Below, piece after piece: positions 1 through 38,985 of a stretch of DNA of 38,985 bases. The notes under the pieces are model-generated. The model saw only the letters and a list, made by a program, of their open reading frames with translations, made no database searches and had not been told where the DNA came from. Each line of letters starts with the position of its first letter. Position 1 is the stretch's first letter. Source of the stretch: a virus. The translations under genes were made by a program, and so were the position numbers. The DNA is taken from positions 90,218-129,202 of IMG/VR virus record IMGVR_UViG_3300014202_001569; one strand, written 5' to 3'.

Positions 1-59
1 GAGCCTGATAGTGGCATTCGTGTTTGCCTTCGGCGTTTTTAATCCACTTAAAAGGACTC

Positions 60-371
60 TCAGTACGGGTCATTATTATCCTTTCGGGGGATTAGGGCAT
101 CATAAAGACAGTCGGTGTCTTCAATAATACGCACTTTCATTTGCATTTGGTTTTGAATGAATTTGGACAGGGCATCAATGTTAGAGCCGCGCCGTCCAAC
201 TAACATGCCAACACGTTCTGTTGTAATACAGAGAGCATTGGCATTGATTTCCAGCTTTGTAATACGCAGATCGGTCAATTCCTTCTCAGTGGCGACATAA
301 TCGCCTTTATTCTTATTGAGATAGAATTGACCGATTGCGGCTGCGGCTTCTCTGACAGGTAGTGGCAGCAT
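60..371 (-). CDS. KH-domain (type II, ribosomal uS3 N-terminal-like) RNA-binding protein
   Basis: ITTERVGMLVGRRGSNIDAL matches the KH GxxG loop as in uS3 (IxTxRPGxxIGxxGxxIxxL). Likely ATG at 371, just after the upstream stop. Confidence 0.65.
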   Translation of the reverse strand: MLPLPVREAAAAIGQFYLNKNKGDYVATEKELTDLRITKLEINANALCITTERVGMLVGRRGSNIDALSKFIQNQMQMKVRIIEDTDCLYDALIPRKDNNDPY

Positions 372-373
372 AT

Positions 374-565
374 TTACTCCAGCCAAGATTCTATAAGTGC
401 TTCGGTGGCAATGTCTTCGCTTTCTACTTCGACATACCAGCGGGAGAACGGCACTTCATCCTTAAACTCATTATACTGAGCGAGGAATTGTTCCTTATCC
501 TTAAACTCATAGGACTTGACATAACCAGCCGATGAATCCTTATCGCACGCAGTCAGAGTGAACAT
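374..565 (-). CDS. hypothetical phage protein
   Basis: ORF in the packed minus-strand array; ATG at 565 (MFTLT). Confidence 0.55.
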   Translation of the reverse strand: MFTLTACDKDSSAGYVKSYEFKDKEQFLAQYNEFKDEVPFSRWYVEVESEDIATEALIESWLE

Positions 566-770
566 TCTTTTCCCCTTGTTCAATGGTAACAGCCACTTCA
601 TGCCACTTGAGTTTCTTCTGTAGTTCAAGCAGCTTGTCTACTTCCTTGTAAAACTCGCCCGTATTTTGGTGATTCTTACAATTCAGATTGATACGATGGA
701 CGCACATTTCAATCTCGCCCCAAACGCACGCCTTCTCATAATCAGTCAGTTTACGCTTTTCCAGGTCCAT
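540..770 (-). CDS. hypothetical phage protein
   Basis: ATG at 770 overlaps the stop of the upstream gene (TAATG). Confidence 0.55.
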   Translation of the reverse strand: MDLEKRKLTDYEKACVWGEIEMCVHRINLNCKNHQNTGEFYKEVDKLLELQKKLKWHEVAVTIEQGEKNVHSDCVR

Positions 771-1039
771 TAGATTATTCCTTTCTCTTTGAGCCACTTT
801 TCGTAACCATTTGACTGCAAGAACTTTATGGCATTTTGTCTAGCTTCATCGGGAACATTGGGTTGTTCCGTAAAGAAATATGTAACGGACATTGAGCCTT
901 GATAACCAAAGCTACGGTTGATACCGTAGGAGATATGGAACTTATGGTTAGGCGAGTGTTTGGGGTCGCCTCCATTGCCCATATTACCAGGGAGCATACG
1001 GTAGCGTTGTCGGCTACTGCGTGTTTTGTTGAGTATCAT
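770..1039 (-). CDS. hypothetical phage protein
   Basis: ATG 8 nt downstream of a 16-bp junction motif. Confidence 0.55.
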   Translation of the reverse strand: MILNKTRSSRQRYRMLPGNMGNGGDPKHSPNHKFHISYGINRSFGYQGSMSVTYFFTEQPNVPDEARQNAIKFLQSNGYEKWLKEKGII

Positions 1040-1047
1040 GCTTCACT

Positions 1048-1063
1048 TGGTACAATTGCAATT
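1048..1063 (-). repeat. 16-bp junction motif, copy 1
   Basis: + strand TGGTACAATTGCAATT; overlaps the TGA stop of 1063..1356. Confidence 0.95.
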
Positions 1064-1356
1064 CAGCACATGGCATAGGATGCCTTAGAAGAAATCACGA
1101 TCTTAATGGACTTCTTATATCCAGGTTTAATATCCATGAATATAGTTTTCTTAACTACTTCTTCACCGCAGACGTAGCGAATTTCAATTTCTAGGCGAAC
1201 TGGCTCCGTGAGTGGTTGCGTCTTATAACAGGTGTTAGCTTCGATTTGTTCGCCGTTTATAAAGAGTGAATAGGGTGTACGGCTTTCAACAGCAATTTCA
1301 AATTGTGCGGGTTCGGCTGGAATGAGACTTGCGGCCAGTAGAATTAAATTGAACAT
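1063..1356 (-). CDS. secreted small beta-sandwich protein (PEGA/TIGR03000-like, tentative)
   Basis: Signal-peptide-like MFNLILLAASLIPA, LFINGE motif, AAGGAG RBS. Confidence 0.5.
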   Translation of the reverse strand: MFNLILLAASLIPAEPAQFEIAVESRTPYSLFINGEQIEANTCYKTQPLTEPVRLEIEIRYVCGEEVVKKTIFMDIKPGYKKSIKIVISSKASYAMC

Positions 1357-1395
1357 ATAGACTCCTTCTATTCAATTATAATCTATTTGTTGTAT

Positions 1396-1608
1396 TTAAT
1401 CAATCCTAATCCACGGTTGATCGTAGATGCAATTAGGCTCAAAATCAATTGGCCTTTCATACTCAGGGACAGGCTTATCACCTACTTGCCAGCCAACTTG
1501 CCGCAAATATCGCTTGCCATCCTTCGTGAAGACTTGATAAACCTCGTTATAGGTGTCTTCAATGACCGTTGCGCCGTCAGGCACCTCGTTCCAGTGATTG
1601 ATATACAT
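1396..1608 (-). CDS. hypothetical phage protein
   Basis: ATG at 1608 directly follows the stop of 1610..1831. Confidence 0.5.
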   Translation of the reverse strand: MYINHWNEVPDGATVIEDTYNEVYQVFTKDGKRYLRQVGWQVGDKPVPEYERPIDFEPNCIYDQPWIRID

Positions 1609-1609
1609 T

Positions 1610-1831
1610 TTAATCCTCAATTTCAATTTCTTCGTCCAGGTCCAGGGAACCGCCCAGGCCAGGAACGCCATGAATCCATTCGGCGGTAGCAACCGCAATG
1701 AATGCTGCTCCATAGGTTGGAGAGAGTCTAGGAAATTCTTTAACGTGGGTGAGTTCGTAAACCTTTTTTTGACCAAATTCACGCACTACTACCTTCGTCC
1801 CTATTTTTAATTCTTTTGCTTTGACAACCAC
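1610..1831 (-). CDS. hypothetical phage protein
   Basis: ORF in the packed array. Confidence 0.5.
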   Translation of the reverse strand: MVVKAKELKIGTKVVVREFGQKKVYELTHVKEFPRLSPTYGAAFIAVATAEWIHGVPGLGGSLDLDEEIEIED

Positions 1832-2175
1832 GTTTCCACATCCTTTGTGTCCAACATAGATAGCACCGCGTCGGGCTTAGCGCGGAAAATCGCCCTTAAT
1901 GTTTCCGCCGTCGATTGAGGAATGGGTTCATCCTCTTCAATAACATACATTTCGTCTAGCTTGTCGATAGGGACGCAGCACTTACTGGTCACGTCATCGA
2001 CATAAATACAGCCACGCGAACAGTTTGCGGGGAGAGTTTCATCGGGCCGTGCGATGATCCGCATATCACTCATGAAGATATTCGTTCCTCTTACGCAAAG
2101 ATACTGTTCGCCGCTGTCATTATCCAGGGCAGATTCAGGATTCTTTGCATAATCAGTCAGTCGGATATGGAGCAT
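1807..2175 (-). CDS. hypothetical phage protein
   Basis: 122-aa ORF with an AGGGG RBS-like sequence. Confidence 0.6.
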   Translation of the reverse strand: MLHIRLTDYAKNPESALDNDSGEQYLCVRGTNIFMSDMRIIARPDETLPANCSRGCIYVDDVTSKCCVPIDKLDEMYVIEEDEPIPQSTAETLRAIFRAKPDAVLSMLDTKDVETWLSKQKN

Positions 2176-2183
2176 GGTTCCCC

Positions 2184-2396
2184 TTAGTAGTCGAAGGTTA
2201 GTCCGTCGTGTTCGCTAAGACGGTGGCCATCGACCGTAATATATTCATCGGTCAGACCATTGGCATCATCGGCGTCTTCGGCATTCTCGGCGTCTTCAAT
2301 ATCGAAAACTCGCCGTTCCACGTCATCATACTTGGCCTTAGAGACGCAAGTAATCGAATCATCAAATACGCTGGTGTAGGTGACTTCACGAATCAT
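2184..2396 (-). CDS. hypothetical acidic phage protein
   Basis: GGAG RBS; 70 aa. Confidence 0.6.
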   Translation of the reverse strand: MIREVTYTSVFDDSITCVSKAKYDDVERRVFDIEDAENAEDADDANGLTDEYITVDGHRLSEHDGLTFDY

Positions 2397-2413
2397 GCTT
2401 TTGCTCCAGGTAG

Positions 2414-2562
2414 AAAAAAAGTGTTGCGGCGTGAGAGTTCTACTACTGAGTCTTCACTAGGTTTCGCTATGATTGGTTTCCCAGGTTTCCTAGCTATCAT
2501 TCAGTCCACTCTCAGCGGCGGTTTATTACTCGTTTATATTGAGTTGCCTCGCCGCAACACTT
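2414..2562 (-). ncRNA. putative structured non-coding RNA or cis-regulatory element ending in a U-tract
   Basis: 13-bp terminal inverted repeat (2419-2431/2550-2562), stacked 7-bp TGAGAGT/ACTCTCA helix, further internal helices, T7 tract; intergenic. Confidence 0.6.
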
Positions 2563-2566
2563 AGTT

Positions 2567-2582
2567 TGGTACAATTGCAATT
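2567..2582 (-). repeat. 16-bp junction motif, copy 2
   Basis: Exact copy, 1 nt after the TAA at 2584. Confidence 0.95.
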
Positions 2583-2583
2583 C

Positions 2584-3975
2584 TTAGAACGCAATCTCCA
2601 CGATAAGACGGAACAGGTAGTCCTGCAAATCGCGGCTCATATCGGTCGCACCCGTAGTATGATGTGCTACTTCCTCAAGCATAGCCTTGAGCAACGTATA
2701 GCCCATCGTGGCATGGTCAGTATGAATGTATACGATACCATTCTTATACATTCCGCCCGTTTGTGCTTCCCCGCTCATAATGGGATTGAAGCACTTGACA
2801 GGCGGCTTTTCCCGACCGTTCAGCTTACCATAGGTTTCGAGCAGATTCCAGACCATATCCAGTGCTTTGAGGGTATCTGGAGTAGCTTCGGATTCGGTAA
2901 ATCCTTCCTTTTCCAGACCATCCAGAACGTCATCTTCCGTCTGAATGCCCAATTGCTGGAGCGTTTGGAACCAATTACCTTCGATCTTAACAGGCTCAAA
3001 ACCCTTCTTTTGGACGAAATCGCTAACAGCCTTCTTGCCTGAAACAAGAACAGCATTATCACCAGCAACCGTCTTGAAAGCGGCCTTGAACTTGTCCGAA
3101 CGAGTCTTCTTAACCTCCTTGTTATCATATTCATTATGAACGTAGCTGGTTTCCAGCTTGCTTTCAAAGACCTTGCGGCCTTCAATTTGCGACTTGAGAA
3201 TCTTGGCCAAATCGCCAGCTTCTGCCGTGCTAATTGCCTTGGAGCAAGCATAACGCACGTCCCAAACTTGCGCATTACGCGATTCATCCAGGGCCAATTC
3301 ATCGCCCAAGTTATAATCGAAGACGCTTTCCTCTTCGACGCGGGAGACAAGCACGCCCTTCTTATAGATTAGGACATTCTTGCCAGTGCCCAGCTTCGGG
3401 AGAATCTTCGTGTTCAGCAAATGCGGCTGAGAGTAGTGAAGGAAAAGAGTTCCCAACTGCGTCCAACATTCCTGAATTTCAGGAGTCAGCGGCAGAAAGA
3501 CAGCGGTATGTCCTTCCTTGGCACGAACCTTATCCACCACTTCAAATTCCACGTCCTTATAGCTACCACCAGCGATAGTAGCACCGTCGATGGCATTGGC
3601 GACAAATTCGCGGAACGCCATTGCGATCTTAGTCCAATCTTGGACACCCCATTCCAGGGTAAAACCCAAATCTTCGGTAGCCGACTTCAACGTACCGTCG
3701 AAATCCTTGCCACCATACTTGACGCAAACCTGATTGAATTGCTGACCGCTCACCATACGCGGCTTAGAGAAAAAGAACATCTTGAGGGTGCCAGGACAAA
3801 TGGCAACGTCATGATTCTTACGCAAAAGCAAAGCCAGACCATTCTTGCTGCCGCTACCATACTGGCCGATAGTACCAGTCGCACCAGCGGAGCGAGTAGT
3901 AGAAACGCCCAGCAAGGTAAATGCACACGGGTCAGCAACGCCAGGATTGCGAATCATCAGGTACTGGTACTGCAT
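2584..3975 (-). CDS. GHKL-type ATPase with permuted motif order and a C-terminal zincin-like domain
   Basis: IRNPG, LLGVSTTR, IGQYGSGSK, REFVANAIDG and GHT motifs; C-terminal LEEVAH. True start probably ATG 3975 (GGAG RBS), not 4155. Confidence 0.65.
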   Translation of the reverse strand: MQYQYLMIRNPGVADPCAFTLLGVSTTRSAGATGTIGQYGSGSKNGLALLLRKNHDVAICPGTLKMFFFSKPRMVSGQQFNQVCVKYGGKDFDGTLKSATEDLGFTLEWGVQDWTKIAMAFREFVANAIDGATIAGGSYKDVEFEVVDKVRAKEGHTAVFLPLTPEIQECWTQLGTLFLHYSQPHLLNTKILPKLGTGKNVLIYKKGVLVSRVEEESVFDYNLGDELALDESRNAQVWDVRYACSKAISTAEAGDLAKILKSQIEGRKVFESKLETSYVHNEYDNKEVKKTRSDKFKAAFKTVAGDNAVLVSGKKAVSDFVQKKGFEPVKIEGNWFQTLQQLGIQTEDDVLDGLEKEGFTESEATPDTLKALDMVWNLLETYGKLNGREKPPVKCFNPIMSGEAQTGGMYKNGIVYIHTDHATMGYTLLKAMLEEVAHHTTGATDMSRDLQDYLFRLIVEIAF

Positions 3976-4016
3976 TGTTCTATTCTCCATTAGGGAAGTG
4001 ATGCGTCTGCCTAGAT

Positions 4017-4032
4017 TGGTACAATTGCAATT
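4017..4032 (-). repeat. 16-bp junction motif, copy 3
   Basis: Exact copy; supplies the TAA stop of the gene ending at 4031. Confidence 0.95.
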
Positions 4033-4435
4033 AGACTTCTTCTTCCTCGTACTCTTCTTCCCGCTCATACCGTGGTTCGCAATCCAACATATCGTGATAG
4101 TTCTTACGATATTCGGTGCGAGACTCGATATGCGTAATGATCTTCTCCAGCGCACTCACCAGATGCTTTTCGTAATCTTCGTTTTCGGTGCAGTTGCTGT
4201 TGTTTAAGTCTTCCCGCACGTCGGGAATGCCAAACTCACGCAAGAAAGACTCAGCGGGACCAGCGGTTTCGATGCCGTAGCCATCAAACCAATAGTCACC
4301 ATCGTTGTAATAACGATAGATGATACGATTGATAGCACGCAGCGTTTCACCTTCCAGCGTTTCGCACTTGCCGCTTGACGGAACTAGCTTGCTGAACAGC
4401 ACTTCATTCCGCTTTTCCAACACGTCGGGAACCAT
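4031..4435 (-). CDS. hypothetical phage protein
   Basis: AGGAG RBS with ATG at 4435; contains LVPSSGKCETLEGETLRAINRIIYRYYNDGD. Confidence 0.65.
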   Translation of the reverse strand: MVPDVLEKRNEVLFSKLVPSSGKCETLEGETLRAINRIIYRYYNDGDYWFDGYGIETAGPAESFLREFGIPDVREDLNNSNCTENEDYEKHLVSALEKIITHIESRTEYRKNYHDMLDCEPRYEREEEYEEEEV

Positions 4436-4464
4436 GATAATCTCCTGTTTGTGGGCAACAGGAC

Positions 4465-4480
4465 TGGTACAATTGCAATT
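4465..4480 (-). repeat. 16-bp junction motif, copy 4
   Basis: Exact copy; supplies the TAA stop of 4479..4865. Confidence 0.95.
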
Positions 4481-4865
4481 AGTAAACGCCGTGCCCAATG
4501 GAAACGTGAAGCGGGATTTCTGGTAGTCTAACTAAACCTAGCTCCTCTCTTATATCCAGAGCTAGATTACACTCAACGGGGAACCAGTAGTAATCCCCAT
4601 TAGTACCTACGCATGGGATAATCTCAAATTTCACTTCCTGACCGTTGTACTTTTCCCAGGCTGTCTTATTGGGCGGTTCTTCATCGCGGACAACGGTGAT
4701 GTGGGATTCCCATGCTGGCCGCTGTAATTTATAACAGCGATTGGTCATCAAATAGAATAGGTGGCGGTAATACTTCCCCAATGCGGGGTCACAGTCAATT
4801 ACCAGCCACCATTTAGACGAACTAGCCCCAAGTAATTTGGGGCTATATCTGAGCGTGCCAATCAT
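4479..4865 (-). CDS. 2H phosphoesterase superfamily protein
   Basis: Two Hx[T/S] motifs, SHITVV and LHVSIG, about 65 aa apart. Confidence 0.7.
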   Translation of the reverse strand: MIGTLRYSPKLLGASSSKWWLVIDCDPALGKYYRHLFYLMTNRCYKLQRPAWESHITVVRDEEPPNKTAWEKYNGQEVKFEIIPCVGTNGDYYWFPVECNLALDIREELGLVRLPEIPLHVSIGHGVY

Positions 4866-4866
4866 G

Positions 4867-5076
4867 TTATAATCCAGTTACAACGACTAATGTACTCCCT
4901 ACGCGATAATTAGCCCGAAATTCCGTGCTTTCTTCTGGCCGTAAATGCTCATGCGGCACAAACCCAGGCACCGCCAGCGACAGATAATCAAACAATTCTC
5001 TCTGATTATCAAACTGCCCCCAATAATCAGGCTCATTGGGAGTGTAAATGCAAAAATCGTATTTACTCTTGCGCAT
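4867..5076 (-). CDS. hypothetical phage protein
   Basis: ORF in the packed array. Confidence 0.5.
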   Translation of the reverse strand: MRKSKYDFCIYTPNEPDYWGQFDNQRELFDYLSLAVPGFVPHEHLRPEESTEFRANYRVGSTLVVVTGL

Positions 5077-5195
5077 CCTCTTCCTTCTTAATTAGTTGAC
5101 GTAACTTCTTACTGGAGTGGCGTTTAGCACGTTTGATCTTGCCGCGTTTAGAGCCAATAGAGGTTGCGTCGTTGCTTTGGGTAATGGTTTTAGTT

Positions 5196-5414
5196 TTAAT
5201 TTCCTTGCGTTTCATAGAGCCTCGTAGGGACGGTTTGCTTGTAGTGGTTAATCCACTTAATCACAAAAAATGGCCAGCCGAAGATCATGATGATGTAATT
5301 AAGGATGAAATAAGGGACAAATCGCCAATCCTTGACATGCTCCCAGCGCATATCGACCAGCGAAATAAAAGTAACTACAACGAACCAACAAGCGATCACA
5401 GTATTCCAGTCCAT
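5196..5414 (-). CDS. small two-TM membrane protein
   Basis: Two hydrophobic segments. Confidence 0.55.
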   Translation of the reverse strand: MDWNTVIACWFVVVTFISLVDMRWEHVKDWRFVPYFILNYIIMIFGWPFFVIKWINHYKQTVPTRLYETQGN

Positions 5415-5416
5415 AG

Positions 5417-5680
5417 TTAGTCGTTCCAGATTGTTAATTTGATACTATGGCTTATGTTCTCATAATGCCATGCCTGAATATCGCCTTCGTTATCCTTGTC
5501 TGTTTTAAGATAACGAAAGACGCGAGACTGCTTGGTATCGGGGTTGTCAATCGTAATGAAGTTAGGCACAGAGAAAGCGCCCCATTCATTACGTCCTGGC
5601 AGATTAGACAACTCAGTAGTGAGTGTCCGTGTATCCTTATGCCAGTTGAAATACTTCAAGTCTGTTCTGAGGTCTTTCAT
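5417..5680 (-). CDS. hypothetical phage protein
   Basis: ATG at 5680, 8 nt after motif copy 5. Confidence 0.6.
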   Translation of the reverse strand: MKDLRTDLKYFNWHKDTRTLTTELSNLPGRNEWGAFSVPNFITIDNPDTKQSRVFRYLKTDKDNEGDIQAWHYENISHSIKLTIWND

Positions 5681-5684
5681 GCTC

Positions 5685-5849
5685 TCACTGGTACAATTGC
5701 AATTGTTTGTCGATCTTCTTGGCCAAGATAGTTTCACACCTTTGGCAGCGATTCTCCATACGGACAGGGAAGCCGCCGAACAGCAATTGGCGTCTGGACG
5801 GTTGTAGTGTCACAGTTTTCTTTTCTTTGCCGCAGATGTTACATTTCAT
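5685..5849 (-). CDS. small CxxC...CxxC zinc-binding protein (54 aa, not in ORF track)
   Basis: MKCNICGK...RCQRCE...KQLQLYQ*; the last codons read through motif copy 5. Confidence 0.5.
   Translation of the reverse strand: MKCNICGKEKKTVTLQPSRRQLLFGGFPVRMENRCQRCETILAKKIDKQLQLYQ
5689..5704 (-). repeat. 16-bp junction motif, copy 5
   Basis: Exact copy. Confidence 0.95.
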
Positions 5850-5861
5850 TTAGTTACTCTC

Positions 5862-5890
5862 TTGCGTGATAATGGTACATTTGTTACATT
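5862..5890 (+). promoter_or_regulatory. sigma70-like promoter for the methylase
   Basis: TTGCGT-17 nt-TACATT, with TG just upstream of the -10. Confidence 0.4.
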
Positions 5891-5915
5891 GGAGACTGGT
5901 AATGGAACAATACAG

Positions 5916-6629
5916 ATGCAATATTTTGGTGGCAAACAGCGAATCGCTAAGTTTATTATAGCCTATCTGAACCGTATCAGAAAGCCAGGGCAAGTGTTCT
6001 TAGAGCCATTCGTCGGCTCAGCCAACATCATCATTGGCATGGATAATCCCCGCATAGGCTCAGACTTCCACGAAGATTTGATTATGCTGCATAAAGCTAT
6101 TCAGAGTGGGGAATTTGTATACCCGTCTGAGATTAGCGAGCAGCAATATCACGATCTTAAAAAAGCTGGACCTAGTGCCTTGCGTGCATTGGTCGGGTTC
6201 GGTTGTTCTTATTCTGGCAAATGGTTTGGTGGATATGCAAGGGCGGGCCAGCGTAATTATTGTCTTAATGCGGTTCATAGCCTACAAAAGAAAGCTAAGT
6301 TCTTTGATGGAATAGAGTTCCATTATAAAGATTACCGCGATTGGGAGCCTGTTGATTGTTTGATTTATTGCGACCCGCCTTATAGGAATCACACTAAGAT
6401 TCATAATAACAGTTTTGATTCTGATGAATTTTGGGATATTATGCGTAAGTGGTCTAAGCATAACACCGTGGTTACATCGGAATATGAAGCACCAAACGAC
6501 TTCACTTGTGCGCTGGAATTTGCTACTAAGACGGACATAAGAGGCAAAGAAGGCAAATTCCAGCGCACGGAGAAGTTGTTTATCGAAGCGGCGTTGTATC
6601 AAAGCCTAGCTTTGTCAGACGCATCTTGA
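5916..6629 (+). CDS. dam: D12-class N6-adenine DNA methyltransferase (Dam-like)
   Basis: YFGGK, FLEPFVGSA (SAM-binding motif I) and IYCDPPY (motif IV); ATG at 5916. Confidence 0.9.
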   Translation: MQYFGGKQRIAKFIIAYLNRIRKPGQVFLEPFVGSANIIIGMDNPRIGSDFHEDLIMLHKAIQSGEFVYPSEISEQQYHDLKKAGPSALRALVGFGCSYSGKWFGGYARAGQRNYCLNAVHSLQKKAKFFDGIEFHYKDYRDWEPVDCLIYCDPPYRNHTKIHNNSFDSDEFWDIMRKWSKHNTVVTSEYEAPNDFTCALEFATKTDIRGKEGKFQRTEKLFIEAALYQSLALSDAS

Positions 6630-7503
6630 TAGCGGCGTCAAAGCGTTCGGGCTTGCCACCGCTGGCGTTGGCCTTGTTGCGACAGAGCAACGTCTTAGCA
6701 CGTTTCCAGCCCCGCATCTTATCGGGGTTGGCCAGTGCTTGCGGATACTCACCGATGAGAGTATCCAGGTCATGCGAAGGCAGAGCCTTCTTCTTAGCAA
6801 ATCCAACTGCGCGGCCAGTGTTGTGATTGACCATTGGTTTCGGCCTTTCAGAAACTCGGTTAATAGGACAATTTGATTCCAATGTAAACAATAACATTGG
6901 ATTACTGTTGTCCCGATACTGGAAATAAGGCTTCTCTTCGACGGGAACAAAATGGACTGAATCTCCAAACAACTCAGTGAAGATACAGATATAGGTTGCT
7001 AGGCGATAGTCTCCATTGCAATAATACATATACGAAGTTCGCAAACTCTGTTGCGACTCATCAAACTCTTCACAGCGTTCATCAAGGAAAGGAACGCTTG
7101 GCCTCCAGGCATAATTGAAACAGAAACTAATCCTGAATGGATGCACCAAATGGGGAATCAATTCTGATTTAACCCACTCGTATAATTTCTCATCCATCGA
7201 GCCAATACAATCCAAATATGCGAAGTCTACTTTGGAGTGTAGTTTCAGCGTATGCAACTCGCCTATATGGAATTTGTAATCATTAAGGTGATGCAATTGC
7301 GGCTTAATGATACGGGCGGTACTGGCGTTATTTTCAACCAGATATAAGTTCTGGTATGGATGAATTACGCCTTTATCCAGGGCTAGATTCACACAGCGGC
7401 ATTTTGCTCCAGGCAAAAAGATAGCTGAATGCTGGGAACAAAATGAACCCATTGCAATATCGCGGGCTATTTGTTTCTTTTCACCATCCCATTCACTAAG
7501 CAT
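6580..7503 (-). CDS. SAM-dependent methyltransferase-like protein with basic C-terminal extension
   Basis: Rossmann-like AIFLPG, LYLVEN and VDFAYLDCIG segments; coupled to the upstream helicase. Confidence 0.45.
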   Translation of the reverse strand: MLSEWDGEKKQIARDIAMGSFCSQHSAIFLPGAKCRCVNLALDKGVIHPYQNLYLVENNASTARIIKPQLHHLNDYKFHIGELHTLKLHSKVDFAYLDCIGSMDEKLYEWVKSELIPHLVHPFRISFCFNYAWRPSVPFLDERCEEFDESQQSLRTSYMYYCNGDYRLATYICIFTELFGDSVHFVPVEEKPYFQYRDNSNPMLLFTLESNCPINRVSERPKPMVNHNTGRAVGFAKKKALPSHDLDTLIGEYPQALANPDKMRGWKRAKTLLCRNKANASGGKPERFDAAIKMRLTKLGFDTTPLR

Positions 7504-9604
7504 TCTTCACCTTCTTCTCGAAATGCCCACCGAAGATACTTTCAGTCTGCGCTTCGGGATTGGAGCCAGTGCTGATTACCAGTGGTTCGGCAAGAGCAAG
7601 GTCAATATGCAGGATTTTACCAGTTTGAATATCGAAACTGATATGCGGCTCAATACCACGTCGCTTGCCTTCACTCTGCTTCACCGAATTGGTAGCCTTA
7701 TCGGTACGAGCGCTACGCAAACCGTTAGTGGTCTTGCGGAAGGCGATAAACACTTCGTTCTTAACTCCAGGCTTACGCGGCTGGACGTTATTGTACTTAT
7801 AGGAAACCGCATCCTTACCCTTGGCAATTTCAGACAAGTAATAGCTCGGAACCTCATCCAAGCGAAGCAAGCGGCACCCGTACTGGCTTTCCAGACATTG
7901 CATAACGATCTTGGAGAACAGGAGGTCGAATGGCACCCATACGCCACGCGGACGACTCTTTCGCTTAGCCCTAATCTCAGCCGCCTGCTTAGCAACAGTC
8001 TTACCCAAAACCAGGGAAGCATTCCTGAACAGAATAGCGGCCTTTGGATCACTAGCAACGAAGGAAATGAATTTACGCTCATAAGCCTTATTGCGAAGCG
8101 CCCGTGAGTGTGGCTTGAGTTTGTATTCCTTGCCCAGCGTGCGGACATAGGTATCCAAAAGCTTCTTATTATGGGCGCTCAATACCACGGTGCGAGGTTC
8201 ACCATAGATGGCGGCACGGCCAGCCAGCCCTTGAATCATGGCGGCGGCGGTCGAATACCTCCAGGTGAAATCCATAAAGATTTGGACTTCCTTGGGGAAA
8301 CGATTCGACATACGGCCCTTAGCCGTCACCACGATCAGAAACATAATCTTGTTCTGAGCGCAATGACTGATTTGCTCCCGCAATTCCTTATAGCTCATTT
8401 GCTGAGTATACTTGATTACGCAGAGCTTACCGCCAAACTCTTCCTTAACCTTTGCTACGATCTTATCCGTGCATTCATCATTGTTGATAAAGCGTGCGCA
8501 AAATCCAGACTTGCCAAGGGTGACATAATGACGGAAGATACGATTGATACGCTTCATCAGGAGCGTGAAATAGGTATTACAATCCTTCACGCCGAAGTCA
8601 GCCCAATCAATACCATAGGTATCGCCAATCTTCTCCAGGGCTTTATGAGAGAAAGCAGCCTTGGGATAGAGTGGAATTAGGTCTGAACCTTGCAAATCAT
8701 CGAAAGAATAGATATGCGGCGTGACAATCGCCACGTCCACGTCTACATGATGACCGTTAATCATATTGAATCCAGTGTACTTCAAACCCAGCTTCAAATA
8801 GATGGGTTCGACATACTTGGACCAATGATAAGTAAACGGCGTAGCAGAAACAAAGATAATCTGGTGGTTCTGATTCGCAAACTTCTGGCGAACTTCAACG
8901 CCAAAGATAGCGTCGGCAATCGACAGTTTGTTCTCTTGGACGTGCGCTTCGTCCCAAATAGTAATGAGAGTCTTGCCTTGCTTCGTGAGCGAGTTCATAC
9001 GCTCAATAATTTCACGCTTCAAGGAAGCCTTGTTGGTCATGCTCCAGATATGCGGCTTGAAGCCACCGTTCTTACCAGAGCCTTTATCACTATCACCATT
9101 CTGGATGACATGCCCATAATTCCTAATTTCATTGCTGGAATTTTTCATATCAACCCGCTGGAGCCACTTCACGAACTTATGATAAGTGTCAGCGGTCATT
9201 TCCTCAATAGTCGTGTCGCCAGGACAGACATAGAGAAATTCGCAGTCTTGCTTATGAAGGTCATGCCACATGCGCTTAAGCCAGAGAAACAGGATGCAAG
9301 AGCCATTCTTGCCACCCTGAACAGCATTAACGGCACTATACAAACCATTGGCTGGCTTAAATAGCGTGTTAATGCCCGTCGTCTTGACAAGCATCAAGAC
9401 AGCGGATTCAATTTCGTTATCATGAATTTCAGGTGGACCGCCAGCGGTCATATAGATGCTTACTTCGTCAGTAGTAAGCTCAGAAGGCGGCATAGTGAGA
9501 AGCGGAACATTGTATTTCTTCAAATACTTGTTCACTCGTTCAGTAAAACTAACAAACCACTTCTCAAAGATTGGCTTTAGTTCATCGTACATAGAATTGT
9601 CCAA
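7496..9604 (-). CDS. superfamily 2 helicase-like ATPase (Z1/restriction-associated type)
   Basis: AVQGGKN (Walker A variant), WDEAH, VSATP, QGLAGR..IYG (motif VI). Confidence 0.7.
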   Translation of the reverse strand: MDNSMYDELKPIFEKWFVSFTERVNKYLKKYNVPLLTMPPSELTTDEVSIYMTAGGPPEIHDNEIESAVLMLVKTTGINTLFKPANGLYSAVNAVQGGKNGSCILFLWLKRMWHDLHKQDCEFLYVCPGDTTIEEMTADTYHKFVKWLQRVDMKNSSNEIRNYGHVIQNGDSDKGSGKNGGFKPHIWSMTNKASLKREIIERMNSLTKQGKTLITIWDEAHVQENKLSIADAIFGVEVRQKFANQNHQIIFVSATPFTYHWSKYVEPIYLKLGLKYTGFNMINGHHVDVDVAIVTPHIYSFDDLQGSDLIPLYPKAAFSHKALEKIGDTYGIDWADFGVKDCNTYFTLLMKRINRIFRHYVTLGKSGFCARFINNDECTDKIVAKVKEEFGGKLCVIKYTQQMSYKELREQISHCAQNKIMFLIVVTAKGRMSNRFPKEVQIFMDFTWRYSTAAAMIQGLAGRAAIYGEPRTVVLSAHNKKLLDTYVRTLGKEYKLKPHSRALRNKAYERKFISFVASDPKAAILFRNASLVLGKTVAKQAAEIRAKRKSRPRGVWVPFDLLFSKIVMQCLESQYGCRLLRLDEVPSYYLSEIAKGKDAVSYKYNNVQPRKPGVKNEVFIAFRKTTNGLRSARTDKATNSVKQSEGKRRGIEPHISFDIQTGKILHIDLALAEPLVISTGSNPEAQTESIFGGHFEKKVKNA

Positions 9605-9639
9605 ATCGGTAAAAGGAAGTTTTAGTTCGTTCTACGCTT

Positions 9640-9667
9640 ATCATAGCCCAAATTTCCAGTTTGTCAA
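9640..9667 (-). promoter_or_regulatory. sigma70-like promoter upstream of the helicase
   Basis: TTGACA-16 nt-TATGAT on the minus strand. Confidence 0.55.
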
Positions 9668-9714
9668 AAGGAATCTTTGGGCCACCAACCACAACTTCGG
9701 GCTTCTGCAAACTC

Positions 9715-9730
9715 TGGTACAATTGCAATT
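9715..9730 (-). repeat. 16-bp junction motif, copy 6
   Basis: Exact copy; supplies the TAA stop of 9729..9872. Confidence 0.95.
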
Positions 9731-9872
9731 ACCGCTCCAGTCTTTCTTGAGCAAGTTTAATCTCTTCGGTCAGCGTGCGGCCACCATATAGAGAATCCTT
9801 GATCTTGTCGTCGCCGTGAGATTCCACCCTAGCCTTGAGCTTATCAATGTATTCTTGGATGATTTCTTTCAT
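9729..9872 (-). CDS. small hypothetical protein (47 aa, not in ORF track)
   Basis: MKEIIQEYIDKLK...; ATGA overlap with the upstream stop; its own stop lies in the motif. Confidence 0.55.
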   Translation of the reverse strand: MKEIIQEYIDKLKARVESHGDDKIKDSLYGGRTLTEEIKLAQERLER

Positions 9873-10135
9873 GGTTGATACCTGATTATTTGGTTTTTAC
9901 CCCAAACACCGAACTGCTTATTGTTAGTCAAGTTAAGGTAAAACCAATCACTGTTAGCTGCTGGCTGGATAGCGATTGTTAATACCTTTTCCCATGTCCC
10001 TTGCGGGGTCGGGTCGCACGGATTGCTCTTACAGTGCATTTGAGCGCATGTATCGGGTCTTACGCAGCCCTGCTCGCATATACACTTAATAATGTCGCCA
10101 GGGCGAACTAAATCAGCGGTTATAATTTCTTCCAT
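9869..10135 (-). CDS. hypothetical Cys-rich protein
   Basis: TAAATA 4 nt upstream of the ATG. Confidence 0.55.
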   Translation of the reverse strand: MEEIITADLVRPGDIIKCICEQGCVRPDTCAQMHCKSNPCDPTPQGTWEKVLTIAIQPAANSDWFYLNLTNNKQFGVWGKNQIIRYQP

Positions 10136-10166
10136 GATTTATTTAGTGTTTTAGGTACATATCATT

Positions 10167-10778
10167 ATGGGTGCAACAAGTATAACAGGTGTCGGTCCAG
10201 GCGACTCGCATAAAAGAATAGCATATCTCTCAAGGGATTTGCCTAAACTTGAAGTAACTGAGACAACTAGCAATCCACAAGACCTTATTACAACAGAAGT
10301 TTCTGGTGGCGGTGATTTTGGTACTCAGTGGGAGCTTATGTATTCTCGCGCGGTTCCAGTTAGTGACCCCAATGATGGTTCGCCAGTGCCGAGTGGCGTT
10401 CTTTTTGATCCTTTATATGAGTGGGCATTTGGAATACATGCTATAGTTTATCCTATGGTTTTTGCCCTAGTCCCTATTACCACACCACTTCTTTTGTCAG
10501 TAATGAACCTCAATACTACTCTGGATTATGTTGGTATGCAATGGTCGCCTGACAACGGTACTACGGTATTCAATTTTTTGTCCGAACTTAATGAAATAGC
10601 TTTCTTAGCTGTTGGAGCATTATTGCCGCAGTCCACCGTCGTTCTAAATGAGGCGGGGAGTGGTCCTAACAGAATAACTGTAGATGGCACAACTGGAGAG
10701 TTTTACACTGATTATCAAGATGCGGTAACTGCTGATATTTATTTCGTTATTGCTCGCCGTAGAATTGTTGCTCTTTAA
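10167..10778 (+). CDS. putative late or virion-associated protein
   Basis: One of few plus-strand genes; TACATA 5 nt before the ATG; Gly/Thr/Val-rich. Confidence 0.55.
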   Translation: MGATSITGVGPGDSHKRIAYLSRDLPKLEVTETTSNPQDLITTEVSGGGDFGTQWELMYSRAVPVSDPNDGSPVPSGVLFDPLYEWAFGIHAIVYPMVFALVPITTPLLLSVMNLNTTLDYVGMQWSPDNGTTVFNFLSELNEIAFLAVGALLPQSTVVLNEAGSGPNRITVDGTTGEFYTDYQDAVTADIYFVIARRRIVAL

Positions 10779-10780
10779 CA

Positions 10781-11269
10781 TTATTCTGACCTCATGGTTC
10801 CGTATTCTGACCTCATGGTTCCGTCCGCAAGACAAACATGAATACCACCAGGAGTTCGCAATGACCACATGCTTTCGTCTGGCTTCCAATCATCAAACCT
10901 TTTGCATATCAATTTGCCGCCCAAATCAAAGCTAAACGTGGTTGTTGCGTCTCCATCTATATCAATGGACTCTAATTTCTTGCCTTCGAGTCGATGGAGC
11001 GCAGCCTTAATCGAATTAAAACTACCTTCATAGGGTGAATCAATCGTAGCTGCTATATCATCATCTTCCATAATTATCCACGAAGTCAACCATAATTGAA
11101 GGCCGCATTCACCCTTAATACGCACCCATCGAGTACGATGGCCTTTATGTACTCTTTCTTTATGGGCAACCAGGGATGGATTACCAAACTCAATGTTGGT
11201 GCCAGCTTGGTTGTCCCACCACGTTCCCCAAGCATAAAGACCAATAGCAGGTTTGAAGATTTCTAGCAT
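10781..11269 (-). CDS. hypothetical phage protein
   Basis: 162-aa ORF; C-terminus duplicated by a 21-bp tandem repeat. Confidence 0.6.
   Translation of the reverse strand: MLEIFKPAIGLYAWGTWWDNQAGTNIEFGNPSLVAHKERVHKGHRTRWVRIKGECGLQLWLTSWIIMEDDDIAATIDSPYEGSFNSIKAALHRLEGKKLESIDIDGDATTTFSFDLGGKLICKRFDDWKPDESMWSLRTPGGIHVCLADGTMRSEYGTMRSE
10782..10823. repeat. 21-bp perfect tandem duplication
   Basis: TATTCTGACCTCATGGTTCCG twice. Confidence 0.95.
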
Positions 11270-11793
11270 GAGTAGATTTTTTCCAAGTATTCCTTAGCCT
11301 TCTCATATCCCCAAGCATGAATATAATTTACTTCTTCATACTTGCCGCTCTTGGTTACATCTTCATTGGGGAATAGTTCTTCGGCCTTCTTCTTCTGATT
11401 GGTGCGGGTCCAGTCGATCAGAAGAACACGCTTGCGCCAACCGATCTTAATATGACCAATTGGCGTAGTGACAATGAACCACGGCAAGCGGGAGCAACAT
11501 GGATCATTACAATAGCCGTTGGGGATTTCTTCAACAAAGATATTCTTGCCATCGAATAGAGCAAGAATCTCTGCTTTTTCCTTGACGGCACGTTCGCCCA
11601 TGTTCTCATCAATGGCAACATTCTGTTTCCAAATTGCCTTAAACATCTGTTCACCTAGATTCCAAGCCACTCGTTGTTCTGCTTCGGTAGGCTTAGGACG
11701 GCCAGTAGCTATGAGAATACGCACGCCCATCGGCCTTCCATTATCGAAGGTTTCGTGGGAGTGCGCTAGAACGTAATCAGTGTCTTTAAGCAT
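11263..11793 (-). CDS. hypothetical phage protein
   Basis: 176 aa; contains EEIPNGYC...PWFIVTTPIGHIKIGWRKRV. Confidence 0.65.
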   Translation of the reverse strand: MLKDTDYVLAHSHETFDNGRPMGVRILIATGRPKPTEAEQRVAWNLGEQMFKAIWKQNVAIDENMGERAVKEKAEILALFDGKNIFVEEIPNGYCNDPCCSRLPWFIVTTPIGHIKIGWRKRVLLIDWTRTNQKKKAEELFPNEDVTKSGKYEEVNYIHAWGYEKAKEYLEKIYSC

Positions 11794-11992
11794 TATTCGC
11801 CTCGAATGTAACCACGCCGTTTTTGACAGACACGATAACTGGAATATTCATTCCGCGCACGCCCGACTCACTTTCAAACTCGAAGTTCTGGTCATTTATG
11901 GTAAAGCGAACATTGTAGCCGCCCCAAAATCCCTTATACTCACCATCAGGCGGGACTACTTCCGTCCAAACCTTACCTTTAGCATTCTTCAT
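11786..11992 (-). CDS. hypothetical phage protein
   Basis: AAGGA RBS; packed array. Confidence 0.55.
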   Translation of the reverse strand: MKNAKGKVWTEVVPPDGEYKGFWGGYNVRFTINDQNFEFESESGVRGMNIPVIVSVKNGVVTFEANNA

Positions 11993-12001
11993 ATTGTATC
12001 C

Positions 12002-12277
12002 TTATACGCTGTTGACAATTCGCAGATGCGCCACCAAATTCTTCCAACGGGGAATATCGAAGAACGGTGCGCCGTCTTTAATGTAGCCGTTAATCAGGCC
12101 CATGCGTTCAGCAACCTTCCACTCACCTCTTTCGAGCAAATCGAGCAATTCAATGCCATTATCTTCAAGCAGCATCTTGAAGAAAAACTCTTCTTTGGTT
12201 AGAGTAAGATTCTGCGACTCAGCGGATTCTTCGGTAGGCTCAATAGAACCACGCAAATTGTCCAAGAAATCTTTCAT
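12002..12277 (-). CDS. hypothetical phage protein
   Basis: TAATG coupling with the upstream gene. Confidence 0.55.
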   Translation of the reverse strand: MKDFLDNLRGSIEPTEESAESQNLTLTKEEFFFKMLLEDNGIELLDLLERGEWKVAERMGLINGYIKDGAPFFDIPRWKNLVAHLRIVNSV

Positions 12278-12489
12278 TAGTTCCTTTCAGGCTCCAAAGC
12301 ATTGAGCGTATTTTTGTTGCTTAAAGGGATAATCAGCCATTGCCGATTACGGATTAGACGTTCAGCCTTTAGCGTCCATGCTTCGGCTTCTTCGCCTGTA
12401 TCAAATGGACCAAATACCTCATTAACTTGCTCAGAGAGTTTCAGTGTTTCGCCCTTGTGTGCAGGCTCAAACATCACGACGACAAACAT
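12277..12489 (-). CDS. hypothetical phage protein
   Basis: TAATG coupling. Confidence 0.55.
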   Translation of the reverse strand: MFVVVMFEPAHKGETLKLSEQVNEVFGPFDTGEEAEAWTLKAERLIRNRQWLIIPLSNKNTLNALEPERN

Positions 12490-13023
12490 TATTTAACCCT
12501 CGGTGGGTTGTCGCCATAGCCGCCAGCACGCCACGCTTCGCTATAGGCTTTACGCTTGAACTTCTCGCCTGTTGACGGACGAACGGTATAAACCACCTTC
12601 TCGCCCTTAATACCCTTACGTTGGCTTGATCGTAGCTGACGCATACGGTCATTTACCTTGGGAAGAGTATCCGTCATCATGAGGGACTCTTTGCCCTTGC
12701 GAGTCTGGATTAGGTCAAACAACTGGCTCATTTTTATTTTCCCTTGACTTGAACAGCAAGTGAGATTCATCAAGCAAGATATAGCTGCCCAGCCGTCCTT
12801 TTTCAATAAACTCAACAACGCCATCATAATGCTCAGTGCCAGCATAACGGCATTTAAGAGCATGTTCACTGACCGCAGCGTGCATCAGGACTTGTCCCAT
12901 CGGGGACACCATAATAAATTCATTCATTTTCAGTTACCATAGGTGTTCAGCATCATGACGCCCCAAGCGATTATAATAGGGAATAGCACCATTATAATCG
13001 CTACTGCTACACGGTCCCTAACC

Positions 13024-13278
13024 TTAGTGTCCATTGACTTCCTTTCGCCATAGCTCAATTAAATATACGTTATCTTCCACCAAATGCCCGCAAGAGAATC
13101 CGTAACCAATTAGATCGTGAGGATAATCTTGGGGAAGACAGTTAATGCCAAAGATTTGACCCAGGATACACCGACTCCAGGTGCGAATATCAAGTGTATC
13201 GAAATTGATTTTAGCACGCCAATCCGAACTATGTGCATCAAGCCACTCACGGCCCTTTTGCACCGCTAGTTCATTCAT
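13024..13278 (-). CDS. hypothetical phage protein
   Basis: GAGGA RBS; ATG at 13278 (MNELAV). Confidence 0.55.
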   Translation of the reverse strand: MNELAVQKGREWLDAHSSDWRAKINFDTLDIRTWSRCILGQIFGINCLPQDYPHDLIGYGFSCGHLVEDNVYLIELWRKEVNGH

Positions 13279-13555
13279 CTTCGTCGTCCTCCTCTTCCCA
13301 CTCATCCTTGAAGTCTTCATCGAAATCGGGAAGATTGAACTTCTTAACCTCGGAAATGACTTCGGCCTTGATAAGCTGGTCTTCAATGATGCTGAGCGCA
13401 CCCTGTACCTGATTGTCGAAATCGACATAACTCAGAACCTGTTCCTCAACTTCATCAGCGTCGATTATATCGTAAATGTCGCCGCTGAACTTAACGCCAT
13501 GCGCATCAAGGACTTGCTTCACGTCGTCTTCGGTCACTTCCCATGCCATGCTCAT
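13271..13555 (-). CDS. hypothetical acidic phage protein
   Basis: GGAG RBS inside a 19-bp block identical to the one before 3975. Confidence 0.6.
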   Translation of the reverse strand: MSMAWEVTEDDVKQVLDAHGVKFSGDIYDIIDADEVEEQVLSYVDFDNQVQGALSIIEDQLIKAEVISEVKKFNLPDFDEDFKDEWEEEDDEDE

Positions 13556-13583
13556 TGTTCTATTCTCCATTGTGTACCCTGAT

Positions 13584-13599
13584 TGGTACAATTGCAATT
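13584..13599 (-). repeat. 16-bp junction motif, copy 7
   Basis: Exact copy; supplies the TAA stop of 13598..13822. Confidence 0.95.
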
Positions 13600-13822
13600 A
13601 CTCGTAGTCGAACGTCTTCATTTGACCGTTATCGAATACCCGTAGGATATAATAACGACAATCAGGTTCTTCTCGCTTCAAGTAACGCAGTTGGGCCATT
13701 GCTGCGCCAGGTCGCTTATAGGGCACGATGGTATCTCCATCTTGCCCAAACTTAATCAGGTCCATTTGCGGCGTTACTTGGACGGCCCAATAGCCAACGA
13801 TTTTTGGCTTAGTTAGCACCAT
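13598..13822 (-). CDS. hypothetical phage protein
   Basis: GAGGAG RBS. Confidence 0.6.
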   Translation of the reverse strand: MVLTKPKIVGYWAVQVTPQMDLIKFGQDGDTIVPYKRPGAAMAQLRYLKREEPDCRYYILRVFDNGQMKTFDYE

Positions 13823-13823
13823 A

Positions 13824-14183
13824 TTATTCTCCTCGGCACATACGGGCGACTACTTTACATGCCTTCTTAGCCCATTCAGGGTTCATAAACATGACAGGCT
13901 CAGTTGTCAATTCTTCCTTGCCACGCCGAACGCACCGACCGACTCCGATGGTCATGTTTGTCAGACCATCCGACATTTGAATTGGGCAGCTTTCAATGAC
14001 GGAATTAGAAAGGTTATCCATCAAATCAAACCATACTGGTGCAAGGAAGACTGTATCGCCTTCCATTTCCTTGAGAACGCACCAGTAATCATGCGGCTTC
14101 GGCTTGCCACCATCGTCATCGAAGGTCCAAAAGCCATCATCTTCGTGGGCAAGTTGCGGGTTATTATAGATATAGCCTCTCAC
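13824..14183 (-). CDS. hypothetical phage protein
   Basis: GTGA overlap with the upstream gene. Confidence 0.55.
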   Translation of the reverse strand: MRGYIYNNPQLAHEDDGFWTFDDDGGKPKPHDYWCVLKEMEGDTVFLAPVWFDLMDNLSNSVIESCPIQMSDGLTNMTIGVGRCVRRGKEELTTEPVMFMNPEWAKKACKVVARMCRGE

Positions 14184-14389
14184 TTTAGTCCATCCTTAAT
14201 AGTGTGATTGGCGGTACGACGCAGGCGGCGGGTCAGAATACGTTTACGGTACTTCTTGCCATCCTGCCCCCAAACTTCATTGCCAGGGCCAGCAGGATCG
14301 CTCTTAGGAATCTTGACGTGGCCACGCTCAACGTCCACGGTATCACCGTAGGTTAGCCAGCCAGGAATGTTGCGTTTTGTGTTGCTCAT
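14180..14389 (-). CDS. hypothetical basic phage protein
   Basis: GAGGA RBS directly after motif copy 8. Confidence 0.6.
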   Translation of the reverse strand: MSNTKRNIPGWLTYGDTVDVERGHVKIPKSDPAGPGNEVWGQDGKKYRKRILTRRLRRTANHTIKDGLK

Positions 14390-14398
14390 ACTATCCTC

Positions 14399-14414
14399 TG
14401 GTACAATTGCAATT
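14399..14414 (-). repeat. 16-bp junction motif, copy 8
   Basis: Exact copy; supplies the TAA stop of 14413..14772. Confidence 0.95.
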
Positions 14415-14772
14415 ACCTAATGTAGCCAAGAAGAGTGCTATACCGCTTTCTAATTATTTTTCTCTCGTTGACTTTAACGCCACCATGCGCCCATAGACAT
14501 AAGGCAATTTCAAACAAATTGTTGTCTACTTTATGGATTGATTCTACTTCCCAATAGCCGTCTTCAAACACCAGTTTCATTGTCGGCTTAATATCACGGA
14601 CATGAATCGCTGGCACCCTGCCATAACCCGCAATGGCAATTTCAATCTCATTGCATTTTGCCAGCAATTCTCTTTCAAAGGCGGTGAGTTTGTCAGGGGC
14701 AGCCCATTTAAGCGTACCTTCGGCCCATTCAAGGATTTTAATGGCACGGTTGCCCGTCATGCCTTTTCCCAT
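14413..14772 (-). CDS. hypothetical phage protein
   Basis: GGAG RBS; 119 aa. Confidence 0.6.
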   Translation of the reverse strand: MGKGMTGNRAIKILEWAEGTLKWAAPDKLTAFERELLAKCNEIEIAIAGYGRVPAIHVRDIKPTMKLVFEDGYWEVESIHKVDNNLFEIALCLWAHGGVKVNERKIIRKRYSTLLGYIR

Positions 14773-15014
14773 AGTTGTCTCTCCGCATCATTACAGAACT
14801 TCGTGCGGACAACGCCTTTGCTTTTTTCAAACTTAAAGCAAGCCAAATCATGGGCTTGCATTCCTTCGTGGTCCACCCAATTAAAGCCGCATTCACAATG
14901 ACGGACTGGCGTATCGCAATTAAACGTATCGCCAGCTTGTCCCCATTTAAGCACTTCATGCTCAATGGTAGTCGTGATATTCTTACCGCCGCATTCAGGA
15001 CAATCCATGTTCAC
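14757..15014 (-). CDS. YgiT/MqsA N-terminal-type zinc finger protein
   Basis: CPECGG...DTPVRHCECG; start may be 15008. Confidence 0.6.
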   Translation of the reverse strand: MNMDCPECGGKNITTTIEHEVLKWGQAGDTFNCDTPVRHCECGFNWVDHEGMQAHDLACFKFEKSKGVVRTKFCNDAERQLWEKA

Positions 15015-15321
15015 CTTTCATCTTAGCAATATGTTCCTTAAGCCAAATTAACCGTTCTTTCTCATCCATTAGCTTTGTCTTAGCCTCACGCATTGCGCGG
15101 CCATTAAGACAAATGCAATAGTTCAGACGGCCAGCCTTGATGCCAGCACCTGAATTAGCAGTTTCCCGCGTGTCGATCACGCCGCTATTACCGCACAACG
15201 AACATAGCCCGCCGAAATCGCAACAGTCAGTATTGTTGTAATATTTATCGCAATAGTCATCAATGACTTTGCCTTGGAGTCGCTGAATGTCAGCGTTAGA
15301 TAGTTCCTGGCGGTTCGGCAT
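14995..15321 (-). CDS. Cys-rich hypothetical protein
   Basis: CSLCGNSG...YCIC. Confidence 0.55.
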   Translation of the reverse strand: MPNRQELSNADIQRLQGKVIDDYCDKYYNNTDCCDFGGLCSLCGNSGVIDTRETANSGAGIKAGRLNYCICLNGRAMREAKTKLMDEKERLIWLKEHIAKMKGEHGLS

Positions 15322-15520
15322 TTGGGATACTCCGTGGTCTTGTGTTTACTTTGTTTCTTAGGACGTTCATGGCGCGGAGCAATTCGTTTTGACACCGCAT
15401 GGCTTCTTCCCAATTATCTCCATAATCACCGCCCGTCGAGGCATCGGTTACAGCTTTCTGGAGAAGAACGTAAACATTTTGAGCTAGATTGTTAGCTTCT
15501 TTCGTTAGTTCAACGCTCAT
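15296..15520 (-). CDS. hypothetical phage protein
   Basis: GGGAG RBS. Confidence 0.5.
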   Translation of the reverse strand: MSVELTKEANNLAQNVYVLLQKAVTDASTGGDYGDNWEEAMRCQNELLRAMNVLRNKVNTRPRSIPNAEPPGTI

Positions 15521-15809
15521 AAAGCTCCCAATGATGATCGAACCCGTAATCTTCGTGCGAATCGTTTAGCTCTGGAGTTGCCTTTGCCTTACTTGGACGG
15601 AAGAGTTCCTCTTCGTCTTCACCGTCTTCCTTGGAGAATATCTCTTGCAGACAGTCGGCACAGAGATTAACCTCTTGCAAACCCTGGCCACGCCTATACT
15701 TATTGAGACAATTCTGGCACGTTACGGTCTGCTCGCATTGTCCGCAAAGCTGGTCCCAGGCTAGCGACTCATTGCCACATCCGTTACAAATTGCTGGTGC
15801 GTTTTCCAT
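15510..15809 (-). CDS. double zinc-finger protein
   Basis: Four CxxC pairs. Confidence 0.6.
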   Translation of the reverse strand: MENAPAICNGCGNESLAWDQLCGQCEQTVTCQNCLNKYRRGQGLQEVNLCADCLQEIFSKEDGEDEEELFRPSKAKATPELNDSHEDYGFDHHWELYER

Positions 15810-16023
15810 AATTACATTCCTTGTGATTAATTATTCTATTTTCTAATTCTTCGGTATTTAGGACTATTAACTCGTCAATATGCCAGTCTTTTTCTTCTGG
15901 AGTCTCCGTTCCAAACTCAGGATCGTGCATACAGCCGCAAAACAATTTTACCTTATAGACCTCTTGCGGCGGGTCATACTCTGAATCAATTCTTCGGACA
16001 ACCTGCCCGAACGAATTAGGCAT
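15784..16023 (-). CDS. hypothetical phage protein
   Basis: ORF in the array; the true start may lie upstream. Confidence 0.45.
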   Translation of the reverse strand: MPNSFGQVVRRIDSEYDPPQEVYKVKLFCGCMHDPEFGTETPEEKDWHIDELIVLNTEELENRIINHKECNYGKRTSNL

Positions 16024-16082
16024 TCAGGTAAATAAATCGAAATCTTCGCAATGGTTAGGAGTACGGGCAACCCATTTGCCTA

Positions 16083-16472
16083 TCATCGCTTCCTTCCAGT
16101 CTTAAACCAGGGCAATTCAATAGGAGCAAAATAAGTATTGAACTTGAAAAGTTTGGATTTCAATACCTTGATTGCCCACCTATATTGCTCCTCAAATAGC
16201 GGGTAATAGCACTTAGGAGATTTAGTGCGTTCGGCAACGAAATTGACCGAATTAGCCCAGCGGTCAAAAGTTTTACGTTCCGCTAACTGAATCTGCACGT
16301 TTTCTTCATTGTCCAAGATACGAATATAGAACAATGGAGTCATAAACGTGGCATAGCCGCCTGTGCTATAAGTCTTAGTGCAGTTTGGGATGGCTTTAAC
16401 TTCCTTAACTGCTTTCTTATAGTCATAGGACGGCACTACGCTAGTTTTACTTGCGGACACGTTCATGGACAA
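16083..16472 (-). CDS. hypothetical phage protein
   Basis: Probable ATG at 16466 overlapping the upstream stop. Confidence 0.55.
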   Translation of the reverse strand: MSMNVSASKTSVVPSYDYKKAVKEVKAIPNCTKTYSTGGYATFMTPLFYIRILDNEENVQIQLAERKTFDRWANSVNFVAERTKSPKCYYPLFEEQYRWAIKVLKSKLFKFNTYFAPIELPWFKTGRKR

Positions 16473-16969
16473 AACCTTATATTGGGGTCCAAATAGTGTT
16501 TATAAGCAACAGGCTCAGAGACTCCATACTTAACTATGTTATTCATAATGGTCTTTTTAGGAACCATTACGCCAATATAAACTGAGTCTAGGCTATTGCT
16601 TTCAATCTTCTGACGGGCGAGTGACCTGTCCCGTGCTTCAAGCGTGAAATCTACTACCTTACCGTCAATAACGATCCACGCATGATGCACGGGGATTAGA
16701 CTATCGTAACAATAACCCTCAAAGTATTCGCCATGCTCGCAAGTTAGACGATACATTTGAGCATTATAGAAACATTCTTTGCTCTTGGGCCGACGACGCT
16801 TCTTCCATTCGCTGGCTTCTTTCAGAGTCTTGGCTAGAATAGACTCAATGAAAGCGGTGCCTTGTTCGAGGATCAGGGTATCAAACTTGGCAATAGCGTG
16901 ACCCTTGAACGCCGTTGAAGTTTGCGTAAGGTAGTTTCGCAGTTGCTCAAGTTTTTCTTGTTTGTCCAT
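16463..16969 (-). CDS. transglutaminase/papain-like fold protein (tentative)
   Basis: CFYNA...HHAW...VVDFT gives a Cys-His-Asp order; ATG at 16969 after motif copy 9. Confidence 0.5.
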   Translation of the reverse strand: MDKQEKLEQLRNYLTQTSTAFKGHAIAKFDTLILEQGTAFIESILAKTLKEASEWKKRRRPKSKECFYNAQMYRLTCEHGEYFEGYCYDSLIPVHHAWIVIDGKVVDFTLEARDRSLARQKIESNSLDSVYIGVMVPKKTIMNNIVKYGVSEPVAYKHYLDPNIRFCP

Positions 16970-16977
16970 ACTATCAC

Positions 16978-16993
16978 TGGTACAATTGCAATT
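16978..16993 (-). repeat. 16-bp junction motif, copy 9
   Basis: Exact copy; supplies the TAA stop at 16992. Confidence 0.95.
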
Positions 16994-17387
16994 ACTTGAT
17001 GATTTCTTCGTCAAAGATGGTCAGGATTTGTTCTTTTAGCCTAACAAACCTGCACGACGCCTGCCGTGTATGTCGCATCCCCGATGATCGGCTTACACCA
17101 TAGGTCTTGCTGGGTCGATAGAACATAATGCGACTCTTATCAACATACTTCAAGCCGCAATGGGTCGGTGCCTTGCTGGAATAGATGAAGTAATCCAATT
17201 CCTTGTCTTCATCAAAATACTTCTGAGCAACCGTAGCACCCCTTAGTTTAGGATCAACCCGCCCACGAATGAATAGTTCCTTTAGGAACAATTTATTCAA
17301 TTCGCAGAGCAGAAACGTATCATTACTACCCAGCCAACCAACACGCACCGAATCAGGCAACGCCAACCTATCGACCAACGCGGTCAT
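16992..17387 (-). CDS. hypothetical phage protein
   Basis: ATGA overlap at 17384-17387 (MTALV). Confidence 0.55.
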   Translation of the reverse strand: MTALVDRLALPDSVRVGWLGSNDTFLLCELNKLFLKELFIRGRVDPKLRGATVAQKYFDEDKELDYFIYSSKAPTHCGLKYVDKSRIMFYRPSKTYGVSRSSGMRHTRQASCRFVRLKEQILTIFDEEIIK

Positions 17388-17767
17388 TTTTTTACCTTCT
17401 TCCATTGTTTTACCCATTCCAAGATTTCACTTTGTTTTATAGCCTTGCGGCCTAGCTCACCCATTCGTTGTCGAATAGGTAGCTCATACATCGCAATGGC
17501 AAGCCAACGGTAGCCAGTAGCTGGACTAATTTTATACTTTTTGCAATATTCCGTCATTTGTTTTCTTGACGGTGGTTTATTGTTGTTTTCAAGCTTATAA
17601 GTGTCGCGTACATCAATTATCGCACACCCCCATCTGACCCAACAATCAAAATCTCCCCTTCCTACAATATGATATTCCTCAGCGGCTTTCTCGAAATTAA
17701 ACAGAGCCTCTTTTATTGAAGGAACGGCCCGCAACGAAGCACGAAATATAGCAGAACTATCAAACAT
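17384..17767 (-). CDS. helix-turn-helix DNA-binding protein
   Basis: MTEYCKKYKISPATGYRWL is HTH-like. Confidence 0.55.
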   Translation of the reverse strand: MFDSSAIFRASLRAVPSIKEALFNFEKAAEEYHIVGRGDFDCWVRWGCAIIDVRDTYKLENNNKPPSRKQMTEYCKKYKISPATGYRWLAIAMYELPIRQRMGELGRKAIKQSEILEWVKQWKKVKK

Positions 17768-18127
17768 TTACTTAATCTCAATGTTGGTTTTAATCATCTT
17801 GAACTCACGGCCACTATCAATGTTTGATGGAGAAGTGACCACAACATATTCGCTCTTATCCGTATAAAGGATTAAGGCTGGAAAATAACTCATACTCCCT
17901 TTCCTTACTTGTATGTCTTGGGCAATACCTGAATCGACAATGGCAGACAATACATGTTGTCCACCAACTAGATTGTCAGTATCATCAACGTCGATGAATG
18001 TTACAGCGGGATCAAATTTGCCCGCTCGCATTGCACATGCAAGTTCATGCGCCCGTCCAGCGGACAGAGGGCGAGCGCACTTATTGCGACTCAGATAATA
18101 CAGGGCAAGTGATTTTGTAAAGTTCAT
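17768..18127 (-). CDS. degenerate ParB/DGQHR-like domain protein
   Basis: RPLS...AMRAGKF...IDVD..DNLVGGQHVLSAIVDSG. Confidence 0.45.
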   Translation of the reverse strand: MNFTKSLALYYLSRNKCARPLSAGRAHELACAMRAGKFDPAVTFIDVDDTDNLVGGQHVLSAIVDSGIAQDIQVRKGSMSYFPALILYTDKSEYVVVTSPSNIDSGREFKMIKTNIEIK

Positions 18128-18274
18128 TAAAACATTGAATCCATAATGTTGCCGCGTCGAATACTCATAAGTTTGCGGGCAATGCGTTCAACTTCTACTT
18201 CATCCATAACACCACGCAATCGCCCGCAAGCCGCACCGATGGACAATTCACGCACGTCTGGACTCATGGTATTA

Positions 18275-18577
18275 TCAAGCAGAGCCTGGAACAGTGCCAT
18301 TAGAACGAGCCAACGCTTCTTGGATGATACGTCTTCGGTCGGTGTTGAATGGGGAGCAACATCCTGCACCGAATGCTGGAGAGAACTCCCAGCCAGGGGA
18401 ATCAACGATTTGTTCGTAGATTCCGCATTCGTATTGCCCATTTTTATCCTTTACAAGATGTTTACATTGATGTGCTAATTCATCCCAGGTGCCAAACCCA
18501 CATGGAGCTTGCTTACAACAGAACCCGCTCCGCACGCATTGTCTAGCCCCTGGATAAAGCGGTAGTGGTTGTTTCAT
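18275..18577 (-). CDS. CxxxxxCC zinc/Fe-S cluster protein (YkgJ-like)
   Basis: CVRSGFCCKQAPC...CKHL...CGIYE...GAGCC. Confidence 0.6.
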   Translation of the reverse strand: MKQPLPLYPGARQCVRSGFCCKQAPCGFGTWDELAHQCKHLVKDKNGQYECGIYEQIVDSPGWEFSPAFGAGCCSPFNTDRRRIIQEALARSNGTVPGSA

Positions 18578-18670
18578 TCCAAAACTCAGGATGATACTTT
18601 CTTGACCATTTATGGGCGCGTTTAAGTTGCTTCTTAAATCGGCTCATTCTCCGCTTCGGCTTAACCTTTT

Positions 18671-19045
18671 TCATGTTCCCCATGATCTATAAGCATTCTG
18701 TAAAGCCATTCTAATGTTCTGCGCACCTACAGGATTCTGACTATGGACCCTACAGCGAATACTAGGAAGCGTGCCATCATGGGCATGTTCCTCTATCCAC
18801 TTCGCAACATCGTAGCCAGTTTCAACCTGATTACCCAGGTCATGATCCAATGAACACTCAATCACTTCTCCTGTTTGGAGAAGTTCAATGGCTTGTCGGG
18901 CGGTCTTGGCCCAATGCGTATAATGCGCTGGCATTTCACGCACGTCATCCAACCATAGGATAATGCCTTTAGGTTTAATACGATCCTCATACGGCGACCT
19001 AATGCAGTTGTCCCACGGTTTGCCATCAATCTTGAAGTCACTCAT
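18671..19045 (-). CDS. cyclic-phosphate-processing receiver domain protein
   Basis: LWLDDVR, SLDHDLG, TGYDVAKWI and VHSQNPVG motifs. Confidence 0.75.
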   Translation of the reverse strand: MSDFKIDGKPWDNCIRSPYEDRIKPKGIILWLDDVREMPAHYTHWAKTARQAIELLQTGEVIECSLDHDLGNQVETGYDVAKWIEEHAHDGTLPSIRCRVHSQNPVGAQNIRMALQNAYRSWGT

Positions 19046-19382
19046 GTTTGGTACAATTGGAATTACAGACTAGGTGTTCCAACAGCAATGCCAACGCATC
19101 AGGGGCGGCATTTGCAATGTCTGGCCGATCCTTGGCAAACAGGTCCATAAACATTTTATAGAAAACCAGAAGGCTTGTAACGATGCCTTCCCCCATCAAT
19201 TCACGGAGAATAGCTACCCGCTGGTTGTTGTCGATGCTCATGTACTCGGAGCAATAGGGGTCGAAAATGTCCCTAAACGCAACCATTGAGCTACGCTTGA
19301 CGGGATGATTAACGTCATAATTGAGACACTTCATCCGAATGGTGTTCAGCATTTCTTGATGAAATTCACTCATATCAGGCAT
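19038..19382 (-). CDS. hypothetical phage protein
   Basis: AGGAG RBS; C-terminus (NSNCTKHE) reads through motif copy 10. Confidence 0.6.
   Translation of the reverse strand: MPDMSEFHQEMLNTIRMKCLNYDVNHPVKRSSMVAFRDIFDPYCSEYMSIDNNQRVAILRELMGEGIVTSLLVFYKMFMDLFAKDRPDIANAAPDALALLLEHLVCNSNCTKHE
19049..19064 (-). repeat. 16-bp junction motif, copy 10 (C>G variant)
   Basis: + strand TGGTACAATTGGAATT. Confidence 0.9.
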
Positions 19383-20077
19383 ATTAACTCCTAAAGTATA
19401 GCCAGATTGCTATGCCGACAGCGATTAGGACTAGCAACTTAAAACACCCACAGCCGCTCCGTCTCGCCGTAGGTACTAACGGCTTAACGGGCGGCGGTGG
19501 GGCCATAGTCGCGGTATATTTTGTCGGTGGATCATTACGGTCTAGTTCAGGTTGCGTATCCACCTATTGTCTCCAAAGGTCCGCATGGGTATCCAAGTCA
19601 TTAAAAGCTGATTTACAATCCTGTCCTACAGCTTTAATGGCTTCCTTGAACACGTCAGGTTTGTTCTTGTTAATCCAGAAAATGAAATCAGAGATACAAA
19701 GCAAAGAGTTTCGCTTGATGCCTTCTCCATTTTCAGGGATTAGTGGACTCAATCTGTTTGGCATCTTCGACAACCCCTGGATTCTCTCCATTCATTACCA
19801 GCAACGTCACGATTAAATGCAGTGCGAATGGGAAGTCTTCATGTTCTTTATTACGGATAAAAAGATTCCTTTTCAGCCAATGCAGATTAGGAGTCGTTAA
19901 TTCCTTGCGGCCTTCTGGTACGTCCATCTTATCCAGACTCATTCGCAGGTTTTTTTCGATGGCTTTCATTTTTGATTCTCGCGTTACATTTTCCACAACG
20001 AAGGCATTGAAGACGGACGCAGTTTCCATACACTTCAACCACCTCGTATTTATGTCCAAAAATACGGCAGAGTATTT

Positions 20078-20311
20078 TCATTTCTTTGCATAGTCGATGA
20101 TGTTAAGGACCAGTGCCGTCACCAACAGCACACTGAATCCAAGGTTAAGAACCGCCGCAAATAGGAGAGCATAGATACCCTGAAAGAAACCTTTATCGGT
20201 ATCCAAACTCATGACGCGGTTCATGCGAGAGACTTGGTTGTAACCACCATAGAGCATGGTTACAACCGCGCCAATCAGCCAGAGCCACCAGAGATTAGCA
20301 ATGCTATCCAT
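20078..20311 (-). CDS. small two-TM membrane protein
   Basis: Two hydrophobic helices; TAATG coupling. Confidence 0.6.
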   Translation of the reverse strand: MDSIANLWWLWLIGAVVTMLYGGYNQVSRMNRVMSLDTDKGFFQGIYALLFAAVLNLGFSVLLVTALVLNIIDYAKK

Positions 20312-20748
20312 TACTTCTTGCCTTTCTTGGCCTTAGCCTTGACCTTAGCGACAGGCTTCTTAGCCTTAGCCTTGACCTTTGGCTTGACCTTCACCACCGT
20401 CTTCTTAGCGACGGGCTTCCTGTTATTCTTGAGAACCACCACCTTGACCTTGCTCTTGAGCTTCGTCTTCTTAGCCTTAACAGCCTTAACAGCCTTAACA
20501 GCCTTAGCCTTTGGTACGGCCAGCGGCAGGACCGTCATTGACTGCGGCACTTCTTCTTCGACACGCAGCCCAGCGGCTTCGTTAGCTTCATCAAGGCTCA
20601 TATTGTGGGCAAAAACAACCTTATTGTTGTTGACAATATAACCCTGATTAGTTGGGAACATAAGTGTCAGAATTTGGGCAGCTTTGTCCACGTCTACTGA
20701 CGTGCAGGTTCGCTTGCGGTCCCCGTTAAGAATGAAAAAATTAATCAT
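20311..20748 (-). CDS. histone H1-like Lys/Ala/Val-rich basic protein
   Basis: C-terminal half is KAVKAVKAVKA...KKPVAK repeats; 9-bp tandem DNA repeat near 20474-20505. Confidence 0.65.
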   Translation of the reverse strand: MINFFILNGDRKRTCTSVDVDKAAQILTLMFPTNQGYIVNNNKVVFAHNMSLDEANEAAGLRVEEEVPQSMTVLPLAVPKAKAVKAVKAVKAKKTKLKSKVKVVVLKNNRKPVAKKTVVKVKPKVKAKAKKPVAKVKAKAKKGKK

Positions 20749-20962
20749 CTTTTTGCTCCATGTTGTTTGCCAGTTCGTTCAATTTAGTTTGCACTTCCGC
20801 AAGATCGTCGCTCACTAGAGCGATTTTCCAGCGGGCCTTGCCCCGATCCCTGATTTGCTTTTTGTCTGGCTCATAAATCAATTGAAGTCTGCGCTTTTTG
20901 GTAAAAAGCACGAACTTCGGATGTTGCGCCAGCAACTCAATGTAGTCATGCGGCTTAGCCAT
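20741..20962 (-). CDS. hypothetical phage protein
   Basis: GGAG RBS. Confidence 0.55.
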   Translation of the reverse strand: MAKPHDYIELLAQHPKFVLFTKKRRLQLIYEPDKKQIRDRGKARWKIALVSDDLAEVQTKLNELANNMEQKDD

Positions 20963-20974
20963 CGTGAAACTCCG

Positions 20975-21493
20975 TTAGTCGATTTCATCGTAAAATTCAC
21001 CAACGTTGATAGCCTTATGTTCGTATGACCCGTCCTTAAAGGATGCCATTTCAATCTTGCCATCCTTGATTACGTCTACGAACACCCAACAATTTCGTGG
21101 GCAAAAGCAACGGACATATAAGTATCCGTCTTTCTCCATCGCCCAAACAGGGATATTAAACCTGTCATAGTCAGGGCGATTATCGGTTTCAAAAAGTCGC
21201 AAGTAAGGATAGACCTTCTCAAAGTCCATTCTACCCGACCGATTGAACCCTTTTTCCAAGCCAAGACAAATGCGGCCCACCCCGCCCATAAAGGTAGATG
21301 GACGCCAGTTTTCGCAGGCAAACCAAGTATGGTTGATACCACTCTTCGCAGTATCTTGAGTGACGTTCAGCTTATACTGAGGACACTCTTGAGGGTCCGT
21401 GCCGTGGATGCAGCCTGGACATTGGAAGTTGTCAACCATTTCTAGCTGAATCTTGTTACCTTGAATGGTACAATTGGAATTAGCGTCCATCAC
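20975..21493 (-). CDS. Cys-containing hypothetical phage protein
   Basis: 172-aa ORF with CPGC; start uncertain (N-terminus may include motif copy 11). Confidence 0.6.
   Translation of the reverse strand: MMDANSNCTIQGNKIQLEMVDNFQCPGCIHGTDPQECPQYKLNVTQDTAKSGINHTWFACENWRPSTFMGGVGRICLGLEKGFNRSGRMDFEKVYPYLRLFETDNRPDYDRFNIPVWAMEKDGYLYVRCFCPRNCWVFVDVIKDGKIEMASFKDGSYEHKAINVGEFYDEID
21466..21481 (-). repeat. 16-bp junction motif, copy 11 (C>G variant)
   Basis: 8 nt after the TGA at 21490. Confidence 0.9.
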
Positions 21494-21892
21494 TCAGCCT
21501 CGATTGTTTCAACGGCGTCCAGAGAAGGTTTGAGAGTAAAAAAGAACCGCTTCATACCGTTGGCATTCAAGCGGGAGATACAGAGCGACTTATCATCCCG
21601 CGACACCCGCAAGTTCGGGTCATCGCACAACGATTCGAGCAAGTAAGCCATCAATTCTTCTTCGCGTCCCTTGATTTCTTCTGGTGGAACGTCGAAGTTA
21701 GAATTAATCGGTGATTGCGTGAAGGCAATCTCAGCAGGAACATCCTTCAAAGGCGTAGGAAAATCCCTGTTGATAAATGAAACCACCCGCTGGCCCGCCA
21801 CCTCCATTACATGAACGATAGGCTTATGCCCATCAACTCCAGGCTTATTCCAGGTGTAATAGCCATTCGGCACCGTTTCCTTGTTATGCTGC
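21490..21892 (-). CDS. hypothetical phage protein
   Basis: AAGGAGG RBS before the ATG near 21892-21894 (MQHNK); the ORF track starts at 21933. Confidence 0.5.
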
Positions 21893-21937
21893 ATTGCCGC
21901 CTCCTTGAATATTATCTTACTACGGTTTTTCACTTTG

Positions 21938-22453
21938 TCAAAAACTGAGTTCTACAACTTGGGTAGTATGCGGCTTGAAAACCACGACAAATTCCTTCTT
22001 AATCGAAGGGTTATCGCCATTCTCAATATAAACTGGACACTTGAACGTGTCGCCACTGTTTTCCCATGCTCCCGTATCCTTGACTACATCAGGCTCAAAG
22101 TCATATTCCCCAAACAGCCGATCAGCCACGCCCAAACGCTTAGTATAGAAAAGCGTCTCAGCATTAAGCAGCTTGCAGTTGTCGGATGGAATATACCATA
22201 GCCCATCAACCTTGCCACGTCGATCATGGAAGAAACTATTAGGGCCAACGGCGTCAGCATGTTCCTTAAACAAATCAGGCCGCTGCTTCCCCCACTCATC
22301 GCCGCTCTTAGTTTCTCCTGGCTCAGCATCATGGTCAAACTCTTGCTGTCCATCTTCAAGATGGATGAATTGAGCTAGACCTTCCTCAAGGGGATAGTTT
22401 TCATCTACGAAGTGATCGCAATGCTTGCACAAACTGTATTGAGTATTATCCAT
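21938..22453 (-). CDS. hypothetical phage protein
   Basis: AGGAGG RBS; CKHC motif. Confidence 0.6.
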   Translation of the reverse strand: MDNTQYSLCKHCDHFVDENYPLEEGLAQFIHLEDGQQEFDHDAEPGETKSGDEWGKQRPDLFKEHADAVGPNSFFHDRRGKVDGLWYIPSDNCKLLNAETLFYTKRLGVADRLFGEYDFEPDVVKDTGAWENSGDTFKCPVYIENGDNPSIKKEFVVVFKPHTTQVVELSF

Positions 22454-22652
22454 TAGTACCTCCTACCCTGTTTGGTACAATTGCAATTGGCCACTCAAAC
22501 CCCATCGCCCGAAGCTCAACACGCGCTTCAGGACAATCGTTAATAAATTCGGTCAGTGCCTTGATAGTGGCAATAGGCGGGTCATAACCATGAGTTAAAA
22601 CCAGCCTATTGCCAAGGTCCATCAAAACCTTTTTCAGATTCGTTTCAGGCAT
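22446..22652 (-). CDS. hypothetical phage protein
   Basis: C-terminus reads through motif copy 12. Confidence 0.55.
   Translation of the reverse strand: MPETNLKKVLMDLGNRLVLTHGYDPPIATIKALTEFINDCPEARVELRAMGFEWPIAIVPNRVGGTNG
22473..22488 (-). repeat. 16-bp junction motif, copy 12
   Basis: Exact copy. Confidence 0.95.
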
Positions 22653-23031
22653 TCGGATACTTCTCCCTCAGCAATTTCAACTGTGCAATCTCACGGTCCT
22701 TGGACTTTTCAACTTCCTCCGCGTATGCAGCTAGTTCACCTTCATCCATCGGGCGCTCACCAACGACGTGCAATTGCTTAGTATCATCGTAGGTTTCCCG
22801 CCAATCCAAACGCAGTTTAGTAAACTTGACGGTTTTCTTATTAACGCCATCAAGATACTTGGAATACTTGCCGAGGTTAATTTCTTGTGGTTCTTCAAGA
22901 TACTTCTTATAATTGCCGTATTCAGCCATAAAGCGATTCAGGACTTCTCCAAAATCACCTTCAAAGTCATAGGTGTCCATAGTGCCCAATGACTGGCTTG
23001 CCGTCTTGTTCCCGTAATTGTAGTTAATCAT
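22645..23031 (-). CDS. hypothetical phage protein
   Basis: GGAG RBS; overlap coupling. Confidence 0.6.
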   Translation of the reverse strand: MINYNYGNKTASQSLGTMDTYDFEGDFGEVLNRFMAEYGNYKKYLEEPQEINLGKYSKYLDGVNKKTVKFTKLRLDWRETYDDTKQLHVVGERPMDEGELAAYAEEVEKSKDREIAQLKLLREKYPNA

Positions 23032-23404
23032 AGTCAGGCTCCATTGCTTGTTCGGCAGCTTTGCTACAAATACGGTTAAAATAGCCTTCTAGCTTAACGC
23101 TATCATTAACCATCTTGTCAAATTTAGCCGTAAGTTCCTTGGACTGTTCAGGAGTCAGCTTCTCTAAATCCTGAGTGATATTGCCATCTTCATCGTATTG
23201 ACGATAGCCAACCACTTTGAAGATGATTTCTTCACAGCCGCCACCATCTTCTGGCTCACTGTAGTATGGGTCCGCAGTAAGTACGGCTGGGGTATAAGGA
23301 ACGTATTCGTATTCGATTTCCAAATCGAATGATTCGCCTTCCTCTGTATCATACTCCCACTTCATCTGGCCTTTCATGTAGCTCCCTTCTGAAATCATCT
23401 GCAA
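23024..23404 (-). CDS. hypothetical acidic phage protein
   Basis: Start probably at MKGQ (GGGAG RBS). Confidence 0.55.
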   Translation of the reverse strand: MQMISEGSYMKGQMKWEYDTEEGESFDLEIEYEYVPYTPAVLTADPYYSEPEDGGGCEEIIFKVVGYRQYDEDGNITQDLEKLTPEQSKELTAKFDKMVNDSVKLEGYFNRICSKAAEQAMEPDYD

Positions 23405-23762
23405 TGAGGGCTAAAGCCTTCTCTAAATCGTCCTTTTCACGCCAGATTTGACGTGCCATGTAATTGAAGGCAGATTTAGCGTAGGTGACGCCACGCTTCT
23501 CACCCTTAACTTGGCAGGCTTCAATCCACTTAGAAATCTCAAAGCCTTCTGGCATGACAGGGATTAAATCTACTTTACCCTTCTCGCCAGCACCAGTGCC
23601 AGGGGTGCATACAATCATTAGCTCACCACGATTAACAATAACCGTGGGTTCTGGCGTCTCTTCCTTCTTCTTGATTGTAAATTCAGCACCGCAATCGCAT
23701 TTTGCCGTGCGTAGGGCGACTTCTTTACCACAGGATTTACAAGTCTTCTTGCCTTTTGCCAT
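23349..23762 (-). CDS. N-terminal zinc-ribbon protein
   Basis: MAKGKKTCKSCG...CDCG; TAATG coupling at 23762. Confidence 0.6.
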   Translation of the reverse strand: MAKGKKTCKSCGKEVALRTAKCDCGAEFTIKKKEETPEPTVIVNRGELMIVCTPGTGAGEKGKVDLIPVMPEGFEISKWIEACQVKGEKRGVTYAKSAFNYMARQIWREKDDLEKALALIADDFRRELHERPDEVGV

Positions 23763-24037
23763 TACAGGTTTTCCGCCATGTTTTTTAGAAGCCAAATTAA
23801 CTCAGTAGCCTTATTGGTCCAAAGAAGATGCAATTGCTGCTTCTTATCAGGATCAAATTCATTGAGATAATCGTCATATTTACGACGAAGTAACTCAACG
23901 CATTGCTTTAGCTTCGCCCCAATCGCTTCTGCTTGCGGACCAGCTAATGGCAACATTCGTTCCGTGAAGAGATTGACTCGCTCCACGATCTTGTCAAATT
24001 CGTTATTGGCGGCAAAACTGGCTTCTGGATCATACAT
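23762..24037 (-). CDS. hypothetical phage protein
   Basis: ATG 4 nt after motif copy 13. Confidence 0.55.
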   Translation of the reverse strand: MYDPEASFAANNEFDKIVERVNLFTERMLPLAGPQAEAIGAKLKQCVELLRRKYDDYLNEFDPDKKQQLHLLWTNKATELIWLLKNMAENL

Positions 24038-24041
24038 GGTT

Positions 24042-24057
24042 TGGTACAATTGCAATT
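24042..24057 (-). repeat. 16-bp junction motif, copy 13
   Basis: Exact copy; supplies the TAA stop of the 24056..24271 frame. Confidence 0.95.
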
Positions 24058-24271
24058 AGGGTTTCCTGAAACAAAACGAGAGATTGGTGACGTAATCTCT
24101 CACCATAAAATCAACCTGTTCGGCAACACGTCCAGGTGAGTGATTGCCGCCGCATTCTGCTGGCGTATGATGGTCTACAAGACAATTACATTCCTCGCAC
24201 CGAGGACATACTAACTCGACCGCTCAGCCAAACCAGATGTAACTACATTTCCAACATCGGTATTCAAACAT
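24056..24271 (-). pseudogene. FmdB-like zinc-ribbon gene with an in-frame TGA
   Basis: MFEYRCWKCSYIWFG*AVELVCPRCEEC...; TGA at 24224-24226 lies between the two CxxC pairs. Confidence 0.55.
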
Positions 24272-24591
24272 ATTGGATTAGTCTTGTAAAGGAACTCAGT
24301 TAGCTCAGGGTCTAACGATTCCAGCCACTCAATCTGGTTGTCACTCAACTTATAAGAACCATAACGATTCTTGCCCTTGATGACTTCCAATTCGCCTTCA
24401 CCGCAAGCGCACCAATAGGTAGCACTTGCTTCCATGCCCCGATGATTCAGATACACCATCGCTGGCGTATCAGCACCAGGGTCATTAGGAACAACACGCT
24501 TACGGTCTAATACGACACGCAGACCACGGTATTCCCAAATAAGGAATTGATCGTCCTTTTGAACAACCTTACTGCGGGTAAATTTCGGCAT
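24211..24591 (-). CDS. hypothetical phage protein
   Basis: 126-aa ORF. Confidence 0.6.
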   Translation of the reverse strand: MPKFTRSKVVQKDDQFLIWEYRGLRVVLDRKRVVPNDPGADTPAMVYLNHRGMEASATYWCACGEGELEVIKGKNRYGSYKLSDNQIEWLESLDPELTEFLYKTNPICLNTDVGNVVTSGLAERSS

Positions 24592-24919
24592 AGTAACGTG
24601 ATCCCCTGAAACTATTCCAAACCTTGTCCAAATACTCTACAATGGCCTGGAATGCTTCCCTGGATGTTATCCCCTTGAGATTGATTTCGTAATCACCCGT
24701 ATGCAAAGTGTATTCGGTGATTGCATCTGTTGCGTCAAGCAATTGACTACGAGCATTGCGAATCAATTGCTCAGTTTCTTTCGCAGTTAAATCCCACCGT
24801 TTATTAAGCGAATCCCCCGCCGCTGTTAGCTCGAACAGCTTACTTTCGGGATTAAGAATCAGCTTGAATTGAATCTGAACCATTTCTGGTGGCCCCTTAT
24901 GCAACAAGAGCTTGTGCAT
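24569..24919 (-). CDS. hypothetical phage protein
   Basis: Start probably at MVQIQ (AGGGG RBS). Confidence 0.55.
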   Translation of the reverse strand: MHKLLLHKGPPEMVQIQFKLILNPESKLFELTAAGDSLNKRWDLTAKETEQLIRNARSQLLDATDAITEYTLHTGDYEINLKGITSREAFQAIVEYLDKVWNSFRGSRYYAEIYPQ

Positions 24920-25535
24920 AGCTCCAAATGGTTTTGGCGTCCATATCTTCGGGCAACATGCCCTTCATAGCTTTAAGATGCAATTTCAATTCTGGTTTAG
25001 ATAGTCTTGGCAACAGCTTGAAGGCGTCTGTCTGGTCCTTATCTCTACCAATAATGAATTTCATAATGGTAAGGACAACTGGATCAATGATTGGGAATGA
25101 GACGCCGCCGATAGTGCCTGTCTTAGCTGTCTGCAAGACATAGTGATTAAGAGCGGTATTACCTTCATTGGCGTCCAAGAAATCCGCGTCTAATTGCGGC
25201 ACGAAGATACCACCAAATTCACCAGTCGAAGCGAGTGGCTGGAATGGTATCTGATTCTTTTGCAGTACCGCCTTCACCGCATTGAGATTGGGTGTAAGGA
25301 AGTCAAAATCAGGAGTTAGTTTGCGGTCTTGGGTATAATGACTTACCGCAATACCACCGATAATAGCACCTGGAATGTTATTATCGTGGACAAATTGCAT
25401 GGCATTCTGTGTCTTGGCGATGGCATTAGGGTTCAAAACCGCCATTTCCTTGAAAAGAAATTGCGATTCAAACAGCGTAGCATCAGCCAGATTGACAGTA
25501 TCATTCGCCATACAATATTCCTTGAACTTCCTCAT
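24897..25535 (-). CDS. pol-beta-superfamily nucleotidyltransferase (DUF6036/AbiEii-like) with internal-protein-like leader
   Basis: IIGGIAV...RKLTPDFDFL and MKFIIGRDKDQTDA; N-terminus MRKFKEY; TAGATA 5 nt before the ATG. Confidence 0.75.
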   Translation of the reverse strand: MRKFKEYCMANDTVNLADATLFESQFLFKEMAVLNPNAIAKTQNAMQFVHDNNIPGAIIGGIAVSHYTQDRKLTPDFDFLTPNLNAVKAVLQKNQIPFQPLASTGEFGGIFVPQLDADFLDANEGNTALNHYVLQTAKTGTIGGVSFPIIDPVVLTIMKFIIGRDKDQTDAFKLLPRLSKPELKLHLKAMKGMLPEDMDAKTIWSYAQALVA

Positions 25536-25543
25536 GCTATTAT

Positions 25544-25831
25544 CTATGCTTCTAGTTTGACAACCCCGTAGATGTTTTTGAAAGGAATGAAGCCAGATGC
25601 ACCATTATACAGCTTGGGATTAGGTCCAGCATCCTTCCAACAAATCCATTGAATGCCGATCTTCCTGCCATGATACTTGCATAAGACTTGCTGGCAATAG
25701 CCATTAGCTTCCTGTTCCTGATGCTCCCAAGGCAGGACGGTATATGTCTTGCCTTCTATGGAAACAGTGGTTTCAAAGCCCTCTCTGAGCGTTTTGATGG
25801 CATCATAGACGGCTTGTGTTTCTTTGCTCAT
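25544..25831 (-). CDS. hypothetical phage protein
   Basis: ATG at 25831, 8 nt after motif copy 14. Confidence 0.55.
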   Translation of the reverse strand: MSKETQAVYDAIKTLREGFETTVSIEGKTYTVLPWEHQEQEANGYCQQVLCKYHGRKIGIQWICWKDAGPNPKLYNGASGFIPFKNIYGVVKLEA

Positions 25832-25839
25832 ACTAACTT

Positions 25840-25855
25840 TGGTACAATTGCAATT
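25840..25855 (-). repeat. 16-bp junction motif, copy 14
   Basis: Exact copy; supplies the TAA stop of 25854..26009. Confidence 0.95.
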
Positions 25856-26009
25856 AGTCGCGGTCATGTTCGTGGTAGGGAACATGATCGTAGTCTGAGT
25901 CATACTGACGCCGCGATTGCCGCTGATAAAGCTCTAATTGCTGACGGAGTTGCTTAATAGTCAGTTTTAGCTGTTCGTTCTCTTTTTTTAGTTTTTCTAG
26001 CTCATCCAT
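25854..26009 (-). CDS. small coiled-coil protein (51 aa, not in ORF track)
   Basis: MDELEKLKKENEQLKLTIKQLRQQLE...; TAATG coupling. Confidence 0.6.
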   Translation of the reverse strand: MDELEKLKKENEQLKLTIKQLRQQLELYQRQSRRQYDSDYDHVPYHEHDRD

Positions 26010-26326
26010 TATCCACACCAGAGAATTTCACTTTCTTGCCAAATAGTCTTCTTGTTCACTCGGAACAGGTATTCGTCTTTCTTCGTGCTATGCTGCTTGA
26101 GCAAAACGTATAGTTTGATGGCCATTTCTACATCATAGGTGCCGTGGACGCCTGTTTCCTGCCAACACTGACCACTGGCGCTAAACTCATGCCAGATTGC
26201 TTCCTTAGATTTATACAATTCCGCCGAAACCCAGGCAGCATCAAAACTAAGCGTATGCCAGTCGCTGGAGTTCCTGTTGCGAAACTCAATAATGTAGATT
26301 TCAAACTTGCCATCTTTGCGCAGCAT
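26009..26326 (-). CDS. hypothetical phage protein
   Basis: Leaderless ATG 4 nt after TGGTATAAT. Confidence 0.6.
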   Translation of the reverse strand: MLRKDGKFEIYIIEFRNRNSSDWHTLSFDAAWVSAELYKSKEAIWHEFSASGQCWQETGVHGTYDVEMAIKLYVLLKQHSTKKDEYLFRVNKKTIWQESEILWCG

Positions 26327-26330
26327 GATC

Positions 26331-26360
26331 TATTATACCACAGTTTTTCTTGTTGGAAAG
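26331..26360 (-). promoter_or_regulatory. extended -10 sigma70-like promoter
   Basis: TGGTATAAT with a weak TTTCCA -35. Confidence 0.5.
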
Positions 26361-26370
26361 CTGTATTGGT

Positions 26371-26386
26371 TGGTACAATTGCAATT
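26371..26386 (-). repeat. 16-bp junction motif, copy 15
   Basis: Exact copy; supplies the TAA stop of 26385..26684. Confidence 0.95.
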
Positions 26387-26684
26387 ACTCAGGTCGCCAA
26401 TGGTTGTATTTTAGGTAATCTACAATCTCCGTTTTCTTACCCTCTATAACATACTCTTTACAGATTGGACAAAATACGGAGTCAATGCCGCATGGATATG
26501 CCTCTGGATGCTGGCACGTTAATTCAACCACTAGATCAGACTTATCCAACGCCAAATCGAAATCCAATTCTAACTCTAAAGATAGTTCCTTAATGTTAGA
26601 TATTAAATATCTTAAAGCTTGCTGTTCGTCTACATTGTTGGCAACCGCTAATTCAGACAACAGTAATTTTAGTTTTTCTATCAT
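26385..26684 (-). CDS. hypothetical protein with C-terminal Zn-binding motif
   Basis: CQH...CPIC; ATGA overlap. Confidence 0.55.
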   Translation of the reverse strand: MIEKLKLLLSELAVANNVDEQQALRYLISNIKELSLELELDFDLALDKSDLVVELTCQHPEAYPCGIDSVFCPICKEYVIEGKKTEIVDYLKYNHWRPE

Positions 26685-26878
26685 TTCTTCTTATAGGCAT
26701 GAATATTCCCTAATTGGCCAATCCACCGCCAATCAGTGCCTGGACCAGTGCCTTTTTCTGATTCAGTAACGACCCAATAAGTACCTTTATTATAGTAAAA
26801 AAGCTTGCTAGTGCTGGCAGTAATCTTAGAAACGTCAGCATGAAGCAAATCGGCCAAAGTCTGGACTTTTTCATTCAT
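26681..26878 (-). CDS. hypothetical phage protein
   Basis: Probable ATG at 26878 (MNEKV). Confidence 0.5.
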   Translation of the reverse strand: MNEKVQTLADLLHADVSKITASTSKLFYYNKGTYWVVTESEKGTGPGTDWRWIGQLGNIHAYKKK

Positions 26879-26906
26879 TTTCAAATTCCTTAACCTAAAT
26901 AGGTTT

Positions 26907-27236
26907 ATGAGAACATTTAAGGAACACTGCGACATTATTGATGAGGGAATAGTAAGAAGTCTTTTCGACTCCGAATATAGATCACTACCCCCAAAGATTA
27001 GAAGAGACTACGACATGATGGATCAGACTGCACACGCGGCTATCCAGCAGTCAAAGGAGGCTAAGAAGATTTCATTACTCCAAGCCATACAAGAGTTTAT
27101 GGCAGAAGCACCTGCCAGAGCGCAATGGAAGAAGTATAATCAAATGGCAGGGTCAGAGCGTCAAGCTTATGGGGTCAAGCCATCGCAATATAACTTCGGC
27201 TTAGATTCAACAGGTCAAAAGCCTTATCGTCCATAA
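26907..27236 (+). CDS. putative virion internal protein
   Basis: TAAATA 5 nt before the ATG; N-terminus MRTFKEH...IDEG resembles the T4 internal-protein leader. Confidence 0.55.
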   Translation: MRTFKEHCDIIDEGIVRSLFDSEYRSLPPKIRRDYDMMDQTAHAAIQQSKEAKKISLLQAIQEFMAEAPARAQWKKYNQMAGSERQAYGVKPSQYNFGLDSTGQKPYRP

Positions 27237-27490
27237 CGAGCTTCTCTTAATCGCTGTTTAACCCAGGTCATATCGACTTCAATAGCCCCTAAAGACAGAG
27301 CAAGCTGCCTCCTTTTAACCGTTAGGTCATAATGTGGCAGCTTTCTGTCTTGGAACCAAGTTTTCTTCATCCCTATTTTATTTGCAAACTCATGCAGTTC
27401 CTCTAATGAATCTGCAAACATATGACAGGATGAAGTCCATCGCCACCCCTTCTTAGGCGTACATGGTTTAAGAGCGTCAATATAGACCAT
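27224..27490 (-). CDS. DUF4031 family protein
   Basis: MVYID...CHMFADSLEELHEFA.KIG...WFQ...HYDLT. Confidence 0.8.
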   Translation of the reverse strand: MVYIDALKPCTPKKGWRWTSSCHMFADSLEELHEFANKIGMKKTWFQDRKLPHYDLTVKRRQLALSLGAIEVDMTWVKQRLREARYGR

Positions 27491-27867
27491 TACCGCCCCA
27501 TCATTACATTACCACTAGCATCCACGCTACCGCCGACATTACCGCACTTGACACTACCACTCGCGTCTACATTGCCCTTAACGTCACCGCAACTCACTGA
27601 GCCACTAGCATCCACTTTACCCCCGACGTTACCAGCGATAGTTGCAGAACCGCCTGCATCGACATTGCCAGCAACATCACCATTCACGGTGACACTACCA
27701 CGGTCAGTTTTCAGGTTGATTAGACCACCTTCAACAACAATCTTCAATTCGTTGCTGAAAACGGCGCTATCTACCTTGCAACCATTAACAATGATTTCAT
27801 TATTAACGACGGAGACAGATGCTCCATCGGGGACTTCAACAGTAGTACCATTAACAGTAACTTTCAT
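27490..27867 (-). CDS. beta-helix (bactofilin-like) repeat protein
   Basis: Repeated V.GNVDA.GSV.C units. Confidence 0.7.
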   Translation of the reverse strand: MKVTVNGTTVEVPDGASVSVVNNEIIVNGCKVDSAVFSNELKIVVEGGLINLKTDRGSVTVNGDVAGNVDAGGSATIAGNVGGKVDASGSVSCGDVKGNVDASGSVKCGNVGGSVDASGNVMMGR

Positions 27868-28606
27868 TATTTGTTCCTAGTAGTTTGATGTAAAAATAAC
27901 GGTTATAGAACTCAATGAGCGATTCCCTAGCCTGTTGCGAAGGAATATCTTTGAAACTGGTGATAATAGGGTTTAGTCCTAATATATTATTTGACTTTTT
28001 GTTATCATAATAACTATTAGGTTCTTTCATATTAAGAAAGTCGAACACCCTGCCAAGGTTTCTGCTTATGTTATGGCGATAATAGTCCTTTCCTAATGAG
28101 TTTTTTTCTATTAGTTTATTCCACTCGACGTAATACACGGCGGCACGGTCTATTGGGTTGGCATAATTCAATATCATCGGAGCGTGCTTATAAATGAATT
28201 TATGATAATCCTTCATATCTTCATTCTTTACACAATCCCGCTTAAAGTAACCAAGCCCATATATGAAAGAATTTATAACTTCCAAAGGATGCCGAAATAC
28301 ATGTATTACCTTTGCGCCGTCAAATGCGGGGTGCGATAAGAACGGTGCGGCCATGTAACTCGAATCAGCCTGAATATTTACAATGCCGTTGGGAAACCAG
28401 ATTTCATCTTGCCATGTTGATAGTTCAGAAATCAAGCTGACCTTGAGCGGGTCTGGTTGTTCCAGTCTTTCCAGTGCCCGTTCTAAACCATGATAAGAAA
28501 AAATGGTTTCATGGCCGCAGTTTATGCCCAAACTTGTCAAAAATTTGGCAAAATAAACTGTTCCGCATCGTCCTGTTCCAGTAACAATGTATTTTAGTTT
28601 ACCCAT
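27851..28606 (-). CDS. sulfotransferase-family protein
   Basis: IVTGTGRCGT (5'-PSB loop) and IHVFRHPLEVINS (3'-PB motif). Confidence 0.75.
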   Translation of the reverse strand: MGKLKYIVTGTGRCGTVYFAKFLTSLGINCGHETIFSYHGLERALERLEQPDPLKVSLISELSTWQDEIWFPNGIVNIQADSSYMAAPFLSHPAFDGAKVIHVFRHPLEVINSFIYGLGYFKRDCVKNEDMKDYHKFIYKHAPMILNYANPIDRAAVYYVEWNKLIEKNSLGKDYYRHNISRNLGRVFDFLNMKEPNSYYDNKKSNNILGLNPIITSFKDIPSQQARESLIEFYNRYFYIKLLGTNNESYC

Positions 28607-28624
28607 ATAGTCATATATTCAGCA

Positions 28625-28864
28625 TTAGAACAAATCCTTAAACAGCTTATCCATTTCCGCAAAGATATTGTCCATTCGCTTGAACGCGCCATCTGTCTTG
28701 TCCAACTTCTCTTCTGCCTTATTGAGCCGATCTTCGGCTTCCTTCTGAGACGTGCCACCATCGTTAATAATGGTGCGTTCACGAATGACCTTGCCATCCT
28801 TGTCAAACTCTCGGATGACTTCCTTGCTAACTTTGGTAATCTTAATCGTTTTGGTTTCAAACAT
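28625..28864 (-). CDS. hypothetical phage protein
   Basis: AGGTG RBS. Confidence 0.55.
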   Translation of the reverse strand: MFETKTIKITKVSKEVIREFDKDGKVIRERTIINDGGTSQKEAEDRLNKAEEKLDKTDGAFKRMDNIFAEMDKLFKDLF

Positions 28865-28867
28865 GTT

Positions 28868-29452
28868 TCACCTATGGGGATAACGGTTGTATTCATCAAT
28901 CAAGAACTTAAAAGCATCCAAATGCTCCTGTAAGTCCTTATCAGACATTTTCTCCAAATCCTTGCCCTTCGTAGTACGCACGTCCTTATGCCCACGACCT
29001 TCCCACGGCGGGCCATTGACCATTACGGAATAAGTTCTGCCCCGTGGCGTAACTGAATGCCACGTCATGGGTTCCGTAATTTCATAACGACACCATTTCG
29101 TCAAATCGAGGGTCATTACATGGTCAGGCTTCTCAATATTGGACTGAGAATAACCTACACCCATGCGATAGCCGCCACTCAAGATTAGGAAAGCACCAGG
29201 CCAAGGGTGAGGATGGAAGAATGATTCTTCTTCTTCGCAAGTATCAAACCTATGAAGACATACGCGAACATCTTCAAGCTGCGTATGCACCCGATAGGTG
29301 AATGGCTTACGACGATTAACAATCAATGAATCCCACTTGCTCTTATCATCGAGCAGCGGTAGCAAAATCTTTACCACTTCGGCCAGTCTGTCCAGCATTT
29401 TAACTCCTATATCATATAGCGGGAAATAGTCAATCCCGCTTCCCTTGCCCAC
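28868..29452 (-). CDS. cupin-fold protein
   Basis: LHRF...FHPHPW...ILSGGY...WHSV; start probably MLDRL at 29398. Confidence 0.65.
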   Translation of the reverse strand: MGKGSGIDYFPLYDIGVKMLDRLAEVVKILLPLLDDKSKWDSLIVNRRKPFTYRVHTQLEDVRVCLHRFDTCEEEESFFHPHPWPGAFLILSGGYRMGVGYSQSNIEKPDHVMTLDLTKWCRYEITEPMTWHSVTPRGRTYSVMVNGPPWEGRGHKDVRTTKGKDLEKMSDKDLQEHLDAFKFLIDEYNRYPHR

Positions 29453-30750
29453 TGGTTAAGCCAGTATTTATCACTGGCGTTTGCAACAGCATTGTATTTG
29501 CCGCGAGCCTGAGTGATTGACTTATTGCTGTTGCTGACTTCGATTGTCAATCTCTTATCAATTCCAGCGATAGAAACCTCTTCAAACTTCCAGATTGAAG
29601 TTCGCCCTTGGGCGCATGAGCCTGCATAGGAACCAACGCAGTGCTTCATGGTGCGACCTTCTGTAACCAATTCCTTTTGGGTACAAATCTCTTGAATCAT
29701 GCGAACCACATTTTCGCGTTCGCTCTTGCTATAGAAGCCCTTAATACCGCTGGCTGGCCAGGAGGTGAAGCCGCCCTTCTTTTCCTTGCCAAGCTGCCTA
29801 TGCCACGCTTCAACCTGATTAAGCATAGATTCGGGATCACGTCCCTTCATGCTCAAATTAGGCTGAGCGCAAACCATATTGCCGTTCTCCATACGGCATG
29901 GCACGAACTTCTGATTATGAATGAAATCGACAATCGGAGCATAATGCTCTACGTCCAACATTGGATGCTGGAGCAGCCAACGGAATACGCTTGTCCAAAA
30001 TTCATTATTGTTGAAGTCTACAGCAATTCTAGTTTTGAAAAGCTGACGAACGAATCGTTCGTTGCCGCCCATGTTCAAAACTTGACCATATCGAATCGCC
30101 TGTGGGATATTAAAATCCTTCGGCGCTTCCATTGTAAGGTGAGCTTCCTTCTTTGTCAAAGGAATAGGCAACCCATTCATCGTGCGAATGTTATGCCCTT
30201 GCCCAATCTGAATAAACCAATTCATATACAAGCCCCCAGGTCCACCCGTCCAGGCAGAATCCATGAAAGCTGGAATATAGTATTTTGCAAACAAATGGCG
30301 GGCAAAGGAAAAAACCTGTTTTTGCAGGTTATGACTGGATGGTTTCCAGTCTTTAACAGGGCGAAGTGCATCACCTTCATAACGAGCCAGATTGGTCAAT
30401 ATATCAATTGGTTCGGTAGTAGCCTGTCCGTTGTATCGTGGTGGCTTATCAGCAAATTCAATTCTCAAATCAGCAAAGTGAAGGAAGATTTCCTTTAAGA
30501 ATTTCGGGTTAGGGTGTCCCGCTTTGGCACTGATTACGTTTTTAATCTTGCGTTCGCCGTTACTGTATTCTTCCCCATCGAATACAGCTTCAATTGCCGC
30601 TGGGAAATTACGGACTCTTTGCGAGAGAATATAAATAGGGGACGGTGCCCTCTGTTTCTCCGTCTCTTCCAGAAGGCGGGCGCGGTCCCTCTTCGCCCGT
30701 AATTCCTTCTTTTTCATTTTGTGGGATTTCTGTGCCCTAGTGTCCTTCAT
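29407..30750 (-). CDS. PcfJ-like domain protein
   Basis: ELVTEGRTMKHCVGSY...LTIEV...QARGKYN is the PcfJ signature. Confidence 0.85.
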   Translation of the reverse strand: MKDTRAQKSHKMKKKELRAKRDRARLLEETEKQRAPSPIYILSQRVRNFPAAIEAVFDGEEYSNGERKIKNVISAKAGHPNPKFLKEIFLHFADLRIEFADKPPRYNGQATTEPIDILTNLARYEGDALRPVKDWKPSSHNLQKQVFSFARHLFAKYYIPAFMDSAWTGGPGGLYMNWFIQIGQGHNIRTMNGLPIPLTKKEAHLTMEAPKDFNIPQAIRYGQVLNMGGNERFVRQLFKTRIAVDFNNNEFWTSVFRWLLQHPMLDVEHYAPIVDFIHNQKFVPCRMENGNMVCAQPNLSMKGRDPESMLNQVEAWHRQLGKEKKGGFTSWPASGIKGFYSKSERENVVRMIQEICTQKELVTEGRTMKHCVGSYAGSCAQGRTSIWKFEEVSIAGIDKRLTIEVSNSNKSITQARGKYNAVANASDKYWLNQWAREAGLTISRYMI

Positions 30751-30763
30751 AAATACTCTCTAT

Positions 30764-31267
30764 TTACCCCTCATATAGCTTCTTAAACAAACTTTGATAA
30801 AGCAAATTCGGGGTATAATTTCCAGTATGTTCCCTTTTAAGCAGACTAATCACTCCAAGATGGGCCGAACGCTCATCCTTAGTGTAACGGTGACGGGTCC
30901 GCTTCTCTTCACGATACAGGATGCCTTGCTCTTGAGCAACCCCTAATAGAGTACGAAACTCCAGGTCACTTCTTACAATACCATCCTTAGACCCCATTAT
31001 CCACCGATACAATTCATCCATTACGAAATAATCCATTATATTAGTCTGCAAACTACGCTTGTCTACATTCTTAAAGCAGTCCTGGCATACCGCAAAAGAA
31101 TGAGCCTTAATGTTAAAGCTTTCGCATATCTTCTCAATATGGGGATAAGTGATAGGAAGGCAGCTTTTGTCTTTGAAGCAAATGCTACAATTTGCTTCAA
31201 AGCAACCATCTTCATTTGGCTGCACTTCTTTATCATTTAAGAAGAATGTCATACGAGTAACCTGCAA
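30764..31267 (-). CDS. zinc-finger-containing hypothetical protein
   Basis: CSIC...CQDC. Confidence 0.5.
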   Translation of the reverse strand: MQVTRMTFFLNDKEVQPNEDGCFEANCSICFKDKSCLPITYPHIEKICESFNIKAHSFAVCQDCFKNVDKRSLQTNIMDYFVMDELYRWIMGSKDGIVRSDLEFRTLLGVAQEQGILYREEKRTRHRYTKDERSAHLGVISLLKREHTGNYTPNLLYQSLFKKLYEG

Positions 31268-31548
31268 ACAGGGATTGCGACGTACCCCGACCGCACATCA
31301 CGGTTTGTCCTCTCTACTACGCCTTCCTTGACCAAAAATTCAACCATTCCTTCGTTTTCGGAGTAATCCTTGATGAGAACTTCATCATCGGCAAGCGGTT
31401 CTTCTGGTAGATTGACAGTGCAAGTCGAAACAGGTTCGCCATCATCTGCATCAATCAGGCAAAGAGCAACACGCTTGCCGTGTTCATAGTAACTCTTATT
31501 CAGATTGCAATTCCAGCCCTTGTAGACGACTTTCTTAACAAGTTGCAT
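31249..31548 (-). CDS. DUF4313-like protein
   Basis: DGEPVSTCTVNLP...IKDYSENEG...SGYVAIPVCRL; ATG at 31548. Confidence 0.65.
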   Translation of the reverse strand: MQLVKKVVYKGWNCNLNKSYYEHGKRVALCLIDADDGEPVSTCTVNLPEEPLADDEVLIKDYSENEGMVEFLVKEGVVERTNRDVRSGYVAIPVCRLLV

Positions 31549-31728
31549 CAGTCTTCCCCTTAATGAGTTCCGCCACCATGTCGTGGATTTCAGTTTGTTT
31601 ACGAAAAAGCCTACCGAACAAAGGTTCATCCTTGGCCATTTGTGCGCCACTCAGCGCTTCGCTCAGCTTTTCAGCGCATTCGACCAACGCCTTGACTACT
31701 TTAGCTTTGCCATATTTTTCTGTATCCA

Positions 31729-31887
31729 TTAAAATACTCCACAGCACAATGCAGCCGCGACCACGCCCATAACCACCAAGAGCAAGCCGCAGCCGCCCTC
31801 GCCACCACTGTAGCCTGTTTCACCACAATTAAAGCAAATTGGTGCAGTTGGTGAGATTGGAGCGCCGCAAGTTGGACATTGGTACAT
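31729..31887 (-). CDS. zinc-ribbon protein with C-terminal TM helix (52 aa, not in ORF track)
   Basis: MYQCPTCG...CFNCG...LLLVVMGVVAAALCC; AGGGG RBS. Confidence 0.55.
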   Translation of the reverse strand: MYQCPTCGAPISPTAPICFNCGETGYSGGEGGCGLLLVVMGVVAAALCCGVF

Positions 31888-31900
31888 CTGATTACCCCTT

Positions 31901-32122
31901 TCAAGTTTTGTTTTCGGACTCTCTAGGGGTACTGGTACAATTGGAATTGCCTTTTTTGATTTGGTCTAAACTACGGAAATCGCCCGCTCGGAGCGCCACC
32001 ACCATTTTGCTACAGAATGGACACTCAATGTCTTCTGGCCTAAACCACGTTTTGGGAATCAGGGATGCCCATTCATGCCCGTCTTCGCACCTACAAAAGA
32101 AAGTTGGAAATTGCATAATCAC
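31901..32122 (-). CDS. zinc-ribbon protein
   Basis: CEDGH...CPFC; C-terminus reads through motif copy 16. Confidence 0.5.
   Translation of the reverse strand: MIMQFPTFFCRCEDGHEWASLIPKTWFRPEDIECPFCSKMVVALRAGDFRSLDQIKKGNSNCTSTPRESENKT
31933..31948 (-). repeat. 16-bp junction motif, copy 16 (C>G variant)
   Basis: + strand TGGTACAATTGGAATT. Confidence 0.9.
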
Positions 32123-32649
32123 CTTTTATCAGCCATCTTATAAGCGGCTAGATTATCATAGTGAAGCAACTCTTCCTTTGTAATAGGCTTTACTTCAAAT
32201 TTACGCTGTTGAAACAAATCCCATTCCTCATTATCAGACGGAGAATTGACACTGCGGACATTAGCTGGTACGAAATAATCTACCTCAACGTCGTCGCAGT
32301 CCTGGTAGTCGATAGTGCCACCGAAAAAGTCCACCAGACGATGAGCAACAGCAAGCCAAAAAGCAGTAGATCGAGGATTAAGCGACCGACCATTATTATC
32401 GCTTTCAAAATGATAATTGACAGTGTGCATAGCATCACCATCAATGAGCAAATGTCCGAGAGAACGGATGGCAATTTCAACCATTTCGGGGATGATTGTA
32501 TTTGTAACGTCTGCGCCTGGCACTTCAACCCACTTGGCCCCATGAGAACCGCCCCACTGTGGAGTCAAGCCTGCCGCAATACCAATAATTTGCGCAACAT
32601 CCTTGACCCGAACATTGTCAGGTAGATTAATACCGCAGTCAACACCCAT
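32119..32649 (-). CDS. hypothetical phage protein
   Basis: 176-aa ORF. Confidence 0.65.
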   Translation of the reverse strand: MGVDCGINLPDNVRVKDVAQIIGIAAGLTPQWGGSHGAKWVEVPGADVTNTIIPEMVEIAIRSLGHLLIDGDAMHTVNYHFESDNNGRSLNPRSTAFWLAVAHRLVDFFGGTIDYQDCDDVEVDYFVPANVRSVNSPSDNEEWDLFQQRKFEVKPITKEELLHYDNLAAYKMADKR

Positions 32650-32655
32650 GATTTA

Positions 32656-33111
32656 TTACCTATTTTTATATGGTTGATTGTGAGGTTGCCCGTAACCGTA
32701 TCGTTGCGAACCCCTTTTAGATGCGTGCCACTTACCATTGTGTCCTTGCGTCCAAATATAAGGATGCGATGGATCAGCATTTAATGCTTCATATTCTTCT
32801 GGTGTACGTTCTTCATCATCGTGCGGAGCGCTTGGCAAATGACGATATACTTTGCCGTCTTCGCCTCGATAATAGGTGAAAGCTCTAGGGTTAGGCTCTG
32901 TTCTTTTATGCCCCAACATTCTACCAAGACCGTAACCAGCTACACCACCAGCCACCGCACCTAAAGGATTACCACCCGATAGAGCATATCCTACATATGC
33001 ACCACCAGCGGCACCACTCCAAGGTCCAGGTCGCCAGCCTTGCTGCTGTTGCTGTCCATAATGGTCGCCATAACCATATTCTTGATAAAATTCCCTAAAG
33101 TTCAATTCCAT
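32656..33111 (-). CDS. glycine-zipper protein with internal-protein-like leader
   Basis: GAAGGAYVGYALSGGNPLGAVAGGVAGYGLG; N-terminus MELNFREFYQE; TAAATA 5 nt before the ATG. Confidence 0.6.
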   Translation of the reverse strand: MELNFREFYQEYGYGDHYGQQQQQGWRPGPWSGAAGGAYVGYALSGGNPLGAVAGGVAGYGLGRMLGHKRTEPNPRAFTYYRGEDGKVYRHLPSAPHDDEERTPEEYEALNADPSHPYIWTQGHNGKWHASKRGSQRYGYGQPHNQPYKNR

Positions 33112-33160
33112 AAAGTTATTTAGCCTTTATGGAATTAATTTAACTCACCTTTCTGTAACC

Positions 33161-33457
33161 TTATTCCCCCTTCACCTCTGGTATTAACTGGAGTGAATCC
33201 GACTTGCGGCCCCACCCGCAATCAGCAATCTTCTTCAAATCGTCCAGGTTAAAGATACCCTTATCCAAGAGTAACTCAACCATACGCCCCATTGCTTCCA
33301 ATACCTTCCCAGGTTGATCTTCAAGACGAATCTTATCCTTACTTAGAGAATTATACCTCTCCTCATAAAGAAGTTCATCATAAAGAAAACGAGCAATACT
33401 CTGTGTTTCTATATCGACATTGCCCTTATAGCTTACAGATTCATATTGTATTTCCAC
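33161..33457 (-). CDS. hypothetical phage protein
   Basis: GAGGTG RBS with a GTG start. Confidence 0.6.
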   Translation of the reverse strand: MEIQYESVSYKGNVDIETQSIARFLYDELLYEERYNSLSKDKIRLEDQPGKVLEAMGRMVELLLDKGIFNLDDLKKIADCGWGRKSDSLQLIPEVKGE

Positions 33458-33477
33458 GATTCACCTCTTTGTATTAG

Positions 33478-33616
33478 TGGCGACGGAAGGATTTGAACCC
33501 CCGACCTACCGTTTAAGTAACGGTTGCTCTGACGACTTTTCCCCATTTGTACTTCATGGAGAAGGCCGTACAGGTACAATTTGCAACTTGTAGCCTGTCC
33601 TCTGAGCTACGCCGCC
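33478..33616 (-). tRNA. atypical tRNA-Lys(CUU)-like gene with a 66-nt D-loop insertion
   Basis: Acceptor GGCGGCG/CGTCGCC-A, D stem GCTC/GAGC, anticodon stem ACCGT/ACGGT with loop TACTTAA, T arm GGGGG-TTCAAAT-CCTTC. Confidence 0.8.
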
Positions 33617-33831
33617 GTTTTGCAAGCATCAATTAGATTCTGAACTTTGTTATGCCTTTCAGCTTCCTGATAGACACTGAAAGCTACACCAGAAGGATCG
33701 CCCTGCCAACAAATGCCACTTAACTCTAGGCCAGCCTTGTGTGCAACCACGCCGATGCGGTCAACCCATTGAGAGACTGGCCCTTCCCTAGTTGAATCAA
33801 TCACCAGCCTAACCACTTCGGCAATGTTCAT
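33607..33831 (-). CDS. hypothetical phage protein
   Basis: Its TAG stop lies within the 5' end of the tRNA-like gene. Confidence 0.55.
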   Translation of the reverse strand: MNIAEVVRLVIDSTREGPVSQWVDRIGVVAHKAGLELSGICWQGDPSGVAFSVYQEAERHNKVQNLIDACKTAA

Positions 33832-33832
33832 A

Positions 33833-34009
33833 TCAACCCTTCATAATTTTAAGACGGAATTTAGCCTTATCCAACTTGGCTTTTTCCTTCTGATACTCTT
33901 CGGCGGAAACATTCGTCTTGTAATTCTTGGAGTCAAGCCGCTTACGCAGAAAGGCAATGTATTCCTCAGTCTGCTTGATTTCCTGTGCCTTCGTTAGTTT
34001 TTTCTTCAT
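33833..34009 (-). CDS. small basic helical protein (58 aa, not in ORF track)
   Basis: MKKKLTKAQEIKQTEEYIAFLRKRLDSKNYK... Confidence 0.55.
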   Translation of the reverse strand: MKKKLTKAQEIKQTEEYIAFLRKRLDSKNYKTNVSAEEYQKEKAKLDKAKFRLKIMKG

Positions 34010-34253
34010 CTTCTATCCATTGCTGACGGGATTTCAATGCTAATTGCGCCCAATTATATTGCTCCGTCTCCTCAAATGGGATGCCATTAAGCATATCGCA
34101 AAGCACTTCGGTATCATAAACTTGCAAAAGACTATCTATGTCGTCTGCTAGTATAATGACCTTTTTCCCTTGCTTAAAAAGCTGGCGAGCTTCGGCAAGC
34201 TTAACCTTAAAGGTTTTAGGGTCAGAAACTCGAATGATAGTAGGTATTTCCAT
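33966..34253 (-). CDS. hypothetical phage protein
   Basis: ATG at 34253 (MEIPT) directly after the twin tRNA 3' end; the ORF-track extension to 34322 runs through the RNA. Confidence 0.5.
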   Translation of the reverse strand: MEIPTIIRVSDPKTFKVKLAEARQLFKQGKKVIILADDIDSLLQVYDTEVLCDMLNGIPFEETEQYNWAQLALKSRQQWIEDEEKTNEGTGNQAD

Positions 34254-34255
34254 AG

Positions 34256-34410
34256 TAGCTAAGGAGGGACTTGAACCCACACGTTCATTTAAGAACAGGT
34301 TTCGCGTATGCCATTTCGCCACCTACCCATATAGTGGGCAGGGTGGGACTTGAACCCACACGCTCTTGTTCAGAGAGCAAACCCCGCGTATACCATTTCG
34401 CCACTTAGCT
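34256..34410 (-). ncRNA. twin (back-to-back) tRNA-Leu-like RNA lacking anticodons
   Basis: Two units, each with D arm, variable arm and T arm; cross-complementary acceptor strands; GGGTTT/AAACCT helix between units. Confidence 0.8.
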
Positions 34411-34437
34411 AAAAATTGGGAGCGGGCCACTCCCTAA
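34411..34437 (-). terminator. hairpin plus T-tract directly upstream of the twin tRNA
   Basis: GGGAG-TGGCCCG-CTCCC followed by AATTTTT, after the stop of 34442..34762. Confidence 0.45.
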
Positions 34438-34441
34438 GTAT

Positions 34442-34762
34442 TTACACGACCTTGACTTCCTTCGTCTCAAAGTAAGTCTCGCACCGCTTCACGAATGCCT
34501 TAACCTGTTCCTTGATGGACGGTGGCACCGTGGACTTCTTTGACTTCTTATTCTCAAGCCGATCATTGATACGGCCCTCGGCAATCTCCAGACCCCGCGT
34601 GCGGTTAAACTTATCAGGAGTCTTGCCAGTCAGCTTGCACTTACTCCAGCCGACCAACACCTTCTTTTCCTTGCCCTTCTTCACCCGCTTAGCGAGCAAC
34701 ACGCCCGCCTTGAGCCGCTGGCCCTTGCGCTTCTTACGGACATACTCCATCAACTGCTTCAT
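34442..34762 (-). CDS. basic phage protein (G-x-S-x-C...D-x-F...G-x-x-IA-x-x-R motif)
   Basis: VLVGWSKCKL...DKFNRTRGLEIAEGR; AGGAGG RBS. Confidence 0.6.
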   Translation of the reverse strand: MKQLMEYVRKKRKGQRLKAGVLLAKRVKKGKEKKVLVGWSKCKLTGKTPDKFNRTRGLEIAEGRINDRLENKKSKKSTVPPSIKEQVKAFVKRCETYFETKEVKVV

Positions 34763-34784
34763 AAAGCCTCCTAATAGTTAAAAG

Positions 34785-35660
34785 TTAAACAGATTGCTTT
34801 TCCTTGGCACGCTTCTCAGCCGCTTCCTTGGCACGTTCAATAACTGGACCTTTACCTTCCATCCACTGTTCCAATTCCTCGACCGTATACCAGCCGTAAT
34901 AATTCTTTTTTTGTTCCCTCGGATTCAACCAGTAATGTACTGGATGCGCACTCTTGCTTTTATCTTGCAGCCAAGCTGGACTCAGAGCATAATAGCCGCA
35001 TGGCATATCCCACGCCGCGCGGAAATCACCCTTATGCTTTTCATTATATGCGTCATTAAGGGCATCAATCTTAGCTTTGATGCCAGTATTGTCCGATGCC
35101 ACCTTTAACTTAGCACTATCAACGTGCGCTTCGTGCATTTGATCCTTCAAACGCTGGGGAATAGCACTGATAATGCCGATCACTAACCCAGCATTCTGAA
35201 AGACGTGGCCACCGCCCAACCAAACAGCCGCATCTTTGTCCTGAATAGCCTTGTAAATACGCTTGAGCCGCTTGATATTGACTGGCTTCTTAACCCGAAT
35301 GCCGAAACTGCCACCATCCCACGCCGTAGCAAGCTCAGCATCCCCATACATGGAGAGTTCACCACTGCTAATCTTGTCCAGCTTCTGACCAGCAAGATAC
35401 TTCATATCGCACTGATATTTGAGGCAAATCAGCGCCGCATTGTTCTTGTTCTCTTCAATAATGACGATTTGATCCATATTGGGGTTGTTGACACGATAGC
35501 GGTCAATGCCCAGCACCTTTTCGTCATTTTCTACGCCAAGCGTGCGATAAAGGTCTTTAATACCCCATTCATGCTCGGCAGTAAAGTCTGCGCCAAGGTT
35601 AATGGCAATCATCTGTTTGTTGTCGTCTTCCATCCAAGCACTATCATGCCCACGTCGCAT
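34785..35660 (-). CDS. hypothetical phage protein (291 aa)
   Basis: AGGAGG RBS after motif copy 17. Confidence 0.7.
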   Translation of the reverse strand: MRRGHDSAWMEDDNKQMIAINLGADFTAEHEWGIKDLYRTLGVENDEKVLGIDRYRVNNPNMDQIVIIEENKNNAALICLKYQCDMKYLAGQKLDKISSGELSMYGDAELATAWDGGSFGIRVKKPVNIKRLKRIYKAIQDKDAAVWLGGGHVFQNAGLVIGIISAIPQRLKDQMHEAHVDSAKLKVASDNTGIKAKIDALNDAYNEKHKGDFRAAWDMPCGYYALSPAWLQDKSKSAHPVHYWLNPREQKKNYYGWYTVEELEQWMEGKGPVIERAKEAAEKRAKEKQSV

Positions 35661-35683
35661 ATTTTTAGTCCTCCTACAACAAT

Positions 35684-35699
35684 TGGTACAATTGCAATT
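35684..35699 (-). repeat. 16-bp junction motif, copy 17
   Basis: Exact copy, 8 nt after the TAA at 35708. Confidence 0.95.
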
Positions 35700-35707
35700 G
35701 TCTATTC

Positions 35708-36031
35708 TTAGCCAAACTTAATAGGCATTCCAAGTGTTTTTTGTATATTGTCAAGCATAACCTGCCCAATCGGGTCTTCGGAGAAAGATCGCTCCAAGCC
35801 ATTAGCTTGCAGTGTATCATTCCAGGGCTTGAAGAATAATCCATGAACAGCCGCTTCCGCCCAAACAGGATACCGACCATTAAGCAAATCTTCAATAGTC
35901 AATTTCATTTCAATCAACCATTGGTTTTGCCCTGGCGTCAGCAATGAAACCTTAATCAGCGCAACCTGTTGTGGTTCCTCACCTAGCCCAAGCTGAACAT
36001 CTTTCCAGCAAGCGATATAGCTATGATTCAT
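35708..36031 (-). CDS. hypothetical phage protein
   Basis: Packed array. Confidence 0.55.
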   Translation of the reverse strand: MNHSYIACWKDVQLGLGEEPQQVALIKVSLLTPGQNQWLIEMKLTIEDLLNGRYPVWAEAAVHGLFFKPWNDTLQANGLERSFSEDPIGQVMLDNIQKTLGMPIKFG

Positions 36032-36032
36032 C

Positions 36033-36692
36033 CTACAGCCCCGCCAAAGTGACTTTATCCGCAGGCTTAAACTTGATTTTGTCGATTTCTGACAACTTAT
36101 TCAAGATTTCAAGAACAGCTTTATGGGAGCCGTGAATACCCTGTTGCCCACCATTAGCCGTTATCTGGCTCTTTTCATCGGTGAAGATCATGGTAATATC
36201 GGTATTGTCACGCTCCGCAGTAATAAGGACGCGGCCCGCACAACCCCACATCATTACCTTAATCTTACCGACTTTGGCTTCGTGACCCCGCAAATTGGTA
36301 TCATTCCAATACTTCTTCAAGTATGGGAGCCAATGTTTGTTCTCAAAATCACGAATGGCATCTTGAATCTTATTGTTGCCAGCCGCAATCTCCATCAAAT
36401 CCTTCTTGTATTTGGTGTAGAAATGCCGACAATCAGCACGCAGACGGTCCATAGAACCGCCCTGAGTATAATGATGGGCCATTGACGCTTCCATCGACAA
36501 ATGACTGGATACATCACCAGTTTTACGATAATGCTGGATTTCATCATCCACTTCGCAATCATCGCATTGAAGATGCTTAATCTTACCGCTATTATCATCT
36601 TCATAGATAATAGTGAAAAGATCACTTGCGTTAATCTTTGCCTTACACTCCCCGCACGTTGCGTCTTTCGGCAACTCAAAAGCCTTACCCAT
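36033..36692 (-). CDS. hypothetical protein with N-terminal CxxC...HxxC zinc finger
   Basis: GGAGG RBS, ATG at 36692; CGEC...HLQC. Confidence 0.6.
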   Translation of the reverse strand: MGKAFELPKDATCGECKAKINASDLFTIIYEDDNSGKIKHLQCDDCEVDDEIQHYRKTGDVSSHLSMEASMAHHYTQGGSMDRLRADCRHFYTKYKKDLMEIAAGNNKIQDAIRDFENKHWLPYLKKYWNDTNLRGHEAKVGKIKVMMWGCAGRVLITAERDNTDITMIFTDEKSQITANGGQQGIHGSHKAVLEILNKLSEIDKIKFKPADKVTLAGL

Positions 36693-36704
36693 ATTACCTC
36701 CATA

Positions 36705-36743
36705 TACCAGTTGAGCGAGCATGATCTGCTCGCTCAACTGGTA
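36705..36743. repeat. perfect 17-bp inverted repeat overlapping motif copy 18
   Basis: TACCAGTTGAGCGAGCA-TGATC-TGCTCGCTCAACTGGTA. Confidence 0.9.
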
Positions 36744-36754
36744 CAATTGCAATT
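36739..36754 (-). repeat. 16-bp junction motif, copy 18
   Basis: Exact copy; supplies the TAA stop of 36753..37217. Confidence 0.95.
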
Positions 36755-37217
36755 ACACTTCGAGGTCTTCGTCGTCCTCTTCTTCATCATCATCGCCAAG
36801 GTCATCGGCTTTTGCTGTAACCTTGAAGTACAGCACGTCATTGTCGGCAAACAACACCTTATGTTCGATGCTGTCTAGCGTGCCGCCGAGACGTTCGGAA
36901 AGATCGTCAACGACCCTTTCCATTGATTCATCGTCCAACTGGCCGATGATTTCACTCATGTCCATTGCAACGATGGCTTCCACCTTGCCGCCTTCCGCCA
37001 ACTCTTCGGAGATTTGGTCTTCGGTTAGCGGAGTCTTCTTGAGCATCAAGGGCTTCAATTCGTCCACGCGAGCGCTGGCACGATTGAGAAGCTGTCGAAC
37101 GTCCTTTGGTTCAACTTCCATGCTCTTAGCCACCGTCTTCATTTGGTCTTCGGTCAGACCAACGGCGTTAATCTCGTCCAGCAGCCGCGCAAACTGGACA
37201 TAATCCACGTCCAACAT
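36753..37217 (-). CDS. hypothetical acidic phage protein
   Basis: AGGAG RBS. Confidence 0.65.
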   Translation of the reverse strand: MLDVDYVQFARLLDEINAVGLTEDQMKTVAKSMEVEPKDVRQLLNRASARVDELKPLMLKKTPLTEDQISEELAEGGKVEAIVAMDMSEIIGQLDDESMERVVDDLSERLGGTLDSIEHKVLFADNDVLYFKVTAKADDLGDDDEEEDDEDLEV

Positions 37218-37226
37218 AGGAAACTC

Positions 37227-37640
37227 CTATTCAGGCCACGTTACAACAGGCTTGACGTTCTTCCATGACCCATCACGGAAAACATAACGCCAACGTTCAG
37301 AGTCTTCACCAGTAAATTCGAGATAGGAACCAGATTCCACATGAGCCGCAACAGCATTGCAGAAACCGTCGAAATCGCCGCGCTTCTCCAACTCGAAACT
37401 GATCTTATCAATCTCCCCATCCGTGCTTGGAGTAAACTTAAAACCCCAAATGTTGCTCGCCAATTCAATTAGCTTGAGCAGTGGCGGGATATGATCGAAG
37501 TATTTGATGTGCTTTTTGGCATCCTTGACCGCTGATTGAAGCCACTTGTTGTCTGTATTGAGCATACCACCCAAACAAGACTCAATCTTGTTCGCTGGAA
37601 TGCGGAATTTTTGACCAGATAAATGAACACAGTAACCCAT
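37227..37640 (-). CDS. hypothetical phage protein
   Basis: AAGGAGG RBS, ATG at 37640; contains VESGSYLEFTGEDSERWRYVF. Confidence 0.65.
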   Translation of the reverse strand: MGYCVHLSGQKFRIPANKIESCLGGMLNTDNKWLQSAVKDAKKHIKYFDHIPPLLKLIELASNIWGFKFTPSTDGEIDKISFELEKRGDFDGFCNAVAAHVESGSYLEFTGEDSERWRYVFRDGSWKNVKPVVTWPE

Positions 37641-37727
37641 GAATGCCTCCTTTTGCCCCACTAACTTACCACGAATCACGCCAATGGAAAACTTGGTACA
37701 AACAAAATTCCGTAAATTGTTTGAGGA

Positions 37728-37794
37728 TAACGAGTTATCTATTATGGTGATTATTACCAAAAACGGAAGTTTGCCCATAAAAGATAACTCGTTA
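37728..37794. repeat. long inverted repeat in a divergent intergenic region
   Basis: TAACGAGTTATCT-A-TTATGG ... CCATAA-A-AGATAACTCGTTA. Confidence 0.75.
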
Positions 37795-37795
37795 C

Positions 37796-37803
37796 CATAA
37801 ATA
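37796..37803 (+). promoter_or_regulatory. T4-type late promoter-like CATAAATA
   Basis: 4 nt before ATG 37808; the same geometry occurs at 26896, 33117, 25541, 10156 and 10140. Confidence 0.55.
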
Positions 37804-37807
37804 CAGT

Positions 37808-38572
37808 ATGGACTTCAAGTATTGGGAAACCTCATATAGTGCTAATCGTGTTTTACGGAATGTTTATCTATTTGAAGCTTCAGGTGCTGCTCAATCAGAT
37901 ACAAAACGATTCTGGCTCTCGCCCAACCCAAGCGAACCGTTCTATTCCTGGCTACAACAGAACCAAGTTGATTTCCAACCAGGAATATTGCCGAGATTCG
38001 TGGACGGTGGAAGCGGGCGAGCATATTTCGTCGGTGACAAAGTAGTAAAATTCACTCGCAATCGTGTTGAAGCAAATGTTGCCAAGGCCGCTATTGGTCA
38101 GGACGCACCCGCAGCAGTTATCAATGTTTGGCGCATCCCTGGCGGCGAACCATTGTGGGCAATCCTCCAGAAGTATGTCAATGTCAATGTTGAGCAAGAA
38201 CTAAAAGATGCTGCCGATATTGCTACCGCATTAATGGATGATTTGAGAGAGAAAAACCCAAACTTCACCCACTTCAACAACAAGCAAAAGCAGTTTTTGG
38301 CAAAACAAGCCTTACAACGATATGGTAAACCTATGACCCTATTACCCTATGTTGTCTCCGCTATGGATGCCATCAACCAGTTGTATTTTAGAACTGGATT
38401 TACCCACGACGATGCTGGACCTACCAATATTGGTAGAGATATGAGTACGGGCAATATAGTCTTCCATGACCTCGGCCCTAACCTTACTAAGAACTTTAAG
38501 CCGCGAGACATGCTGGACAAAATACATCAAAACAGAGCCGCACTTGGCCTACCAGCATTAGCGGAAGTTTAA
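37808..38572 (+). CDS. protein kinase-like (ePK/APH superfamily) protein
   Basis: DGGSGRAY glycine loop, VVKF (beta3 Lys), RVEA (alphaC Glu), HDDAGPTN catalytic loop, FHDLG. Confidence 0.75.
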   Translation: MDFKYWETSYSANRVLRNVYLFEASGAAQSDTKRFWLSPNPSEPFYSWLQQNQVDFQPGILPRFVDGGSGRAYFVGDKVVKFTRNRVEANVAKAAIGQDAPAAVINVWRIPGGEPLWAILQKYVNVNVEQELKDAADIATALMDDLREKNPNFTHFNNKQKQFLAKQALQRYGKPMTLLPYVVSAMDAINQLYFRTGFTHDDAGPTNIGRDMSTGNIVFHDLGPNLTKNFKPRDMLDKIHQNRAALGLPALAEV

Positions 38573-38985
38573 CTAATGTCCCGTCCCGTATGAGGACTGT
38601 ATAGCCATCGCTTTTCTTCGTAATCGAAATTACCTTCATTACGAATCTTCATGACCGTTACATTAGGCGCAATATGCTGGAGAACCTCATCCATATCATC
38701 AAAGAAAACAGAAATCCCTAATCGGTCGATTTCCTTTGACTTTTGTTCAAAAGAATTGACCATAATGATTTCGTTATACTTGATATGGAATTTGGCTAGA
38801 TCATCTTCAATGCTCTCCAAATTATCACGATAGGTGATGATATAGATTTTGCCAGGCCAAGAGCTTGTCAAAATCCTAAAAAACACTGGTGATTCATCAA
38901 TAGTTCCGTCCAAATCAATGCCAATAGATGGCTGCGGGCACTTATGAACGTTCTCCAGAATGCCTAAAACATTAGCCTTTGACAA
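38569..38985 (-). CDS. HAD-superfamily phosphatase/nucleotidase (5' end may lie outside the window)
   Basis: IGIDLDGTI, IITYR, K and FFDD motifs. Confidence 0.8.
   Translation of the reverse strand: MSKANVLGILENVHKCPQPSIGIDLDGTIDESPVFFRILTSSWPGKIYIITYRDNLESIEDDLAKFHIKYNEIIMVNSFEQKSKEIDRLGISVFFDDMDEVLQHIAPNVTVMKIRNEGNFDYEEKRWLYSPHTGRDIS

Follow-up and report, generated by a model that had tools for sequence, protein, structure and literature searches.

A 16-bp sequence repeated at gene junctions of an uncultured huge phage of the myovirus type is most probably the recognition element of one phage-specific promoter class, judging from the DNA sequence and its relatives. The stretch of DNA that was analysed (the window) is 38,985 nt long and forms the final 39 kb of a 129,202-bp record. 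An earlier note had described 18 exact co-oriented copies on the + strand of the window, and using a pattern search, we confirmed all of them and their coordinates (Table 1). Fifteen copies read TGGTACAATTGCAATT on the + strand, and those at 19049, 21466 and 31933 read TGGTACAATTGGAATT. No further copy with up to three mismatches was found on either strand of the window; in shuffled sequence, 0 exact matches and 0.68 matches with up to three mismatches are expected. The genes of the window lie on the minus strand, and on this coding strand the motif reads AATT(G/C)CAATTGTACCA or, with an optional leading base, (T)AATT(G/C)CAATTGTACCA, and stands upstream of gene starts. The whole record contains 84 copies (up to two mismatches), all in a single orientation, which is the direction of the genes. 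All 84 are located between 55.1 and 127 kb, in a 72-kb block of non-structural minus-strand genes, and the tail/baseplate module of the record, which is also on the minus strand, contains none. A scan of viral contigs with the exact 16-mer returned only single chance matches and no other multi-copy contig among the matches listed.

Table 1. Predicted promoter copies in the window, with the sequence that follows each of them on the coding strand.
Feature	Position	Strand	Downstream of the motif	Other observations
Promoter copy (predicted)	1048..1063	-	8-nt spacer to ATG of 89-aa gene (770-1039); leaderless predicted	Upstream TGA overlaps motif edge
Promoter copy (predicted)	2567..2582	-	Short hairpin 2543-2558; next long frame 170 nt on (ATG 2396)	
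Promoter copy (predicted)	4017..4032	-	Leader with GGAGA, then ATG 3975 (463-aa gene)	Orthologous copies in L109 and LR756511.1
Promoter copy (predicted)	4465..4480	-	29-nt spacer, AGGAG, ATG 4435	Orthologous copy in L109
Promoter copy (predicted)	5689..5704	-	8-nt spacer, ATG 5680; leaderless predicted	Orthologues in L108 (spacer 8) and L109 (spacer 9)
Promoter copy (predicted)	9715..9730	-	SF2 helicase-like gene 110-122 nt on	Orthologous copies in L108 and L109
Promoter copy (predicted)	13584..13599	-	Leader with GGAGA, ATG 13555	Leader wording same as at 4017
Promoter copy (predicted)	14399..14414	-	9-nt spacer, ATG 14389; near-leaderless predicted	
Promoter copy (predicted)	16978..16993	-	8-nt spacer, ATG 16969; leaderless predicted	
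Promoter copy (predicted), CC variant	19049..19064	-	ATG 19045, 3 nt after motif; exception	Upstream frame reads through
Promoter copy (predicted), CC variant	21466..21481	-	26-nt spacer, ATG 21439; no clear Shine-Dalgarno	
Promoter copy (predicted)	22473..22488	-	AGGAGG from exactly position 9 after motif, then ATG 22453	
Promoter copy (predicted)	24042..24057	-	4-nt spacer, ATG 24037; exception	Terminator-like hairpin 24104-24075 just upstream
Promoter copy (predicted)	25840..25855	-	8-nt spacer, ATG 25831; leaderless predicted	
Promoter copy (predicted)	26371..26386	-	TG-extended sigma70-like site 26359-26332, its -10 hexamer ending 5 nt before ATG 26326	
Promoter copy (predicted), CC variant	31933..31948	-	Leader with AGGGG, then ATG 31887	
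Promoter copy (predicted)	35684..35699	-	AGGAGG from position 9 after motif, then ATG 35660 (291-aa gene)	
Promoter copy (predicted)	36739..36754	-	13-bp hairpin directly after (z = -5.5), then GGAGG, ATG 36692	

The earlier note had offered three explanations, and the one supported by the placement, the downstream signature and the conservation in relatives is a phage promoter. In the proposed mechanism, an RNA polymerase with a phage-encoded specificity factor would bind the rigid element, which would span about -25 to -9, and would start transcription at the purine 9 nt after the element. The polymerase would most likely be the host multisubunit enzyme, and a divergent sigma-like protein with no gene in the 129-kb record is the probable factor. 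Where the start codon lies at that purine, an mRNA without a leader would be produced, so that several copies would start an mRNA at or beside the start codon. Other copies would lead into a tRNA, a small RNA or a brief leader with a Shine-Dalgarno sequence; the copy at 2567 may have a leader or small RNA downstream.

The upstream side of the copies agrees with the junction counts reported before. The stop codon of the upstream gene overlaps the motif edge in 11 of the 18 copies (10 TAA and 1 TGA) and precedes the motif by 1-8 nt in three (2567, 21466 and 35684), and an open frame runs through the motif in four (5689, 19049, 22473 and 31933). In each of the 10 TAA stops, the T is a flanking base and the AA is the beginning of the motif on the coding strand. 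Because the element starts with (T)AA, packed upstream genes take it as a stop codon; the overlap is a matter of genome compaction and not of site function.

On the downstream side, the distance to the next plausible start varies, as had been noticed, and runs from 3 to 170 nt. The flanks were said to be unrelated, and this is true except for a weak conserved box 4-9 nt downstream of the motif. The motif has 16 invariant positions followed by a weaker box that reaches a pyrimidine/purine step at positions 8/9. This step is present in 74 of the 84 copies, while neighbouring registers give 2-30. In 11 copies, a frame of 40 codons or more opens with an ATG at position 9, in two more with an ATG at position 10, and in none of the 84 with one at positions 6-8 or 11. 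A second mode of ATG spacing, at positions 30-39, is accompanied by GGAG leaders. A pyrimidine and a purine at -1/+1 are a known initiation signature of multisubunit polymerases, and the step suggests such an enzyme here. We infer from these features both that transcription is initiated at the motif and that +1 is at position 9. However, position 6 is a purine in 77 of the 84 copies and could equally be +1. At the copies 19049 and 24042, the sole plausible start codon is 3-4 nt past the motif, upstream of the inferred +1. Some copies of the record stand ahead of tRNA-Tyr/tRNA-Glu and of a tmRNA-like gene; therefore, the signal is not linked to translation.

A signal acting in RNA would also account for where the copies are placed, for their orientation and fixed spacing and for their occurrence before tRNAs: a sequence-specific phage endoribonuclease would cut long polycistronic RNA at a fixed distance past the 16-mer and free tRNA precursors and mRNAs that start at or near AUG. 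The site and its nuclease could also co-vary in relatives. We consider this explanation unlikely. There is no shared secondary structure around the 18 copies, with z between -1.4 and +1.4 in 17 of them, and the pyrimidine/purine step is generally known as a sign of initiation. Moreover, at the copy 5689 the minus-strand genes restart directly past an opposite-strand D12 methyltransferase gene, where a fresh start of transcription is needed, and this arrangement is kept in two relatives. Among the 18 copies, a terminator-like hairpin was found only upstream of 24042, and a strong downstream hairpin only at 36739.

Two sigma70-like promoters had been pointed out beside copies of the motif. Both are real matches and are the top coding-strand ones near motif copies: 9667-9640, with 11/12 matches, lies between the copy 9715 and the SF2 helicase-like gene, and the other is at 26359-26332. 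At the 18 copies themselves, no coding-strand sigma70 match was flagged. The two separate promoters are what might be seen if the 16-mer were an operator or loading site, that is, if it bound a phage regulator (an activator, a repressor or an antiterminator loader) beside promoters without being one. The main form with its CAATTG and perfect 10-bp palindrome AATTGCAATT would also suit a dimeric binder. Nevertheless, neither palindrome survives in the GG and CG variants or in the relatives, and most copies have neither room nor a match for a second promoter in the gap from the motif to the start codon. Across the window, the number of sigma70-like matches is at background level (35 observed versus 35.1 expected in one half, 44 versus 34.3 in the other). 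An operator is thus a rather improbable explanation.

The position and spacing of the motif are conserved in four relatives, each of which has its own variant built on a common CA(R)(Y)TGTAC core, similarly spaced and located at orthologous gene junctions. At 71, 60 and 43% protein identity, the variants of the relatives are ATCTCCAATTGTACCC, AATCGCAG(T/C)TGTACCA and CAGCTGTAC, and the ATG is again at positions 8-10 after the motif. In LR756511.1, a complete genome of 595 kb, the motif has 44 copies, versus 0 for a reversed control pattern, and its strand flips at about 19.5 kb together with the gene strand. These variants also bear on the suggestion that the + strand sequence TGGTACAAT is an extended -10 element at which host polymerase would start antisense RNA into the 3' ends of the upstream genes. 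The TG-n-TACAAT of the main form is indeed a near-consensus extended -10, and the 16-mer would span -15 to +1 of such a promoter; the copy at 1048 was also listed by a promoter search of the window. However, the relatives, although their core is the same, have GGGTACAAT, TACAAC or TACAGC in this place, so that the TG or the essential last T is lost. The other strand, moreover, is the one with the tRNAs, the fixed distance to ATG and the conserved box downstream. The directional signals, among them the pyrimidine/purine step, all run down the coding strand, and an antisense promoter is extremely improbable.

It turned out that in the stretch aligned to L109, the closest relative, all four window copies are at orthologous junctions. 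This stability speaks against the remaining suggestion, namely that the copies are crossovers of an integron-like system that takes up and shuffles gene modules, and likewise against a PeSL-like system. The copies are indeed identical direct repeats that stand at gene junctions, and two events adjoin a copy: L109 has gained a 73-aa gene by a small insertion, and the homology with L108 breaks off at one place. But of the three indels versus L109, only one adjoins a copy; those of 2.1 kb and 0.8 kb have no motif at either end and do not bring one site per gene. The sites have no attC-like or stem-loop partner and share no hairpin. It was noted before that no recombinase gene is visible in the window, and a profile search extends this to the record: tyrosine recombinase (PF00589) had 0 matches in the record and in the 595-kb relative, with a positive control in 14 of 14 genomes, and no serine recombinase scored above the cut-off in either. 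We regard recombination sites as very improbable, and the motif is very probably not a new gene-capture system.

As a promoter, the element matches no known class, neither the -35/-10 geometry of sigma70 nor the spacing of sigma54. A sigma70-type promoter has a -35 hexamer about 17 bp from a -10 hexamer (TAnnnT) that lies 6-8 nt before +1; with +1 at position 9, the motif reads ACCAnn at -12 to -7, and nothing is conserved at -35. Sigma54 promoters (-24/-12) have GG and GC doublets one helical turn apart (TGGCAC-N5-TTGC). In comparison, the + strand boxes TGGTAC...TTGCA are 3 nt too close and face away from the genes, and the coding strand has no GG. Integron attC sites, being imperfect inverted repeats, fold into hairpins and are conserved in structure rather than sequence; the motif, in contrast, is identical in sequence and has no shared fold. 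An ECF-type reading, with the 5' half as -35 and a downstream TAGG as -10, was rejected: the two boxes would be no more than 11-13 nt apart, and the position-9 ATGs would lie before +1. An interrupted dyad GTACC-N6-GGTAC from the motif end to the downstream box was likewise set aside, being present at 13584 and partly elsewhere and absent in the relatives.

The promoters of the T7 group (T7, T3, SP6, K11) are read by single-subunit phage RNA polymerases. As in that group (about 17-25 bp), there is one contiguous near-invariant element adjoining the predicted start site, here with a conserved stretch of about 20 bp up to that site, and there are many copies in one orientation, often inside the end of the upstream gene, with phage-specific variants. 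Unlike T7 with its 17 copies, this phage has 84 in 72 kb, and the start signature suggests a multisubunit enzyme. A T7-like polymerase gene (PF00940) gave no match in the 129-kb record, which is incomplete, with control genomes uninformative for the family, and only an 11-bit sub-threshold match in the complete 595-kb relative. Thermus phage phiYS40 reportedly makes leaderless middle and late transcripts. Here too, a phage promoter class is predicted to lie where transcription would begin with the start codon, but only about 1/6 of the copies are predicted to be leaderless, and both the promoter sequence and the presumed factor are different. Cluster K mycobacteriophages are said to carry start-associated sequences, ribosome-binding site included, 3-8 bp from the start codons of protein genes. 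They too are short and invariant and recur directly before many start codons of a single genome, whereas the spacing here is 3-170 nt, a separate Shine-Dalgarno sequence lies downstream, and tRNA and tmRNA-like genes are also preceded by the motif.

The middle/late promoters of phiEco32 depend on the phage sigma gp36 together with gp79 and have a single conserved box AATGTA centred at -11.5, read by the small phage sigma on the host core enzyme (PMC12276001). The core ATTGTA is worded similarly here, but the element is 16-17 bp long and about 3 nt further upstream if +1 is at position 9. PeSL cassettes of T4-type phages join a sigma70-like promoter to a stem-loop terminator (PMC2839356, PMC4122927). 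In its predicted promoter role, the motif resembles them as a repeated promoter-bearing joint that separates small orphan genes in the genome of a large myovirus, and its repeats could also provide homology for recombination. Unlike PeSL, the motif has no -35/-10 match and a neighbouring hairpin in at most 2 of 18 copies; in 11 of the 18 there is no room for a stem-loop because the upstream stop codon overlaps the motif. In PeSL cassettes, indels and replacements that distinguish relatives end within the elements, and mini-circles form; in the small sample of three window indels versus L109, two end away from the motif and one adjoins a copy.

With regard to the factor, neither sigma70 region 2 nor a gp36-like gene was found in the 129-kb record, and sigma-like genes were seen only in LR756511.1, which encodes three sigma70-region-2 proteins. 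Upstream of these genes there is a host-type promoter at one and the motif at another, which would fit a cascade. The 1496-aa and 803-aa proteins of the structural module, possible virion polymerases, had no match in PDB sequence searches. The 702-aa protein behind the copy 9715 was rejected as a candidate, since its fold is that of a generic SF2 ATPase (Walker A, DExH and SAT motifs). Its best Foldseek matches were to the SF2 chain of the vaccinia polymerase complex, with a TM of only 0.33-0.38, no better than with other SF2 enzymes.

Such a promoter strategy is familiar among phages; the sequence is new and unusually rigid. It is possible, though less likely than not, that the motif is a new single-box promoter type, one rigid block at -25 to -9 without a -35 or a canonical -10. 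Its factor would be of an undescribed kind, with neither sigma70 two-domain geometry nor T7-like character, and a clade of phages of about 0.6 Mb would use it to drive more than 100 small genes, tRNAs and a mini-tmRNA, partly leaderless. With this motif, promoters in a clade of uncultured huge phages can be defined in a precise and testable way, which can aid the calling of gene starts, transcription units and temporal classes where nearly all genes are orphans. The variants of the rigid 16-17-bp element across the clade, located at orthologous sites, also form a natural co-variation series with which its factor could be sought. Leaderless starts, if confirmed, would be further evidence that translation in huge phages often starts without a Shine-Dalgarno sequence.

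A search of viral contigs for relatives via the helicase-like protein found none, and a metagenome scan with a 447-aa protein gave one 2-kb contig, with the motif absent nearby. A 100%-identical copy of the helicase-like protein is present on a 623-kb contig.

Using a pattern search, we found exactly 18 matches on the + strand of the window, at the positions reported in the earlier note; 15 of them are TGGTACAATTGCAATT and three are TGGTACAATTGGAATT. No additional site with up to 3 mismatches occurs on either strand of the window, and the shuffled sequence gave 0 matches. The earlier junction counts are also correct: stop codons overlap the motif in 11 copies and lie shortly before it in three, and four frames read through it. 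The long open frames indicate that the genes of the window lie on the minus strand, as does the negative GC skew. Therefore, the working form of the motif is AATT(G/C)CAATTGTACCA, located upstream of gene starts. The window is the final 39 kb of a 129,202-bp record, which contains 84 copies with no more than 2 mismatches; all share a single orientation and fall within positions 55.1–127 kb. Genes for tail and baseplate (tape measure, baseplate wedge, P2-I-like protein) form a module that is equally minus-stranded and contains 0 copies. Thus, the motif is a mark of a gene class rather than of a strand. The coding strand of the structural module is rich in TAAATA, with 30 of the 51 matches on the minus strand falling within genome positions 1–45 kb; this hexamer may represent a T4-late-like promoter class for genes without the 16-mer. 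The completeness of the record is 60% (CheckV). The helicase-like protein of the window has an identical counterpart recorded on a 623-kb contig, so the true genome size is probably ~0.6 Mb.

All 16 motif positions are nearly invariant, and the preceding base is T in 54 of the 84 copies. When the bases after the motif are numbered along the coding strand, C is almost absent from positions 1–5 and G occupies position 7 in 70 copies; 76 copies have a pyrimidine at position 8 and 78 a purine at position 9. The pyrimidine/purine pair at positions 8/9 is found in 74 copies, compared with 2–30 for adjacent registers. Frames of 40 or more codons open with an ATG at position 9 in 11 copies and position 10 in two; among the 84 copies, no such ATG stands at positions 6–8 or 11. 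A second ATG mode is located at positions 30–39, after GGAG leaders. Positions 6–10 (GGTRC) are the reverse complement of GTACC in the motif, which gives an interrupted dyad, GTACC-N6-GGTAC, at copy 13584 (copies are named by their window start). The dyad occurs in part elsewhere and is not conserved in relatives.

The motif is not a translation signal. Elsewhere in the record, copies precede tRNA-Tyr, tRNA-Glu and a tmRNA-like gene, and in the window minus-strand genes resume at copy 5689 directly after the D12 methyltransferase gene of the opposite strand. The tmRNA-like gene, matched by Rfam at 48.1 bits (gathering score 47), is located downstream of one copy and ends directly before the next. 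One of the three incoming frames stops at the motif because the element begins with (T)AA; in 27 of the 84 copies, 10 of them in the window, the frame ended by this stop is 45 codons or longer. Copies of the dense array outside the window likewise have the preceding T, yet not as a stop. Therefore, the stop codon at the motif is a by-product of compaction.

The earlier note had suggested crossover sites of an integron-like cassette system. This option is not supported. Searches of the record and of the 595-kb relative LR756511.1 detected no tyrosine recombinase, nor any serine recombinase above the cut-off; the copies have no common fold (z from -1.4 to +1.4 in 17 of 18), and two of the three indels in the comparison with the relative L109 lack copies at their bounds (insertions of 2.1 kb with five genes and one motif and of 0.8 kb with no motif). 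The third, an inserted 73-aa gene, adjoins a copy, and one homology break relative to another relative, L108, falls at copy 13584. Occasional homologous exchange between copies is possible; it is not their primary role. Terminator-like sites in the window are at background level only. A sigma70-like promoter and a stem-loop are the defining parts of PeSL elements (PMC2839356); neither was found at the copies. A segment of ~0.8–1.1 kb absent from L109, with a 203-aa + strand frame lacking a Pfam match, might be a mobile insertion. The earlier note had also proposed an antisense extended -10 promoter. Indeed, TGGTACAAT makes a good one on the + strand, but relatives do not keep it, reading GGGTACAAT, TACAAC or TACAGC at that place, and all directional features are on the opposite, coding strand.

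The motif is most likely a phage-specific promoter. An enriched co-oriented motif with a spelling of its own is present in every relative: ATCTCCAATTGTACCC in L109, AATCGCAG(T/C)TGTACCA in L108 and CAGCTGTAC in LR756511.1, with the common core CA(R)(Y)TGTAC. In front of the helicase-like gene, the 87-aa gene that follows the methyltransferase, the 463-aa gene and the neighbour of the latter, copies occupy orthologous junctions. In the stretch aligned with L109, four of four window copies have a counterpart. The relatives repeat the spacing rule, with ATG at positions 8–10. LR756511.1 contains 44 occurrences of the 9-mer and 0 of its reversed control, and the motif switches strand at ~19.5 kb, exactly where the genes do. 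In the T7 group, co-evolution of promoter and factor gives constant position and genome-specific spelling.

A T7-like polymerase gene was found neither in the record nor in the complete relative LR756511.1, and sigma70 region 2 is absent from the record. LR756511.1 encodes three sigma-like proteins; a two-domain protein of 165 aa has a host-type promoter upstream, and one of 333 aa has the motif ~50 nt upstream, an arrangement that would fit a cascade. The element matches the geometry of none of the sigma70, ECF and sigma54 promoter classes. Closest in wording is the phiEco32 box AATGTA, which the phage sigma gp36 recognises (PMC12276001); the registers would agree only with +1 at position 6.

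Motif copies by class and other features (window coordinates unless marked)
Feature	Position	Strand
Copies, predicted leaderless, 8-nt spacer	1048, 5689, 16978, 25840	minus
Copy, predicted leaderless class, 9-nt spacer	14399	minus
Copies, AGGAGG starting exactly at position 9	22473, 35684	minus
Copies, Shine-Dalgarno leader	4017, 4465, 13584, 31933, 36739	minus
Copies, long leader containing host-type promoter	9715, 26371	minus
Exceptions, sole plausible ATG 3–4 nt past motif	19049, 24042	minus
Strong sigma70-like host-type promoters between copy and gene	26332-26359, 9640-9667	minus
Leader ATGGAGAATAGAACAATG of copies 4017 and 13584	3975-3995, 13555-13575	minus
Near-identical leader after orthologue of copy 4017	L109 ~10505-10525	
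Hairpin from first base past copy 36739	36708-36738	minus
Dyad	13584-13599 and downstream	
D12-class N6-adenine DNA methyltransferase	5862-6629	plus
702-aa helicase-like protein	7496-9604	minus
Segment absent from L109	~10145-11282	
tmRNA match	genome 72926-73064 (L004:15926-16064)	minus

The two sigma70-like sites described earlier as following copies are indeed present. The one before ATG 26326 is TG-extended and its TATAAT ends 5 nt upstream of this ATG, so it too would be predicted to yield a near-leaderless mRNA. A motif and a host-type promoter before one gene are reminiscent of T4 genes that have an early as well as a middle promoter. The perfect 13-bp hairpin (-28.7 kcal/mol, z = -5.5) might stabilise the 5' end or have a regulatory function.

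Among the + strand genes of the window, only the methyltransferase is clearly conserved, and L108 and L109 keep its place and orientation. The conserved helicase-like protein carries Walker A, DExH, SAT and QxxGR motifs and belongs to the SF2 ATPases; its homologues in L109, L108 and LR756511.1 are 71%, 60% and 43% identical. Structure comparison of its AlphaFold model (pLDDT 69) gives matches at TM ~0.33–0.38 to many SF2 enzymes, among them the SF2 chain of the vaccinia polymerase complex. According to a first-order model, GGTACC is expected ~16 times on both strands of the whole record and occurs 0 times, and TGTACA occurs 6 times versus 26 expected. This scarcity suggests avoidance of some restriction sites.

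Follow-up and report, generated by a model that had tools for sequence, protein, structure and literature searches.

A candidate promoter-proximal, terminator-closed leader RNA in a metagenomic record of a large phage

Promoter-proximal terminated leaders and small RNAs of large phages are already known as a kind. In the giant phage 201phi2-1, 8 of 11 small RNAs arise by premature termination in 5′ untranslated regions (UTRs) (PMC11512511), and the short lambdoid transcript from PR′ to tR′ is processed into the small RNA StxS (PMC7547250). Here, we describe a putative noncoding RNA element of ∼145 nt at 2562..2414 (minus strand) of the window, by which we mean the whole stretch of 38,985 nt that was analyzed, forming the final 39 kb of an IMG/VR virus record of 129 kb (IMGVR_UViG_3300014202_001569) that is ∼60% complete. 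Like the 5′ UTR-derived small RNAs of 201phi2-1 and phiKZ (PMC11512511), it combines a predicted start site with a predicted terminator less than 250 nt further on, in front of a protein gene, as a short structured RNA in a large phage genome; unlike them, with ends mapped by ONT-cappable-seq and one member conserved across genera, its ends are predicted, it is absent from relatives and it shares no sequence similarity with them. The lambdoid arrangement (lambda 6S RNA; StxS of Stx phages) is alike in that a promoter reads into a nearby terminator, the genes behind need readthrough and the by-product can be a small RNA. However, that system requires the Q antiterminator and a qut site (a lambdoid feature), tR′ is a local hairpin whereas the stem described here encloses the whole RNA, and the phages are unrelated. 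Promoter/stem-loop cassette joints of the PeSL type are said to have been described in T4-type phages by Arbiol et al. in 2010. Such joints resemble our locus in that small genes subject to shuffling meet at a recurring promoter with a stem-loop, and in that the content of the junction varies among relatives, but in our record the promoter precedes the stem-loop, and a 145-nt multihelix body stands in place of a short hairpin.

The element fills the 187-nt gap between the stop codon of a 523-aa open reading frame (ORF) (TAA, 2586..2584) and the ATG of a 70-aa ORF (2396), and all positions below are on the minus strand unless stated otherwise. All features listed by an earlier, sequence-only reading were present when their coordinates were checked (the helices, the T7 tract, the position of the ribosome binding site [RBS], the tetraloop and the second partner of the 5′ GCGGCG). 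A pair check and an inverted-repeat search (repeat I5) both returned a perfect 13-bp closing helix, P1, joining AAGTGTTGCGGCG (2562..2550) to CGCCGCAACACTT (2431..2419); in the inverted repeat the 5′ strand is AAGUGUUGCGGCG (2550..2562) and the 3′ strand is CGCCGCAACACUU (2419..2431), the latter contiguous with the 3′ strand of P2. The U7 tract (T7 in DNA; 2414..2420), whose first two U residues pair with the AA of P1, is the predicted intrinsic termination point. P2 (7 bp, TGAGAGT/ACTCTCA; 2514..2508 with 2438..2432) stacks on P1 via this continuous 3′ strand, P1 and P2 together forming one 20-nt duplex strand, and is followed by P3 (5 bp, ACTGA/TCAGT; 2505..2501 with 2449..2445) and P4 (CTAGG/CCTAG, 5 bp plus a G·U; 2493..2489 with 2461..2457). 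The apical loop of this inner arm (P2-P3-P4; 2432..2514) contains a UGG-GAAA-CCA hairpin (TGG-GAAA-CCA in DNA; 2483..2474), a 5-bp helix, ATGAT/ATCAT (2500..2496 with 2473..2469), that crosses P4 as a possible pseudoknot, and three GAAACC repeats. The repeats (GGAAACC, GGGAAACC and GCGAAACC; 2475-2490 and 2460-2467) fall within 31 nt, and could be an internal duplication or a repeated protein-binding word, with no significance attachable to them. Between the 5′ strand of P1 and the inner arm lie an A/U-rich one-sided linker with a small ACUC/GAGU hairpin (2521..2549), which is the loop of an alternative 5′ hairpin, and an internal CGCCGC (here, B; 2515..2520), which repeats the opening hexamer of the P1 3′ strand and lies immediately next to P2. 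The GGAG RBS of the 70-aa gene (2404..2407) lies outside the structure, so any control by the element would act on transcription. The only ORF in the element (35 aa, 2500..2393) had a weak RBS and matched no PHROG family, and was judged to be a chance ORF.

A perfect copy of a phage promoter-like motif (TTGCAATTGTACCA, 2567..2580) stands directly in front of the element, downstream of the 523-aa ORF stop codon, in agreement with the earlier statement that the element starts 4 nt after a motif copy. The motif, TT[GC]C[AG]ATTGTACCA, occurs in 79 co-oriented copies in the 129-kb record, nearly all directly before genes or RNA genes. In 14 of the 79 copies (∼1.2 expected), an ATG opening an ORF of 54 to 222 aa lies exactly 8 nt after TACCA, a spacing that we infer is best explained by a fixed start at the ninth nucleotide, giving leaderless mRNAs. 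Five further copies have an ATG at 2 to 4 or 9 nt after TACCA, and by implication about one in five of the genes served by the promoter would have a leaderless or near-leaderless mRNA. Because of the fixed spacing in the 14 copies, the transcription start of the element was placed provisionally at G2558 (start zone 2558..2562), the ninth nucleotide after TACCA and the first G of GUUGCGGCG, which is inside P1. AAGU (2562..2559) is at once part of the promoter's conserved (A/T)AG(C/T) block and the beginning of P1, and the exact start would set how much of the helix is retained, from 9 to 13 bp (minimum free energy [MFE], −43.0 to −48.2 kcal/mol).

Other noncoding units stand behind the same motif: at genome position 70080 tRNA-like sequences, at 73233 a 133-nt RNA with a mini-tmRNA, and at 60285 an RNA of 200 nt that has a canonical terminator. 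In the 133-nt RNA, too, the closing helix begins at the predicted +1. The last of these units (genome 60285..60066, minus, ∼29.9 kb before the window) consists of a promoter copy, ∼200 nt with strong predicted structure and no ORF, a canonical terminator and the next promoter, and looks like a stand-alone noncoding RNA gene. Elsewhere in the record, genes behind this promoter end in canonical G+C hairpins followed by T6-7; since its units end in hairpin-U terminators, the polymerase acting at this promoter evidently responds to intrinsic termination signals. Two further arrangements at motif copies are recorded here as separate observations. One copy within the window (9728..9604, minus) has an unusually long leader of ∼110 nt, predicted to be structured, ahead of a 702-aa ORF. 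Two others (window 36705-36743, minus, genome 126950; and genome 75621, minus, outside the window) are immediately followed by long perfect hairpins with a common core stem, GCGAGCA/TGCTCGC, the only two such palindromes in the record. The 17-bp stem at 36752 takes in the promoter's own TACCAGTTG, and the pair could represent a shared operator or a 5′ stabilizer hairpin.

To the question of how much of this structure exceeds chance, dinucleotide shuffles (n = 200) gave different answers for different parts. The whole element had an MFE of −48.6 kcal/mol, compared with −31.3 ± 4.0 kcal/mol for the shuffles (z = −4.28; 0/200 as good). Taken alone, the P2-P4 arm reached −22.2 kcal/mol (z = −2.36; 5/200 shuffles) and the alternative 5′ hairpin z = −3.16 (0/200), while the apical 38 nt were within chance (z = −1.5; 20/200) and a 5-bp crossing helix arose in 2.9% of shuffles. 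From these part-by-part scores, the P1/P2/P3 rod and the alternative hairpin exceed chance, and the tetraloop hairpin and the pseudoknot do not; the apical pairings and crossing folds proposed earlier are thus present in the letters at a level that random sequence also attains. The plus strand folds as well (−49.3 kcal/mol), and the strand assignment consequently rests on gene orientation, the promoter motif and the U tract.

Folding of partial transcripts, a check suggested by the sequence-only reading, predicted the following order of events: the 5′ GCGGCG (2555..2550) is captured by the internal CGCCGC once this is synthesized, the alternative hairpin belongs to the best structure up to nt 133 while P2-P4 fold, and the full P1 takes over only when its 3′ strand appears. 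The two CGCCGC copies, which compete for one partner, lie directly 5′ and 3′ of P2, so the strands would exchange by branch migration over a short distance at the base of P2. Of the shuffles, 20% contained a hexamer complementary to the 5′ strand at some interior position, but only 0.8% had one directly next to P2. When the alternative was forced, the resulting hybrid had −40.1 kcal/mol, compared with −48.2 kcal/mol for the closed form (8.1 kcal/mol less stable), with an estimated barrier of 3.5 kcal/mol from the alternative to the closed state and an equilibrium probability of the closed form of >0.999. The earlier claim that the GCGGCG/CGCCGC pairing excludes the closing helix did not hold, as it displaces only the upper 6 bp of P1 and the lower 7 bp form in both states. 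On these predicted energies the alternative is read as something other than a thermodynamic switch, and the duplicated CGCCGC as a folding guide, with a kinetic toggle appearing less likely.

Taken together, these features are best read, with a probability of about one half, as those of a promoter-proximal leader RNA that is closed by a terminator and also gives rise to a small RNA. According to this model, the phage promoter copy would fire inside the opening bases of P1, and during synthesis the internal CGCCGC next to P2 would first hold the 5′ GCGGCG while the P2-P3-P4 arm folds. The emerging 3′ strand CGCCGCAACACUU would then take the 5′ strand by short branch migration, yielding a G+C-rich helix of 9 to 13 bp ahead of U7, that is, an intrinsic terminator; the partial-transcript folds and the low barrier support this folding order. 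Most transcripts from the promoter would stop at U7 as a ∼145-nt RNA whose paired 5′ and 3′ ends would likely make it stable, and in those that escape, the element would serve as the leader of an mRNA for the 70-aa gene and the small genes that follow. Transcription arriving from the 523-aa gene upstream should be halted by this helix as well. Four parts of the model are predictions: where transcription starts, that it ends at U7, the order of folding, and whatever the released RNA may do in trans. In its favor, the 13-bp stem contains six consecutive G-C pairs and is followed by U7, two residues of which lie inside the stem, as expected of an intrinsic terminator. The promoter copy (2580..2567) and U7 (2420..2414) lie less than 250 nt apart, both RNA ends being predicted. 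Against it, the terminator stem encloses 118 nt of structured RNA in place of a loop of 3 to 10 nt, which is atypical, and a consensus terminator scan did not call the element, with no local hairpin in the 45 nt before the T run. A start at G2558 would moreover leave P1 with only 9 bp and put 2 nt between the stem and U7, and the comparable fold of the plus strand also counts against a leader.

Behind the element lies a block of five small ORFs on the minus strand (1063..2396), at 2396..2184, 2175..1807, two within 1831..1396, and 1356..1063. No further copy of the promoter motif was found from U7 through these five ORFs, the next being at window position 1061. Together with the promoter directly in front, this strengthens the frame in which the sequence-only reading had placed the element (a stand-alone small RNA or an attenuator/riboswitch-like switch), of which the switch proved weaker than stated. 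An internal T4-type late promoter that would start the escaping transcripts (TATAAAC in the linker) was considered and rejected, since TATAAATA occurs three times per strand against an expectation of four to five and is not enriched. Within the downstream block, the sole candidate for a host-type promoter is a sigma-70-like site at 1403..1375 (minus; TTGATT-17-TATAAT, 10/12 matches, the best in the first 6 kb), in the A/T-rich gap before the 97-aa ORF 1356..1063. Neighboring proteins matched only families of unknown function in Pfam and PHROGs, and PADLOC returned no match for a defense or antidefense context.

Searches for relatives of the element were negative throughout. Rfam 15 (riboswitches, ribozymes, 6S, Y RNA/YrlA, tmRNA and small RNAs) gave no match in the whole window at the gathering threshold, and at E ≤ 10 over 2150-2850 only two noise matches, both outside the element; ARAGORN called no tRNA or tmRNA gene in the window, and a T-loop motif is absent from the element. 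The view taken from the letters alone that no known family could be assigned is therefore upheld. The search for homologues that had also been proposed found none in two related phage records or in viral, metagenome or genome collections. In the phage collection, blastn matched only a neighboring ORF in LR756511, a 595-kb uncultured phage that is the sole relative there (67.5% nucleotide identity over that ORF only). BLAST and a covariance model built from a single sequence, the element (R1), recovered only the element itself from its own record, LR756511 and IMGVR_UViG_3300037137_001027 (159 kb), and R1 found nothing in the loci retrieved with the flanking genes. In the viral contig collection, exact patterns and loop-only degenerate ones gave zero or chance matches, a 20-mer of the element gave two chance matches in the genome contig collection, and a promoter 16-mer gave only single-copy chance matches in the viral contig collection. 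As judged from these comparisons, the candidate element family is new, but a singleton in the collections reached.

The 70-aa protein has 10 homologues in public data, those of 66 to 77% identity being on short contigs, and the junction beside its gene is different in each relative. Three relatives (L010, L014 and L018) carry a 60-nt hairpin, a promoter-like site and two small ORFs; L013 carries a promoter-like CAATTGTCCA, an unrelated 78-nt hairpin, T6 and a small ORF; and L015 and L016 carry unrelated ORFs. A tblastn search of the relatives' junction ORFs against the element gave no match inside it, and the reading of the element as a decayed ORF was rejected on that result. The L013 junction (L013:2048-2135, contig FKKE01067664.1) has a design of its own, in which the promoter-like CAATTGTCCA-TAAGGTAGG is the 5′ strand of the 78-nt hairpin (−40.6 kcal/mol), and a T6 run comes directly after the hairpin. 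A terminator could form there in transcripts that come from upstream, whereas those from the embedded promoter, which would not contain the 5′ strand, could read through. The loop of the same hairpin holds a tRNA D-arm-like GCCGAGTGGT.

A stand-alone gene for a trans-acting small RNA (a protein decoy or a base-pairing RNA), with a terminator leaky enough to serve the downstream genes, is an unlikely but still serious competitor of the terminated leader. The element has its own promoter copy, paired ends and a U tail, the record makes several other promoter-driven noncoding RNAs, and a 29-nt A/U-rich segment is exposed together with the three GAAACC repeats. However, complementarity of the element to the 129-kb record is at chance level (two 12-mers versus 2.1 expected), and no phage-encoded Ro/TROVE partner was found. 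The comparison with the RNA units at 73233 and 60285 also weighs against a separate gene: these have the promoter motif in common with the element, and their closing helix likewise opens at the predicted +1, but they contain tRNA-like parts or a canonical terminator of local type and a new promoter copy comes immediately after them, whereas the element has no tRNA-like feature and runs directly into the RBS of the next gene. A Y RNA/YrlA-Ro system was rejected, as the record and two relatives gave no TROVE match in a search that detected its positive controls and the element has no tRNA-like module.

A regulated switch, riboswitch-like or in the form of a protein-dependent attenuator, is more doubtful. 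A ligand or protein bound to the inner arm would set which CGCCGC holds GCGGCG: with the internal copy, the weak 7-bp base of the terminator would allow readthrough, and with the 3′ copy the full 13-bp terminator would stop transcription. As in known riboswitch and attenuator platforms, GCGGCG has two mutually exclusive partners, one of the helices stands on a U tract and the element is in leader position, here with no other promoter copy to serve the downstream genes. The identical hexamers on both sides of P2, with a single partner to share, are an arrangement rarely met by chance (the 0.8% given above), and the alternative hairpin, significant in its own right (z = −3.16), dominates until the 3′ strand is made; the alternative pairing of the earlier description is in this sense real. 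It is weaker than was claimed, given the 8.1-kcal/mol deficit, the 3.5-kcal/mol barrier and the lower 7 bp of P1 that persist in both states. Unlike the established platforms, the element has no conserved aptamer and no Rfam match, with no riboswitch match even at E ≤ 10, its alternative opens no more than 6 of the 13 bp and falls well short of the closed form in stability, and its terminator is the closing helix of the whole domain as opposed to a separate downstream hairpin. The putative sensor (apex and pseudoknot) is not beyond chance, no homologues were found that could reveal a conserved pocket, and the downstream genes offer no hint of a ligand. A more specific version, in which the element would be a compact OFF switch of a new class whose sensor closing helix is also the terminator stem, whose CGCCGC flanks of P2 form a branch-migration toggle, and in which a ligand or phage protein on P2-P4 would decide transcription of the five-gene block, is more speculative still.

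There may also be no dedicated RNA element at all, which we regard as improbable, somewhat more so than a switch in general. The locus would then be the terminator or processing site of the 523-aa gene combined with a nonfunctional insert in the junction of a shuffling cassette, possibly with an RNase III cut in the 20-bp P1/P2 stack, to which the continuous 20-nt duplex strand would lend itself. Absence of the element from all relatives reached, a junction that differs in each of them, an apex that is not significant and a region that is a mosaic of promoter-terminator cassettes are all consistent with a neutral insert. On the other side, the order here is promoter then terminator, the reverse of the record's usual joint of terminator then promoter, and a random insert would show less order than is seen in P2, P3 and the duplicated hexamer next to P2.

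HDV-like ribozymes, including the theta form, are nested double pseudoknots with a P1 of 6 to 7 bp bearing a G·U at the cleavage site, a P1.1, a P3 with a loop of 7 to 8 nt, and a cytosine in J4/2. A self-cleaving ribozyme with a minimal topology of this type (helix, helix, hairpin, helix′, helix′) is very improbable: the crossing helices, the 3-bp hairpin joined directly to the 3′ strand of the first helix and the AGCGAAA that precedes the final strand are reminiscent of how strands are ordered in HDV-like ribozymes, but the first helix has 5 bp instead of 7, starts with A-U and lacks a basal G·U, P1.1 cannot form from a GAAA loop of 4 nt, P4 is absent, no Rfam ribozyme matched at E ≤ 10, and the crossing helix is at chance level (2.9%). 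On inspection, the element did not show the features of an HDV-like ribozyme, a 6S RNA, a K-turn, a GNRA receptor or a miniature inverted-repeat transposable element (MITE), and these readings were rejected.

Being a singleton and predicted only, the element has its value at present as a candidate RNA, and not as an established new RNA class. If real, it would extend by one the noncoding RNAs of a phage lineage in which unusual RNAs already abound, and it would provide a clean natural case of a terminator stem that encloses a whole folded domain, in which identical hexamers compete for one strand, a layout convenient for the study of cotranscriptional strand exchange and termination.

Follow-up and report, generated by a model that had tools for sequence, protein, structure and literature searches.

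The minus strand of the window (the whole 38,985-nt stretch of DNA analysed here) carries, from 33616 to 33478, a 139-nt sequence that reads as a tRNA cloverleaf, with four stems and the usual tertiary residues present and 66 nt inserted in its D-loop. The locus raises the question of what such an RNA is: a lysine tRNA, as the first-pass annotation had proposed from its CUU anticodon, a precursor from which the insert is spliced, a gene broken by chance, or a tRNA body put to another use. Our answer is that it is probably a tRNA mimic and not an ordinary lysine tRNA, and we tentatively favour a reading in which the insert is a retained expansion of the tRNA elbow.

The window comes from an IMG/VR record of 129 kb, of which it makes up the final 39 kb. 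One neighbouring protein occurs in identical form on contigs of up to 623 kb, and the best, distant, GenBank relative is the 595-kb uncultured phage LR756511.1; the source is a fragment of a huge phage of about 620 kb. As the neighbouring protein sits on contigs up to 623 kb, the ‘provirus’ label of the IMG/VR record is not credible. The tRNA-Tyr of this phage is of class II with a long variable arm, which indicates a bacterial host.

Cloverleaf core and D-loop insert

The gene, its parts and the two ORFs that flank it are as follows (window coordinates).

33478..33616, minus strand: whole tRNA-derived gene, G1 at 33616 and discriminator A73 at 33478
33610..33616, minus strand: acceptor 5′ strand GGCGGCG, pairs with 33479-33485
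33599..33609, minus strand: U8 A9, D stem 5′ strand GCUC (33607-33604) and A14 G15 A16 G18 G19 (33603-33599)
33570..33598, minus strand (33598-33570): insert hairpin 1, 29 nt; 10-bp stem, one bulge, 8-nt loop
33569..33569, minus strand: single A between the hairpins, invariant; paired with U20 (33532) by RNAalifold
33533..33568, minus strand (33568-33533): insert hairpin 2, 36 nt; about 13 bp, internal loop or bulge
33525..33532, minus strand: U20 C20a A21 (33532-33530), D stem 3′ strand GAGC (33529-33526) and A26 (33525); invariant in six homologues
33508..33524, minus strand: anticodon arm ACCGU-UACUUAA-ACGGU, A33 at 33518, CUU at 33517-33515
33478..33507, minus strand: variable loop AGGUC, T arm GGGGG-UUCAAAU-CCUUC, acceptor CGUCGCC and discriminator A
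33607..33831, minus strand: upstream 74-aa ORF, its last codons and TAG stop inside the tRNA (G2-G10)
33161..33457, minus strand: downstream 98-aa ORF, GTG start 20 nt past the tRNA, RBS AGAGGUG

Seven base pairs, one of them G-U, form the acceptor stem (GGCGGCG/CGUCGCC); the D stem (GCUC/GAGC) contains four, the anticodon stem (ACCGU/ACGGU) five, and the T stem (GGGGG/CCUUC) also five, two of which are G-U. In the core, the tertiary residues U8, A14, R15, G18, G19, A21, G53, U54, U55, C56, A58 and C61 are all kept; the 3′ flank is CUA, and CCA is not encoded. A folding energy of −52.3 kcal/mol is calculated for the intact 139-mer (z = −4.0 relative to shuffles), and in its minimum free energy structure the two insert hairpins form alongside the acceptor, the anticodon arm and the T arm. 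The covariance model built for this element (CM R1) gives it a self-score of 164.9 bits. Much of the first-pass description stands: the four cloverleaf stems that it called intact are upheld by direct reading and by pairing in six homologues, the 74-nt D-loop with an insert after G18G19 divides into 5 + 66 + 3 nt, the insert does consist of a 29-nt hairpin, one A and a 36-nt hairpin, with all coordinates holding, and the anticodon loop UACUUAA does lack U33, having A33 (33518) in its place.

The 8-nt loop of hairpin 1, GUUGCAAA (33587-33580), is invariant among homologues and contains the palindrome UUGCAA; that of hairpin 2, GAAGUACAA (33555-33547), has an invariant GUACA core. Both hairpins are self-contained, and both junctions of the insert are hairpin bases joined to G19 and U20 with no linker, so that the elbow contacts between G18/G19 and the T-loop can still form in the presence of the module. 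We rejected an origin of the insert from a mobile element, as the 129-kb record holds no other copy of the 66 nt, except for a 9-mer (AATTGTACC) that also occurs in the phage promoters, and the insert has no terminal inverted repeats. A remnant of an attP or integration site was likewise rejected, the tRNA being complete and located among phage ORFs.

Standard tools do not see this gene. ARAGORN called no tRNA in the window or, in any mode, in the intact 221-nt region around the element; after deletion of 33533-33598 it reported a 74-nt tRNA-Lys(ctt), so the gene is called only once the insert is removed, a check that the first-pass annotation had proposed. At gathering thresholds Rfam gave zero matches to the element, and under permissive settings its tRNA family (RF00005) scored 19.7 bits against a gathering score of 29, with a part of hairpin 2 misused as the 5′ half. 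Across 33380-33720 at E ≤ 10, Rfam returned this weak tRNA match and three chance-level matches, with no ribozyme family among them. A self-splicing or self-cleaving RNA was rejected on this lack of a catalytic-core match (Rfam, E ≤ 10); furthermore, a group I intron would not fit into 66 nt. As tRNA finders and Rfam overlook the gene entirely, phage annotation is blind to RNAs of this kind.

Homologues, covariation and the anticodon loop

Homologues were found through protein look-ups with three small neighbouring ORFs, which led to short metagenome contigs; the downstream 98-aa ORF served as the syntenic anchor. The element occurs in the same syntenic place on five contigs, listed here together with the window and the respective anticodon loops.

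Window 33478..33616, minus strand: loop UACUUAA, A at position 33, anticodon CUU
L166:1069-1208: homologue, loop UGCUUAA, G at position 33, anticodon CUU
L004:674-812: homologue, loop UAGCUAA, A at position 33, anticodon GCU
L010:621-759: homologue, loop UUCAUAA, U at position 33, anticodon CAU
L011:506-645: homologue, loop UUCAUAA, U at position 33, anticodon CAU
L164:891-1029: homologue, loop UUCAUAA, U at position 33, anticodon CAU

These six members (the window and five from independent metagenome assemblies) share one architecture at pairwise identities of 74-90%, the window being nearest to L166 and L010 to L164. A Logan contig of SRR12594517 is likely one further carrier. DNA pattern scans with the insert loops and the 3′ half in IMG/VR, JGI metagenome contigs and GTDB genomes gave chance matches to coding DNA or none, a related-locus search with two neighbouring proteins gave no further loci, and LR756511.1 has no element at the corresponding syntenic place beside its PcfJ-like gene.

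The stems of the six members covary. In a MAFFT alignment of four sequences, scored against a structure written by hand, the paired fraction of cells is 95.9% and both sides have changed in 14 pairs, a level reached by none of 500 shuffles, while slid controls gave 0-4 pairs. In the six-sequence alignment, which was fitted to the covariance model and leans towards it, 95.7% of pairs are standard and 16 of the 43 pairs are compensatory; again 0 of 500 shuffles scored as high, and controls with slid partners gave 0-3 pairs. The compensatory pairs of this alignment lie in hairpin 1 (6 of 10), hairpin 2 (6 of 12), the anticodon stem (3 of 5) and the acceptor (1), where pair 5:68 shows a G-C/A-U change. 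RNAalifold, which is independent of the prescribed structure, predicts both insert hairpins again, together with the acceptor and the anticodon and T arms, and counts 13 compensatory pairs. As several pairs are G-U, the folded strand is the tRNA strand.

The stems drift while GUUGCAAA, the GUACA core, the linking A and the core tertiary residues stay constant, and U8 A9, GCUC and the 5′ part of the D-loop, AGAGG, are invariant or R-conserved across the six homologues. Judged from such alignments, constant loops on covarying stems are the signature expected of functional loops. The tRNA core and the two-hairpin module are both under selection, and the locus is a real structured-RNA gene. The first-pass annotation had proposed a covariance search and had made its reading depend on conserved pairing of the insert in relatives; in the five homologues obtained through the protein look-ups, the pairing is conserved and covaries in both hairpins.

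This result bears directly on the notion of a tRNA pseudogene broken by a chance insertion. Such a relic would be overlooked by standard tRNA finders, as this gene is, and could be missing from several relatives, as is also the case: the flanking ORFs abut and the whole gene is absent in L003, L012-L018, L163 and L165, which are at a similar distance. However, six orthologues keep the insert together with covarying stems, conserved loops and an intact tRNA core, and the relatives that lack the insert lack the whole gene with it; a tRNA without the insert was seen in no relative. The gene thus behaves as a cassette, present or absent whole. Given the covariation in both insert hairpins and the conserved loops, we regard a pseudogene as excluded for practical purposes.

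The gene sits in a tight minus-strand row of small ORFs that belong to no known families. The 74-aa ORF upstream ends within it, its codons GCG GCG TAG being acceptor positions 2-7 followed by U8 A9 G10, so that the protein terminates in Ala-Ala. The same overlap of ORF and tRNA is found in L011 and L164, and the ORF is absent in L004, L010 and L166. RNase P cleavage at G1 would strip the last codons and the stop from the mRNA of this ORF and turn it into a non-stop mRNA.

The anticodon loop sets the family apart from decoding tRNAs, in which U33 is near-universal. Positions 32 and 36-38 are fixed, and positions 33-35 change repeatedly (UCA three times, ACU, GCU and AGC). The first-pass assignment to tRNA-Lys(CUU) does not extend to the family: CUU is found in two of the six members, CAU in three and GCU in one, a spread which, with its purine at position 33, looks unlike that of a stable decoder. 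Since the anticodon varies in this way, the lysine label fits one sub-lineage only. Neither is A33 the individual peculiarity for which it had been taken, because a purine (A33 or G33) recurs in all three of the non-CAU members. By sequence, the tRNA body resembles the Met/Ile2 type. Of the features that mark an elongator tRNA, U33 and a stable anticodon are not maintained across the six orthologues, and the D-loop has 74 nt in place of about 7-11 nt. The changing positions 33-35 and the purine at 33 mark the anticodon loop as a contested site, and its variability allows one to test directly whether phage tRNAs evolve so as to evade anticodon nucleases or to serve them as bait.

Fate and function of the insert

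The ribosome (through the L1 stalk, uL5 and H38) and RNase P make contact with the elbow of a tRNA, and T-boxes also read it. By analogy with these contacts, an elbow module of roughly 24 bp should hinder passage through the ribosome, and, given that ribosome and RNase P both read this surface, a retained module argues for a non-decoding role. That the module is retained is suggested by its self-contained hairpins, flush with the core, and by loops conserved in sequence; the sequence of an intron is usually free outside its splice motif. Neither a splice motif nor a ribozyme could be seen in the RNA, nor a splicing enzyme in the 129-kb record, and the anticodon loop is unlike that of a decoder, which again points to retention. 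Considering (i) the bulky elbow module, (ii) the purine at position 33 and (iii) the drifting anticodon, a tRNA mimic is suggested.

We propose the following model for such a mimic. The gene would be transcribed from the minus strand within the row of small genes, and the RNA would probably fold into a normal L-shaped tRNA core. Its ends would be matured in the manner of a tRNA, by RNase P at the 5′ end and by trimming and CCA addition at the 3′ end. The 66-nt module would be kept, its two helices abutting without a linker at position 20, the outer corner of the elbow, and the two constant loops would be the working surfaces, providing docking sites for a protein or another RNA. The RNA may then act as a bait, decoy or scaffold in a phage-host conflict over tRNAs.

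The enzymes encoded in the 129-kb record of the phage are relevant to this model (coordinates of G000).

67169-68278, minus strand: Rnl1-family RNA ligase, 369 aa
about 68989-69429, minus strand: P-loop AAA_33 kinase, 146 aa, adjoins the ligase
89473-89847, minus strand: PolyA_pol-family (CCA-adding-type) nucleotidyltransferase
43926-44396, plus strand: second PolyA_pol-family (CCA-adding-type) nucleotidyltransferase

The ligase and kinase adjoin tRNA-Glu and tRNA-Tyr (G000 69878-70047). The presence of an Rnl1-type ligase and a kinase beside tRNA genes, and of a twin tRNA-like RNA, points to a tRNA-centred conflict. Phage tRNAs have been proposed to change their anticodon loops and thereby to evade host anticodon nucleases (PMC10264068); the tRNA-repair genes and this proposal fit a conflict over tRNAs. 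Two facts speak against a mimic, however: half of the members have a canonical U33-CAU-A37 loop and body, as in a working Met/Ile2 decoder, and the ligase and kinase of the phage could reseal a cut tRNA, which would fit the removal of the insert as an intron.

The latter alternative holds that an endonuclease reads the two conserved loops and removes 66 nt from the D-loop, that the acceptor and D stems hold the halves together and that the kinase and the Rnl1-type ligase reseal them, the product being an ordinary 73-nt tRNA (Lys-CUU here, Met/Ile-CAU in relatives). Exact removal of 33533-33598 does result in a textbook tRNA, the core residues are all conserved, the CAU loops are canonical in half of the members, and the phage has the Rnl1-family ligase, the P-loop kinase and the two PolyA_pol-family nucleotidyltransferases. 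Decoding would, moreover, need the removal of an elbow module that should be incompatible with the ribosome. Against these points, neither the minimum free energy nor the consensus folds contain a bulge-helix-bulge (BHB) motif or an exon-intron helix, and RtcB, EndA and RNase III were not found in the 129-kb record of this phage of about 620 kb. The invariant loops and the rigid, linker-free junctions look like architecture and not like disposable sequence, and even a spliced product would be odd in its purine 33 and, on a class I body, in its GCU anticodon. We found no protein-spliced D-loop introns of bacteria or phages in the literature, and to our knowledge there is no bacterial or phage precedent for them.

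We consider a small new intron unlikely but still a serious contender, given that half of the members are good CAU tRNAs and that the ligase-kinase pair is present. The fuller claim, namely that this is the first protein-spliced (or otherwise non-group-I) tRNA intron of a bacterium or phage, situated in the D-loop, recognised by its loops and resealed by the phage kinase and Rnl1-type ligase, we hold more loosely still. If it were true, the repair pair of the phage would constitute a splicing pathway as well as a defence countermeasure.

It is also conceivable, if improbable, that the RNA is a working decoder which keeps its insert, being charged and used by the ribosome with the module as an identity or modification handle or a shield against host nucleases, and with an anticodon that has been remoulded in different phages to Met/Ile, to Lys or to a further specificity. 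The acceptor is canonical, as are the T and anticodon arms, compensatory changes preserve the anticodon stem, CAU and CUU are one substitution apart, and MetRS and LysRS both read the anticodon. The proposed changes in the anticodon loops of phage tRNAs that evade host anticodon nucleases (PMC10264068) would agree with such a history. On the other hand, 66 nt at the elbow should, by analogy, clash with the elbow contacts of the ribosome, three of the six members lack the near-universal U33, and GCU on a body with a short variable arm has no obvious synthetase.

A further explanation, at the level of DNA, arises from a resemblance between hairpin 1 and the promoter of the phage. This specific 16-nt promoter, AATTGCAATTGTACCA, occurs on the minus strand only, with 53 exact and 31 one-edit copies in the 129-kb record (84 sites, of which 18 are in the window, e.g. 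35699-35684 and 36754-36739, minus strand). The copy nearest upstream of the tRNA-derived gene is at about 35699-35684. Hairpin 1 contains AAGTTGCAAATTGTACC, the only 2-edit match on the promoter strand of the 129-kb record, and the two insert loops display both palindromes of this promoter, TTGCAA and GTAC. Hairpin 1 might thus derive from or imitate AATTGCAATTGTACCA, and the insert might be a remnant of a promoter cassette, a weak internal promoter or a bait, similar to 6S RNA, for a promoter-reading factor.

Shuffled genomes, however, yield about one 2-edit match each. The promoters of relatives keep TTGTACC and differ in their upstream halves (AAACTCCAG in L166, ..CA in L164 and AATTCGAG in L003), and the loop of hairpin 1 is nevertheless GUUGCAAA; the TACC part of the 3′ strand of hairpin 1 is not conserved, and the G-U pairs and the compensatory changes suggest that it is the fold of the RNA that is selected. 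As the loop does not track the promoters of relatives, we down-weighted promoter mimicry to a very improbable explanation, and the resemblance is an unexplained coincidence with a small chance of meaning.

Retention of the module on a tRNA mimic is the reading that we prefer among these. The first-pass annotation had likewise named a retained expansion, as a tRNA mimic or docking scaffold, and a small new intron, and these are the two most probable readings here. Whichever applies, a conserved two-helix elbow module would represent a new class of intron, a docking platform carried by a tRNA or a decoy set against immunity that targets tRNAs.

Relation to known tRNAs and tRNA-like RNAs

Compared with an elongator tRNA of the Met/Ile2(CAU) type as described by RF00005, the RNA is alike in its four stems, 7-nt anticodon loop, 5-nt variable loop, tertiary residues, discriminator A73 and lack of an encoded CCA, and it is reduced to a 73-nt tRNA by subtraction of the 66 nt. 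It is unlike such a tRNA in its 74-nt D-loop with two conserved hairpins, in scoring below the Rfam threshold, in having A or G at position 33 in half of the members and in not conserving the anticodon.

The nearest described object is species 1 RNA of phage T4.

NC_000866 70908-71046 (L162:1909-2047), minus strand: T4 rnaC (species 1 RNA), 139 nt

This stable RNA of the T4 tRNA cluster, the role of which is stated to be unknown (PMC3014915), has the same length of 139 nt and a long extra hairpin that replaces the D arm. By eye, it has a canonical T arm (CCGGG-UUCGAAU-CCCGG), a closing stem that resembles an acceptor and a hairpin that resembles an anticodon arm. In contrast to our gene, which has an intact D arm with the extra helices inside the D-loop, rnaC has no proper D stem or G18G19 context and carries U-U mismatches in its acceptor. 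When CM R1 was run on the T4 region, 6 of the 8 annotated tRNAs were matched and rnaC was not; the likeness is architectural only.

Non-canonical tRNA introns of archaea, for example of Aeropyrum pernix, depend on BHB motifs and include insertions at D-loop positions (PMC3241643). They are similar in being small inserts outside the anticodon, the exact removal of which restores a tRNA, and differ in that the host here is bacterial, a bulge-helix-bulge is not visible and the insert loops are conserved in sequence.

When CM R1 was run over the whole of LR756511.1, it found about 20 ordinary tRNAs and two expanded ones (among L158, L159 and L160).

LR756511.1 288625-288751: 127-nt tRNA
LR756511.1 291311-291437: 127-nt tRNA

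Both have a D-loop insert of roughly 55 nt in which an outer stem leads through a conserved internal loop (AACUU/CCUA) to an inner stem of 6 bp capped by a GAAA tetraloop; when the paralogues are compared, the stems covary. One of the pair has the anticodon loop CUCAUAA (CAU, U33) and the other CAGUAAA (GUA, A33), and the second 127-nt tRNA is flanked by good −35 and −10 boxes of the sigma-70 type. Unlike the two-hairpin module, this insert is one long hairpin, with no similarity to the module evident by inspection, and the tRNA bodies are alike only as any two tRNAs are. Finders of the ARAGORN type would miss these genes as well. A pattern scan of IMG/VR for an insert of this type found none. 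On the sequences, elbow insert and purine 33 appear to have come together, or to have stayed together, in two separate lineages of huge-phage tRNAs. Huge phages may keep a toolbox of tRNA mimics; the phage studied here also holds a twin tRNA body.

In the literature that we searched for inserted or intron-bearing D-loops of phage tRNAs, and in a review on non-canonical tRNAs, we found no such structured insert described for a bacterial or phage tRNA, and the two-hairpin elbow design is absent from the literature and RNA families searched. What is new is the two-hairpin insert in the D-loop; the molecule itself is of a known kind, a tRNA or tRNA-like RNA.

Other structured RNAs were noted in the course of this work. 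LR756511.1 encodes at 220338-220430 a 93-nt tRNA(CAU) with a 19-nt hairpin inside its anticodon loop. In L166, about 140 nt between the expanded tRNA and a 95-aa ORF (L166:1209-1347) are non-coding, GC-rich and apparently structured, and may be another small RNA. A 136-nt RNA with an acceptor and T arm lies near the ligase and kinase genes (G000 72929-73064).

The twin tRNA-like RNA, which has no anticodon, is located at 34256-34410 on the minus strand of the window, with a terminator-like hairpin just upstream (34434-34418). Its acceptors are crossed: the 5′ AGCUAAG of body A pairs with the 3′ CUUAGCU of body B and the 5′ GGGUAGG of B with the 3′ CCUGCCC of A, and GGUUU in A pairs with AAACC in B. 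This RNA is best read as two class II-like tRNA bodies placed head to head and sharing one loopless anticodon stem. It also occurs at L010:1-137 and L164:1-69, and in L010 the side hairpins are exchanged while the crossed acceptor pairing is retained.

What the first reader, a model, noticed from the sequence alone, without database searches (positions are those of the whole stretch)
34256..34410. Twin tRNA: two tRNA-Leu-like bodies joined back to back through one shared helix, with no anticodon
Seen in sequence (minus strand): AGCTAAG TG GCG-AAATGGTATA-CGC G GGGTTT GCTCT-CTGAACA-AGAGC GT GTGGG-TTCAAGT-CCCAC CCTGCCC A CTATAT GGGTAGG TG GCG-AAATGGCATA-CGC G AAACCT GTTC-TTAAAT-GAAC GT GTGGG-TTCAAGT-CCCTC CTTAGCT A. 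Neither unit can close its own acceptor stem. Instead, AGCTAAG (unit A 5') pairs 7/7 with CTTAGCT (unit B 3'), and CCTGCCC (unit A 3') pairs with GGGTAGG (unit B 5'), including one G-U. Where each anticodon arm should be there is only a 6-mer, and the two 6-mers (GGGTTT, AAACCT) pair with each other. The fold is fully nested: an outer class-II tRNA whose anticodon loop is replaced by a second, circularly permuted tRNA sharing the same stem. The units differ most at these strands, and the differences are complementary, which argues for selection rather than decay. Established: the D arm, long variable arm and A73 are Leu-type features; bacterial LeuRS generally ignores the anticodon; RNase P and the CCA-adding enzyme read the elbow and acceptor. 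Inference: opening the ACTATAT loop would give a two-piece RNA with two elbows and two acceptor ends. It could be a non-decoding tRNA mimic, such as a decoy for tRNA-targeting defence enzymes or an aminoacyl carrier. I know of no described family with this architecture.
Basis: partly seen in the sequence, partly recalled or inferred. Interest (0 to 1): 0.95.

Follow-up and report, generated by a model that had tools for sequence, protein, structure and literature searches.

The report
Two-headed tRNA-Leu mimic RNA, huge phage
A huge uncultured phage carries a real, conserved 155-base RNA gene in which two leucine-tRNA bodies without anticodons have swapped strands to fold as one two-headed tRNA look-alike, a layout absent from Rfam and from the papers I could search.

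Summary
Window 34256-34410 (minus strand) carries two tRNA-Leu-like units whose acceptor strands pair crosswise (7/7 and 7/7) and whose 6-nt linkers pair with each other. ARAGORN and Rfam at gathering score call nothing.

I found two further family members in related phages (L099; L100 = L101 = L102). They sit in the same slot, after a homologous 106-aa gene.

- **Covariation:** across the three sequences the nested fold is 96% paired. Eight compensatory double changes lie in the three cross-unit helices.
- **Rival fold:** ordinary self-closed acceptor stems reach only 67-71% pairing, with no compensation.
- **Boundaries:** conservation starts at A1 and stops at A155, and the flanks are unrelated.
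- **Not coding:** no reading frame is open in all three.
- **No anticodon:** no anticodon loop exists in any copy.
- **Leucine features:** A73 and the E. coli leucine identity elements are kept at both heads. No CCA is encoded, and the phage has a CCA-adding-type enzyme.

Best reading: a processed, non-decoding, two-headed tRNA-Leu mimic. Its cellular role (decoy, sponge or leucine carrier) is inferred, not shown. No expression data could be obtained.

Earlier AI notes of this scan report the same architecture on other phage DNA (e1-5409567, e1-5392792, e1-5364506). I could not reproduce those.

The parts
34256..34410 (-). Whole twin tRNA-like RNA gene (155 nt, A1 to A155)
   Evidence: Sequence. 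CM R1 scores it 200 bits, and the homologues score 160 and 155 bits over the full length. Conservation ends exactly at both borders.
34404..34410 (-). Outer acceptor 5' strand, AGCUAAG (unit A)
   Evidence: Pairs 7/7 with 34257-34263. Position 6 covaries from A-U to G-C in both homologues.
34386..34401 (-). D arm A (GCG-AAAUGGUAUA-CGC), tRNA-Leu type
   Evidence: Aligned by Rfam tRNA. The signature is Leu in 26/30 viral genes.
34379..34384 (-). Linker strand 1, GGGUUU (one strand of the shared helix)
   Evidence: Pairs 6/6 with 34297-34302. Four of the six pairs show double changes across the homologues.
34362..34378 (-). Hairpin A (GCUCU-CUGAACA-AGAGC), in the variable-arm position of the inner body
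   Evidence: Loop length and sequence vary among homologues (6 to about 9 nt), so it is not an anticodon loop.
34343..34359 (-). T arm A (GUGGG-UUCAAGU-CCCAC)
   Evidence: Rfam tRNA alignment. The loop is invariant in all copies.
34335..34342 (-). Inner acceptor 3' strand CCUGCCC, plus discriminator A at 34335
   Evidence: Pairs 7/7 with 34322-34328. Three pairs carry double changes. The A is kept in all three sequences.
34329..34334 (-). Six-nt A/U-rich loop CUAUAU that closes the inner acceptor stem; candidate RNase P and trimming site
   Evidence: Same length in all homologues. Precedent in M. smegmatis YrlA. Processing is inferred.
34322..34328 (-). Inner acceptor 5' strand, GGGUAGG (unit B)
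34304..34319 (-). D arm B (GCG-AAAUGGCAUA-CGC)
34297..34302 (-). Linker strand 2, AAACCU
34283..34296 (-). Hairpin B (GUUC-UUAAAU-GAAC), in the variable-arm position of the outer body
   Evidence: One compensatory pair (U-A to C-G).
34264..34280 (-). T arm B (GUGGG-UUCAAGU-CCCUC, with one U-U mismatch)
34256..34263 (-). Outer acceptor 3' strand CUUAGCU, plus discriminator A at 34256
   Evidence: No CCA follows in any homologue.
34411..34434 (-). Terminator-like hairpin GGGAGUGGCCCGCUCCC plus AAUUUUU, directly upstream. It belongs to the cassette that the relative L056 lacks.
34442..34762 (-). Upstream 106-aa gene of unknown function, used as the syntenic anchor that led to the homologues
33966..34253 (-). 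Downstream 95-aa gene. Its ATG lies 2 nt after the twin, with no Shine-Dalgarno sequence.
   Evidence: Relatives carry the gene without the twin.
35684..35699 (-). Nearest upstream copy of the phage-specific promoter-like motif AATTGCAATTGTACCA. It is the probable start of the transcript that contains the twin.
   Evidence: The promoter role is taken from earlier notes and from the spacing to leaderless ATGs.

Best explanation
This is a gene for a stable, non-coding, two-headed tRNA-Leu mimic.

**Anatomy.** Each of the two tandem units is a class-II tRNA-Leu that keeps the acceptor strands, D arm, variable-arm-like hairpin, T arm and A73. Each has only a 6-nt strand where the 17-nt anticodon arm should be. 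The 5' acceptor strand of unit A pairs with the 3' strand of unit B. The 3' strand of A pairs with the 5' strand of B. The two 6-mers pair with each other. The single helix they form serves as the 'anticodon stem' of both bodies, so the RNA is a pseudo-symmetric pair of L-shapes with two elbows and two 7-bp acceptor arms. This fold is shown by covariation.

**Maturation (inferred).**
- The RNA is cut out of a polycistronic transcript by tRNA-processing enzymes. RNase P would cut at A1, or, in the L099 phage, transcription would start at A1. An endonuclease or exonucleases would form the 3' end at A155.
- It receives CCA from the phage or host CCA-adding enzyme.
- The loop at A76/G83 may be opened in the same way, giving a two-chain complex held by 20 intermolecular base pairs.

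**Activity (inferred).** Because LeuRS reads A73 and the D/T elbow rather than the anticodon, either head could be bound and probably leucylated. Neither head can decode.

**Role (speculative).** I think it most likely titrates or decoys host factors that bind, sense or attack tRNA-Leu-shaped acceptor/elbow modules. A leucine-donor role is the second choice.
For: **Fold**
- Three distinct family members give 96.3% paired cells and 9 pairs with double changes. No shuffle of 500 reached this.
- The three cross-unit helices are 100% paired, with 1 + 4 + 3 compensatory pairs.
- The self-closed alternative reaches 66.7% and 71.4% in its acceptor helices, with no compensation.
- RNAalifold on an independent MAFFT alignment recovers the same three helices.
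- The outer acceptor stem appears in the MFE of all three sequences.

**Discrete gene**
- Twin identity is 81-86%, against about 50% in the flanks. No frame is open in all three.
- The element is present or absent as a cassette between relatives.

**Selection**
- The D/T cores of the two units are 36-38 of 38 identical. The swapped strands are 8-12 of 20 identical.

**tRNA-Leu origin and identity**
- Both units give sub-threshold Rfam tRNA matches.
- The D-arm/T-loop signature is Leu in 26/30 genes.
- A73, U8, A14, A15, G18G19, an A after G19-N, U before the T stem and U54...A58 are all present by direct reading.
- These match the E. coli rules. tRNA-Leu variants that lack the anticodon and variable arms stay chargeable (PMC9976931, citing Larkin 2002).

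**Processing**
- M. smegmatis YrlA has a loop-closed 7-bp acceptor stem. It is cut by RNase P and receives CCA in vivo (PMC4201824).
- No CCA is encoded at any of the six 3' ends.
- The phage encodes a class-II nucleotidyltransferase: phrog_2244 at E 2.8e-38 and PF01743 at 89.8 bits.
- In L099, A1 lies at the same distance from the promoter-like CCAGTTGTACC motif as the A of leaderless ATGs.
Against: - There are no RNA data.
- There are only three distinct sequences, from one phage clade.
- In the window, a terminator-like hairpin lies directly upstream and no promoter motif lies in between. Transcription there needs read-through.
- In L100 the promoter-like motif abuts the twin at a spacing that would start transcription inside it.
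- The D and T stems are invariant. They rest on homology to tRNA, not on covariation, and RNAalifold prefers D-T pairings there.
- Many relatives lack the twin (11 lineages inspected, 3 carry it). No member turned up in 74 other viral records. It is therefore accessory.
- Nothing in the 129-kb record points to a user or target enzyme: no LeuRS, L/F-transferase, cyclodipeptide synthase or Ro60.
Confidence: 0.6

Rival explanations
1. Processing punctuation. The tRNA-shaped bodies serve mainly as RNase P and 3'-endonuclease cleavage signals that cut the polycistronic transcript. That leaves the upstream mRNA with a protective 3' hairpin and the downstream mRNA nearly leaderless. The excised RNA would be a by-product.
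For: - The twin always sits between two genes, 2-15 nt ahead of the next start codon.
- In the window it is flanked by a hairpin upstream and by A-CU-AUG downstream, with no Shine-Dalgarno sequence.
- This phage appears to use leaderless mRNAs.
Against: - One tRNA-like body would be enough. The second body, the shared helix and A73 at the inner end are all conserved.
- L099 and L100 have normal Shine-Dalgarno sequences after the twin, and in L099 the RNA probably starts at A1.
- The flanking genes work without it in most relatives.
Confidence: 0.12
2. Y-RNA-like scaffold. The RNA is never aminoacylated. It acts as a bivalent tRNA-shaped handle that recruits or bridges two copies of a tRNA-binding protein, in the way YrlA tethers Rsr to PNPase.
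For: - The inner body has the same permuted topology as the YrlA tRNA-like domain (PMC4201824).
- There is a weak YrlA match over 34304-34360 (13.4 bits).
- Permuted tRNA-like modules occur in other jumbo-phage tRNA clusters (L083).
Against: - The YrlA score is far below the gathering score of 69.
- There is no Ro-binding helix or GNCGAAN0-1G motif (direct reading).
- No TROVE gene was found in G000 or G001.
- Strict conservation of A73 at both ends and of full 7-bp acceptor stems fits acceptor-end chemistry better.
Confidence: 0.15
3. Cis-acting 5' leader. The structure regulates or stabilises the downstream mRNA while remaining attached to it.
For: - It always lies immediately 5' of a gene.
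- In L099 it would be the 5' end of the transcript.
Against: - The downstream genes differ: a 95-aa family in the window and a 107-aa family in L099 and L100. Both occur without the element in relatives.
- Conserved tRNA processing determinants argue for excision.
Confidence: 0.06
4. Two decaying tandem tRNA-Leu pseudogenes, or an assembly artefact, in which the crosswise complementarity is accidental.
For: - ARAGORN and Rfam call no tRNA.
- Both units score below the tRNA gathering score.
Against: - There are eight compensatory changes in the cross helices.
- The cores are invariant while the swapped strands diverge.
- Identical copies occur in independent assemblies.
- The chance estimate is about 1e-10.
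Confidence: 0.02

Closest known systems
YrlA (Y RNA-like A, Rfam RF02553), especially M. smegmatis YrlA (Chen et al. 2014, PMC4201824)
   Same: - It has a circularly permuted tRNA-like domain: T arm, then a loop-closed acceptor stem, then the D arm, joined to the rest of the RNA through the 'anticodon-stem' position.
- The 7-bp loop-closed acceptor stem of M. smegmatis YrlA is cut by RNase P and gets CCA.
- It also occurs in phages.
   Different: - YrlA has one tRNA-like domain on a Ro60-binding helix and lies next to a Ro60/Rsr gene.
- Here the 'handle' is itself a second tRNA body with its own free acceptor end, and both bodies share one helix.
- No Ro60 gene was found.
- The Rfam score is 13.4 against a gathering score of 69.
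Bacterial/phage tRNA-Leu, and the minimalist E. coli tRNA-Leu substrates lacking anticodon and variable arms (Larkin et al. 2002, as summarised in PMC9976931)
   Same: - The D arm, T arm and A73 are the same, as is the 'GU' junction between the variable-arm-type hairpin and the T stem.
- The minimalist RNAs show that such bodies can still be leucylated.
   Different: - There is no anticodon arm.
- Neither unit closes on itself.
- Two bodies are fused through strand exchange.
- ARAGORN and Rfam do not recognise it as tRNA.
Circularly permuted and split tRNA genes of red algae and Archaea (PMC3978253, PMC3218864)
   Same: The gene order puts 3'-half elements before 5'-half elements for one of the bodies.
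   Different: - Those genes mature, through BHB splicing and circular intermediates, into ordinary decoding tRNAs.
- Here no anticodon exists anywhere, so no canonical tRNA can result.
Two-piece (permuted) tmRNA and the phage 'TLD-only' tmRNAs
   Same: They are non-decoding tRNA-like acceptor/T modules, some made of two chains after processing. They are found in phages, including a mini-tmRNA noted elsewhere in this genome.
   Different: - tmRNA has alanine identity (G3-U70), no D arm proper and one head.
- Rfam tmRNA_permuted scores 12.4 against a gathering score of 47.
Phage T4 small stable RNAs C and D (rnaC, rnaD) of the tRNA cluster
   Same: They are stable RNAs of unknown function with tRNA-like ends, encoded among tRNA genes of a T4-type phage.
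   Different: - They have one T arm each and no twin layout.
- Model R1 does not match them.

Membership tests
tRNA (Rfam RF00005; ARAGORN) | Detected as tRNA at curated thresholds | tested here: not met
   ARAGORN finds 0 genes. Rfam gives 26.0 and 22.6 bits against a gathering score of 29.
tRNA (Rfam RF00005; ARAGORN) | Anticodon arm with a 5-bp stem and 7-nt loop | tested here: not met
   Only a 6-nt strand follows G26. The hairpins have variable-arm connectivity, and their loops vary from 6 to about 9 nt among homologues.
tRNA (Rfam RF00005; ARAGORN) | Acceptor stem formed by the unit's own 5' and 3' ends | tested here: not met
   Self-closure reaches 66.7% and 71.4% with no covariation. 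Crosswise closure reaches 100% with compensatory changes.
tRNA-Leu identity set (E. coli rules) | A73, A15-U48, G18G19, A20a, D/T-loop tertiary pairs; the anticodon is not required | tested here: met
   All are present at both heads in all three sequences by direct reading. The rules come from PMC9976931. Actual charging was not testable.
YrlA (RF02553) | Covariance-model score at or above gathering | tested here: not met
   13.4 bits against 69.
YrlA (RF02553) | Encoded next to a Ro60/Rsr (TROVE) gene and carrying a Ro-binding helix | tested here: not met
   No PF05731 match in G000 or G001, though both are incomplete records. No GNCGAAN0-1G helix motif by reading: GGCGAAAU lies in the D loop and fails the motif.
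YrlA (RF02553) | Permuted tRNA-like domain with a loop-closed acceptor stem | tested here: met
   The inner body has T arm A, the CCUGCCC-A-CUAUAU-GGGUAGG hairpin and D arm B.
tmRNA (one-piece or permuted) | Model score, alanine G3-U70 acceptor and tag reading frame | tested here: not met
   tmRNA_permuted scores 12.4 against 47. ARAGORN finds no tmRNA. Pair 3:70 is C-G or G-C.
Permuted/split tRNA genes | Processing yields a canonical tRNA with an anticodon | tested here: not met
   No anticodon loop is present in any arrangement of the parts. BHB motifs were not examined.
T4 rnaC/rnaD | Sequence and structure homology | tested here: not met
   R1 gives no match on T4 70908-71171.

The most novel reading that the evidence does not exclude
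Both heads are CCA-tailed and leucylated, making this a natural RNA that carries two amino acids at once. It could act as a bivalent aminoacyl donor or trap. It might feed a non-ribosomal reaction that uses two aminoacyl-tRNAs, or it might lock two molecules of LeuRS, EF-Tu or an acceptor-end-targeting defence toxin onto one inert scaffold. Together with the other-identity twins noted earlier in this scan, it would define a general phage strategy of anticodon-free, identity-specific tRNA doubles.
Probability: 0.1. Interest if true: 0.95.

Novelty: new variant of a known kind. Interest (0 to 1): 0.8.

Why it matters
tRNA mimicry is known from single modules such as tmRNA, YrlA and viral tRNA-like structures.

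- **A new building principle.** Here two tRNA-Leu bodies are fused by exchanging acceptor strands and sharing one 'anticodon' helix, and compensatory evolution maintains the fold. Standard tRNA finders and Rfam miss it.
- **What it implies for phage biology.** Huge phages may invest in identity-specific, non-decoding tRNA look-alikes. That points to host processes that read the acceptor/elbow half of tRNA-Leu: synthetase, processing enzymes, sensors or tRNA-directed defences.
- **It is easy to test.** The RNA is short and has sharp borders. Natural compensatory variants and clear point-mutant predictions (A73, the cross helices) already exist. RNase P, CCA-adding and LeuRS assays could settle its biochemistry quickly.
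- **A lesson for annotation.** tRNA-like genes with swapped halves escape annotation in phage genomes.

Tried and rejected
**Searches for more members**
- Pattern scans keyed to the conserved D-loop and T-loop anchors, which all three members satisfy, found only ordinary tRNA-Leu genes or tandem tRNAs. These covered IMG/VR, JGI metagenome contigs and GTDB genome contigs. Results were checked.
- BLAST of the twin against INPHARED phages gave three short tRNA-like pieces only.
- CM searches of 3 + 28 + 43 viral records, including 43 relatives found through the baseplate-wedge protein, gave no further member. The long hits were ordinary tandem tRNAs.
- I downloaded the whole 373-kb relative G036 and scanned it with my crosswise-closure script, both strict and relaxed, and with Rfam. 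It holds no twin. I therefore could not reproduce the other-identity twins of the earlier notes.

**Readings considered and dropped**
- Each hairpin as a real anticodon arm (GAA, UAA or UAG in the loop). Loop size is 6 to about 9 nt, U33 and R37 are not kept, and the connectivity is that of a variable arm.
- An attP or tRNA-fragment duplication. Both units have full D and T arms, and there is covariation.
- A protein-coding reading. There are stops in every frame in at least one member.
- Linkage of the twin to the 106-aa gene. This is an ascertainment effect of how I found the homologues, so it is not evidence of partnership.

**Dead ends**
- T4 rnaC/rnaD is not homologous.
- Searches for LeuRS, L/F-transferase, cyclodipeptide synthase and Ro60 in the 129-kb record were negative. 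They are inconclusive because the genome is about 620 kb.

Full report
**1. The observation**

ARAGORN finds no tRNA in the whole window, and Rfam finds nothing at gathering scores. With relaxed thresholds, each unit aligns end to end with the tRNA model, at 26.0 and 22.6 bits against a gathering score of 29. The anticodon region is skipped and the acceptor pairs are flagged as mismatched.

Checked by script, the nested structure has 45 pairs, of which 44 are standard. The exception is one U-U in T stem B. Its energy is -52.5 kcal/mol, close to the MFE of -55.0. The two units folded alone reach only -21.4 and -15.8. The MFE itself contains the outer acceptor helix, the 6-bp linker helix and the inner acceptor hairpin.

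Unit A cannot close on itself (4/7). Unit B could do so poorly (6/7, with two G-U), so 'neither unit can close' is slightly overstated.

At fixed positions in random sequence, the three cross helices have probabilities of about 2.7e-4, 2.7e-4 and 1e-3. A script that looks for crosswise closure around neighbouring T arms found only this family among 455 T-arm pairs in 1.34 Mb of mostly phage tRNA-cluster DNA.

**2. Genomic setting**

- The window is the last 39 kb of a 129-kb IMG/VR record. The same proteins occur on a 623-kb contig.
- Earlier notes of this scan describe the genome as a huge T4-related phage with hundreds of small promoter-terminator cassettes.
- The neighbouring genes all run on the minus strand and have no Pfam or PHROG family.
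- The nearest phage-specific promoter-like motif (AATTGCAATTGTACCA) is at 35684-35699.
- A terminator-like hairpin (34434-34418, plus AAUUUUU) abuts the 5' end of the twin.
- The next ATG follows 2 nt after the 3' end.
- The twin is single-copy in the record.
- An independent JGI assembly carries the identical sequence (L058).

**3. Relatives**

The downstream 95-aa gene and the upstream 106-aa gene both have homologues in many metagenomic contigs.

In the closest relative with DNA available (L056, 88% identity in the downstream protein), the two genes touch. The 'hairpin + twin' block is missing exactly. The twin is therefore a discrete, optional cassette.

I looked downstream of eleven lineages of the 106-aa gene. 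Model R1, built from the window sequence alone, found full-length matches in two lineages:
- L099 618-773, at 160 bits.
- L100 1917-2068, at 155 bits. This sequence is identical in three separate ENA assemblies (L100, L101, L102).

The other lineages have either no gap or other elements in that slot. L094 there has a 150-nt candidate structure of its own, and L100 has a strongly folded 75-nt element ahead of the twin.

**4. Covariation**

Counts on the three distinct sequences:
- The nested structure is 96.3% paired, with 9 pairs changed on both sides. No shuffle of 500 reached this, and the slid controls give 38-54% pairing.
- The three helices that cross between units are 100% paired.
- The outer acceptor has one compensatory pair (A-U to G-C).
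- The shared linker has four. It runs GGGUUU/AAACCU, then GGGUUC/GAGCCU, then AAGCCU/AGGCUU.
- The inner acceptor has three. It runs CCUGCCC/GGGUAGG to CCUACUG/CAGUAGG.

The rival model, two self-closed cloverleaves, has acceptor helices only 66.7% and 71.4% paired. It shows constant mismatches at 1:72 and 3:70 and no compensatory change. RNAalifold on a separate MAFFT alignment recovers the same three helices.

The columns concerned are ungapped and framed by invariant blocks, so alignment bias is not a concern. Three sequences are still few.

Within each genome, the D and T cores of the two units are 36-38 of 38 identical, while the swapped strands are 8-12 of 20 identical (p between 4e-6 and 7e-5). 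Decay would spread changes evenly.

Conservation begins at A1 and ends at A155. Twin identity is 81-86%, the flanks are at chance level, and no reading frame is open in all three.

**5. What the units are**

The D arm (GGCGAAAUGG-CAGA/UAUA-CGC) and the T arm are those of tRNA-Leu. Of 30 viral genes carrying the same D-loop/T-loop signature, ARAGORN tRNA-Leu.

Side by side with such genes, each unit equals a tRNA-Leu whose anticodon arm is replaced by six nucleotides. The hairpin keeps the 'stem-GU-T stem' junction of the Leu variable arm.

By connectivity, each hairpin lies between the 3' strand of the shared helix and a T stem. That is the variable-arm position.

The hairpin loops vary in length (6, 6, 6, 7, 7 and about 9 nt) and in sequence, so none is an anticodon loop. 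Several loops do recall Leu anticodon loops ((C)UUAGAU, (C)UUAAAU). This may be a trace of their origin, and I leave it open.

**6. How it probably works**

*Shown:* the fold, the sharp gene borders, the absence of an anticodon, the conserved A at both discriminator positions, 7-bp acceptor stems at both heads, no encoded CCA at any of the six 3' ends, and a phage class-II nucleotidyltransferase of the CCA-adding type.

*Established knowledge:*
- E. coli LeuRS needs A73 and the D/T hinge (A15-U48, G18G19, A20a, U54-A58), not the anticodon or the variable arm.
- tRNA-Leu variants lacking both of those arms remain active (PMC9976931).
- All of these elements are present in both bodies. Each body is built from the D arm of one unit and the T arm of the other.
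- M. smegmatis YrlA, whose permuted tRNA-like domain has a loop-closed 7-bp acceptor stem, is cut by RNase P and receives CCA in vivo (PMC4201824).

*Inferred:*
- RNase P defines A1. In L099, transcription probably starts at A1, because the motif CCAGTTGTACC lies 9 nt upstream, the same spacing as for leaderless ATGs.
- The 3' end is trimmed to A155 and CCA is added.
- The A76-CUAUAU-G83 loop may be opened likewise, giving two chains held by 20 base pairs.
- The product binds LeuRS and is probably leucylated, but it cannot enter decoding.

Its use is unknown. I favour a decoy or sponge for factors that read the acceptor/elbow half of tRNA-Leu, ahead of a leucine-donor role. Nothing in the 129-kb record identifies a partner: no Ro60, LeuRS, L/F-transferase or cyclodipeptide synthase. 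These negatives are weak, because about 80% of the genome is not in the record.

**7. Points against, or unresolved**

- There are no expression data.
- In the window, transcription must read through a terminator-like hairpin.
- In L100 the promoter-like motif abuts the twin at a spacing that does not fit a start at A1.
- The D and T stems never vary, so they rest on homology only.

**8. Comparison with known systems**

- **YrlA is the closest.** The inner body has the same permuted topology, and there is the same precedent for RNase P and CCA processing. The twin fails every other defining feature of YrlA: model score, Ro-binding helix and Ro60 neighbour.
- It is not a tRNA by any of three defining features.
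- It is not a tmRNA.
- It is not a permuted or split tRNA gene, because no anticodon exists.
- It is not related to T4 RNAs C and D.
- Literature searches for nested, twin, dimeric or permuted tRNA-like RNAs in phages returned nothing relevant. The 2026 preprint on three new tRNA-mimic families concerns other motifs.
- Earlier AI notes of this scan describe the same nested layout with other identities in other jumbo phages. I could not verify them. A 373-kb relative that I scanned in full has none.

**9. Verdict**

This is a real, selected and apparently undescribed RNA family. It is a strand-swapped, two-headed, anticodon-free tRNA-Leu mimic, accessory in a clade of roughly 600-kb phages. My confidence in the structure is about 0.9. 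It is about 0.6 that the RNA acts as an excised tRNA mimic through its acceptor/elbow heads. It is low for any specific cellular role.

Noticed in passing
L100:1834-1908 (+): A 75-nt three-way-junction structure lies directly upstream of the twin in the L100 phage. It folds at -34.6 kcal/mol with z = -7.0, and no shuffle of 200 folds as well. Its function is unknown. It ends in the promoter-like motif CCAGTTGTACC.
   Followed up: partly
L094:2329-2478 (+): In another relative, the same slot after the 106-aa gene holds a different 150-nt candidate structured RNA. It is closed by GUUAGGGG...CCCCUAAC (z = -2.3). Model R1 does not match it. The slot looks like a hot spot for RNA cassettes.
   Followed up: partly
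L083:1690-2030 (G020, IMGVR_UViG_3300029288_000063, 253 kb): About 350 nt of this jumbo phage's tRNA cluster are not called by ARAGORN. They hold permuted tRNA-like modules: a T arm, an acceptor hairpin closed by GAAA, and a Leu-type D arm, on an outer stem ATGACGC/GCGTCAT. Rfam YrlA reaches only 26 bits against a gathering score of 69.
   Followed up: partly
L194:9431-9578 (G036, IMGVR_UViG_3300003310_000099, 373 kb): A tRNA scoring 43 bits with Rfam carries an insert of about 75 nt in its anticodon loop, and ARAGORN does not call it. Several 65-nt tRNA-like hits in L193 (5704-5768, 6409-6473) are also missed by ARAGORN.
   Followed up: no
window 33478-33616 (-): A second odd tRNA-like element lies about 640 nt downstream in the same operon. 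It has tRNA ends with a large internal expansion. R1 matches it at 16.7 bits through its acceptor, D and T parts only.
   Followed up: no
window 34283-34296 and 34362-34378; L099 and L100 hairpins: The variable-arm-type hairpin loops contain U-R-R-A cores (UUAAAU, CUGAACA, UUAGAU x2, AAUAGAG). With the closing C, two of them read like tRNA-Leu anticodon loops (CUUAAAU, CUUAGAU) shortened by one unpaired base. This may be a trace of origin or a recognition feature.
   Followed up: partly
G000:C1:43650-45239 (+), outside the window: A 529-aa class-II nucleotidyltransferase of the CCA-adding type is encoded here (phrog_2244 at E 2.8e-38; PF01743 at 89.8 bits). This is relevant because none of the phage's tRNA-like 3' ends encodes CCA.
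   Followed up: partly
G052:C1:109302-109715 (IMGVR_UViG_3300020172_001601, 340 kb): A more distant member of the same huge-phage clade (44% baseplate identity) has an 863-aa open frame that matches the LeuRS-specific domain PF13603 (30.6 bits). No twin was found in that record.
   Followed up: no
window 34251-34256: The twin's discriminator A is followed by CU and then the ATG of the 95-aa gene, with no Shine-Dalgarno sequence. Cleavage after A155 would leave a nearly leaderless mRNA, which fits the leaderless style noted for this phage. The homologues instead have normal Shine-Dalgarno sequences 13-15 nt after the twin.
   Followed up: partly
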